DNA of 32,000 nucleotides from an archaeon (GTDB taxonomy: Archaea; Asgardarchaeota; Thorarchaeia; Thorarchaeales; Thorarchaeaceae). How positions within the stretch are numbered: position 1 is the stretch's first letter; every line of letters begins with the position of its first letter. The notes under the pieces were generated by a model that did not search any database, had not been told where the DNA came from, and worked only from the letters and a program-made list of their open reading frames with translations. The stretch is taken from contig JAJRZD010000017.1 in assembly GCA_024275415.1 (NCBI GenBank), positions 30,001 through 62,000 on the forward strand, read 5' to 3'. Positions 1 to 32,000 of this stretch are shown in pieces. Position numbers and translations under genes: made by a program.

Positions 1-1
1 C

Positions 2-2782
2 ACTACTGATGGTGATGTCCTCAACATAACAGGGGAATACAAAGGAACCTCGACTGATTATGACTATTATTACACTAATGCCGTATCAATTTCGGATGCA
101 TCGTCATATTACATAGAATACCGTGCATATAAACCAAAATTCGCGGGTGTTAATGGCCCGTATATCTGCTTCTTCTCTGCTGATGACCTATCTGGCAGTT
201 ATGGAAAGGCAGTAATGCCGATTTCTGGAAGTGAATACACTACATATAGATACATTCTATCAGATTTTGGCGTGACTGGGGAAATTGAATCGTTTTACAT
301 CACAGCCTACACAAATACGGCGGGCGAAGAATGGGAAATGAATTTCGACTACATCCGAATTTTCCAATCGAACGAATCCGGATGGGCGCACGATGGAAGC
401 ACGACAGAATCCATCGGACTGGGAGCCTATGCATCCATTTCCTCGGACGGCGATGTATTGACGTTCACAGAAACAGCGAACGCACAGGCATTTGATTTTT
501 GGATAGACTACACATCAACGAATGCTAAAATTAGCACATCTGATTATCAGTTCTTAGAATTCAAAATAGACTCTACGACGAGCGGGGACGGAGACACAAG
601 GACATACTTGCCAAGAGTCTATGAGGACACATCAACTTACGTGAACATCTTTGATTACGTCAATGACACAGGTGTTTTCAGATTCAATTTGAAAGCCGCT
701 GGTTTGTCATATGTACGAAACATCAGGTTTTATCTCGAAGATGCATCTGACTCGTTCACACTCGATTATATCAAGATCTATTCTATTGCGGGTTTCAAAG
801 TCACCGAATCATCTACAACAACAAATGATGTGATTCATGTTGACAATGGTATTTTGAAATCATCAATCGATTCTGGTTTTTTTGTCTTGAACCGAGAACC
901 ATCAACACAATTTGATTCGAGTGTGTATAATGTCGTGAATGTGACAGCATCACAATATTCATCATTAGACTATGTGAAGATTACTTACAGCGATGGTCTT
1001 TTATCTGCACCAATTTACTTCACACGTGGAACAACATTCACAGCTGGAAAAGGACCAAATACGTTAGATTTTTACTTCACCTTGAGGGACAATAGTTCAA
1101 TCTCCGCCATCGAGTTCTGGAGCGACTCAACTCCGCCAAGCGTCCAGGAGAAGTACAGTAATCCTCGGGATCCGACGACCGCTGATAATGTCACAATAGA
1201 GGTGCAATCAAATGATATTGTTGGACTCTATACCTGTACAGCAAGAATTCTTGAACAACCCGATAGTTCGTCATTGTCGGATATATCATTGGCATTAGAA
1301 TACACAGGTTCATCAGGACTGGAATTATGGAGCTATACTATTGGCAGCAATTCACTCAGTGCCGGTAGATATTTGTTCGAGATTGACGCCTTTGATGGTG
1401 CCAACCACGACTACGCATTTCTTTCATTCACTGTCACAGAAGACTATCGTTTGACACGCATCAGGATTCGATCTAATCTCATCGGCGTGGATCAGTACAT
1501 CCCCTTCGAGCAGTTCGATGTGTATCTGAATGGTTCATTGTTATTGGACAACATCTTCGAAGCAGACACGTCGAAAGCGTACAACATAACGGTGAAGGAC
1601 CGCTGGGCCAATACTCTAAACTCTACTGTGTTTGCATGGTCAGCGGACATTGTGATTGACGTTCCTGTGTATTCACTCAAAGTCGTGTCCTGGTACGAGG
1701 ACTTCGTGTACTTCAATCTTACACGTGGGGGTACCGAATATTCAGAGGTAATTACTCCACTCGACACGGTTCCGTTCCTCCTCTTCCAGGGTAATTATAC
1801 ATGGGAAACAGATTACCGGAATGGTTCTGTGATTTCCGGCTCTCTTTCACTGACACGTTCTGACGCGATAGTGATTACTGGGAATACAATCGCGGATTTA
1901 GCAAGCCTTTCGACCTCCATATTGAACATGACGACAACCATCAATGTGACCGTGACCACGACACAGAATCAAGTCATCTCGATATCTATCGACCTCACAA
2001 ACGTCAATACAACAGTACACAACCAGCTCATTCAGATTCTCCTGAACATCACGAACAGCAACTCAACGATCTATTCGCAAGGATTACAGATTCTTTCAAC
2101 GATATCGAATACGAATGCGACTTTGTACAACCAAACCGTTGCGATCATATCGATGATAACGAATGTGAATTCGACACTCTATGATGCAATCATTGATGTG
2201 TCGAACGATCTCATTTTGATCAACAGCACATTGAGTGCGCAGTACCTATCCATAAGCTCAACACTGCTCTCGATAGATTCCTCATTAGCGAGTAACTTTA
2301 CGAACATTATTGCGAATTTGACAGCAATAGGGACAAATATCACTTCAAATCATCTCATCGTTGCGTCATTGCTTGCAGTAATCCAGTCTAACATCACAAC
2401 TAATTATCTATCATTGACTGCGACACTACATGCAATTGATTCGTCAATTACCGCGGAAGTCGTGGAACTCGCCGTGATGGTCGGGAATATTCCACTGTTT
2501 CGCGGAGTAACCACTGAAGAACTCGCAGCGATGTTGGGCATCGAGCTTGTAGATATCGATGGCGACGGCGTAGTGGATGGGCCGCGTGAGAATTTGAGTG
2601 AGAAGAATAGAGCGAGCACGCAGGAGCTCGTCGATTCGATGGTAGCGTTTTCAGCACTATTCCTGATCATCATGCTACTTTCTTTCGTCGTAATTCTTTC
2701 AGTGATTCGGAGGACATTAGATTCACTAGTCCGTCGCGTAACAGATATCATTCTCAAGAAAATCGGTTTCAAGGTGAACTAA
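2..2782 (+). CDS. Large membrane-anchored glycoprotein, putative viral spike/adhesin (5' partial)
   Basis: The frame is open from position 2 (TTDGDVLNITGEY...), so ATG 215 is internal. It has beta-rich repeats of about 140 aa, an Ig-like module, nine 18-aa helical repeats, many N-x-S/T sequons, a DxDxDG motif, and a C-terminal TM helix with a basic tail. Confidence 0.8.
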   Translation, partial: TTDGDVLNITGEYKGTSTDYDYYYTNAVSISDASSYYIEYRAYKPKFAGVNGPYICFFSADDLSGSYGKAVMPISGSEYTTYRYILSDFGVTGEIESFYITAYTNTAGEEWEMNFDYIRIFQSNESGWAHDGSTTESIGLGAYASISSDGDVLTFTETANAQAFDFWIDYTSTNAKISTSDYQFLEFKIDSTTSGDGDTRTYLPRVYEDTSTYVNIFDYVNDTGVFRFNLKAAGLSYVRNIRFYLEDASDSFTLDYIKIYSIAGFKVTESSTTTNDVIHVDNGILKSSIDSGFFVLNREPSTQFDSSVYNVVNVTASQYSSLDYVKITYSDGLLSAPIYFTRGTTFTAGKGPNTLDFYFTLRDNSSISAIEFWSDSTPPSVQEKYSNPRDPTTADNVTIEVQSNDIVGLYTCTARILEQPDSSSLSDISLALEYTGSSGLELWSYTIGSNSLSAGRYLFEIDAFDGANHDYAFLSFTVTEDYRLTRIRIRSNLIGVDQYIPFEQFDVYLNGSLLLDNIFEADTSKAYNITVKDRWANTLNSTVFAWSADIVIDVPVYSLKVVSWYEDFVYFNLTRGGTEYSEVITPLDTVPFLLFQGNYTWETDYRNGSVISGSLSLTRSDAIVITGNTIADLASLSTSILNMTTTINVTVTTTQNQVISISIDLTNVNTTVHNQLIQILLNITNSNSTIYSQGLQILSTISNTNATLYNQTVAIISMITNVNSTLYDAIIDVSNDLILINSTLSAQYLSISSTLLSIDSSLASNFTNIIANLTAIGTNITSNHLIVASLLAVIQSNITTNYLSLTATLHAIDSSITAEVVELAVMVGNIPLFRGVTTEELAAMLGIELVDIDGDGVVDGPRENLSEKNRASTQELVDSMVAFSALFLIIMLLSFVVILSVIRRTLDSLVRRVTDIILKKIGFKVN
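1994..2479 (+). repeat. Nine tandem 18-aa (54-nt) protein-level repeats in the spike stalk
   Basis: LTNVNTTVHNQLIQILLN / ITNSNSTIYSQGLQILST / ISNTNATLYNQTVAIISM / ITNVNSTLYDAIIDVSND / LILINSTLSAQYLSISST / LLSIDSSLASNFTNIIAN / LTAIGTNITSNHLIVASL / LAVIQSNITTNYLSLTAT / LHAIDSSITAEVVELAVM. Confidence 0.9.
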
Positions 2783-2784
2783 CT

Positions 2785-3048
2785 ATGCCAAAGCCAGTAG
2801 GAAAAAGAATACAGGTCGCAGAAGGAGCCGCGTGGTGCGGACGCCAACTGCTAGTGATAGTGTTAACAGCAGTCGTGGTTGGCATTATCTATTTCACGAA
2901 CTTGATTGGATACCTCATAGAAATTGCCGGTGTGCCAGTACATTACGCTCTGCTGATCATCGCAGGAATGATAGTAAGTTTTGTTGGAATCGTTGTCTGG
3001 CTCATCATGTATTCTATCAAATACACGGAGCGTGTCAAACATGTCTGA
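2785..3048 (+). CDS. Small two-helix hydrophobic protein (87 aa), candidate virion membrane or capsid protein
   Basis: Starts 2 nt after the spike stop. Two hydrophobic helices with basic ends. Confidence 0.75.
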   Translation: MPKPVGKRIQVAEGAAWCGRQLLVIVLTAVVVGIIYFTNLIGYLIEIAGVPVHYALLIIAGMIVSFVGIVVWLIMYSIKYTERVKHV

Positions 3049-3601
3049 TGTGACTGCCGAGCGCGAGTTCGCTCCCGTTCAGGAGCGGGAAGAACCTGAA
3101 AGCGAAAAGAAGGCGCTCATAACTGTCTTCGGTGTGGTCATCATCGTAGTCATTGTCGGTGTGGTTGTGTGGCTATCACCATTCTTTATCCCATACTGGG
3201 AATTCATGGGCGTCGCATGGCTCTGGGGCTACATTCCAATATCTCTCTTTGTCACAGTGTTAATCATCATGGCTGTGAGAGAATCAATCTCGCATCGTAT
3301 CCACAAGAAGGCTCAAGGGCGTTTTCTTTCACTAGACATTGGCAACTCCGGAGAAGAAGAGTGGAGTGAAACATTCAGGGTGAATTGGATTGTAGAAATC
3401 GACTTCAACAAGCATGGTTACGAACAACTGACCTCTGAGCAAAGACGGGTCATTGATGAGTATGATATCGCTCTTGAGAAGATCCGACAGACCTCACAAT
3501 ACAACGACCTGAAACGTAAGTTGACCGCGAAATCGAGAGAACCCACCGAATCTCGTTGGAGAGAGATGCTTAAACTGACAAGGAGGGACACAAGTGACTG
3601 A
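3041..3601 (+). CDS. Hypothetical membrane protein (186 aa, two N-terminal TM helices)
   Basis: ATG 3041 overlaps the previous stop, so it is preferred over the track start at 2981. Two hydrophobic segments are followed by a charged domain. Confidence 0.75.
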   Translation: MSDVTAEREFAPVQEREEPESEKKALITVFGVVIIVVIVGVVVWLSPFFIPYWEFMGVAWLWGYIPISLFVTVLIIMAVRESISHRIHKKAQGRFLSLDIGNSGEEEWSETFRVNWIVEIDFNKHGYEQLTSEQRRVIDEYDIALEKIRQTSQYNDLKRKLTAKSREPTESRWREMLKLTRRDTSD

Positions 3602-4436
3602 AACCAGCACGGCTGAAACAGAGTTGCAGAAGCTAGAACAGAAATGGCACGAAACGATAAAAGATAAGGATCTTGATGCGCTCGCTTCGGAAGCACACGT
3701 AATTAAGCGTGACATCGAACGGTTCGCAAGGAAACATGAAGGGCTACACCGAGCACTGAAATCTGAGATACAGACCCTCTTGGATCATCACGGCATCATG
3801 CCTAAGACGTGGCCCGGTTTGAAGAATTTGAAAGCATACTTGGTCGGGAGTGATAAGAGTGTTCGACTCTTAGTTTGTCCGAGTTCATTCGAGGATTGTT
3901 TCCACTTCGGCGACATCGAAATTCCTATCGCTGGGTGGTTCGCTAAAGTGAGCATGGCGTTCGGGTCTGCTGCACACATAGGCCCTGTAGTCCCATTCAT
4001 TGAGGACGACCTTACATCGTATTCGGTCCCACTCCAGGTCATCATCGGTTCTCGTTGGCATCGACAACAGTTCTTCAAGGCGATGGACTATTGGATGCAC
4101 ATGGATGGTAAAGAAATCATGAATCAAATTGACCTCGTTGATGAGTTTCAGAGCGCGAAGCTAGCTGCAATTCTCCTCACGATCGGGCGACAATTCAGAA
4201 GTGTCTGGGAGGCTCTTCTAACAAATGATAGAACGATTGTTTCATTTGGTGACGAGCTCGCGGCTTCGGCTATCCGTGATTTCACGCTCGGCATTGACGC
4301 CGGTGTGCCCGAGGACGAAGAAGAGGAGATTCACTTCTGGTCTAATATCTCATGGAAGAGGGCGGCTGGGGTCGTATTGCTTGTGGCATTGATCATAATC
4401 TCCGGGATTTTTATTATTGGAGCGTTGATTACATGA
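3594..4436 (+). CDS. Hypothetical protein with C-terminal TM anchor (280 aa)
   Basis: GTG start overlaps the upstream stop. N-terminal coiled-coil-like segment and a C-terminal hydrophobic helix. Confidence 0.75.
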   Translation: MTETSTAETELQKLEQKWHETIKDKDLDALASEAHVIKRDIERFARKHEGLHRALKSEIQTLLDHHGIMPKTWPGLKNLKAYLVGSDKSVRLLVCPSSFEDCFHFGDIEIPIAGWFAKVSMAFGSAAHIGPVVPFIEDDLTSYSVPLQVIIGSRWHRQQFFKAMDYWMHMDGKEIMNQIDLVDEFQSAKLAAILLTIGRQFRSVWEALLTNDRTIVSFGDELAASAIRDFTLGIDAGVPEDEEEEIHFWSNISWKRAAGVVLLVALIIISGIFIIGALIT

Positions 4437-4921
4437 GTGATGATGAATATCTTCGAGAGCATGTCCCACAATCAGTCCTTTCAGAACAATATTACCGAGA
4501 CAAGGGTCTCCGTGCTGCTGGTATAACAGTCGAAGCAATCGTTAATGACGCATTGGAACGCGAACCCGGCATCCACGGAATATGGGTTCATCCTAATATG
4601 CAAAGACCAGCAAAGAAATTCGTGAAACATGAGCGAATGCTGAAGCTGAAACACAGATCTGCAAAAACGAATAGGCTGTCAAGAACCGCAAATGCACTGC
4701 GAGATTTGCATGTCACACTTCATGAACTCTATGACGGTTACCATCCACCCGTCAGGACGATGGTAATGGGTGCCGCACCTGGAGAGCCCGCAACGGAGGT
4801 CGTTCCAATTCGATCGGGCTCGGATGAATTCAATCTCCTGACGAGTGCTCGGGAGCGTGTTGCTCGATCAGCCGATGCCGAGTCGGTCGTGAGGGATGAT
4901 AGTGAAGACCGAGGAACTTGA
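4433..4921 (+). CDS. Hypothetical protein (162 aa)
   Basis: ATGA overlap with the previous gene fixes the start at 4433 rather than 4352. Confidence 0.65.
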   Translation: MSDDEYLREHVPQSVLSEQYYRDKGLRAAGITVEAIVNDALEREPGIHGIWVHPNMQRPAKKFVKHERMLKLKHRSAKTNRLSRTANALRDLHVTLHELYDGYHPPVRTMVMGAAPGEPATEVVPIRSGSDEFNLLTSARERVARSADAESVVRDDSEDRGT

Positions 4922-6773
4922 GCGTGCGCGATATGATGTTTTGCCAACCCCCTATCCAGTTGGTAGAGGTGCAGATGGGTATCCATGCTACATTCAACAA
5001 GTCAGGACACAGAAAGGCGTCGAAATATGGCCGGTAGTGCCATTTCATGTGCGGCGATTCCCCCCTAGACGTGGATGGTGGAAACGAACAAAGGATCCAT
5101 GGATTGACAGATTCGACCAAGCATGGGAGTTCGATCAGAAATTCTGGAAGATTGTCGATGTCTACAGGGATTCCTGGAAACGTAGAATCATCAAGAACAA
5201 GTCGCTTAGGCGAGCAATACAGATTGACGGCACATGGAGGGTCTTGCGTTCGTTCAAGCAACTCGCTACCGGCATGAGCAAGAAGCATGAGGGCGGAAAT
5301 GTAGTATTCGCAATACGCGGATGGAAACGAACCGGAAAGACATACTTGGGCAAAATCCTTGGGAAGGTCTGGACCAATGTGATGCGTGATGAATACGGGA
5401 TTGAGAGCGATATCAAGACAGTTTTCGGCGTCAATCAAGTCCGCAAGATCCACAAGAAATGCAATAGAGGTGATTTCATTCTATGCGACGAAAGCGCAAA
5501 GCTAACCTCGAGCGGTGCGATCACAGCCATCATCAATCTCGTAAACATATTGGAGATATCCGGGCTGGATCAGATAGCGGTCGGATTCATTGGCCCGAAT
5601 TTCGACTTCAAAAGCGTGGGCGGAGCGCTTGACATGGGCTTCGATGTCCTTGGAGCCAACTTTGAACATGAGATGATACGGGCCCTAGTTTATGACAAGG
5701 AGGCTGAACCTCTCTATTGTGCCGGATTTCAACGTAATTTTCTTGCATCTGAATTCCCGACTTATCATGAAGCAAAAGCTAAGAAGAGCAAGGCGATTCG
5801 CGAAGATGACGGCGCAGAAGAAATCTGGGACGAGGAGGAATTCCAACAGGATGTTGCAAGACTAGTCGAGTACGCAAAAGAGGAATATGCCCATCAGCTT
5901 CGAGCGAAGCGATTTCCGCGGATCACGAGCCTAGAAGGTGATGCAAAGGATCTTCGAATCATCGGACACAGCGATTATATGAAGCGGGTTGCCTCGAAAG
6001 CACGTGACAAGCTTGAAAATTATGTGTATTCCCTCCCGGACACAAAAGAAACACCCCCTGACATACGTGTAGAGCACATTCCTGACGGGGAGGAGGAAAG
6101 AACACACATCTTTGTCCCATACCTCATCGCTGCGACGAACGCATATGTTTCCCAACCCCGATTCCGAGCTAACAAAAGGGCTATCCGACGATTCACACGA
6201 TTCTACTTCGAGAATCTCACCTATCAAGACATCGCCGAATTAGAATCAGATGAGAATAATGATGACCCTGATTACCACCGTGTGACCGCTAACAACATCG
6301 GAAAGGCTGTCAGAGGGTTGAGAAAAAAACTCAATAACAATGATGTCGGCGCCATAGGCGAGCTTGCAGTCATGAAATTCTTGGAATCTCGCCTCCCGCA
6401 GACACTCTCTCTGGTGCGTGGGCGGCGGTGCGGGTGCCTGGAGTCGGCTGACAACGACATCGACCTTGGGGTCGGGGACGAGGAGGGGGAACGGTTCGTG
6501 GCGGTGAACGTGAAGTTGTTCTTGAGCGAGAGGGACGGGTCGGTGATCCACTGCAGCCCGGAGTTCAGGCACAGCCCACACATGTGCGTGGTGGTCGAGG
6601 TGCGGCGGAAGGAGGGGTTGCGAGTGGAGGTGCTGCTGAACGGTCCCGAGGTGGAGACCCAGGCGCAGGCCAGGGAGGAGGGCAGGGTCGTCGACCTGGA
6701 ACGGATGGTGGGACTCCTGACCTTCGGCATTGGTTCTCCGGCGGTGGGTGCGGGGGAGGAGGCTTTCACGTGA
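4896..6773 (+). CDS. P-loop ATPase fused to an HTH and a C-terminal PD-(D/E)XK nuclease-like domain (625 aa)
   Basis: Walker A GWKRTGKT (about 5319), Walker B FILCDE (about 5475), HTH-like LTYQDIAE...ANNIGKAVRGL, and nuclease-like GAIGELAVMKFL...DIDL...VAVNVK from about 6348. Confidence 0.8.
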   Translation: MIVKTEELERARYDVLPTPYPVGRGADGYPCYIQQVRTQKGVEIWPVVPFHVRRFPPRRGWWKRTKDPWIDRFDQAWEFDQKFWKIVDVYRDSWKRRIIKNKSLRRAIQIDGTWRVLRSFKQLATGMSKKHEGGNVVFAIRGWKRTGKTYLGKILGKVWTNVMRDEYGIESDIKTVFGVNQVRKIHKKCNRGDFILCDESAKLTSSGAITAIINLVNILEISGLDQIAVGFIGPNFDFKSVGGALDMGFDVLGANFEHEMIRALVYDKEAEPLYCAGFQRNFLASEFPTYHEAKAKKSKAIREDDGAEEIWDEEEFQQDVARLVEYAKEEYAHQLRAKRFPRITSLEGDAKDLRIIGHSDYMKRVASKARDKLENYVYSLPDTKETPPDIRVEHIPDGEEERTHIFVPYLIAATNAYVSQPRFRANKRAIRRFTRFYFENLTYQDIAELESDENNDDPDYHRVTANNIGKAVRGLRKKLNNNDVGAIGELAVMKFLESRLPQTLSLVRGRRCGCLESADNDIDLGVGDEEGERFVAVNVKLFLSERDGSVIHCSPEFRHSPHMCVVVEVRRKEGLRVEVLLNGPEVETQAQAREEGRVVDLERMVGLLTFGIGSPAVGAGEEAFT

Positions 6774-6786
6774 AAGGCAAGGATCT

Positions 6787-6808
6787 GGGAGGGGTGGGTG
6801 TGTGCGGG
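6787..6808 (+). other. Canonical G-quadruplex-forming motif
   Basis: GGG-A-GGGG-T-GGG-TGTGTGC-GGG fits G3+N1-7 x4 and lies just after the ATPase stop. Confidence 0.5.
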
Positions 6809-6905
6809 AGATGAGCCATGCGGTATGAGAGCAGGAGCCTATTGAGCATTATTCACAGTTACACTTCCTGTGTATGTATCTCTCATGAGTAAACTTATGA
6901 ACAAG

Positions 6906-6929
6906 TTATTATCTAATAGCATGCTACTA
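6906..6929 (+). promoter_or_regulatory. TATA-like box plus 16-bp palindrome (putative operator) before the cargo operon
   Basis: TTATTAT at 6906-6912, about 30 nt before ATG 6940. TAATAGCATGCTACTA at 6914-6929 is a palindrome with one mismatch and a perfect TAGCATGCTA core. Confidence 0.5.
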
Positions 6930-6939
6930 AATAGACGAG

Positions 6940-7443
6940 ATGAGCACATTGCCGGATGATAGTGGGGCCGATTGGGATAGGACTGGGGATAAAGATGTCA
7001 AAAAACAAATTCATGATTATCTATTGGCGCTCTTCGTTGCCAATAACGCAGAACCTATCAGAGGCCGGATAATGCTGATTAAGCAGGCTTTCATTCTTTT
7101 CAAAGAGATTGTTCCCGAGCTGAAATCAAAAGTCAAATTCTTCCCCTATGAATGGGGTCCTTATAGTAATGACATAGCAGCAGGCATCAATGAGATGATC
7201 ACAAAAGGGTACATAGGTGTCCGGACTGAGGGGCGGGATAAGATCTATTATCTGACTCCGCTTGGACTGAAACAGGCCAAGTCCGCCATACAATCGATTC
7301 CAAAGGACTACTTAGAGGATATTGAACGGATGAAAATGACCACTCAAGAGATGGGGTTGAGTAGGCTTCTCCGGTTCATCTATTCTAATTATCCTCAATA
7401 TGCAAAATACTCTCGGGGGCGCGAAACATATGTCACTACCTGA
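6940..7443 (+). CDS. Panacea/SocA (DUF4065)-like antitoxin-domain protein (167 aa)
   Basis: PIRGRIMLIKQAFIL...FFPYEWGPYSNDI...LLRFIYSNYP resembles the SocA/DUF4065 pattern (P-x-x-G-R-x-x-L-x-K, GP[YV]S). Confidence 0.7.
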   Translation: MSTLPDDSGADWDRTGDKDVKKQIHDYLLALFVANNAEPIRGRIMLIKQAFILFKEIVPELKSKVKFFPYEWGPYSNDIAAGINEMITKGYIGVRTEGRDKIYYLTPLGLKQAKSAIQSIPKDYLEDIERMKMTTQEMGLSRLLRFIYSNYPQYAKYSRGRETYVTT

Positions 7444-8023
7444 CCTATTATCATTTGTTTTTTTCATATTAGGGGGCGGAGGTGCTGCAATTGGCATTCA
7501 TCTCAAGCTCGCCGAGCAATGGCTGAAGGACAAGAATGACCAAGTGGACAATCTTGTTGATGCCAAGCGATTCGCATTCATGGAATCATTGAATGAATCC
7601 TGCAAGAAAAGATCCGAAATGGAAGAGGAGAACGAAGAGGAATTCCCTCTTATTGGATTTGGCAGTCTTTATGAGTCTGTGGGTGAATTGACACGACTGG
7701 CTGAAGAATTCGATGCTGTAAATGGGTGCCTTTTTCAGTTGTCTCGGATTGTGCGGGATGGGGCCAAATACTGGCTCTTCGCTGCAATTACTCTCTGCAT
7801 TGGTTCGTTTTTGGTTTATATTGATGAATTCCTGCGAACTATCTGGTCTTTTGAAATTCTGAGTATTGCATTGATTATTGCATACCCCCTCTTTGTAATC
7901 ACCTTCTTGTTCGCGATGTTTGCGGTCAGAACCCTAATTATCACGTTGAATAAACTGAATAGATTAGATGAACAAAGCGAGGAACTTCAAAGATATGAGC
8001 GACAATGGAGGAAAAGAACATGA
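7430..8023 (+). CDS. Hypothetical 3-TM membrane protein (197 aa)
   Basis: ATG 7430 overlaps the upstream gene. One N-terminal and two C-terminal hydrophobic helices flank an acidic helical loop. Confidence 0.75.
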   Translation: MSLPDLLSFVFFILGGGGAAIGIHLKLAEQWLKDKNDQVDNLVDAKRFAFMESLNESCKKRSEMEEENEEEFPLIGFGSLYESVGELTRLAEEFDAVNGCLFQLSRIVRDGAKYWLFAAITLCIGSFLVYIDEFLRTIWSFEILSIALIIAYPLFVITFLFAMFAVRTLIITLNKLNRLDEQSEELQRYERQWRKRT

Positions 8024-9285
8024 ATCGGCCAGTGAGAATCATCAATATGACCGATAGCGGGCGTACCCTATCAGTGTCTATTAATAGTAAGAAGTTCACA
8101 ACACCCACGCGTGCTGTCATTCATACGGAGCTTGACAAGTTCGCACAACTCGTAACAAGGTACCAGAAACAGATTTCTTCTGTCGAACCGCCACCAAGCG
8201 AAATCCAAGAAACTGTGTTGGACTTTACTAAGGGTTCGCTACAGGCGCTAGTGTCTCGAAATGAAGAGGTACCAAGACGAATAGCTTCGCTGAAGAAACG
8301 GAATAAGAATGGATCTAACCGACTTAAGATCTGCAATCCGCGATTGACTACGCAAACTGAAACCGTCAATATTAATGAAATCAGGATGTTAGCACTACTG
8401 CAAATCGAGGCTCATTGCTTGGATATGATTACAATTCCAGACCCGAGTTTCACTAATCCTTCAGCGGATTTGCTTGATGCTGCTCTCGCTCAGGCCAGAA
8501 AACTGGCTGATGACCACGGAATGGATCGGATTCCTATCATGCCTTTATTCGACCTGAAAACCGAGCCTGATGATCTTGAATTACGTCTAAAAAGAGTATT
8601 GGATGAAGGACACACATTCATCGGGTTTCGATATCGCATGAAAAAGTTTGCCAGTATGGAACGCGTCAGACAAATTCTGGCTGACAAAGAGGTCTGGGTA
8701 CATCTAACGGGAGTATTCAAGAATCACTCCTCAAGGCCTATCAAACCACAGATCCACATAATGCCATTATATTCTTTTGATAGTGTTTCGAGTTACAAAT
8801 ACTTCGGCGGCCCCCGGAAATCAAGTTCTGAGGCCTTGGAGTTTCCCATAGTTCCGGAAAGAAGGGATCCAGGTGTCCGTGTGTACTTGGAACATATGAC
8901 TGCACACATTCCAATTGGAATCATCGATCCACTCGCCAATGAGAGAAGATTTGATTCTAATGCATTGGGTTTTCTCACCAAGGACATTCATCATGACTTA
9001 TGCGGAGATGCATTGAACTGTGATTGTTTCATATGTGCGGGGCGAACAATTGACCAGTTCTACGAAACCTATGGTATTGAGAATGGCAGTCCATCCCTAC
9101 CACGATTGAGATTGCATCAGAACATTCACGAGCTATATGCAAGTCATTCTGAATTCCAAGCTGCGCAGAAAAGGCTGACTAATGAAAGTTATCTCGAATA
9201 TCTCCGAGAAAAACCAGTTGTTCAACAGTATTTGAAAAACGAACGCGAATTCATTATCAGCTCAAGGCTTGATTCATTCACGTGA
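8020..9285 (+). CDS. Divergent tRNA-guanine transglycosylase (TGT)-fold protein with Zn site (421 aa)
   Basis: ATGA overlap and GGAGG SD at 8007. TGT-like landmarks appear in order: RT...FTTP, DMITIPD, FIGF, WVHLTGV, SFDSV, CDCFIC (9019-9036) and a later His-bearing helix (LHQNIHELY). Confidence 0.65.
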   Translation: MNRPVRIINMTDSGRTLSVSINSKKFTTPTRAVIHTELDKFAQLVTRYQKQISSVEPPPSEIQETVLDFTKGSLQALVSRNEEVPRRIASLKKRNKNGSNRLKICNPRLTTQTETVNINEIRMLALLQIEAHCLDMITIPDPSFTNPSADLLDAALAQARKLADDHGMDRIPIMPLFDLKTEPDDLELRLKRVLDEGHTFIGFRYRMKKFASMERVRQILADKEVWVHLTGVFKNHSSRPIKPQIHIMPLYSFDSVSSYKYFGGPRKSSSEALEFPIVPERRDPGVRVYLEHMTAHIPIGIIDPLANERRFDSNALGFLTKDIHHDLCGDALNCDCFICAGRTIDQFYETYGIENGSPSLPRLRLHQNIHELYASHSEFQAAQKRLTNESYLEYLREKPVVQQYLKNEREFIISSRLDSFT

Positions 9286-9330
9286 CTTGTGCAAAACCGT
9301 CCACATCCAATCCCAAAGGTGTCAGAAGTA

Positions 9331-9543
9331 CTATTTACCTTTCAGCAGTTTATTCATCTCTTTCTGGTAATTACACTTTCGACAATCAACATGAAACCAG
9401 TAGTCGGTAAGTTCGTCTTTTCCCTTTGGTCGTCTTGTACAAAAGCGATGAGTTCCGTTTTCAGTATAATGTGTTTTTCGAGTGGGGGGACTCCACGTTC
9501 TTCGCCTATTTTTTGATGAACTACGTTTCTCATCTTGGGTCAA
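9331..9543 (-). CDS. Small basic protein with putative Zn-binding H/C...CxxC motif (70 aa)
   Basis: TTG start preceded by an AGGTGA SD. Sequence THY...RFC...WFHVDCRKC. Confidence 0.55.
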   Translation of the reverse strand: MTQDEKRSSSKNRRRTWSPPTRKTHYTENGTHRFCTRRPKGKDELTDYWFHVDCRKCNYQKEMNKLLKGK

Positions 9544-9575
9544 TTTATCACCTTGCTTGTGAGGGGACGATCTGA

Positions 9576-10175
9576 TTACGAGGGATTTGACGGATGGACA
9601 GAAACATCGAATTCTGCTGTCACTTTAAAAACATGCCTTTTGTTCCACACCATTTCATTCTCATTATCCGAGATCAACACTGTGAGTTTTCTATAACCGT
9701 CAGGAATAGGTGAATCTAATTCAGTCAATAGCGTGATGGTTTCTCCAGGTGCAATCGCATCCTCATCAGGGTCAACCTCTTTTTCTCCTTTGAACCAATC
9801 CCCCGTTATCTTAATGGATGATAGAAACAGATTTCTCTTTCCTACATTCGCAACAATGATTGCTGTTTCTGGGTACCCCTGTGGGGGTAGATTCTCAAAG
9901 GTGATACTAGGAACTGGTTGATACTCATCTCGAATCAGGCTTAGAGATTTATAGTTGAATATTGCAGTTACTGCTAGGGCACTCAATGAAATCAGTACAG
10001 ATGTGGCTATAAGGAAATCCGAATATCCTTCAACAGGTGCATAGAACTCGATGAGTACTGTTGTTACCACGGAAAAGATAAGGACTAATAAAAATCCCAG
10101 TAATAAGAATTCCCCTAGCATTTTTGCAAAAGAAACAAGTTTCGCGACATAAGGTTTCATTCGCTCCGGAATCAT
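9576..10175 (-). CDS. Membrane protein with two TM helices and a C-terminal Ig/CARDB-like beta domain (199 aa)
   Basis: GGAG SD, two hydrophobic helices, and the pattern IIVANVGKR...IAPGETITL. Confidence 0.7.
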   Translation of the reverse strand: MIPERMKPYVAKLVSFAKMLGEFLLLGFLLVLIFSVVTTVLIEFYAPVEGYSDFLIATSVLISLSALAVTAIFNYKSLSLIRDEYQPVPSITFENLPPQGYPETAIIVANVGKRNLFLSSIKITGDWFKGEKEVDPDEDAIAPGETITLLTELDSPIPDGYRKLTVLISDNENEMVWNKRHVFKVTAEFDVSVHPSNPS

Positions 10176-10267
10176 ACTTCAATCTCCTACGCAGGACTCC
10201 TTTCACTCCATCCCACGCAACTACCAACTAACCAAAACACCCTATAAAGTCTCTTCCTATGCCCCGA

Positions 10268-10726
10268 TCATCGCAACTCCGGTTTGATGTATTCGAACAT
10301 CCGGTCTAGCAATCCGGACGGTGCTTCGAACCTGAACTGTCCAGAGGGGGTGTAGAGTACCATTGACTCGTTCTTGAGAATGAACCATAGGACCGAGATG
10401 ATACTACCAATCATCAATGGGAACATCCCATAGAACAAGACGTAGAACAGCAACACTGTGGAGGGAATCCAGTCTAATGTAAGAATCGATAACAACATCA
10501 TCATCCCGACGTATGCCAGTACCAACCCGAAGATGAACACCATTCCGCCGTATTTCCTTCTCTTCTCGATCCAGACGGCATCGATTGCCGAGAGCATCAA
10601 GACAAAGGTCTTCCATGATGAGCCCTTGGCGATAATCTTGTCTTCGTCGATGACTATGTTGTAGTAACGGGAATCATTGATATCTACTTGTTCTGTCATA
10701 ACTAATGGCTCTTTTCTGTTCGACAT
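10268..10726 (-). CDS. Hypothetical 2-TM membrane protein (152 aa)
   Basis: GAGGTG SD, TATA-like TTTAAGTA at 10760-10767 on the minus strand, and a central hydrophobic hairpin. Confidence 0.7.
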   Translation of the reverse strand: MSNRKEPLVMTEQVDINDSRYYNIVIDEDKIIAKGSSWKTFVLMLSAIDAVWIEKRRKYGGMVFIFGLVLAYVGMMMLLSILTLDWIPSTVLLFYVLFYGMFPLMIGSIISVLWFILKNESMVLYTPSGQFRFEAPSGLLDRMFEYIKPELR

Positions 10727-10875
10727 CTCCAGCCACCTCTGCCATAATATGCATCCCGATACTTAAATGAAGCTCCCGCGGATGATTGATAATTGCTCAC
10801 TTTATAAGGCTCGTGGACAACATGAGCTTATGAGTAACTATGAATTTGAGTGGATTCCAGGCTCATAAAAATAGT

Positions 10876-11160
10876 TCATTCTTCAAGGATGTCTTGGATC
10901 TCACAGACCTTCTCTGCTACCTTACGTCCCTTGTCAGTGATGACGAGGAACTTCTTCGGTCGCGGCCCCTCCTCCATGACCTCTTTCACCAACCCTAACT
11001 TGGAGAGGTTGTTTCGGCATTTTCGTAGTGCATCTTGGCTCATGATTCCTTCCGGATTCCAAGCTCGCTTGATTAGTTCTGTCACGTATCTCTGTCTTAC
11101 TTGAAGAAGCAATAGAAGTCTCAGAGATCCCACCGATTCTAGTTTTTCAAGGAGCTCCAT
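10876..11160 (-). CDS. Winged-helix transcriptional regulator (MarR/HxlR-like), candidate repressor (94 aa)
   Basis: LRLLLLL...YVTEL...SQDALRKCRNNLSKLGLV...KKFLVITDKGRKVAE fits the wHTH pattern. Confidence 0.85.
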   Translation of the reverse strand: MELLEKLESVGSLRLLLLLQVRQRYVTELIKRAWNPEGIMSQDALRKCRNNLSKLGLVKEVMEEGPRPKKFLVITDKGRKVAEKVCEIQDILEE

Positions 11161-11302
11161 TAGTCAAACCCAATACCATTTCAATGGTGGAAGTTAAATT
11201 CTATTCTACATAAATACAGTATATTGCTATCCAATATCCTTAATAGGATGTGATATGATACCGTATATTGACATTCAATCCATTAATTATGGAGATAGTC
11301 AG
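11161..11302. promoter_or_regulatory. AT-rich divergent promoter region with several short palindromes
   Basis: ACCATT-TC-AATGGT (11175-11188), ATATTG-N5-CAATAT (11221-11237), ATCCT-TAAT-AGGAT (11236-11249), TCCAT-TAATT-ATGGA (11279-11293), and GTATATTG twice (11219, 11263). Confidence 0.6.
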
Positions 11303-11488
11303 ATGTCAGAATACAAGCGATGGTATATGTCAAAGGAGACCCAGAAGGAATTCAACCAGTTCAAGAAGGAACTGGAGATCGAGCTGGGTCGTGATTTGAG
11401 CCAGGACGAGTTCGTGTCTATTTTTTGCAAGAACAAGGCTCGCATCCTGGACGTGCTAGTTGAACGCTCAGCGGAGGTGCCGGCGTAA
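11303..11488 (+). CDS. Small putative DNA-binding protein (ribbon-helix-helix-like, 61 aa)
   Basis: GGAG SD before ATG 11303. An N-terminal strand (YKRWYMS) is followed by two helices. The gene is divergent from the wHTH regulator. Confidence 0.6.
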   Translation: MSEYKRWYMSKETQKEFNQFKKELEIELGRDLSQDEFVSIFCKNKARILDVLVERSAEVPA

Positions 11489-12090
11489 TGGAGTCCCAAG
11501 AAACGCACCCGGGCGCCACCACGCCAGCATCACTCCCCGAGTTGCGTGAGCACTTAGTTTTTTCCCAACCCTCCCAGATACTGTGGGTGGAGAGGAAAAG
11601 GCTCCTGAATATGCGAGAGTACGGTCTTGCGGACTACGAGAACTCGGAGATCAAGATGAAGATTCCCTTCGAAACCACTCTTCCGGTTTCAAACGAATTC
11701 ATTCGCAAAGCCATATCGTCAGTGGATGCGGTGATTTCAGAGTGGGAAAGTTCCGAGCTCAAACGCATCCAGGAGTCCAATGATGCATTCCACGAACAAA
11801 GCAAGAAGGCTCGCAGGGAGGAATCTGTCAAATACAAGTGGAAACAGATCATGGAAGGTCTGAAACCCCGTGAGGATCCCCTACCCGACAGGGTCGTGGA
11901 CTATGTGAAACGGGGTGTCGAAGCTGATGCCCAAGAGATTTGTGAAGAGTTCTCAGAAGAGTTCGGTGAAGAAGCCGTCCTGGGCGCAATAATTGGGCTC
12001 GTCACTGGTTGGAAACCACGACTCGAGGAGATTCACCCAGGACTGTTCCGACTCGTCGCGGACGACAATCTGGAGGACGAAGGCGAATGA
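11488..12090 (+). CDS. Hypothetical protein (200 aa), possible C-terminal winged helix
   Basis: TAATG coupling to the upstream gene. C-terminal RVVDYVKRG...AQEICEEF...LFRLV resembles a wHTH. Confidence 0.7.
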   Translation: MESQETHPGATTPASLPELREHLVFSQPSQILWVERKRLLNMREYGLADYENSEIKMKIPFETTLPVSNEFIRKAISSVDAVISEWESSELKRIQESNDAFHEQSKKARREESVKYKWKQIMEGLKPREDPLPDRVVDYVKRGVEADAQEICEEFSEEFGEEAVLGAIIGLVTGWKPRLEEIHPGLFRLVADDNLEDEGE

Positions 12091-13892
12091 CCGCGACAGA
12101 ACAAAGACAAGTGTCCCATGATGCCGTGAAGAACCTCTTCGAGGAGAAGCCGGATATTATCCCAGTACAATATCAAGAGTCGATCATCAAGCACCTGGTG
12201 GATGGTGTTTCAAAGACGAAGGCTGCTGAATCAGTGGGGATATCAAGGCCGAGCTGGCAACGGCATCTCGAGAAAGTCCAGAGAGCGCTTGAAACCTTTC
12301 ACGTGGAAGGCGAAAGATTGGATCCCAGACGCCAGCGCATCGAGTATATCCACCCAACTCGCATTGATGTGACCACATTCCAGCCAAGGAACATTGACGA
12401 TCCAAGCGAGGCATTCATCGAGGATATCCGTCGTCATGGTGGGAATCACCAGGCGATTACTGTGAGAGAGAAGCCCCGTCGCTATGGGTCTAAAGACTAT
12501 GACTGCATTAAGGGACACCGCCGGCTGAAAGCATTGCTTGCGATCAATGCAGGACTCTCCCCAGCCGAGCATTTGCTTGCGAAATGTATTGTCGAGCCAT
12601 TGGATGACAAACAGGCCGCCCTGGAATCGCTTACAGACAATATGTTCCACAAGGACTTGGAAACAACAGACAGAGATCTATGGATTGCGAAGCTTGTTTT
12701 AGACTATGGATGGACACCATCTCAACTAGATGAGAGATTCGAGGACCTGAGCGCTGACGCGATATCGAACATCGTACGTTCATACCGTGACGCGACAGCC
12801 ACAGTAAGGGCACTGCTAGATTCAAGAGATATCGCGGTCGGACACGTCAAGGCCATCGTATCACTGCCTCCAGAGGATCAGGATCGGATAGCAGATCGTA
12901 TCTTGAAGCGGATCAAGGACTCCGTGACCGATGGGACTTTTCCTTTCGGGGGTCCAAGCGTCAGAGAAGTTGAGTCTTGGGCACGGATGGCTCGGAACCG
13001 GAACGAGGCTGTAAAGCGTCTCGAGTCGTATTTCACCGAACTGGTCAACAAAGGTGAAACGATACTGCATGTACGAAACTCTGATGAAATAGTCCAACAG
13101 GTCTTTGGCGGTTTCAGATACAACGATTACCGAGTGCGTGACTACGATGTAGCGAATGCCGCCAAGGCCGCAGGCATCACACTCGAATATCCGCCCCTCG
13201 AAGATTCACTTAACGAACTTAGAGACAAGTACTCTCTTCAAGAGGAGGAAGGTGGAAAGAGTGGTTCTGATGGCAAGCGATTGATAGATAATGAGAGCTG
13301 GATGGAGAAAAAGGATGAGGCAGTGATTGAAGAATCACCACCTAAAGACCTATGCAATAATTGCGCGGCGTTCAGCCATGCAGAACAGATATGTGCACTG
13401 GGGCTACTAGAAGTAGGGTTGAAACCCGAAGAAGTATTTGAATGTCCTGGGTTCTTGCATTCTGATGATAGGCGACCTTTCGTTTCGCAATGCCCTATCT
13501 GCAAGCATCAAACAATGGTCATCCACGGTGAAACTCCCTATCTTAATGAAACCCCGAGTGCAATCTCTCTTACACACGATTCCCCTCATGCGGAATTCAG
13601 AATGCACACGCAATGTGTTGCACAGCATCTGATCCGAAAGAAACTCCTCAGTGGGATGTGTGAGTCGTGCAGCGGTGCATTCTGTCCATTCATCCATTCC
13701 GACAACATGGTTTCGATTGTCGGACAGATCCGGATGGACATCAAGGAATGCGGCTATCTTTCCAAGAAACAAAAGTTGTCCGAGATCAACAAGTGGGCGG
13801 ACGGTGAGTACCGTGCTGCTCAGGTCAGGAAAAGGCGAAGTCGGCCGGGAGGACGAACCCCTGAGAAACGAGGGTGGGCGGCAAAGCAATGA
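12087..13892 (+). CDS. ParB/Srx-domain protein with N-terminal HTH and C-terminal Cys/His-rich domains (601 aa)
   Basis: ATGA overlap. HTH GVSKTKAAESVGIS; ParB-N motifs FQPR, AITVR, GHRRLKAL, LTDNMFHKDL; ParB-type HTH; then CNNC, CPIC and CESCSGAFC clusters. Confidence 0.8.
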   Translation: MTATEQRQVSHDAVKNLFEEKPDIIPVQYQESIIKHLVDGVSKTKAAESVGISRPSWQRHLEKVQRALETFHVEGERLDPRRQRIEYIHPTRIDVTTFQPRNIDDPSEAFIEDIRRHGGNHQAITVREKPRRYGSKDYDCIKGHRRLKALLAINAGLSPAEHLLAKCIVEPLDDKQAALESLTDNMFHKDLETTDRDLWIAKLVLDYGWTPSQLDERFEDLSADAISNIVRSYRDATATVRALLDSRDIAVGHVKAIVSLPPEDQDRIADRILKRIKDSVTDGTFPFGGPSVREVESWARMARNRNEAVKRLESYFTELVNKGETILHVRNSDEIVQQVFGGFRYNDYRVRDYDVANAAKAAGITLEYPPLEDSLNELRDKYSLQEEEGGKSGSDGKRLIDNESWMEKKDEAVIEESPPKDLCNNCAAFSHAEQICALGLLEVGLKPEEVFECPGFLHSDDRRPFVSQCPICKHQTMVIHGETPYLNETPSAISLTHDSPHAEFRMHTQCVAQHLIRKKLLSGMCESCSGAFCPFIHSDNMVSIVGQIRMDIKECGYLSKKQKLSEINKWADGEYRAAQVRKRRSRPGGRTPEKRGWAAKQ

Positions 13893-14004
13893 GCAGCGTC
13901 AATGTGTTCTTTTCTACAAACCTCCTATTATCGCGAACTAGCTCGTTTTCTCTCGCTCCTCACGTGCACCGAAACCCACCCTCTAAATTCCGGAGGACAA
14001 TATC

Positions 14005-15087
14005 ATGACTGATGGTACATCAACAAGTGAGTCAGTGACCGACCGACCGGACGGGTCCGGATTCATTGAGAATATGATTCAAGTCAAGGGGCGTTCAACA
14101 CTTAGAGTGCTGACCTTCTTCTATCAAAACAAAGGGACATGGACAATAAGTCAAGTCGCTCGGATGCTCCAAATGCCATACAGCACCGTCAGAAGCGCTC
14201 TACGGAGGCTTTCTCGAAATGCACTAGTCGGGAGACTCGAGAAGGGATATACTATTTTCGAGTCACGTCGTCCAGTTGTCGCAAATGTGTTATCGCATCC
14301 TGGAAAGAAGGTTTCTATCGTCACGGGCGAACCGGTCAGATGTTCTGTGGGCGCCCATGGGCGGGTGTCATGGGCGAGTGACCGGAAAGAGATGCGAGTG
14401 GAATTCTTGCCTTGGCAGCAGGTAGTGGATTGGACGAGCGGTTGGCCAGAGCACAAGCGAATAGACAGGATATCACTGAGGTCATTCATCGTGAAGCAGA
14501 TCAGGTCTGTGATTGACGGAACTCCGACACCTGTGGCTGGGTGGTTAACATACCGAGGACGACAATTCACATTGCGTGTGGCAAGGAAGAACGCGCTGAA
14601 TCTGTATGTGGGGGATCACACTTGGAAAGAGGAATTGCAGGAGTTCATCGCAAGCATTCCTAATCTCAATGAAGAGGACATGAACTCGATATGGAATGCG
14701 GTGGCGACAGCCTGCAAACATCCGAAAATCACGAGAGAATACCATGTCGTGGATCCAAGGATAGCCTCAGCGAGGCCGGAGCTTTTTCGTGGAAGTGAAC
14801 CACAACGATGGCTCTGCGCCGACCACGATGAAGTTCGTATACTCACATCCGCCGAGGAACCGGCCCGAGGTGGAGTTCTCAGGGCTGTTGAAGGCCGTGG
14901 ACAACGTGTGTCTGAACTTGAGCGCACAGTTCGCGACGGCGGCACACTACGAGCACCGGTTCATGCAATTACTCGAGGAGGCGTTACAGAAGCAGAAACG
15001 ACAGTACGAGAAGAGCTTGGAGGACTTGAAAAACGAGTACGAGCGCAAGTTTCAGGAGCTCAGGCAACAGCAGGAGGTTGCGCGTAA
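14005..15087 (+). CDS. N-terminal wHTH protein, possible replication-related protein; 0-frame product (360 aa)
   Basis: GGAGG SD. wHTH STLRVLTFF...TISQVARML...TVRSALRRL. The sequence after about 14788 looks off-frame. Confidence 0.65.
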   Translation: MTDGTSTSESVTDRPDGSGFIENMIQVKGRSTLRVLTFFYQNKGTWTISQVARMLQMPYSTVRSALRRLSRNALVGRLEKGYTIFESRRPVVANVLSHPGKKVSIVTGEPVRCSVGAHGRVSWASDRKEMRVEFLPWQQVVDWTSGWPEHKRIDRISLRSFIVKQIRSVIDGTPTPVAGWLTYRGRQFTLRVARKNALNLYVGDHTWKEELQEFIASIPNLNEEDMNSIWNAVATACKHPKITREYHVVDPRIASARPELFRGSEPQRWLCADHDEVRILTSAEEPARGGVLRAVEGRGQRVSELERTVRDGGTLRAPVHAITRGGVTEAETTVREELGGLEKRVRAQVSGAQATAGGCA

Positions 15088-15112
15088 TGGTCCGCCCGAC
15101 TACGTGGGATGA
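14783..15112 (+). CDS. +1-frame C-terminal extension of the 14005 gene, or a separate overlapping ORF from GTG 14789
   Basis: The +1 frame is open from 14765 to 15112. FVEVNHND...RPEVEFSG plus a coiled coil (QLLEEALQKQKRQYEKSLEDLKNEYERKF) looks protein-like. Confidence 0.6.
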   Translation, partial: FFVEVNHNDGSAPTTMKFVYSHPPRNRPEVEFSGLLKAVDNVCLNLSAQFATAAHYEHRFMQLLEEALQKQKRQYEKSLEDLKNEYERKFQELRQQQEVARNGPPDYVG

Positions 15113-15770
15113 AAAGCTCGAGAATCTGAGGGACATGATCGCCACGAACCGAGATGAGTTAACTGCACTGAACAGGTTCATTGCGGACCTCGGCAAGACA
15201 GATTTCCATTCTGGGACGCAGGATCTCAAGACGCGATTGGAAATCATCGAGGGCTGTATCGACATCCTACATTCTTCACATCTCGGACACACGAACACAT
15301 CTATTGCTGAGTTCAGGCAGATGCATGGGTTCGACCCTGAAGAAGAGGTTCGTTCGCGTCCTGCAATTTCAGAGGAGCAACGTATCTACAGAGATGCGCT
15401 AAGGCTGTGGGGAACAGACTCGCAAGTCGACATCTGCATCGAGGAGCTCGCTGAATGTATCCAGGCACTGGTGAAACATCGCCGCAAGGAACGAGGTTCC
15501 ACAAGGGAAGAAGTCGCGGAGGAGATAGCGGATGCGGACATCTGCCTGTCGCAGATGAAACTCCTCTTTCCAGAGTTCGAAAGGATCAGAGCAAAGAAGC
15601 TCGATATGTTGCGGCATTTTGTCATCCAGGAGAAGCAGAACGTCAATGACTGGAACTCCTGTCCCCGATGTGGCCACACGGTCACTTGGAGCCCAGATCT
15701 GACCGTGCATTGTGACTCCTGTGCATGGATGTCATCTCAATCTCACAAAGGAGGGTTGGTAAAAGAATGA
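15087..15770 (+). CDS. MazG-like NTP pyrophosphohydrolase with N-terminal coiled coil and C-terminal Zn ribbon (227 aa)
   Basis: GGAGG SD at 15073. EELAECIQAL...EEVAEEIADADIC is the MazG ExxE...EExxD motif; the C-terminus has CPRCG...HCDSC. Confidence 0.8.
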   Translation: MVRPTTWDEKLENLRDMIATNRDELTALNRFIADLGKTDFHSGTQDLKTRLEIIEGCIDILHSSHLGHTNTSIAEFRQMHGFDPEEEVRSRPAISEEQRIYRDALRLWGTDSQVDICIEELAECIQALVKHRRKERGSTREEVAEEIADADICLSQMKLLFPEFERIRAKKLDMLRHFVIQEKQNVNDWNSCPRCGHTVTWSPDLTVHCDSCAWMSSQSHKGGLVKE

Positions 15771-15931
15771 GGGTATACATTGCGGTAATCTACGGGAAAC
15801 AAGGCATAGAAGTGAACAGGTCGGATGCTTTCGACGACAAGTCCGATGCTATAGTATGGGCACGGGACGAGTGCAACGGCACCGACTGGAGGTACGAGAT
15901 ACTTTCGTACAGGGGGTTGACAAAAGAATGA
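15767..15931 (+). CDS. Hypothetical protein (54 aa)
   Basis: ATGA overlaps at both ends. Confidence 0.6.
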   Translation: MRVYIAVIYGKQGIEVNRSDAFDDKSDAIVWARDECNGTDWRYEILSYRGLTKE

Positions 15932-16155
15932 ATGTGGTGGTCAGAGTACCAGAGCCGCATTGCAGACTATGCTCACACTACAATGAATCAGGTGTTGCTC
16001 CCTATTGTCTATGGCATCATCGGGTCATCGATCGGCCATCGTCCGACCGATGCAATGACTTTGAGGACGCAATCTTTGAGGCTACGATGAGGTCACACAC
16101 AAGACGACTGGTCGATTCGACCTTTCACGTGAAAGGTAGGAGGAGAGGACGATGA
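15928..16155 (+). CDS. Small Cys-rich protein (75 aa; CxxC...C...C)
   Basis: ATGA overlaps. Sequence CRLCSHY...YCLWH...RCNDFE. Confidence 0.65.
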   Translation: MNVVVRVPEPHCRLCSHYNESGVAPYCLWHHRVIDRPSSDRCNDFEDAIFEATMRSHTRRLVDSTFHVKGRRRGR

Positions 16156-16328
16156 GCATCAGCAGGATTCCCGACCCGGACTTTGTGGAATGCAGACGAT
16201 GCAAGTTCCGACGAAAACGAAAGGATTTGCGACAGCGCAAGCCGACCTATTACGTTTGCGAGCTCCACGTAATCAGGCTACGGGGGCGCAGGGGTTGTAG
16301 TGCCGGGCAACGGAGGGTTGGGAAATGA
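16152..16328 (+). CDS. Small basic Cys-rich protein (58 aa; not in ORF track)
   Basis: Translated by hand as MSISRIPDPDFVECRRCKFRRKRKDLRQRKPTYYVCELHVIRLRGRRGCSAGQRRVGK. ATGA overlaps at both ends fill the gap exactly. Confidence 0.65.
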   Translation: MSISRIPDPDFVECRRCKFRRKRKDLRQRKPTYYVCELHVIRLRGRRGCSAGQRRVGK

Positions 16329-16648
16329 AGCGGCGGTGGAAGATACGAAATCAGTTTGCCGCTGATGCTCTAGACAATGACCTATTGTTTGACGAGTATG
16401 AACCGTTACAGGAGTTCACCAGAACGAATGTGTCAATCCACGGCGAACTGAGAACATTCTTTCACAGGCCCGAGATACAATCTCCACTGGTGAAGGATCT
16501 TGCCAAGGCCCTCTCGTACCTTGAGGAATGCTCGCATGGATGGGCTGGTGCTGACAGCACTCATGATCTGTATCAACAGCTCGAGCGGATTATGAAACGA
16601 CACGGAGTCTTCGAACGTTATAATGTCAAGAAGGAGATGAAAGAATGA
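16325..16648 (+). CDS. Hypothetical protein (107 aa)
   Basis: ATGA-coupled, with an SD. Confidence 0.65.
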   Translation: MKRRWKIRNQFAADALDNDLLFDEYEPLQEFTRTNVSIHGELRTFFHRPEIQSPLVKDLAKALSYLEECSHGWAGADSTHDLYQQLERIMKRHGVFERYNVKKEMKE

Positions 16649-16902
16649 TCGAGATACGCTTGAAACGCAAAGAGGAAAATCAGAAAGTAAAGGAAACCAA
16701 AGACGGTGTGACAGACACTTTCAAGGTCGTGCTTGTCGGCGAGGATGTGCGCAATGGCGTCGAGTGGAGCCTGACTCTAAAATATGAGGGTGAGAATCTC
16801 CCTAGTGAATATCTGAAAGAAATCGGGCACTCGTGGAACGACGAGTCCGTCCTCATGCTTCAGGCCGGCAGTCGGCAGTCGACACTGGAGGGGCCTGGAT
16901 GA
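16645..16902 (+). CDS. Hypothetical beta-rich protein (85 aa)
   Basis: ATGA-coupled, with an AGGAG SD. Confidence 0.65.
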   Translation: MIEIRLKRKEENQKVKETKDGVTDTFKVVLVGEDVRNGVEWSLTLKYEGENLPSEYLKEIGHSWNDESVLMLQAGSRQSTLEGPG

Positions 16903-17279
16903 TATCGATACCTGCACACTTGCCGGACTGCGTTTCAGATCATACACAGAGCCCGATATTTGATATCCCTGCTGGGTTCACTCCATTCGTTTTCCAGAAA
17001 AGACAGTTCTTGATACGTATCTGGAGGTTGCCGGCCGAAGATTTGAATCCTTGGGAACTACGGCGACCGGTCGCCTTCTTGGAGTTCACTGATCTGGACG
17101 AGATAGACCCATCGCCATGTGGGCTTCACTGGAGCTATTCTCAGTGGAAGAATTGCTACATCCTTCATGGGCACATCCAAGGGAGCACGAAGCACTGGTC
17201 GCTTCAAGACCTCTATAAACGATGTACTCGAGAGATTGCGTATTTCGTGAAGAAGATTGGGAGGGAACATGAAGGATGA
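16899..17279 (+). CDS. Hypothetical protein (126 aa)
   Basis: ATGA overlap fixes the start at 16899; GGAGG SD. Confidence 0.65.
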   Translation: MISIPAHLPDCVSDHTQSPIFDIPAGFTPFVFQKRQFLIRIWRLPAEDLNPWELRRPVAFLEFTDLDEIDPSPCGLHWSYSQWKNCYILHGHIQGSTKHWSLQDLYKRCTREIAYFVKKIGREHEG

Positions 17280-17611
17280 CATTTGCACGACTAAACGAGG
17301 GACTAGAAGAAAGAGTACGCGCAGAAACTATGAGATACATCACCGACAGTCTTGAGCGGTGTGGCGGTGAGTGCCTGCTCTCTGTCAGAAGGGTTTCTAA
17401 AATGATCTCGGCGCGACTAGGTCTGAAACGTAGCAAATTCGTCAACGACGTAGTCAACCAGACGTTGAAAGGACATCCGCTAGCGGTTTTCTATGGGTAT
17501 TCACACAGGCGCGGAAAGCCTAACAATCCAGTAGTCGCAATGATATATCAACTAAAGTCGCCATCTATTGAGGAACTGGCGGCTGCTGCGAATGTGGGGG
17601 TGTCGGTGTGA
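17276..17611 (+). CDS. Hypothetical protein, possibly DNA-binding (111 aa)
   Basis: ATGA-coupled, with a basic helical pattern. Confidence 0.6.
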   Translation: MTFARLNEGLEERVRAETMRYITDSLERCGGECLLSVRRVSKMISARLGLKRSKFVNDVVNQTLKGHPLAVFYGYSHRRGKPNNPVVAMIYQLKSPSIEELAAAANVGVSV

Positions 17612-17913
17612 CCGAGCTCGTCATTGCACAACTAATTCCTGAGCTTGTCGCAGATGAACGTAAGCTGTCTCGGGGCACTCTTGCTGCGCAATATCGAGAG
17701 CACATCGACAAAACAGGAATGAAACGCAGATACGGGCCATACGTAAGCCTCGTTTTGCGCGTTTCTGAAGAGAAGCAAGAATGGTTCTATCTCGGAAAGA
17801 TCGGGACTTCAAAGTATCGGGCAAAGTTGGAGCGAGTTCGGGAGATCCTCGAGATGAACTCGCATCTCTCAAATGCGGAGCTTTCGAGGGTTCTGAAGGA
17901 GGTCTGGAAATGA
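17608..17913 (+). CDS. DUF6788-like small protein (GPY...YLG motif), candidate recombination accessory factor (101 aa)
   Basis: GTGA overlap. Sequence RGTL...YGPYVSL...WFYLGK. It lies next to the integrase. Confidence 0.55.
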   Translation: MTELVIAQLIPELVADERKLSRGTLAAQYREHIDKTGMKRRYGPYVSLVLRVSEEKQEWFYLGKIGTSKYRAKLERVREILEMNSHLSNAELSRVLKEVWK

Positions 17914-18125
17914 GCGAGATAGAAGAACCACCTATGACCCGTGAGTTGTTTCGTTTGCTTTCTGCTGGAGTTTCTTTAGTATTTCAGCGTATAATTGATC
18001 AACTAAGCCCTGAAACAATTCAGATGATGCTGAAAGACCTTCAAGAGCTTGAGTCGCTGTCGCCTGCGTCTGTTCCTGAAGTGCCTCTTCAGAGAGAGGT
18101 AGGCGACACCGCGAGCATAAACTAG
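17910..18125 (+). CDS. Hypothetical protein (71 aa) overlapping the integrase 3' end in antisense
   Basis: GGAGGT SD and an ATGA overlap like the preceding eight genes. Confidence 0.45.
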   Translation: MSEIEEPPMTRELFRLLSAGVSLVFQRIIDQLSPETIQMMLKDLQELESLSPASVPEVPLQREVGDTASIN

Positions 18126-19083
18126 CGTCTGCTTCATTGATTGCGCCACAATTTGGACATTGAATCGGTTGTGGTATATTGTTATCTTTTGGCAGAATCC
18201 CTAGATATTTCAGCTCCGCTTTATGTAGGTCTTCCTGATCTAATATCGCATAGTATTGTTCAAGCACTTGGCTATCTTTCTTGTGCCCCATCCTAAGCTT
18301 GACTTCTAATGGCGAAAGCCGTCCTTCTCTTAGAAGTTGTGTTGCTCTGGAATGTCGAAAAAGATATGGAAAGAGAGAGCATTTAGGGCCATGACTCCCA
18401 CGCCCAAGTCTAACATCATGTTGAATTTGCAGTGTGTTTCGAATAGTTTTGACCGTCGGACGGCGCCCAAAGCGATTGATGAAGAGCGGAGCCTCATTGT
18501 CATCCCTCTTTGGATGCACCGCAAACCAATTCTCAAAGGTTTTGATAGCAGCCGGAATCAATAGAGTGACATTGCGCCGACCCTGTTCATTTTTCACTTT
18601 ATCAAATTTGAACTGGTAACCATAACGGGTCTGAATCACATCTCCGACGTCCAACTTCAGAACAGCGCCAGGTCTTCGTCCAGTGTCAAAGACAACCATA
18701 TAGAATGCCTTCAACCAAAGAAGCTCTGTATTTTCACAAATGTCTACGAGTTCCTCCCAGGTAATCAAGTCACTTGAGCGTATCTTTCGTTTTGGCTTAT
18801 GTCGCTTCCGACCCAAAGCTCGTTTCAGGTCCTTATCGATATCGAGCTTGTTGAACTCCATTAGTCGCGTCAGAATATACTTTCGTGCATTCAATGTTTG
18901 GACAGAAAGATGTGTCATCTTCGACAGGATATCTAGTGGCTGCGGGTTTTCAGGATCCAGAGAATATGTATTGATCATCGCATCGAGATTCTGCTCATAG
19001 TTCTGTAATGTTGAATCGGCCATCGCGACGTCGGAAACATCACGAAGATAATTTAGAAACCGCTTGCGGTCGAAAGAGGCCAT
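17932..19083 (-). CDS. int: Tyrosine recombinase/integrase with C-terminal Zn ribbon (about 383 aa)
   Basis: DTGRRPGAV (catalytic R), YLFRHSRAT (HxxR), MGH, EQYY (catalytic Tyr region) and CPNCG...CSRC. Start 19083 is preferred because a TATA box lies 26 nt upstream. Confidence 0.95.
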   Translation of the reverse strand: MASFDRKRFLNYLRDVSDVAMADSTLQNYEQNLDAMINTYSLDPENPQPLDILSKMTHLSVQTLNARKYILTRLMEFNKLDIDKDLKRALGRKRHKPKRKIRSSDLITWEELVDICENTELLWLKAFYMVVFDTGRRPGAVLKLDVGDVIQTRYGYQFKFDKVKNEQGRRNVTLLIPAAIKTFENWFAVHPKRDDNEAPLFINRFGRRPTVKTIRNTLQIQHDVRLGRGSHGPKCSLFPYLFRHSRATQLLREGRLSPLEVKLRMGHKKDSQVLEQYYAILDQEDLHKAELKYLGILPKDNNIPQPIQCPNCGAINEADASLCSRCRLPLSEEALQEQTQATATQALEGLSASSELFQGLVDQLYAEILKKLQQKANETTHGS

Positions 19084-19108
19084 GTTTGGGACATTCGAGT
19101 TGCCCTCA

Positions 19109-19115
19109 TATATAA
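19109..19115 (-). promoter_or_regulatory. Archaeal TATA box for a leaderless integrase transcript
   Basis: TTATATA on the minus strand, 26 nt before ATG 19083. Confidence 0.55.
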
Positions 19116-19463
19116 TTATGGAGTTATTTGCCCTCATGAAGAGCCCTTCTTTTCGTAACATGCCCTCATTACACAAACTCCCCCCCTCCTACCACGATAG
19201 CCTTGTTATCTCCGACCACACCTTTTCTATGTCCGCATTTTGAGGATTAGAAACAGTCGACGCTAATGTATCTCGACTCCATCAATAGCAATTACTTTGC
19301 ATTACAGAGGCCTAGCGAAAAAACAAATACGAATTCGTAAATCTTATTTTTCAATTTTCCAATATTAGTGCGGTCTGAAGAAGAGAAAAACCCGATACCA
19401 GCGTTGTGCTTCTTGAAGCTGGTGTCTTCTCATTTAGGAATCATCTACGCTTGAGGTGATTAC

Positions 19464-19592
19464 ATGGCTGAGAAAGAAGACATAACCCATCATGTTCCAC
19501 TCGACCAATGGTTCGAGTTGGAAAGGCGCCTTGAGATCCTCTCTCGGATGACGACCGAGTGGGAACCATTAGAGGAGGCTGCTGAGGCGTAA
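19464..19592 (+). CDS. Small acidic protein (42 aa; not in ORF track)
   Basis: GAGGTGA SD. Sequence MAEKEDITHHVPLDQWFELERRLEILSRMTTEWEPLEEAAEA. Confidence 0.5.
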   Translation: MAEKEDITHHVPLDQWFELERRLEILSRMTTEWEPLEEAAEA

Positions 19593-19622
19593 CGTGCACG
19601 AAAAACGACGCACGGTTCCTCT

Positions 19623-19662
19623 GGGACGGAGCTGTTATGCTCTCAGTCCCAATTCCTTTTTT
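19623..19662 (+). terminator. Stem-loop followed by a T-tract, possible terminator
   Basis: TGGGAC-GGAGC-TGTTAT-GCTCT-CA-GTCCCA followed by ATTCCTTTTTT, between convergent genes. Confidence 0.35.
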
Positions 19663-19722
19663 GCACTATCAGAACAAGTCTGTAGCAATCTGTAATGGAT
19701 GTTTCGCCCTCTCCATGCTTCA

Positions 19723-20556
19723 TCAAAACTGTGCTAATGCTCCGCGTTTCCTAATCGAACGCTCTGTCGCCCTGAACATGACGGTGCCTACAACGATGAA
19801 TACCACATTCAGGATGAGAAGTGCAATCACTGTTTCAACTAACCTCGGGAAGGCGAATCCATCCATGAGAAACCCCCTGAACCCTTCGACGCTCCATGTC
19901 AATGGAGAAACCATTGATACGTACTGCAAGAGAGGCGGGAGCACTGCGATGGGATAGGTCATCGGAGCGACTAGAAACAGGATGCTGGAAAGGAATTCGA
20001 CTACCATCCATGCCTGCTTTGCCACTAGGACGATACAGACGATGGTGAAGACCAGTCCCTGCATGGCTATGATTGATAGTGCTATGATTCCCAGAGCAGG
20101 AAGGACTCCCCAGAGATTCAGGTTGACCCCAAAGAAGAGGACTGATACCGCAAGCTGGAGTACCACTCCGAGACCTCCGTGTTGAAGGTTGTGCAGGGTC
20201 GATCCCCAGACAAGGATTTCTCTCTTGAGGATAGTTTCCAATAGATAGAGCGCTCATTTCCCTGACAGACACCCATCGATGCCCTTGCGTAGGTCGATTC
20301 TTTAAGAACGTCATATCCATTTACTCGCGCCGTGCCCGAAGTCGGGATGACAAGAGTTGCGAAACATTTGATCAAACGTTGTCTTGCCTGCTCCGTTGGG
20401 CCCCAGAAGCCCATAGACCTGTCCCTTTGGAATGTCAAGTGATACAGATTTGAGAGCATCGACTCTTTTCTTTTCAACAGGGATTATGATTGCTCTTCTT
20501 TTGATGCTAAGGAACGTTTTGGATATGCTGTCAACCTCAACTGCATATCTTGACAT
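19723..20556 (-). pseudogene. ABC-2 type exporter remnant: 5' part of the ATPase gene fused out of frame to the 3' part of a permease gene
   Basis: GPNGAGKTT, then a 1-nt insertion near 20375 shifts into [23 protein letters not shown]...LSSRE. At about 20215-20225 the sequence switches to EILVWGS...TYPIAVLP...SPLTWSVEGFR (permease). The ABC signature and Walker B are absent. Confidence 0.85.
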
Positions 20557-20867
20557 CTTTCAATAATCTCCTTATGGATGATAAAACTTGGAGTCCATAA
20601 TTGCGGACGGGTCACCATGGATAAATGAAACACGCTCATACATCCCGAGCTACTGGAACCCGGTGTGGATTATCCCTGAAACACCATCTAGTATGTTCAA
20701 CATACCGTCTTCTGCATTACGTCAAGATTGTGGTTTTAAGGATTAGCAACTGCGCCAAAAGATTTTCGAAAGAAAATGTTCCTATACGTTTTGGGATAAG
20801 GTACGTCCTCCGCAAGATGACTGCTCTATGCGATAAGGTATTAGGGGGTATTCAACTGGATGTCTTT

Positions 20868-21779
20868 ATGCAACTAACCCCTGATGTCATTTTTGGAAGC
20901 ATTGCCATCCTGGTCGGCTCAGCACTCTATGCATTCTCTGTCGTTGCATATAGGTCTCAAAGCAAAGAAATCCGTCCAATAGCCATTGCTTCTATCAAGA
21001 TCTGGGTTGCATTGGGCTTCATGGTAGTGTTGTGGTTTCTGCCGCTCGGTATCAATGTCTTCGCAGTTCCACCTGATCAGGTCATCTATCTTTCAGTGTC
21101 TGTGCTACTTGGGGCCGTCATCGGTGATACCTTTTATCTTGCTAGTCAGGAGCGAATTGGGGTTTCGTATGCCTTCCCAATTGCCATGTCGTTCCCGATA
21201 CTCACGTATTTCCTCACAGTCATCTTCCTTGCTGAGCCACTCGTCCTAAGCAGACTGATTGGCGTCTTTGTCGCTGTTACAGGAATCATCATACTCGCCC
21301 GAGAACAGGAAAATCTGATGGACGACCATAACCCTGGCCCGATACACAAGATTGACCTGATAGGCGTAGCGATGGCATTACTCACAGCAATCTTCTATGC
21401 CACCGGAACCACAATTCTACAAGTCGGTGTTGAGAATGTCGATCCGCTGACAGCCAACTTCATAAGAATCATCGTTGGTTCTATCGCATTTGTTCCGATG
21501 TTTGCTATAGCCCACGCCAAAGGGATGCCACTCCCAGATAGGAAGACTACCAAACTGATTGCCATTGCTGGCTTCTTTGGGATGGCAGTGGGATCCATAC
21601 TCTACGTGACCGGGGTGAAGTATGCAGGTGCCTCTATAGCGTCCGTCTTGGCGTCTACCGCTCCACTATGGGCTGTTCCCGTTTCCATATTCTATCTCAA
21701 AGAACGGCTTACTCCTCTTGCACTGGTTGGAGTCATCGCCACCATTTTGGGAGCAGTTCTTGTCGTGATAGGGATTTAG
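20868..21779 (+). CDS. EamA/DMT family transporter (303 aa, about 10 TM)
   Basis: Two EamA repeats (GAVIGDTFYLASQERIGVSYA...LAEPL; GSILYVTGVKYAGASIA...LKERL). Start 20868 is preferred over the 81-aa non-hydrophobic upstream extension. Confidence 0.92.
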   Translation: MQLTPDVIFGSIAILVGSALYAFSVVAYRSQSKEIRPIAIASIKIWVALGFMVVLWFLPLGINVFAVPPDQVIYLSVSVLLGAVIGDTFYLASQERIGVSYAFPIAMSFPILTYFLTVIFLAEPLVLSRLIGVFVAVTGIIILAREQENLMDDHNPGPIHKIDLIGVAMALLTAIFYATGTTILQVGVENVDPLTANFIRIIVGSIAFVPMFAIAHAKGMPLPDRKTTKLIAIAGFFGMAVGSILYVTGVKYAGASIASVLASTAPLWAVPVSIFYLKERLTPLALVGVIATILGAVLVVIGI

Positions 21780-21939
21780 TTGTGTTCTTGTATCGTGACA
21801 GACATGAATCTCAGAGTCCCCGTTGTAATAGAGCTGGTATGCCCATACCTGTTTGAATTATCAAGACGCTCTTATTCCGCATCTGGCAATATCTCTATTT
21901 CTTTTCTAGGAATTTGAATGGCAAAGGTTATTTTGCCTC

Positions 21940-24900
21940 ATGTCTATCGACAGAAGAAATATTCTCCCTATTTGGAAAAGGAGGATGTATGATTTGCGAA
22001 ATAAGCACGCTATATCACTCATGCTATTGATGTTGTTCTTTGGATCGTTCTTTTTGGGTTCTCAGACCAATCCTGTACCTTTGAACGAAAATGCTGTATC
22101 TGAATCTAGCAATCTCACTAAAACGGGATTCACGACGGCAGCGACTCAGGCGGCTGAAGATAGCCTTAATGTTGCAAATAAGAACTGGGATTTCGAGATT
22201 GCTGACCCCAATGGAGGTCCAGCAAATTGGAGCTATTCCTCCACTGGGTATATCCGTTCCAATGATACCTATCAAGACCTAACTCACTTGGGTTCATATT
22301 CTGGTCGAATTAAAGCTCAGGGCACACACACTTTGTCTGTTTCGCCCTCCATACGACAGTTTTTTAGCGGCAGTGACCGCGCCTACATCTTGGAACAACC
22401 TGTGTTGGAGTTCTACTGGAATGCCCTGACCAACCCCGACCTTTCCGTGGGCGGAAGCATATATGTGCAAGTATCGTTTACCAATGGAAGCACATATACA
22501 CTATACTACTATCTCTCTGTCGGAACAACATACTATTCAAATACTACTGGGAGAACAAGCTTCATCCTGAATGAATCTCTTGCTCAATGGAACTTTTTCC
22601 AACGGAATCTTTTGAATGATTTCAATGATAGACCCGGATGGTCGGCAGCTGGTAACCTATACCTATCTAACATTTACTTTTATTTGATATCACCTCAAGA
22701 AAGTACCGCCCCAGCGGAGTTAGTATTTGATGATGTGGCAATAGTCAATAGCACCGCTTATGACTACTTGCAGAACCGAAACGGCAATTTTGAGATGGGC
22801 AATGGCGCTTACTGGTCTGATAGTGGCAATTATGATCCTAGTACCGTTTTGCTTACCGATGAACACACCCACGGTAGTAAGGCCCTTAATCTCACTACCG
22901 GGTCTAGGATAACCAATTCGCAATCGGAATCTCGATTGACTTTCAATCTTGGATATCCAGTGGGACCAATTCCGAATTCACCGACTATGCTTTTGCTGGA
23001 TTTTGATTGGATGTACGATGACACGTATAACGGAGGGGATCAGGGCGCGTATGTGGACATTTATTTCACTAATGATACATATTGGTCGTATGTCCGATTT
23101 TATCTAGGGCAAAATATGAATAACAGCATTCCCTCCAATTACACAGGATCAGGATACTCGTACTATCGCCTATACGCAGATGGTTTTGGCAGTAGAGGTG
23201 AGTGGAATCACTTCTTCCTTGACCTATTCGACATTGCTACAGCTTTCAATCTCCGTGATATTGGAGTATATTCCATTGATCTAGTTACTTACAGTCAAGG
23301 ATTTTCGAATGCGTCTACGCAGCTGTTGGCAGACTCGTATAGGATAATAACCTACGGGGTGAATTTTCATGACTTTGAGAGCGAGTCTGACGGAAGGTTA
23401 CCTGGGTATCCTATCCCCGGATGGTCCACATGGACTGGAATCGCATCGTACTTCAACCGTACCCCTGATTCCCACAGCGGTAATTGGGCTGTCAATATCA
23501 CTCCAGCACCGGGAGTCGCAGGAGCGATATATCAGGACTCCAGATTTCAGGTGGACAGTAGCTCGCTTCTTAGTTTCTGGTGGAGATTGGACGAATTCAT
23601 ATCATCCTATTCCACCTTATCATACCTTCGACTAGACCTTAATCCTTACAGTATCTATTATGTTGTGGCCATTGACAGTGATTACACTGTATCAAATAGT
23701 ACGAGTATAGGCTGGTACCTTCTCCCTGAGCTGAACACTACCGGAACTTGGGTCAACACAGTACGTAATATCTCAAGTGACTTCCAAGCACTGTTTGGCT
23801 CTGCTGCTACGGAGATGAACCGAATTATCCTGTATACGTACGCAGAACCTACTGGAAATATTTCTGTTCTGTTTGATGATATTAATATCTTCGATGTCAT
23901 TCCACCAACTGGGATCCCCAGCGTAGGTGGGACTCCAGTGTATCATGCTCCAACGACCATCGTTGTGAATGCTGATGACAATCGGGCCGGCGTCAAGGAG
24001 GTCATTGTGAGTTATAATACTGGTGCGGGCTGGCAAAATGTCACAGCATCCTATGCGTTCACTTACTATGAGGCTTCAATTCCGGTGCTACCTTGGAATA
24101 CAACAGTTGAGTATTATGCCATCATAACTGACTATGCTGGTAATACCATCGTAAGTGACAATGGTGGAAGCTACTACTCTTTTACTGTAGGTGACGATAT
24201 ATTGCCTGACGTAGACCTTATTGCCCCGTCAAATGCTACTACCGCATTTGATATGATTCAAATCAATGCGTCCGCAAGTGACTTGGGTAGTGGCATAGAA
24301 CGGGTCGAGTTCTTTGTGGACTCACTCTCTATTGCCAATGTCACCTCTGCACCATACTCTATCAACTGGGACTCGAGGATGGTATCAAACGGCACTCATA
24401 CTCTCAAAGTGATGGCATATGACAATCAAGGACTGGTTGGTGAAGACTCAATAACGATTGATGTACAGAACGATGTTAGCGCACCAGCAACCTATGCTCT
24501 TATGTTCAATCCCAGCCAGCCGCTCTATGACATGCCTACCGTAGTCACGTTGACTGCCTTGGATGTTTCAGGAGTCAAGAATGTCACCTTGTTCTATGCA
24601 GTCGAGGATGCAACACCCTCGTTTGCTCTCTCACAGGACTGGGTTTCAGTTCCGATGACCGCTGAGGGTCCTGTGTACTCTGCGACAATCCCCGCTCAGG
24701 AATATGGGAAGACCATTCTCTATTATGTGGTTGCCTACGATATCTATGACCAAGCGACATTCATCGGAACCGAGTTGGATCCATTATCTGTCGATGTGGG
24801 TGATGCAAGCAACCCATCGCTTACCATTGGAGGTCCCGCGTCAGGATCGACTGTGAAGGGTACTGTCAATTTCTCAATTCTTGCTTCAGACTTGGGAAGC

Positions 24901-25248
24901 GGTGTCTATCAGGTTCGCTACTATGTCGATAATAGTCTAGTAGCATCGCTAAATGAGGCATCCGGCAGCATCCAGTGGGACACTACCCAACACGAGAACG
25001 GGGTCTATCAAGTCAGATTCGAGGTTGAGGACAACGCTGGCAATATCCATACTGTTGACATGGAATACACTGTTACCAACCCTGATGCATTTGGTACGAT
25101 TGGGGATTCGTTAAGTAATATCATGTCATCCTATGGGTTCTTCGTTGGTGCAGGGACGATGCTCGGAGTGTTCATTGTAGGGAAGATTATCATGAACCGG
25201 CGGGCCGCAGCATCGGGAGCCAAAGCCACGAGGAAGAAAAAGAAATAA
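21940..25248 (+). CDS. Large cell-surface glycoprotein with repeated CBM-like beta-sandwiches, Ig-like domains and a C-terminal TM anchor
   Basis: Signal-peptide-like N-terminus (the true start may be a downstream Met). Three repeats begin NWDFE / NGNFE / FHDFE. Ig-like modules (ASDLGSGIERVEFFVD) follow, with many N-x-S/T sequons, then a TM helix and RKKKK. Confidence 0.85.
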   Translation: MSIDRRNILPIWKRRMYDLRNKHAISLMLLMLFFGSFFLGSQTNPVPLNENAVSESSNLTKTGFTTAATQAAEDSLNVANKNWDFEIADPNGGPANWSYSSTGYIRSNDTYQDLTHLGSYSGRIKAQGTHTLSVSPSIRQFFSGSDRAYILEQPVLEFYWNALTNPDLSVGGSIYVQVSFTNGSTYTLYYYLSVGTTYYSNTTGRTSFILNESLAQWNFFQRNLLNDFNDRPGWSAAGNLYLSNIYFYLISPQESTAPAELVFDDVAIVNSTAYDYLQNRNGNFEMGNGAYWSDSGNYDPSTVLLTDEHTHGSKALNLTTGSRITNSQSESRLTFNLGYPVGPIPNSPTMLLLDFDWMYDDTYNGGDQGAYVDIYFTNDTYWSYVRFYLGQNMNNSIPSNYTGSGYSYYRLYADGFGSRGEWNHFFLDLFDIATAFNLRDIGVYSIDLVTYSQGFSNASTQLLADSYRIITYGVNFHDFESESDGRLPGYPIPGWSTWTGIASYFNRTPDSHSGNWAVNITPAPGVAGAIYQDSRFQVDSSSLLSFWWRLDEFISSYSTLSYLRLDLNPYSIYYVVAIDSDYTVSNSTSIGWYLLPELNTTGTWVNTVRNISSDFQALFGSAATEMNRIILYTYAEPTGNISVLFDDINIFDVIPPTGIPSVGGTPVYHAPTTIVVNADDNRAGVKEVIVSYNTGAGWQNVTASYAFTYYEASIPVLPWNTTVEYYAIITDYAGNTIVSDNGGSYYSFTVGDDILPDVDLIAPSNATTAFDMIQINASASDLGSGIERVEFFVDSLSIANVTSAPYSINWDSRMVSNGTHTLKVMAYDNQGLVGEDSITIDVQNDVSAPATYALMFNPSQPLYDMPTVVTLTALDVSGVKNVTLFYAVEDATPSFALSQDWVSVPMTAEGPVYSATIPAQEYGKTILYYVVAYDIYDQATFIGTELDPLSVDVGDASNPSLTIGGPASGSTVKGTVNFSILASDLGSGVYQVRYYVDNSLVASLNEASGSIQWDTTQHENGVYQVRFEVEDNAGNIHTVDMEYTVTNPDAFGTIGDSLSNIMSSYGFFVGAGTMLGVFIVGKIIMNRRAAASGAKATRKKKK

Positions 25249-25255
25249 CCCTTTC

Positions 25256-25288
25256 GGGAGGGCTCTCCCTCCCCCTTTCTCTTTTTTT
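25256..25288 (+). terminator. Hairpin plus T-tract downstream of the surface protein gene
   Basis: GGGAGGG-CTCT-CCCTCCC (7-bp stem), then a pyrimidine tract ending in T7. Confidence 0.6.
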
Positions 25289-25329
25289 CCGAAACTCTTT
25301 TCCGAAACGATGTTTGTTATCATCAGACT

Positions 25330-26184
25330 ATGACGAATGAGAACAAGTATGTAGGAGATGGCAAGTCACTTGTAAGCAAGGTGTCAGTATCAGGCGACCT
25401 GAAGGAATCTATCAGGCATGCCGTCAACCTAATTGGTGGATTCGAGAAGTCAATCCAGGAAGGAGATGTCGTCACCATTAAGCCAAACCTGAATACCGCA
25501 GACATCTATCCTGGTTCAAGTGCACCTGATTTCATCAAGGCATTGGGCGAACTCCTTTTGGAACACGGAGCATCCCGACTTCGTATCGTTGATAGTTCGA
25601 CGCTTCGAGTGTCGGCTCGTGATGTCGCTGACAGAATTGGTCTTATGGATGCCCTTGATTCGTTGGATGCAGAACTTGTTTTTCTTGAGGAACACGACTG
25701 GGTGAAGGTCACGTTTCCCAAAGGCAAGTATATGAAAGCGGGTTCGATTGGACGACCTGTTGTGAATCCTGGCAAGCTGGTACTAGCTCCGTGCCTCAAG
25801 ACCCACAGACTAGCCCGTTTCACAGGGGCGATGAAGCTATTTGTCGGCTGGGTCAAAAAGACCGACAGGCTGAAGATGCACATCCGTCACCTTGAGCAGA
25901 AGATTGTGGATTTGGCATCCTATTTCAAGCCATCACTGATTGTGATGGACGCTCGTGAATGCTTTGTTAGCGGCGGGCCGATGAAAGGACAGGTCGAGTG
26001 TACAGAAGTGATTCTAGCCAGCGGCGATATGGTTGCGATTGATGTGATTGGTGTACAGATGTTACAACAGTTTCAGGCCAAGAACCGTCTCGATATGGAT
26101 GTCTGGGAACTCCCCCAGATACGGCATGCAGTCGAATTGGGACTGGGTGCAAGGTCGGATGATGACATCAAGGTGATCATGTAG
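25330..26184 (+). CDS. DUF362 domain-containing protein (284 aa)
   Basis: VTIKPNL, APCLKTH...FTGAMK, LIVMDA and ILASGDMVAIDV are DUF362-type motifs. Confidence 0.85.
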   Translation: MTNENKYVGDGKSLVSKVSVSGDLKESIRHAVNLIGGFEKSIQEGDVVTIKPNLNTADIYPGSSAPDFIKALGELLLEHGASRLRIVDSSTLRVSARDVADRIGLMDALDSLDAELVFLEEHDWVKVTFPKGKYMKAGSIGRPVVNPGKLVLAPCLKTHRLARFTGAMKLFVGWVKKTDRLKMHIRHLEQKIVDLASYFKPSLIVMDARECFVSGGPMKGQVECTEVILASGDMVAIDVIGVQMLQQFQAKNRLDMDVWELPQIRHAVELGLGARSDDDIKVIM

Positions 26185-26187
26185 GAA

Positions 26188-29154
26188 TCAAAGACCATTC
26201 GCATTCTTTGGGAACCACAACTCGAATCGGGCTCCCTGTTCTGGTTTGCCCTCCACCCTGTCGGACACGGATATCATACCACCATATTTTTCGATGATTT
26301 GGTTCGACTGGTGCAGTCCCACGCCACCATATCGTCGGGTCATGTCAAAGAGTTCCTTCTTCCGTTTATCTCCAATTCCAGGCCCGTTATCTGCAACTGA
26401 AACGACGAAAGCATCGTTTCTTTCTTCAAGAACTATCCAGACATGCCTCTCAGGATTCCTGTTGTGCTCGATTGCATTGCTGATGACGTTCGTGAGAAGC
26501 AATTCCAAGAAACCGTCTGCCATGATTTCTGCATCATCGACAGTTAACTCATTGTGGAATTGGACATTCAATGAATAGACCGAAAGGGCGTTCACACAGT
26601 TCTGAAGTGCATTCAAGAGCGAACGCCTTGTTAGTGGCAAGGTCATAAGGTATTCCGTGGCTCGTACCTCTTCGATAAGCCTTGAACATCTTTGGACGGC
26701 ATCTTCAATGATGCCAAAGAACGAAGACCTCACATGCTCATCAGTTGCAGTCCTCAATAGTGTGGCACTGTTCATGATCACTTGTAGCTGTTGGCGAATG
26801 TCATGCCCCATCAGGTCTAGATACAGATTCGCTCGATCCTTCTCAGTACGTATCGCCCTCTCTGCTTTCCAACGCTCAGTGGTGTCTATCCAAACGGTTT
26901 GTATGGCGTCCTCTCCCTGGAACTCGATTTTCTGTGCGTATGACTCCAACCATCTTATGGAACCATCAGGTAGCACGACCCTACATTCGAATGCTGAAGG
27001 CATTGGCTTGCCTGCTACCTTGGCTTGAGCTCTTCTCCTTAATACTTCTCTATCTTCAGTATGAAATATGTCCCATACCTGTTCTGGTTCCAGCCCCATG
27101 AGGTCATCGACAGGTCTTCCGACCATCTCGGCAAAGGCGGAATTCACATAGACAAAACCATGATCCGATATTATAGTCAGTCCCTGCAAACTCTGCTCTG
27201 CCAATGTTCGATATTTCTGCTCTGACTTTCTCAATGCCTCCTCAGATTCTACTCGATCTGTCACATCTTCCTGAGTACAGAGAATGCCGATGACATCGCC
27301 GTTCTCATCGAATAGAGGAACCTTAGTTGTTCGCAACCATGCATCTTTCCCGTCTGCACGGAGTTGATGTTCGATCACATCATAAAGCACAGTCCCCGTT
27401 TCAATGACCTTGCGGTCACTTTCTCTAATCTTCTCAGCTTCTTCTTTTCTCCATGCGAGGTCAAAGTCAGTCTTTCCGACAATTTAGTTGACATTTTGGA
27501 CGCCTGCTGCCTTAGCGTAGTTCTCGTTGCACCCAAGATAGACCAGCGATGTGTCTTTCCAGAAAATGAATTGCGGAATATTATCCATCACGAGCTGGAG
27601 CATCTTTTGTGAGGCTTTTAGCTTCATCTCTGCACTCTTTCGTTCGGTGATGTCAATCACATGGATCTGTGTTGCCGGCTTACCTCCGAATACTATCATG
27701 CCTGCAAAGGCCTCGACCCACCTTACTGTTCCGTCCTTCCTCACGAAACGATACTCGTAAGGACATGGGGTTGGCTTCCCTTCTCTACGCAATGCTGCAA
27801 GCTCCAAGAGATAGGGCTTATCATCAGGGTAGATAAGATTCCAGCCTTCTTCGGATGACATCGCAAGAATCTCTTCCTGTGTATAGCCAACAATCTCAGC
27901 GAAAGCCGGGTTGACATACGCATACTTTCGGTCTTGGATGACCGTGAGACCTTGGAGGGATTCCTCTGCGAGAGTCCTATAGTTTGCCTCCGACTGCCTT
28001 CGCGCCTCTTCCGCTTGTTTAACATCACTGACATCATCAAATGCGACGAGGACGCCTTCCACCTCATCATTTGCTCCGATGATAGGTGCCACTCGATATT
28101 GCAGGTAGACTTGTCTGTTATCACTTGAAGTATAATTAATCTCTCCCTCACGAATCTCCCTTTTCATTATCGCATCTTTGAATACCTGAGGGATGTCCAA
28201 TTTGACAAGTGCAGGAAAAGAGAGGATATTTCGTCCCGTGACAATCTTCTCATACGATGAACCAATGATTTGTTGGGCATACCTGTTTATACCCGTGATA
28301 TCCCCTTCAGTATTCAACGTTATCAACCCGAAGGGGGTCTCATTGAATAGCATCCTGTATCTCATCTCGGAAGATTTGAGTGCTTCCAGCATTTTCTTGT
28401 GCCCTGTCACATCAACAATCACACCAAGTGCCCCTGTGAGGTTACCCTTCGAATCAAAAATTCCTCGTGGTGTCGTGAGTGTGTGAATTATGTTGCCCGC
28501 TTTGGATTTCCATGTGACCTCATAGGTTCGAGAGAAGTCCTTTTGTGGTTCTTTTATCCACGAATCGACCTCAGCAACCTCGTCCTCGTGCATGAATTGC
28601 AGGACTGGGGCTCCAATTAGCTCTTCATCCGAATACCCAAGAATCCTTTTGATGCTGTGATTGGCATATGTTATCTTATACCCGGGATCAACGATGAGCA
28701 GCCCCTCGTCCATCGCCTCGAGAACGGAACGATAAAGATGCTTGCTCCGCTCCAGCGCTTGGATAACTTTTCTTAGCTTCGAGATATCTGTAACGACTGC
28801 ATATGAGCCTCTATGGTTTCCCTCGTCATCTACAAGTGGTGCTCCCGACACAATTGTCTGGATTTTACTACCATCGCTTGCTATCCACTCGACCTCGTAT
28901 TGGGATGAATGCCCCTGCTCCCTTTTCTTGATGTTCTCCAACAGGATAGCACGGTTCTTCTCATCCATGAAGTCAGTGATTGGTCGTCCGATGAGATCAT
29001 CGAGGGTGTACTTCAATAGCTCTGCAAACCTTTTGTTCACATAGACGAATTCCTTTTGGATATTCACGACACCAAAGGCATCATTCATGGAGTCCACTAG
29101 GGCATGGTATCGTAAGATATCATCAGTGTCACCCTTCATGGCAGATTCATCCAA
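26188..29154 (-). pseudogene. Six-PAS cytoplasmic sensor histidine kinase interrupted by an in-frame TAA at 27484-27486
   Basis: The two track ORFs share a frame: ...[38 protein letters not shown]... continues PAS 5 without a break. H-box DLMGHDIRQQL, N-box NVISNAIEH, G-boxes DNGPGI and GGVGL. Confidence 0.85.
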
Positions 29155-29363
29155 TGTTTCACGAGCGTAAATCGATACTATAACTGTTATCTGGATAGAC
29201 CATGAAAGTAGTCACCATTTAACTATACATGTCATTGCATGCAGCCGACGAGTGCCGTTGTATTTCTAACGAAACTTGTAAGTATCCTGCGACCCCCAAT
29301 GTTTTTAGGATTTGACAATTGCATGATAGGTGCTATCATATTGGCAAAAGGGGAACTTGGAAA

Positions 29364-29789
29364 ATGGATGTTGAAGCGGACAAATACGAAGAGATACAGG
29401 TTGGAGATAGAGCTGAAGTGATTCATACTATCACAGAACAGGACATTCAGACATTTGGCGAGTTAAGTGGTGATTTTAATCCTCTACATTTTGATGATGA
29501 ATGGGCGAAGAACACGCTCTTCAAGGGACGCATTGCCCATGGTCTTTTGACTGCCGCCTTTATCAGCACTGCAATAGGGATGCACATTCCAGGGGCTGGA
29601 ACAATTTATCTTGGACAATCATTACGTTTTCATAAGCCGGTCAGAATAAACGACACAATTACCGCGGTTGTCGAGGTCATAGGGAAGGATGACAAAAAAC
29701 GCCACATCCGATTGAAGACGACCTGCACGAATCAGGAAGGGACTACAGTGCTCGATGGAGAGGCCCTTGTTACTGTGATGAAGCATTGA
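29364..29789 (+). CDS. MaoC-family dehydratase / (R)-specific enoyl-CoA hydratase (141 aa)
   Basis: FGELSGDFNPLHFD...IAHGLL...PGAGTIYLGQSLRFHKPV. Confidence 0.92.
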   Translation: MDVEADKYEEIQVGDRAEVIHTITEQDIQTFGELSGDFNPLHFDDEWAKNTLFKGRIAHGLLTAAFISTAIGMHIPGAGTIYLGQSLRFHKPVRINDTITAVVEVIGKDDKKRHIRLKTTCTNQEGTTVLDGEALVTVMKH

Positions 29790-31998
29790 CAATAGGTAGC
29801 TCCACGATGAACTTAGAACCTCTATCGTGAAATCCTTCCACACGGTCCTCTATCCAAGCATGTCCATGATACCGTTCAGCGATGTATCTAACAAGGGTCA
29901 GGCCCATACCCGACCCCAAGGTCTTACCCTTCTCTAGCCGACTGAACAGCTCATCGCGCCGTGTGTACGGGATTCCTGGTCCCTCGTCAACTATCGCAAC
30001 GTTGACGAACCCCGGCCTGGCTCCGGACTCCACCTCAATCTGGATAGCGACTTCGTCTCTTGGGTCATATTTCATTGCGTTATGGATCATGTTGTAGAAC
30101 AGGTCGATAAGGAACTCGTCCGCTTTGACTAACACCTGCCCGGATCCAAATTTCACATCGACACGTGCTTGTTTAAGAGGGAACGCGTGTTGCGTCATCA
30201 TTATCGCGTTTTCCAAGACACCATGAAGGTCAATCGTAACAAGATTGGGCTCCTTGTCCATATCAATGATGGATAGCTTTCTCACATTTTCGATAAGCTG
30301 AAGCCCTCTGGTCACCTGCTCCCGTATCGCTTGTGCGTGGAGTCTGCTTGAATCCGAAAGCCCAATATCCATCAATAGGAGTTCAGCTCCAATCAAAATG
30401 CCCTGATGTACGTTATTCAGGTCGTGTGCAAGAAGATCCGCATAGAACTCCGCCCGAGCCTGCTCCTCTTCCAGTTTTCTCCGAGTCCGGTTTAATTCGG
30501 TGACATCGCGGACTGTGGTCAACCTGACAACGTCATCCTCATAGTCCACATAATCAATGTTCAGCAGGACATCGAGAAGCGCTCCATCTTTCCTCTTAAA
30601 GTGAACAAGCAGATCCCGTACAAACCCGTTGCTATGAAGCTCTTCTGTGACACGGTTTCTTTCCGTGCTTGTTGTATAGATATCATATGCTGACATCCAT
30701 TCAAGCTCGTCTGCAGAAAAACCAAGCAACTCCTGAAAAGACAAGTTCGTGTCTAGGATGTCCCCTGTTTCGGTCGTGACTCCAATGGCAACAGGGGCTG
30801 TTTCAAAGAGAACCTGATACCGTCTTTTTTCTAGTCTGAGGGCATCAAGGATCCTTTCATTCTCAGTGATGTCTTCTCCTGAACTAAGTGCTCCAATTAT
30901 CTTTCCATCCTCGTTTCGAAGCAGGGTATTGCTCCATGATATGGTGCGAATCTCACCAGTTCTAGTTCTGATGTTATTTATCCGTTCAGCAGGGAGCTCT
31001 CTGGAACCGAGCATAAGTTGCCGGTATTCGTCCCATGCAGCCTGATAGCCGCCATTTGGGACTGCCAATTCGAACCAGTTCTTACCAATCAGGTCTTTTT
31101 CTGGATAGCCAAGAATCTGACATACTTTCTGGTTAAGCAACATGATGTCGCCATTCACATCCAATGCCACTACCATAACACCGACCAGATCCAAATACAT
31201 CTGCGACCGCTCGTGCTCCTTCTTTAAGGCACGTTCATTCTCTTTTCTCGCGGTCACATTCCTGATTATTGCCTGAAAATACAGTGGTGTGCCATTCTGT
31301 TCTCTCAGGAGGGAAAGTTTGACCTCTCCGTAGAATCTCTCTTGATTCATTTTCAGGAACTCGTGCTCACATGGGGGCAAATCTTTGCCACTCTGAATCT
31401 GCTTCAAATGCATTTCCACTTTCCTAGATTCATCACTCCAAAGCAGTTGTGCAAAGGGACTTCCTTCTAATCCCCCTTGCGAAAACCCGAACATTTCTTT
31501 TGCACGTTGGTTTGACTCCAAGATGTCCCTGTCTAGCGATAATATCAATACAGCGTCATTGTTTTGTTCAAAAAGAGCCCTGTATTTATACTCCCGTTCC
31601 AAGGCATCTCGTTCTTTCTGTTTCATTTCTGTCACATCTCTGACGAGGGACTGATACCCAACGGGCCTGTTGTCCTCGTCGTATAGGATCGTATTGGTGG
31701 TGTGGAACACAAACTCGGAACCATCTTTCCTCAGCCCGATAGCCTCCATCCCGTTCGGGTTATCTTCAAGAGAACTCAGTCGTTGTCTGAATAGATTCGC
31801 TACCCGATCTCGTTCGCTGTGAGCCAGCAACTCGGTGAAGTGCATTCCTAGTAGCTCGTCTGTTTCATACCCGAACAATGATGTTCCCTTGGCGCCCGTC
31901 AACGTGATGAAGCCATGCATGTCGGTTTGAAAAATGGCGTCTGACAGGTTCTCATACAGATAACGAAATGATGTACTGGTCGCTTCTGGTTCAATGGC
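29770..31998 (-). CDS. Multi-PAS (at least 4) sensor histidine kinase (5' partial)
   Basis: The frame stays open to the window end (AIEPEATSTSFRYLYENLSDAIFQTDMHGF...). H-box DLLAHDLNN, N-box NMIHNAMKY, G-boxes DEGPGI and GSGMGL. Confidence 0.92.
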   Translation of the reverse strand, partial: AIEPEATSTSFRYLYENLSDAIFQTDMHGFITLTGAKGTSLFGYETDELLGMHFTELLAHSERDRVANLFRQRLSSLEDNPNGMEAIGLRKDGSEFVFHTTNTILYDEDNRPVGYQSLVRDVTEMKQKERDALEREYKYRALFEQNNDAVLILSLDRDILESNQRAKEMFGFSQGGLEGSPFAQLLWSDESRKVEMHLKQIQSGKDLPPCEHEFLKMNQERFYGEVKLSLLREQNGTPLYFQAIIRNVTARKENERALKKEHERSQMYLDLVGVMVVALDVNGDIMLLNQKVCQILGYPEKDLIGKNWFELAVPNGGYQAAWDEYRQLMLGSRELPAERINNIRTRTGEIRTISWSNTLLRNEDGKIIGALSSGEDITENERILDALRLEKRRYQVLFETAPVAIGVTTETGDILDTNLSFQELLGFSADELEWMSAYDIYTTSTERNRVTEELHSNGFVRDLLVHFKRKDGALLDVLLNIDYVDYEDDVVRLTTVRDVTELNRTRRKLEEEQARAEFYADLLAHDLNNVHQGILIGAELLLMDIGLSDSSRLHAQAIREQVTRGLQLIENVRKLSIIDMDKEPNLVTIDLHGVLENAIMMTQHAFPLKQARVDVKFGSGQVLVKADEFLIDLFYNMIHNAMKYDPRDEVAIQIEVESGARPGFVNVAIVDEGPGIPYTRRDELFSRLEKGKTLGSGMGLTLVRYIAERYHGHAWIEDRVEGFHDRGSKFIVELPIVNASSQ

Positions 31999-32000
31999 AG

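Follow-up and report, generated by a model that had tools for sequence, protein, structure and literature searches.

An integrated mobile element in an Asgard archaeon from an apparently undescribed family of small circular DNA elements

Results

A 24,694-bp element lies in a host small-RNA gene

The stretch of DNA analysed here (the window, 32,000 nucleotides) and the sequence to its left carry a 24,694-bp element delimited by a perfect 50-bp direct repeat, identified by an exact repeat search in which the runner-up match was 11 bp. The left copy (attL) lies at L001:14513-14562 and the right copy (attR) at window 19157-19206 (+). A reading of the window made from its sequence alone (the sequence-only reading) had let the element begin at the first base of the window; its real start is 5,487 bp further upstream. 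The same reading had proposed that attL and any capsid gene be sought to the left, where attL was indeed found and no capsid gene was detected.

The 50-bp repeat coincides with the invariant core of a host gene for a structured RNA of ~100 nt, which shows covarying helices and is not a tRNA. Directly following attR, window 19207-19229 (+) holds the 3' closing strand of this integration target, which is contiguous with the core in 19 relatives and is supported by the covarying helices. In these 19 related genomes the target gene is whole, with no insertion. A search of Rfam gave no match to the ~100-nt RNA, and the integration site exposes a small-RNA family, conserved in Thorarchaeota, for which Rfam contains no model.

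The tyrosine integrase (window ORF 17932-19176, -; 409 aa from the ATG at 19161) matches PF00589 with an E value of 1.9e-11 (44.5 bits against a cut-off of 27.1) and ends in a C-terminal zinc ribbon (DUF7577/zinc ribbon), so the intact enzyme with a zinc-ribbon tail noted by the sequence-only reading is confirmed. Its R...HxxR...H...Y motif can be recognised by eye. Of the integrase ORF, no more than the initial 5 bases, with the start codon, overlap attR, and integration leaves the ORF unsplit. This integrase recombined the 50-bp core common to the element and the host RNA gene, generating attL and attR. The element brings a replacement 3' end, and a complete RNA gene is therefore restored at attL. 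Together, the exact att repeats and the intact-type tyrosine integrase support an integrated mobile element; the integrase and att pair, being precise, could serve as a genetic tool for Asgard archaea.

The conserved backbone is a membrane-protein operon

The backbone of the element is an 11-gene operon, invariant in the family, that ends in a gene encoding an ATPase-HTH-nuclease protein. Its products are membrane-anchored proteins, a CPBP protease, an 1182-aa glycoprotein, two small proteins that each have two transmembrane (TM) helices, a protein of ~280 aa with one such helix at its C-terminus, a soluble protein of ~150 aa and a 625-aa ATPase. At least five products of the operon are membrane-anchored, several with basic N-terminal tails. 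The 5.5 kb to the left of the window encode four more anchored proteins and contain two protease-like genes, one of them for the CPBP protease; neither capsid nor T4SS genes were detected there. One backbone gene (L001:17473-18801) contains an in-frame TAG and, given this stop, the present copy of the element may be defective.

The 1182-aa spike-like glycoprotein starts at L001:19234, 766 bp left of the window, and ends at window 2782 (+), with its 3' 926 codons inside the window. A signal-like helix marks its N-terminus and a single TM helix (residues 1137-1155) its C-terminus, and the sequence contains 29 N-x-S/T sequons. No match was found in Pfam, PHROGs or by tblastn against phages, and homologues of 1149-1822 aa occupy the same position in five related loci (G315, G016, L016, L018 and L019). 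The spike gene is followed by an 87-aa protein (window 2785-3048, +) with a basic N-terminus and two predicted hydrophobic helices, a candidate small virion membrane protein, and by a ~186-aa protein (window 3041-3601, +) with two predicted TM helices. Counterparts of 81 aa, at the equivalent place, and 186 aa are encoded by the circular relative Ga0374083. The next gene encodes a 280-aa tail-anchored protein (window 3594-4436, +) with a single C-terminal TM helix (residues 261-279) and homologues in L016 (31% identity, E 6e-28), G315 and L018. A soluble protein of 162-189 aa (window 4352-4921, +) follows, its 3' end overlapping the start of the ATPase gene; its homologues (132-158 aa) stand immediately upstream of the ATPase in L016, L018, L019 and G315. 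Neighbouring genes downstream of the spike have start/stop overlaps, in line with the coupled operon, running from a spike with a C-terminal TM helix through small membrane proteins to a P-loop ATPase, that the sequence-only reading had described.

The operon ATPase belongs to the B251/Zot class

The 625-aa P-loop ATPase (window 4896-6773, +; Walker A GWKRTGKT, Walker B FILCDES) has no TM helix. An AF2 model (pLDDT 80) predicts a RecA/Zot-like P-loop core (residues ~105-285), a helical/HTH region (~300-483) and a PD-(D/E)xK fold (~483-612). The core aligned to a profile of fusellovirus B251 and His1 ORF16 with an hhalign probability of 96.1% (E 3.1e-9, 156 columns); none of 12 control P-loop proteins exceeded 72%. 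Foldseek searches with the predicted model gave the N-domain of Zot as the best-covered solved fold (TM 0.48), while the viral matches in BFVD and VIA were Zot-like, plasmavirus L2 and ATV ATPases; the closest predicted-structure clusters were nearly all viral. No likeness to FtsK/HerA was detected by sequence. The ATPase is the sole link between the element and known viruses, and its predicted fusion of ATPase, HTH and nuclease makes it a candidate for a new type of genome-processing motor.

Cargo, regulatory and replication genes

Downstream of the operon, a cargo cassette of three genes (167, 207 and 426 aa; window 6940-9285, +) has no counterpart in Ga0374083. Its 167-aa product matches PADLOC PDC-M19A (E 3.6e-11; DarG-like) and also phrog_24871. 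Two predicted membrane proteins of 199 and 152 aa (window 9576-10726, -), also regarded as cargo, have no counterpart in the relatives. The divergent regulator switch proposed by the sequence-only reading is present as a 94-aa wHTH regulator (window 10876-11160, -; phrog_11046 transcriptional regulator, E 3.4e-8) and a divergently oriented 77-aa protein (window 11255-11488, +) with a counterpart in Ga0374083; the corresponding pair in G315 shows 60% and 51% identity.

A 627-aa protein with a Cys-rich C-terminus (window 12009-13892, +) is ParB-like (phrog_1033, E 2e-11), with ParB_N and HTH_ParB scores slightly under the Pfam cut-offs and homologues in Ga0374083 (31% identity, E 1e-67) and G016. 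It likely functions in replication or partition. Window 14005-15770 (+) encodes a 360-aa wHTH protein, with weak matches to HTH_IclR, TrmB and MarR, and a 230-aa protein in which a C-terminal zinc ribbon was recognised by sequence inspection. The remaining genes are about nine small ORFs of 58-148 aa (window 15725-18125, +) with no Pfam matches, including a 101-aa ORF (window 17608-17913) that has a 39%-identical counterpart in Ga0374083.

The element represents an Asgard-wide family

A gene in the flank of the element has its best match in a Candidatus Thorarchaeota MAG (72% identity), which agrees with the Asgard host assigned by the sequence-only reading. None of the six same-genus genomes carried the backbone, and the element genes were patchily distributed over 400 Asgard genomes; they are not host core genes. 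Neither observation that would have contradicted the sequence-only reading, capsid or T4SS genes upstream or membership of the genes in the host core, was made. The ATPase profile matched 33 of these 400 genomes, with 13 strong matches spread over seven families, and the ATPase family comprises 369 cluster representatives. Besides other Asgard genomes, the conserved backbone was found on two circular contigs: Ga0374083_1120618, where a 141-bp terminal repeat closes a 22.8-kb circle with 12 genes in common with the element and every gene on one strand, and JBQSKB010000160, where a 115-bp terminal repeat closes an 18.1-kb circle. Neither circular relative carries an integrase. Replication modules are exchanged among members (ParB-like versus a D5-like primase-helicase, the G315 relative carrying a primase-helicase), while the membrane operon and ATPase are kept. 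None of the ~87 CRISPR spacers of the host genome matched the element or its relatives.

The least probable explanation that we weighed is a decayed genomic island or a host surface-protein locus, mobile in appearance only. The in-frame TAG in one conserved gene would fit such decay; the perfect 50-bp repeats, the intact integrase, the close relatives on circular contigs and the same-genus genomes without the element all argue against it. Instead, the locus holds an integrated member of a new family of small circular DNA elements that extends across the Asgard archaea and is apparently undescribed. The family occurs in at least seven Asgard families, and its complete circular genomes and exact integration sites are known, so that viromes and enrichment cultures can now be screened for it.

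Searches for hallmarks of viruses and conjugation

At the sequence level, the large ORFs, including those in the 5.5 kb upstream, gave no match in Pfam or PHROGs to HK97, portal, terminase, tail, double-jelly-roll or VirB4 proteins, as the sequence-only reading had noted for HK97, portal, terminase and tail genes within the window. Membership in Caudoviricetes or Varidnaviria is not supported by these sequence searches, which detected no HK97 or double-jelly-roll capsid, terminase/portal or FtsK-HerA packaging ATPase in any ORF of the element. No match was found in 50,697 phage and archaeal virus records, which formed the tblastn database, or in IMG/VR, nor to any structural family of PHROGs or Pfam. 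Pleolipovirus homologues (VP3-like, VP4-like spike, VP8-like NTPase) were likewise not detected by PHROGs, Pfam or tblastn, and the tie to Pleolipoviridae drawn by the sequence-only reading thus finds no footing in these sequence comparisons. Compared with a small, six-sequence profile of the SSV/His1-type capsid protein, the 87-aa and 186-aa families reached hhalign probabilities of 0.4% and 7.9%, respectively; B277 and A154 profiles gave 0.2% each against the counterpart genes before the ATPase. Profiles of so few sequences could miss a very distant relative. The tie to spindle-shaped viruses is therefore upheld for the ATPase, through its B251/His1 match, and not for the SSV/His1-type capsid protein.

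The absence of a detected capsid or known virion protein would also fit an integrative plasmid, or an element spread by conjugation or in vesicles, which we regard as a possible, less probable alternative to a virus. The operon would then form a surface adhesion or DNA-transfer structure, or load vesicles, and the ATPase-nuclease would nick and pump DNA. A ParB-like partition protein is typical of plasmids, and an Atabeyarchaeia circle with similar gene content has been published as a plasmid (PMC11529989). Against this, VirB4/TraG-type (FtsK/HerA) ATPases, relaxases and pilin/pilus families stayed below every threshold, the ATPase profile is closer to fusellovirus/His1 B251 than are the 12 control proteins, its nearest predicted-structure clusters are nearly all viral and the gene layout is colinear with that of SSV1.

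Discussion

Proposed nature of the element

On balance, we favour a virus over a plasmid: the locus, which is the integrated form of a small circular dsDNA element, is somewhat more probably a temperate virus, non-lytic and coated by a membrane, that has no icosahedral capsid. Layout, predicted membrane topology and ATPase class point to this reading. The sequence-only reading had suggested an undescribed family of enveloped archaeal viruses; the integrated element stands, and we found no description of its family in the literature, while its enveloped-virus character is suggested by these three features.

In such a virus, a host-derived membrane would be studded with anchored glycoproteins, among them the 1182-aa spike, whose helical stalk would be long and glycosylated, and on the inner face the DNA would be bound by the small 2-TM proteins and by basic N-terminal tails. 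During budding or extrusion, the B251/Zot-class ATPase, equipped with HTH and PD-(D/E)xK domains, could recognise the genome at the membrane and cut or load it. The ParB-like and wHTH proteins may replicate or partition the episome, and the divergent regulator pair may decide between the integrated and the active state. If these are enveloped viruses, they would show for the first time how membrane virions and large surface glycoproteins work in the lineage ancestral to eukaryotes.

A more far-reaching proposal, which we consider unlikely, is that the family represents a new high-rank group of Asgard viruses. Its membrane virion would bear four or five different anchored glycoproteins, including a spike of 1200-1800 aa that has a long glycosylated helical stalk and could serve attachment or fusion. 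The B251/Zot ATPase joined to HTH and PD-(D/E)xK domains would process and load the genome as a terminase analogue built from unrelated parts, and these temperate viruses would target a conserved, undescribed small RNA instead of tRNA genes.

Comparison with known systems

In the literature that we consulted, the Asgard viruses on record comprise tailed, double-jelly-roll, spindle-shaped and filamentous types, with no pleomorphic or enveloped virus among them. Among capsid-less archaeal viruses, Pleolipoviridae (HRPV-1, SNJ2) carry a block of a C-terminally anchored spike, membrane proteins and an NTPase, and SNJ2 has an intact-type integrase. The element shares this block, the variable replication modules and the integrase type, but its genome is 1.5-3 times larger with many more anchored proteins, its much larger ATPase includes a nuclease domain, and PHROGs, Pfam and tblastn showed no sequence similarity to any pleolipovirus protein. 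The pT26-2 plasmid family and TKV-type elements of Thermococcales and Methanococcales are ~20 kb long, integrated or episomal, with a core of membrane or secreted proteins and an ATPase, no capsid gene and an unsettled status as virus or plasmid. Such a core lacking a capsid gene resembles that of the element in general make-up; the hosts of these elements are Euryarchaeota, and their ATPase types, as far as we are aware, differ from that of the element.

The closest parallels are with spindle-shaped viruses. The ATPase core falls in the TM-less B251/His1 ORF16/pI-like class of Fuselloviridae (SSV1, SSV2, ASV1), Halspiviridae (His1) and wyrdviruses, and both B251 and the wyrdvirus ATPases have been reported to lack a TM domain (Medvedeva et al., bioRxiv 10.1101/2021.07.29.453957). 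The order, sizes and topology of the operon products parallel SSV1, from adhesin through small TM proteins, a ~280-aa protein with a C-terminal TM helix and a ~150-aa soluble protein to the ATPase. Fusellovirus B277 resembles the 280-aa protein of the element in size, topology and position, but not in profile. Small circular genomes, a temperate lifestyle and interchangeable replication modules are also shared, and module swapping has been described for wyrdviruses and pleolipoviruses (Medvedeva et al., bioRxiv 10.1101/2021.07.29.453957).

These parallels raise the alternative of a diverged member of a known family, be it Pleolipoviridae, Fuselloviridae/Halspiviridae or wyrdviruses, which we judge very unlikely. 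An ATPase of the B251/pI class as reported for wyrdviruses, an adhesin separated by four or five genes from the ATPase in both and 81-87-aa 2-TM proteins directly after the adhesin would all suit this explanation. Nevertheless, no VP1/VP3/VP21-type capsid protein, B277 or A154 homologue was detectable (capsid protein, B277 and A154 profiles reached 0.2-0.5% probability), whereas wyrdvirus capsid proteins have been reported at an HHsearch probability of 99%, and no PHROG match linked the element to pleolipovirus or fusellovirus structural families. Its adhesin is not of the 6-bladed propeller type listed for wyrdviruses. At 540-650 aa, the ATPases of the family are 2-2.5 times longer than B251, with added HTH and PD-(D/E)xK domains. 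These viruses have no counterpart of the four additional anchored proteins and the two protease-like genes, including that of the CPBP protease, that lie upstream. In SSV1 the att site lies inside int and the gene is split upon integration, whereas in the element the att core sits at the 5' edge of an unsplit gene and the target is a small RNA other than a tRNA. The sequence-level comparisons made here already speak against such membership.

Among Asgard elements, two published ones are comparable. A 20.8-kb Atabeyarchaeia circle was interpreted as a plasmid that may carry a system for conjugation or secretion and encodes seven TM proteins, a CAAX-like protease, a ParB-like NTPase, a primase-helicase and an integrase, while the 26.3-kb 'Guacar' MGE-9917, with 14 TM proteins of which two exceed 1200 aa, was left unclassified (Valentin-Alvarado et al. 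2024, Genome Res, PMC11529989). An ATPase-nuclease is absent from the published description of either, and related ParB-like genes are present in Thorarchaeia drafts (PMC11529989). Going by that description, both are small circles from Asgard archaea and resemble our element in encoding a ParB-like protein, a tyrosine recombinase and a CAAX-like protease along with numerous TM proteins. Their primase-helicase recalls the G315 relative, and Guacar, with its two TM proteins of >1200 aa, has all genes on one strand, as does the circular relative Ga0374083.

A 24,694-bp integrated element

It is close to certain that the window carries part of an integrated mobile element from a new family spread across Asgard archaea. 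The window (G000:C119:30001-62000) sits on a contig of 107 kb, in a Thorarchaeota genome (G000) of 3.5 Mb and 127 contigs. Leftward extension in search of attL, comparing the adjoining region of the same contig (L001) with the surroundings of the integrase, recovered a single perfect 50-bp direct repeat, at L001:14513-14562 (attL) and window 19157-19206 (attR). The runner-up match in the same comparison was 11 bp. This pair defines an element of 24,694 bp and puts its start 5,487 bp left of the window, not at window base 1 as the sequence-only reading had it. Ordinary host genes flank the element on the left (radical SAM, GNAT and a 464-aa multi-TM protein) and on the right (EamA, a Big_7 surface protein and PAS histidine kinases). 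The Asgard assignment of the host was borne out in part: the closest database match of one flank gene came from a Candidatus Thorarchaeota MAG (72% identity), a partial check on a widely transferred gene.

The integrase (window 17932-19161, minus strand) adjoins attR and is, as read earlier, an intact tyrosine recombinase with a zinc-ribbon tail (PF00589, E 1.9e-11). The repeat overlaps its ATG and two more bases only, so the gene stays whole on integration. On the minus strand, the att core (window 19157-19206) also contains a strong GGAGG-type ribosome-binding stretch together with this start codon, and host RNA gene copies therefore hold an antisense 'SD + ATG' as well. After integration the integrase retains its own translation signals and acquires new upstream DNA.

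The integration target is a structured RNA gene

Within the host's family, 84 of 86 genomes hold the att repeat sequence at 88-100% identity, against just 64-73% for the adjacent protein gene. The core lies within a unit of ~100 nt (19 syntenic copies) comprising a closing helix, GUGGUCAG...CUGGCCAC, and a second helix of variable sequence. RNAalifold predicted 14 pairs from these copies, nine of them with compensatory changes, and the G-U pairs place the predicted RNA on the plus strand (L001:14448-14580; window 19157-19229). No Rfam family was matched at either gathering or E-value thresholds, and ARAGORN found no tRNA in the window and the upstream region. Judged by this covariation, the target is a predicted member of a conserved ~100-nt Thorarchaeota structured RNA family without an Rfam model, in which covarying helices of variable sequence enclose a near-invariant, C-rich loop of ~50 nt, UUUUCGUAACAUGCCCUCAUUACAUAACUCCCCCCCUCCUACCAC. 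Thorarchaeota genomes hold one to several copies; G000 has two besides the target (G000:C127:8406-8453 and G000:C45:15771-15803), with different helices and the same loop.

In relatives, the core continues directly into the ~20 nt located just after attR in G000, and this uninterrupted core is the empty-site configuration. In G000 the 3' closing strand is supplied by the element, just inside attL, and pairs with the adjacent 5' half over 11 bp. A second, orphan 5' half, 70 nt to the left of the used one (L001:14345-14378), finds its pairing partner in the host 3' strand at attR, and between the used 5' half and the core lies a 31-nt insertion (aaaaacgcgg...gatgcgg; L001:14345-14512 region). 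The orphan 5' half, the element's 3' strand and the insertion may be traces of a prior integration at the same site.

Gene content of the element

Left of the window, on one strand, lie genes for a 352-aa protein (basic tail, TM helix, Thr-rich linker), a 237-aa protein that has TM helices at both termini, a 241-aa CPBP/Rce1-like protease (PF02517, E 1.2e-9) and a 131-aa HELGH protein. A conserved backbone gene (L001:17473-18801, same strand as the window operon), 441 aa long in a circular relative, is interrupted here by one in-frame TAG; either this copy is defective or the assembly is in error at that point. The 1182-aa spike-like protein has a signal helix, a single C-terminal TM helix and 29 sequons; it is followed by 87-aa and 186-aa proteins with two TM helices each, a 280-aa protein with a C-terminal TM helix, a soluble protein of 162-189 aa and the 625-aa ATPase, the genes from spike to ATPase being joined by overlaps. 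Five proteins start with a basic stretch and then a TM helix (MPKQKK, MPKPVGKR, PKKKSRSRKSKR and similar); the positive-inside rule would place these tails on the cytoplasmic side or in the particle interior.

A cargo slot (window 6940-11160) contains a PDC-M19A/DarG-like gene, a TM protein, a 426-aa protein and two opposite-strand membrane proteins. Its three-gene cassette (window 6940-9285) is missing from the circular relative and is thus probably a passenger, for defence or of the toxin-antitoxin kind; its first gene matches PADLOC PDC-M19A (E 3.6e-11) and the C-terminal region of DarG (SocA/Panacea-like). A PDB sequence search with the 426-aa protein gave no match, and the ESM Atlas offered nothing usable on the 352-aa and 280-aa proteins. 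The remainder of the element encodes a divergent regulator pair, wHTH and zinc-ribbon proteins, about nine small ORFs, the integrase and a 627-aa ParB-like protein (phrog_1033, E 2e-11).

Pfam and PHROGs gave no match to a capsid, portal, terminase, tail or T4SS family anywhere in the element, including the upstream genes, and the lack of HK97 capsid, portal, terminase and tail genes noted earlier for the window also holds for the part beyond it. INPHARED phage records contained no match to the ATPase, the spike or the 87-aa protein, IMG/VR searches returned nothing, and pattern scans with a close ATPase alignment found nothing in genome or metagenome contigs.

The ATPase and its viral neighbours

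An AF2 model of the ATPase built from 79 sequences reached a pLDDT of 80, and above 90 over residues 70-510; it was used in place of an unusable model from seven sequences (pLDDT 59). Against a profile of the B251 proteins of SSV1, SSV2 and ASV1 and His1 ORF16, the ATPase core scored 96.1% (E 3.1e-9, 156 columns), whereas twelve arbitrary Walker-A proteins reached at most 72%. Short separate ORFs that consist of the C-terminal PD-(D/E)xK-like domain, with 48-65% identity, are also present in this genome and in those of other Thorarchaeota, frequently close to the ends of contigs (L004, at G000:C4:11-304, and loci L005, L007, L008 and L011).

A mobile operon across Asgard archaea

By single-sequence query the ATPase is rare, with five matches among 5.8 billion proteins and seven among 400 Asgard genomes. 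A profile recovered 369 cluster representatives, mostly of 500-650 aa, and matched 33 of the 400 Asgard genomes, 13 of them strongly and in seven families; none of six genomes of the same genus matched. This absence from all six, together with the patchy Asgard spread, indicates that the genes are mobile, and the possibility raised earlier that they are syntenic core genes of related hosts was not borne out. The operon context was constant at every locus examined: anchored proteins are accompanied by a membrane protein of CPBP-like type, a glycoprotein of 944-1822 aa and small TM proteins, then by a C-TM protein of ~300 aa, a soluble protein of ~133 aa with its end overlapping the ATPase start, and the ATPase. 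The element shares the glycoprotein N-terminus ADGD.S.QSIT.FSETLPDD with two related loci (L018 and L019).

Two relatives are circular genomes by their terminal repeats: JGI contig Ga0374083_1120618 (22,989 bp; 141-bp exact repeat), which has a single-strand gene layout and 12 genes in common with the element, without integrase or cargo slot, and NCBI contig JBQSKB010000160 (18,223 bp; 115-bp repeat). An integrated relative in another genus (G315) encodes an integrase of its own, and in it a D5-like primase-helicase replaces the ParB-like gene. The closed genome of a host from another family (G016) carries a distant 30.3-kb copy between direct repeats of ~63 bp (L014:1-63 and L015:10330-10392, equivalent to G016:C1:1-63 and 30330-30392). 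The deposited G016 sequence begins exactly at the left repeat. A 30-nt terminal inverted repeat on Logan contig SRR12623520_136166 was discounted as a likely k-1 assembly artefact.

Comparison with known viruses and elements

In SSV1 the end-filament adhesin is followed by B78, C166, VP1, VP3, VP2, A82, C84, B277, A154 and B251, with the integrase opposite; wyrdviruses have a capsid protein, adhesin, three genes, a B277-like protein, one gene and a pI-like ATPase (bioRxiv 10.1101/2021.07.29.453957). The element's corresponding order is spike, 87-aa and 186-aa two-TM proteins, 280-aa C-TM protein, ~160-aa soluble protein and ATPase. SSV1 B277 carries a single TM helix towards its C-terminus and A154 lacks one, as in the 280-aa and ~160-aa proteins, respectively. 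Profile comparisons of the element's genes with B277, A154 and the spindle-virus capsid protein gave 0.2-7.9%, that is, no similarity. Membership of Pleolipoviridae, to which the sequence-only reading had linked the element, failed every sequence test run. The element may function like a spindle-shaped or pleomorphic virus, and we place it in none of those families.

We lean somewhat towards a capsid-less, membrane-coated temperate virus, known here from its genes, on account of the ATPase class, the viral neighbourhood of the ATPase fold, the SSV-like colinearity, the many anchored glycoproteins, the swapped replication modules and the failure of Pfam and PHROGs to detect conjugation genes. 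Counting against a virus are the one broken backbone gene in this copy and the CRISPR search suggested earlier, in which none of the ~87 spacers in the host genome's four arrays matched the element or its relatives over more than 16 nt. The less probable alternative, though still a serious one, is a plasmid that carries a surface or transfer module.

The Asgard viruses in the literature consulted are tailed, double-jelly-roll, spindle-shaped or filamentous, and several CRISPR-targeted Asgard elements remain unassigned. The cultured 16-kb Lokiarchaeum virus FylV1, considered as a relative, is an unrelated double-jelly-roll virus. Closest to the virus-like element described here by gene content, as compared from their published description, are a 20.8-kb Atabeyarchaeia 'plasmid', interpreted as possibly conjugative, and the 26.3-kb 'Guacar' element, which was left unclassified (Valentin-Alvarado et al. 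2024, PMC11529989).

Follow-up and report, generated by a model that had tools for sequence, protein, structure and literature searches.

A predicted ATPase–helix-turn-helix–nuclease fusion closing the membrane-protein operon of an Asgard provirus: a possible functional analogue of terminases

The role of B251/His1-type ATPases, in replication or in genome export, has been debated for decades. The provirus described here, from an Asgard archaeon that probably belongs to the Thorarchaeia and shares its GTDB phylum with Ca. Heimdallarchaeum, raises this question in a particular form, as its ATPase of this type continues in the same polypeptide into a helix-turn-helix (HTH) and a nuclease-like domain: what would such an ATPase do with a nuclease of its own? 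Our proposal, made tentatively and with slightly less than even confidence, is that a HeimV1-like Asgard provirus, probably an enveloped one, uses the fusion protein as its ATPase for virion morphogenesis (genome export), and that the nuclease is a gained module for genome selection and processing. The protein is predicted to be a cut-and-package motor, i.e. a functional terminase analogue from outside the terminase family, which we regard as the likeliest of the readings compared here, quite possible if somewhat short of probable. A natural ATPase-nuclease fusion with a candidate target site makes the coupling of cleavage to ATP testable with one purified protein. If the proposal is true, there was a second origin of cut-and-package, in membrane-wrapped viruses and from unrelated parts.

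The window, i.e. the whole stretch of 32,000 nucleotides that was analysed, corresponds to C119:30001-62000. The provirus is 24.7 kb long and is bounded by an exact 50-bp direct repeat, with attR at 19157-19206 of the window and attL at C119:24513-24562, 5.5 kb upstream of the window; no tRNA is present at the att site. A tyrosine integrase is encoded at 17932-19176 (minus strand). The att core overlaps the 5' start of the integrase gene and a GGAGG-rich stretch, and integration may rewire integrase expression. A sequence similar to the att core occurs at C127:8406-8453, between host genes, and a host cluster of multi-PAS sensor histidine kinases is located at 26188-31998 of the window.

The left half of the provirus forms one membrane-protein operon on the plus strand, which includes an Rce1-like protease and a spike/adhesin-like protein of 1182 aa (3' part of the gene at 1-2782) with a signal peptide and a C-terminal transmembrane (TM) segment, homologous to a HeimV1 protein of 1822 aa. 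Then follow two genes for small membrane proteins (2785-3601; 87 aa and about 190-206 aa, each with two TM segments), a gene for a 280-aa protein with a C-terminal TM segment (3594-4436) and, immediately upstream of the ATPase, one for a small soluble protein (4352-4921). By position, the last two are counterparts of SSV1 B277 and A154, respectively, homology not being detected. The fusion gene closes this operon, as the first-pass annotation had stated. To its right lie cargo genes, a regulator switch and the genes for a ParB-like protein (12009-13892, plus strand; homologous to HeimV1 ParB), MazG and the integrase. The order of spike, membrane proteins, C-terminal-TM protein, small soluble protein and ATPase recurs in about 14 loci, with G228 departing from it, and the replication modules of these loci differ (D5 helicase, PCNA or ParB).

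Homology of the structural genes to the His1/SSV1 capsid protein or to pleolipovirus VP3 or VP4 was not detected in profile comparisons. With shallow profiles, HHalign probabilities were 0.1% for the upstream partners against B277 and A154, and 0.4% or less for the provirus against VP3 and VP4. The family of 87-aa proteins with two TM segments reached 0.5% against a His1/VP1-like MCP profile, the best provirus ORF having an E-value of 0.13. Among the provirus proteins scanned, no Pfam or PHROG match to a portal or HK97 capsid was found, and the structural block is rich in TM segments.

Several other genes of the provirus deserve mention. The Rce1-like CAAX protease (L080:2349-3074), of which L001 and L003 have counterparts, and a small HExxH/M50-like protein (L080:4435-4830) possibly serve a virus-encoded maturation of membrane proteins. 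Two ORFs of 234 and 183 aa at G000:C119:27473-28801 (L080:3074-4402) match the halves of a single 441-aa gene of L001, which may reflect a defective provirus or an assembly error. Among the cargo genes, the one at 8005-9285 encodes a 426-aa protein without a family match, carrying a CxCxxC...H motif that recalls the zinc sites of tRNA-guanine transglycosylase/DpdA; it is preceded by a wHTH antitoxin-like gene at 6940-7443 (PDC-M19A and DarG-like matches).

The fusion gene is an open ORF at 4896-6773 (plus strand, 625 aa) and encodes the sole P-loop protein of the provirus. The likelier start is the GTG at 4902, giving 623 aa (P0001), because the SD-like sequence GTGAGGG lies 6 nt before this GTG and abuts the ATG at 4896. 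An AF2 model based on an alignment of 24 sequences (mean pLDDT 79, parts of the nuclease domain reaching only 37-75; an earlier fold from 5 sequences was poor, with a pLDDT of 51) shows, in this order, an N-terminal extension, a RecA/Zot/P4-like ATPase, a helical domain, a linker, an HTH and a PD-(D/E)XK core. The B251/His1-ORF16/Zot-like P-loop ATPase domain is encoded at 5193-5810 (about residues 100-305), the helical middle domain, which is followed by the linker of low confidence, at 5823-6035 (about residues 310-380), the sigma4/TerS-like HTH at 6171-6332 (residues 426-479, by structural match) and the PD-(D/E)XK-fold domain at 6333-6731 (about residues 480-612), all on the plus strand.

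Domain-wise structural matches thus bear out the earlier claim that a single ORF joins a P-loop ATPase, an HTH and a PD-(D/E)XK domain, and the domain assignment is confirmed at the level of a model. The helical domain at about 310-380 had been missed. Hydropathy analysis revealed no TM segment, again as first stated. Searches of Pfam, PHROG and PADLOC gave no match for the window protein itself, and two of its relatives weakly matched MADS mad8. We attribute an antisense open frame within the gene (6272-6769) to high GC3. A chimeric assembly as the source of the fusion was ruled out by the recurrence of the full fusion in about 30 independent proteins.

The ATPase domain is related to known viral ATPases. 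Residues 122-287 match phi8 P4 (VIA-align Z 8.7, rmsd 3.4, 151 residues aligned), and other fold matches include Zot, ATV p286 and A32. In profile comparison, HHalign gives the domain 92% to the B251 group (E 6e-7, over 114 columns) and 91% to His1 ORF16, and phrog_5484, which is the B251 family, is matched as well. The homologous P-loop core, spanning Walker A, Walker B and the sensor strand, is shared with the B251/His1-ORF16/pI-like ATPases. Two features had been presented as more novel than they are: His1 ORF16 already ends in an HTH, and pI-like ATPases without a TM segment are standard in fuselloviruses and wyrdviruses (10.1101/2021.07.29.453957). The new part of the fusion is the nuclease only. 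In the wyrdvirus paper, a TM-less pI-like ATPase follows the adhesin and a block of five genes, and a nuclease is not mentioned (10.1101/2021.07.29.453957).

The active site of the ATPase shows a characteristic exchange of arginines. Walker A reads GWKRTGKT (residues 142-149, encoded at 5319-5342) and contains the P-loop residue Arg145; Walker B comprises D198-E199 (5487-5492). An Arg finger before the sensor strand is present in 26 of the 35 family members and absent in the window protein, which has Gly223 at this position. An Arg at K-3 of the Walker A Lys occurs in all nine members without the finger and in none of the 26 with it. These nine fall in three places on the tree, and a Fisher p-value for the swap overstates their independence. 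The occurrence of the P-loop Arg in exactly these nine members, at three places in the tree, points to selection on the ATPase site, and we infer from the sequences that this Arg is a compensatory move within it. The same K-3 register is occupied by R44 of D6E TerL (PMC5727402). No match to PF03237 (Terminase_6N) was found in the genomes G000, G016 and G315, and tblastn of the ATPase domain against a phage collection yielded noise only. In the ESM Atlas, many clusters of viral ATPases of 270-350 aa, some with an HTH, are labelled Uroviricota and resemble the N-terminal part of the fusion; they may be mislabelled relatives without a nuclease. A tandem double ATPase (Zot-like plus B251-like; L078:534-2213, P0022) is encoded on an unrelated contig.

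Residues 426-479 match HTH domains such as the G20C small terminase (Z 7.5, rmsd 1.3, 48 aligned) and sigma region 4 (Z 7.0; both VIA-align); we take the resemblance to TerS as generic for an HTH. Residues 477-617 are structurally most similar to the homing endonuclease I-Ssp6803I (Z 7.5, rmsd 4.1, 122 aligned), and ThaI (Z 6.9), NhoI (6.8) and Hje (6.7) follow, with 99-126 residues aligned across the four (VIA-align); taken alone, Z values of 6.7-7.5 are middling. The sequence profile of the C-terminal domain has full-length Hje as its best PDB match, with the catalytic motifs in register (E 0.11), and Hjc is also listed. The structural matches and the profile match to Hje agree on the alpha-beta-beta-beta-alpha-beta core of PD-(D/E)XK nucleases. 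The C-terminus therefore does model as PD-(D/E)XK, in agreement with the earlier prediction of a nuclease other than the RNase H type, and the motifs named at that time are all present, i.e. the GxxGE helix (G485/E489), D521 and N538-V-K540.

In the family alignment, 31 of 32 members have E489 and D521; a motif census finds the Lys in every one of the 32, and P555-E556 is mostly retained. As a rule, the acidic residue of (D/E)-x-K is missing: the position of the second acid holds N in 19 members, S in 11, and A and E in one each, the lone E giving a canonical E-V-K. The Asn that had been pointed out at this position is indeed present (N538), but it is hardly an oddity, since N or S is the family norm with an active precedent in ThaI. 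This enzyme cuts with Glu/Asp/Ser-x-Lys, also when the Ser is changed to Ala (S91A; PMC3025569), and variants of the PD-XXK-E type are likewise established (PMC551604). The nuclease domain is predicted from its sequence to be likely active.

One alternative that follows from the similarity to Hje and Hjc is a motor-coupled resolvase, in which the C-terminal nuclease would clear branches or junctions during export by the ATPase, with no specific site needed. T4 endonuclease VII does such branch removal during packaging. A host Hjc could supply the function, which would also explain losses of the nuclease. However, Hjc and Hje retain the E-x-K that is lost in the fusion family, and the HTH, the module swaps, the GC3 spike and the downstream motif described below would be left unexplained. 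We consider a resolvase fairly unlikely, although it deserves to be weighed.

With phmmer, 29 matches to the fusion protein were found among 1.8 billion representatives, and strong matches in a profile search (E below 1e-18) were obtained in about 17 of 400 Asgard-phylum genomes; a related-locus search with query A1 in IMG/VR and GTDB gave no relatives. On the question, raised earlier, whether homologous viral ATPases carry or lack the nuclease, the fusion family gives a mixed answer. The domain is present in 33 of 35 aligned members (one cut by the contig end) at about 20% identity and in many Asgard families, and two members (G202 and G252c280) end after the HTH. Grouping of these two with the nuclease-bearing G228 at 100/100 indicates, as far as the tree goes, a secondary loss. 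A keyword search of openly searchable text showed no description of the fusion in later Asgard virus papers, and no pairing of ATPase and nuclease for membrane-wrapped viruses was found in the literature searched.

The HTH-nuclease part has a history of its own. Identities in the ATPase and in the nuclease correlate weakly (Mantel rho 0.14). P0025 and P0028, for instance, are 79% identical in the ATPase and 30% in the nuclease, and the nuclease of P0008 is 57% identical to that of P0026, a member of another ATPase clade. In a quick tree, the HTH-nuclease data reject the clade that the ATPase defines around the window protein (p-AU 0.0003). By these computations, the HTH-nuclease module has been swapped between ATPase lineages. 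Such discordance is as expected if a specificity module travels together with its site, comparable to the exchange of TerS with pac in P22-like phages. Composition changes within the gene as well: over the catalytic core (6411-6710, plus strand) GC3 is 0.92 versus a gene mean of 0.59, a value reached in 0 of 2000 shuffles. The spike is also significant in L001, L002 and G054, not in most other loci, and in none of four control genes. Lone 3' pieces of the gene, of 0.2-0.7 kb, occur among unrelated genes in several Thorarchaeia-family genomes, and in the genome of the window a second nuclease-domain fragment, of another subtype, is present at a contig start (G000:C4:1-325).

The strong tree discordance, the compositional step and the isolated 3' fragments in other islands could also be read as traces of a homing-type passenger, i.e. 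an HTH plus PD-(D/E)XK module that cuts the allele of a co-resident relative and is copied in, with the ATPase performing ordinary morphogenesis. The similarity to I-Ssp6803I fits such a passenger, as do stand-alone phage proteins of 160-220 aa with sigma4-HTH/PDDEXK_5 features (Atlas score 0.81-0.87, a lead only). Against it, the nuclease is an in-frame terminal fusion, without intron or intein, that has been kept with its catalytic residues intact throughout this divergent family; the Pfam family PF11645 (PDDEXK_5) has no match across 10 members, and no intact free-standing copy of the HTH-nuclease module was seen. We judge homing improbable.

The DNA at the gene end carries two elements. 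A parS-like palindrome, TTTCACGTGAAA, at 6764-6775 overlaps the stop codon of the fusion gene. Copies of TT(T/C)CACGTG(A/G)AA are found in the window at 6764-6775, 12297-12308 and 16123-16134; three of the four genome copies lie within the ParB-encoding provirus, L001 has four, L071 and L072 also contain it, and it is absent from L003 and L077, which lack ParB. This distribution is likely to reflect a bacterial-type ParB/parS pair in an Asgard virus. Further downstream, sequence comparison across loci revealed a conserved non-coding motif of 13 bp, GGTGTGTGCGGGA, at 6797-6809 (plus strand), which is our candidate cis site. The motif or its 12-bp core occurs 3' of the fusion gene or its remnant in eight loci with the nuclease subtype of the window protein, similarity between loci stops directly after it, and it is absent after genes of other nuclease subtypes. 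The exact 13-mer had seven matches in other genomes, four of which are chance matches inside host genes; the control gave four hits. On the excised circle, the motif (window 6797, C119:36797) lies 63 bp from the point opposite att; this does not hold for L003 or HeimV1 and may be a coincidence.

The succession at the gene end of a GC-rich block, the palindrome, the G-rich motif and an AT-rich stretch (6850-6950 at only 32-34% GC) could also suit a replication enzyme, whose ATPase-HTH part would recognise an origin located there and whose nuclease would nick this origin or resolve termini. The provirus has no recognised Rep, solo gene fragments persist in decayed elements, and B251 has carried a DnaA-like annotation for a long time and has been connected with replication (PMC9608457). 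Yet the place of the gene, at the end of a late membrane operon, is fixed, whereas members differ in their separate replication genes, and the RecA/Zot/P4-like fold of the ATPase is not clearly that of an AAA+ initiator. A role in initiation or termination of replication seems to us distinctly improbable. Very unlikely, finally, is a catalytically dead tail whose nuclease fold only aids the HTH in selecting viral DNA: it would fit the N or S that replaces the second acid in 30 of 32 members, the dispensability of the domain in one lineage and the moderate confidence of its model, but E, D and K are conserved despite a median domain identity of about 18%, ThaI cuts even if this position is Ser or Ala, PD-XXK-E variants exist, and one member has the canonical motif.

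We therefore return to the cut-and-package motor and propose the following sequence of events. The surfaces of HTH and nuclease would bind to a cis site that lies within the 3' end of their own gene or immediately behind it. The PD-(D/E)XK domain would nick or cut there with E489, D521 and K540, N538 and the downstream E556 completing the site. The ATPase, presumably a ring that the upstream TM protein and the small adaptor keep at the membrane, would feed the DNA into a budding or extruded particle. The outcome would be a one-polypeptide functional analogue of TerS plus TerL, made of different parts.

A terminase-analogous role had been suggested by the first-pass annotation. The candidate cis site, the module swapping and the P-loop Arg speak for it indirectly, as does the constant place of the gene in the operon, and the absence of an identified capsid and the two nuclease losses speak against it. 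Several further points count against cut-and-package. HeimV1 replicates as a circle, the 13-bp motif is limited to one subtype and adjoins the parS-like site, the resemblance of the HTH to TerS is generic, and neither the best fold match nor the best sequence match is a packaging nuclease, one being a homing endonuclease and the other a resolvase. The motif could instead mark an origin, a partition or a transcription element. We know of no linear or nicked virion DNA for HeimV1-like elements, and fusello-, halspi- and pleolipoviruses, to our knowledge, package without a fused nuclease. A more far-reaching picture, which we hold to be somewhat doubtful, is that the HeimV1-like elements represent an undescribed family of enveloped Asgard viruses, whose ATPase independently became a single-chain terminase analogue with a convergent P-loop Arg, cutting a pac-like site where its own gene ends, and in which module and site are exchanged together.

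Compared with known systems, the fusion protein shares its homologous TM-less core with SSV1 B251, His1 ORF16 and the wyrdviral ATPases, and its gene comes after those for a TM protein and for a small soluble one, as in the SSV1 series B277-A154-B251. B251 and A154 have been linked to roles in replication and packaging (PMC9608457), and the wyrdviral ATPase to one in extrusion (10.1101/2021.07.29.453957). Unlike B251 and ORF16, the fusion protein is twice as long, with an extra helical domain and the PD-(D/E)XK domain, and the clade of the window protein has a P-loop Arg in place of the Arg finger. Its neighbours, moreover, are not detectably homologous to those in spindle-shaped or pleomorphic archaeal viruses, and no His1-like capsid protein was found. 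With Hjc/Hje, I-Ssp6803I and ThaI the nuclease shares a minimal PD-(D/E)XK core, and with ThaI an active site of the E/D/(S)-x-K type. These enzymes, in contrast, are free-standing dimers or tetramers, whereas the fusion domain is joined to an HTH and a motor and has N/S-x-K with a conserved downstream PE.

The likeness to TerS plus TerL lies in the functions combined at the packaging position (those of ATPase, HTH and nuclease), with a possible cis site in or next to the gene. The P-loop Arg at K-3 is shared with D6E TerL, which, unlike the fusion, keeps both cis and trans arginines. Terminases differ in that the nuclease is of the RNase H type, the ATPase is not B251/Zot-like and the functions are not united in one polypeptide; neither the portal nor the HK97 capsid of the tailed-virus setting was seen in the provirus.

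The closest known relative is HeimV1 of Ca. Heimdallarchaeum endolithica, which corresponds to G016 C1:1-31 kb, where the published primers map. It likewise encodes the fusion, here 653 aa long, and an integrase, its spike (E 6e-19) and ParB (E 5e-12) are homologous to those of the window provirus, and its genes come in the same order; it differs in adjoining tRNA-Gly and in keeping the Arg finger, neither of which applies to the window provirus. In the sections of PMC8813620 considered here, HeimV1 is shown to circularise and to replicate bidirectionally, and it is read through 'tail fibre' predictions, with the ATPase not described in those sections. The 'tail fibre' block of HeimV1 (L040/L041) consists of proteins with a signal peptide and a C-terminal TM segment, and its genome has no Terminase_6N match, a gene content that suggests an enveloped rather than a tailed virus. 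Through the fusion family, HeimV1, whose activity has been shown by experiment, is tied to a wide range of Asgard proviruses laid out like membrane viruses and not like tailed ones.

Follow-up and report, generated by a model that had tools for sequence, protein, structure and literature searches.

The three genes considered here lie in a 32,000-nucleotide window (positions 30,001-62,000 of the forward strand of contig JAJRZD010000017.1, assembly GCA_024275415.1) from a member of the Thorarchaeaceae (Asgardarchaeota); all coordinates given are those of the window. The first gene, g1 (6940-7443), encodes a 167-aa winged-helix protein with a predicted fold like that of Panacea and of the DarG C-terminal domain. 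It is followed by g2 (7430-8023; alternative ATG at 7400), encoding a 197-aa membrane protein which is the candidate effector or toxin, and by g3 (8020-9285; alternative ATG at 8005), encoding a 421-aa divergent zinc protein of predicted TGT fold. All three ORFs are on the + strand, with a 14-nt overlap between g1 and g2 and an ATGA overlap between g2 and g3, the latter junction being present also in the homologous operons L002 and L003/L004. The cassette is carried by an integrase-bearing integrated element, in which GC content is 0.42-0.45 across approximately 7-11 kb compared with 0.49-0.54 on either flank. Thus the arrangement described in the sequence-only reading, three overlapping genes in an AT-rich cargo slot, is borne out.

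The AT-rich region upstream of g1 (6896-6939, + strand) contains an imperfect palindrome and is a possible promoter or operator. The palindrome has arms at 6910-6922 and 6921-6933 (85% complementary, core TAGCATGCTA). It had been read as an autoregulatory site, and although it is present, ~60% of shuffled versions of the 130 nt upstream contained a palindrome just as good (p ~0.6) and the upstream regions of the homologous operons have none comparable. Being at chance level and unconserved, it was dropped as evidence for an operator. The supposed TATA-like box is an AT-rich stretch and nothing more specific; a scan for sigma-70 promoters gave nothing above shuffles and was set aside, as that model is irrelevant to an archaeon. 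A stem-loop followed by a T run (9482-9514, + strand), ~200 nt past g3, might mark the end of the transcription unit; it comes from a consensus scan only, and such sites were no more frequent than the shuffled expectation.

The AF2 model of the g1 product (pLDDT 86) has as its best match among solved structures the DarG chain of the DarTG complex (7yk3_D; VIA Z 11.0 over 141 of 167 residues), and generic wHTH proteins reach only Z 7-9 over ~85 residues. An Atlas shape search, with predicted models on both sides, gave a TM score of 0.70 over 144-149 residues to clusters that are 97-100% annotated as SocA_Panacea and 0.77 to a cluster named DUF4065. The model comparisons therefore point to an antitoxin-type (Panacea or DarG C-terminal domain) fold, and the earlier description of g1 as Panacea/SocA-like holds for the fold but not for the sequence. 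Pfam SocA_Panacea (PF13274) does not match g1 at E ≤ 1 or anything genome-wide at E ≤ 10, it matches one of 12 g1 relatives (E 0.034), and a search of the phylum for Panacea reference sequences matched 0 of 61 genomes at E ≤ 1e-8. A homologue of g1 is labelled 'YwgA' by JGI.

PADLOC, proposed earlier as a check for defence genes, matched g1 in part and no model to g2 or g3. The g1 matches were to PDC-M19A (3.6e-11, covering positions 20-129 of the 294-position profile), to the C-terminal part of a type I specificity subunit (3.6e-8) and to DarG (0.0017). DarG profiles were covered only at positions 178-272 of 329 (PADLOC) and 189-281 of 338 (NCBIfam). A literature search turned up no mention of PDC-M19. 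Neither g1-g3 nor their neighbours matched a DarT family or a macrodomain in Pfam, PADLOC or NCBIfam.

Hydropathy segments of the g2 product (residues 3-21, 113-131, 134-152 and 153-171) indicate one TM helix at the N-terminus and two to three at the C-terminus, with an acidic region between them. Pfam, PADLOC and PHROGs contain no match to the protein. Operons L002 and L003/L004 carry homologues at the equivalent position, and the 3-TM proteins of more distant operons are linked to g2 by profile comparison only (hhalign probability 93.9%, E 1.5e-7), direct sequence search giving no such link. Panacea antitoxins neutralise membrane-disrupting toxins by forming complexes with them (PMC8832971), and the position of g1 beside an overlapping gene for a membrane protein is a layout compatible with neutralisation of an adjacent toxin.

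The g3 product can be assigned with confidence, from its model and profile alignments, to the TGT fold, with a divergent active site. Its AF2 model (pLDDT 90.8) matches the TGT barrel in Foldseek (E 2e-9), and VIA Z scores are 23.4 for ArcTGT (1iq8), 23.2 for TGT (3unt), 22.4 for QTRT2, 16.1 for DpdA and 14.6 for Cap10, with generic TIM barrels at ~13. The comparison of structures thus agrees with the TGT barrel landmarks noted earlier, and it places g3 nearer to ArcTGT and TGT than to DpdA. The g3 family aligned with 30 ArcTGTs at 98.8% probability (hhalign, E 3.8e-16) and with a single ArcTGT sequence over the zinc region only; its profile matches 1iq8 at 4.6e-6. Exhaustive HMMER searches found 94 relatives; residue counts by column cover 66 relatives. 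PF01702 matches 23 of the 66 (best E 4.3e-6) but not g3 itself at E ≤ 1; phmmer against the PDB found nothing for g3, and a word-index homologue search returned g3 alone.

With the ArcTGT/TGT/QTRT1/QTRT2 proteins (PF01702; Z 22-23), g3 has in common the (beta/alpha)8 barrel, the N-terminal beta lid, the CxCxxC...H zinc subdomain, a nucleophile and a base-pocket Asp. The zinc ligands, already recognised in the sequence-only reading, align to the ArcTGT zinc motif and are kept in 61 to 66 of 66 relatives (C334 and C336 65 each, C339 61, H370 66). D254 aligns to the Asp of the ArcTGT GCD motif, the nucleophile (Zm D280, Ph D249, DpdA D256), and is Asp in 59 of 66 relatives, accompanied in the family by H228 and H246. 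D141, in an IPD motif, aligns to the ILD motif of ArcTGT, the base-recognition Asp (Zm D156, Ph/DpdA D130), and is acidic in 56 of 66 (Asp in 47, Glu in nine). Unlike these enzymes, g3 has no PUA or C-terminal tRNA-binding domains and carries a low-confidence insertion of ~50 residues (about 260-308).

A further difference is loss of the general acid/base Asp of the DSGG motif (Zm D102, Ph/DpdA D95) throughout the g3 family, as judged from profile-based alignment and not from residue-level superposition. Positions 98-112 hold no conserved acidic residue (maximum 25/66) and have the strand consensus FxP; the ArcTGT DSG motif aligns to unconserved columns. The missing DSGG noted earlier is therefore a family-wide feature. 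The ambiguous second Asp of GxDxFD is in fact Ser: the equivalent is SFDSVS in g3 and GIDTxS in the family, with the first Asp kept. TGT and DpdA keep all three active-site Asp residues without exception, and exchange is lost in the D95A mutant (PMC10164549). Since the general acid/base is missing, g3 probably lacks the normal exchange reaction.

Conservation of D254 and D141 suggests an enzyme rather than a passive sensor, so that the toxin could be g3 and not g2. According to this explanation, which follows the logic of DarT and DarG, g3 would act as a glycosylase derived from TGT, excising guanine or its modified form from tRNA or DNA with no base put back, so that abasic sites or covalent adducts remain. 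The g1 protein would be the antitoxin, blocking the nucleic-acid groove, and g2 or its GNAT counterpart (see below) an accessory or second toxin. The g1-g3 pair is what stays constant in the module, the nearest solved structure to g1 is the DarT-binding domain of DarG, and g3, with its N-terminal beta lid, is nearer to the tRNA enzymes than to DpdA. Furthermore, the residues retained are the nucleophile and the base-pocket Asp, and the one lost is the Asp that activates the incoming base (PMC10164549). However, the missing Asp is also the general acid for the leaving guanine, and excision should be crippled too if no other residue takes its place. A toxic g3 would also make redundant the conserved, separate gene of effector type (3-TM or GNAT), and glycosylase activity has to be assumed for members of the family. 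A toxic g3 is a rather unlikely explanation.

The host genome encodes ArcTGT elsewhere and, as a separate gene on contig C123, a strong DpdA equivalog (NCBIfam NF041059, 410 bits). As the host has its own ArcTGT, g3 is not the housekeeping enzyme, and the two genes together suggest that deazaguanine chemistry may exist in this cell. They are a caveat to the earlier statement that no deazaguanine genes are visible, which holds for the surroundings of g3, accompanied as it is by neither DpdB/C nor preQ0 synthesis genes. No convincing QueC was found in the host genome, which is 93% complete. PF23859 (DpdA) matches nothing in the genome at E ≤ 1, and g3 matches no DpdA model. A ParB-like gene (12009-13892), 2.7 kb from the cassette, was considered as a DpdB analogue and rejected, because its only matches are to partition-type ParB, Noc and RepB and because the other loci lack it.

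These genes bear on whether g3 is an active modifier, similar to DpdA or ArcTGT, that inserts host-made 7-deazaguanine into element DNA or tRNA, shielding the provirus from restriction or tuning translation, with g1 as a DNA-binding regulator or specificity factor. The host equivalogs and the retained fold, zinc site, nucleophile and pocket Asp are consistent with this, and a role as modules for DNA modification has been proposed for GNAT and TGT pairs in systems related to BREX (PMC12839542); the nearby ParB-like gene might be counted too, were it not of partition type only. On the other side, an essential and otherwise invariant general acid/base Asp is absent from the whole family (PMC10164549), g3 is closer to the tRNA enzymes (Z 23) than to DpdA (16.1) and matches no model of the latter, and QueC is lacking. 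In addition, the constant partner has an antitoxin fold, the third gene encodes a membrane protein, and a housekeeping modifier would not be expected to be so sporadically distributed. Modification of this kind appears distinctly unlikely, and a DpdA-type DNA modifier is less likely than a conflict module.

Comparative analysis reveals that the three genes are a real, conserved archaeal cassette with a patchy distribution. Co-occurrence, which the sequence-only reading had put forward as a check, was found: of 15 independent contexts, 13 have a g1-like gene adjoining one like g3, at ~20-48% identity of g3, in the two orders g1-g2-g3 and g3-g1-x. The third gene encodes a 3-TM protein in eight contexts and a GNAT acetyltransferase in four, the latter belonging to a sister clade; in the GNAT variant and in others, g3 occurs with no 3-TM protein. 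Only full-length matches with E < 1e-30 were counted in a genome survey; by this standard, ~7 of the 400 genomes surveyed in the phylum have a g3 relative, which in one case is split. Of the 179 'matches' in this survey, most represent the zinc region of housekeeping ArcTGT and were rejected as family members. A search for related loci in viral contigs found none, as did a single-protein search of genome contigs. No paper linking Panacea/DUF4065 with TGT, or dealing with this cassette, was found in a literature search.

This distribution is also relevant to the idea that g1 and g2 are an ordinary pair of Panacea-type antitoxin and membrane toxin, with g3 a non-catalytic regulator or passenger in the manner of QTRT2. 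Pairs of PanA and membrane PanT are experimentally established (PMC8832971), and the three proteins closest to g3 in structure include QTRT2 (Z 22.4). Nevertheless, g3 is the gene most constantly retained together with g1, including in variants without the 3-TM protein, and its pocket and nucleophile Asp residues are conserved. The g2 protein had no stand-alone relatives in the searches, its word-index search returning g2 alone. A passenger role for g3 is very improbable.

Genes neighbouring the homologous loci encode an OLD-type ATPase-nuclease, serine recombinases, a DDE transposase, a PIN protein, a DEAD helicase and a UvrD-PD-(D/E)xK helicase with a methyltransferase. Together with the integrase-bearing element in the window, these recombinases, nucleases and helicases support recurrence of the gene set on mobile or defence-type DNA. 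One exception is context L081, in which the cassette lies beside ribosomal-protein genes and not in a defence or mobile region.

The cassette has the appearance of a toxin-antitoxin or antiviral system not described before, and this remains a candidate function. The best explanation, to which we give a probability of about one half, is a mobile archaeal conflict module (toxin-antitoxin, abortive-infection or superinfection-exclusion) with a constant g1-g3 core and a swappable effector. The variable third gene around the constant g1-g3 pair fits the earlier idea of a sensor or enzyme combined with an effector; toxicity, neutralisation, a trigger, the roles of the three proteins and a defence phenotype are inferred. 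In such a module the g3 pocket, of guanine/7-deazaguanine type, would bind or covalently attack a guanine-type base by means of D141 and the nucleophile D254 (probably paired with H228 or H246), in RNA, in DNA or as the free base, and g3 is probably incapable of a normal base-exchange cycle. The g1 protein may restrain g3, the effector or both by direct binding, like Panacea antitoxins and the DarG C-terminal domain. The predicted complex of g3 and g1 scored 0.06 against a mark of 0.32, a value that gives no answer either way. Release of the membrane protein would be triggered by a rival virus or when the element is lost, and the protein could then depolarise or permeabilise the membrane; growth would stop, to the benefit of the resident element.

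A more specific form of the conflict module, tentative and unlikely as a whole, is that g3 is an archaeal immune sensor-enzyme which recognises a guanine/7-deazaguanine-type base in invading nucleic acid or tRNA, or as a free metabolite, and frees interchangeable effectors through a Panacea-fold adaptor. The effectors would be a membrane pore, a GNAT or, in other variants, nucleases. If true, this would be a modular defence family built on the enzyme fold of queuosine and archaeosine synthesis.

Each of the known systems shares some features with the cassette. As in PanA-PanT, the gene for a small protein of Panacea-like fold immediately precedes and overlaps that for a small membrane protein, and the system is mobile and patchy, its partner gene being hyper-variable (Kurata et al. 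2022, PMC8832971). In contrast, g1 falls below Pfam PF13274 and the cassette is tripartite, its constant TGT-fold partner being absent from the main text of that paper (PMC8832971). DarTG provides the best match to g1 (the DarG chain, PDB 7yk3), and the partner neutralised by DarG is an enzyme acting on nucleic-acid bases; however, the cassette has neither a macrodomain nor a DarT-like ADP-ribosyltransferase, the partner enzyme being of TGT fold.

TGT-fold proteins were long known solely as tRNA modifiers, later as modifiers of DNA (DpdA) and recently in connection with protein-linked deazaguanine in CBASS (Cap10). The fold thus already serves immunity in DpdA (PMC10164549) and in Cap10 of type IV CBASS (bioRxiv 10.1101/2025.04.06.647259). 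DpdA (7ui4), the preQ0 insertase of Dpd restriction-modification, resembles g3 in belonging to the TGT superfamily and in its association with genetic conflict and mobile DNA (PMC10164549), but it lacks the N-terminal lid, keeps all three Asp residues and is a weaker match (Z 16.1). Cap10 (9ntn) is a TGT fold remodelled for immunity, with a catalytic Asp/His pair (D248/H226; bioRxiv 10.1101/2025.04.06.647259) to which D254 with H228 and H246 of the g3 family can be compared, but the cassette has no CD-NTase or Cap9/QueC-like partner and the match is weaker (Z 14.6).

The g3 family would be a third, widespread archaeal TGT branch, with one catalytic Asp lost, an antitoxin-fold partner and swappable effectors. 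If the conflict module is real, use of the TGT fold in genetic conflict is wider than these examples, and Asgard and other archaea gain a candidate defence or addiction system which is not detected by PADLOC or Pfam. The pairing of g1 with g3 may be a tractable system in which to learn how enzymes of nucleic acids are neutralised by domains of the Panacea/DarG type, and the pattern in g3, a retained nucleophile without the general acid/base, leads to a clear biochemical prediction.

The three genes of the cassette lie on the plus strand as open reading frames at 6940-7443 (g1, 167 aa), 7430-8023 (g2, 197 aa, with an alternative, earlier ATG at 7400) and 8020-9285 (g3, 421 aa, likewise with an earlier ATG, at 8005). 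The 14-nt overlap of g1 with g2, the ATGA overlap of g2 with g3 (a junction that recurs in homologous operons) and the AT-rich slot (GC 0.42-0.45 across ~7-11 kb versus 0.49-0.54 on either flank) were all seen as the sequence-only reading described them.

Taken alone, g3 had no family match in Pfam, NCBIfam, PADLOC or PHROG. An exhaustive HMMER search gave 94 relatives; PF01702 (TGT) matched 23 of the 66 that are full-length (best E 4.3e-6), and the family profile matched ArcTGT 1iq8 (E 4.6e-6). AF2 modelled g3 with confidence (pLDDT 90.8, pTM 0.89). In a structural search against representatives the model scored Z 23.4 with ArcTGT, 23.2 with bacterial TGT and 22.4 with QTRT2, while DpdA (16.1), Cap10 (14.6) and generic TIM barrels (~13) fell well below, and the Foldseek result was in accord with this ranking. 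An N-terminal beta lid, which DpdA lacks (PMC10164549), is present in the model, and g3 is structurally nearer to ArcTGT, TGT and QTRT2 than to DpdA.

The active site was mapped by profile-profile alignment to 30 ArcTGTs (98.8%, E 3.8e-16) and by column counts over the 66 relatives. The zinc ligands are retained (C334, C336, C339 and H370), as are the equivalents of the nucleophile Asp (D254, 59/66) and of the base-recognition Asp (D141; D in 47/66, E in 9/66). The second Asp of GxDxFD, which had been read as possibly Ser, is Ser in this alignment. No conserved acidic residue was found at positions 98-112, where the general acid/base Asp of the DSGG motif is expected. All three Asp are invariant in TGT and DpdA, and a D95A mutant is dead (PMC10164549). 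Thus the TGT fold, the intact zinc site and the loss of DSGG all stand, and g3 belongs by fold to the TGT superfamily but lacks a defining feature of active base-exchange enzymes. Two more histidines are conserved (H228, 59/66; H246, 62/66) and may parallel the Asp/His pair reported for Cap10 (bioRxiv 10.1101/2025.04.06.647259).

The description of g1 as Panacea/SocA-like holds for its predicted fold only. Pfam Panacea did not match g1 and matched just one of 12 relatives (E 0.034), so the likeness does not extend to sequence. In its model (pLDDT 86), however, g1 superposes on ESM Atlas clusters annotated SocA_Panacea or DUF4065 (TM 0.70-0.77), some of which are fused to UPF0175, CopG or HTH_3 antitoxin domains. 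Among solved structures, the best match is the DarG chain in the DarTG complex of M. tuberculosis, at Z 11.0 across 141 residues, compared with Z 7-9 over ~85 residues for ordinary winged helices. PADLOC matches were to the N-terminal part of PDC-M19A (3.6e-11), to the C-terminal extension of a type I specificity subunit and to DarG. By analogy with neutralisation of DarT by DarG, g3 might itself be a glycosylase-like toxin neutralised by g1, which we regard as possible but doubtful.

A different role, as a true modifying enzyme fed by host 7-deazaguanine, is unlikely for g3. The host genome (G000) does encode its own ArcTGT and a strong DpdA equivalog of 393 aa (G000:C123:77935-79116, also L008:1339-2520 and L094:9936-11117; 410 bits, E 8e-123 on the NCBIfam model), which Pfam model PF23859 misses. 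This gene adjoins one for a DUF6884 protein and lies among core genes (Hef-like helicase-ERCC4, A-type ATPase subunits, SRP54 and UDG). The presence of a DpdA on a Thorarchaeote chromosome points to 7-deazaguanine in host DNA. Both enzymes are present despite no convincing match to QueC in the whole genome (92.9% complete), where the best PF06508 match (31 bits) covers only the first 64 profile positions. Against a modifying role, however, the catalytic Asp is missing from g3, the partner g1 has an antitoxin fold and no DpdB or preQ0 genes accompany the cassette.

In the small membrane protein g2, an acidic middle is flanked by a single hydrophobic helix on the N-terminal side and by two to three on the C-terminal side. 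The protein matched no family; distant 3-TM proteins matched by profile comparison (93.9%, E 1.5e-7) but not by direct search.

The gene set recurs elsewhere. Across 15 independent contexts, from metagenomes and species genomes and covering both major clades of the g3 tree, a g1-like gene adjoins the g3-like gene in 13 (HMM E-values 1e-18 to 1e-92), in the order g1-x-g3 or g3-g1-x. The third gene encodes a 3-TM protein of like size and topology in eight contexts (the window, L002, L003/L004, L078, L079, L081, L084/L085 and L087) and a GNAT acetyltransferase in four (L072, L074, L075/L076 and L082/L083). Locus L088 has a zinc-ribbon-g1 fusion and a 102-aa protein, and L086 two small putative DNA-binding proteins instead. 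Such linkage speaks against g3 being a passenger or regulator next to a plain PanAT pair, which is very improbable. A g3 relative split into two overlapping ORFs of 176 and 180 aa (G360:C30:16969-18020; L077:7955-9006), with no g1-like gene alongside, appears to be a degenerating copy of the cassette.

Full-length g3 relatives occur in ~7 of 400 genomes of the phylum, the remaining weak matches being to the zinc region of housekeeping ArcTGT. Neighbours of homologous cassettes are often mobile or defence-type genes, encoding an OLD-like AAA_15/TOPRIM protein, serine recombinases, a DDE transposase, a UvrD-PD-(D/E)xK helicase with methyltransferase, a PIN protein and a DEAD/ResIII helicase; ribosomal genes adjoin one context. 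A pair that stays constant, a third gene that is toxin-like and exchangeable, a patchy distribution and a location in mobile DNA jointly form the hallmark of a conflict module. We put at about one half the probability that this is a toxin-antitoxin, abortive-infection or exclusion system. In such a system g1 would hold g3 and/or the effector in check by binding, g3 would contribute recognition of a guanine-type base, or partial chemistry on it, and g2 would be the membrane effector. The parts of the cassette are akin to proteins already known, namely neutralisers of the Panacea/DarG type, membrane toxins and immune proteins with a TGT fold. A literature search found no paper on this cassette or connecting Panacea with TGT, and neither g2 nor g3 has a PADLOC model.

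The palindrome upstream of g1 exists (arms 6910-6922 and 6921-6933, 85% complementary, core TAGCATGCTA) but its proposed role as operator was discounted, as shuffling the 130-nt upstream region gave an equal or better palindrome in ~60% of cases and upstream regions of homologous operons had none comparable. Among the homologous loci, only L073 has an upstream repeat that stands out statistically: the region before its g3-like gene (L073:5709-5838) carries a near-perfect palindrome of 28 nt (p 0.015 against shuffles), together with a CTTTCCA-type motif repeated several times in tandem.

In the surrounding element, one gene (17932-19176, minus strand) encodes a tyrosine integrase bearing a zinc-ribbon tail and another (12009-13892, plus strand) a 627-aa ParB-like protein. 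The latter combines a ParB N-terminal domain and an HTH domain, both of the partition type (matches only to Noc, ParB and RepB), with a long C-terminal part that is uncharacterised, which suggests that episomal replication or partition of the element may occur as well. Two large proteins of the element, of 625 and 855 aa (4896-6773 and 215-2782, plus strand) had no match in Pfam, NCBIfam or PHROG. Host-type genes (EamA transporter, PAS histidine kinases, DUF362) begin at ~20.6 kb, and one host gene in the window shows 77-78% identity to genes of Candidatus Thorarchaeota MAGs, which places the host among the Asgard archaea. Convergent with the cassette, in the same lower-GC slot (9576-11160, minus strand), are genes for two further membrane proteins (199 aa, with a weak Ig-like domain match, and 152 aa) and a 94-aa PadR/wHTH-like protein, which may be additional cargo.
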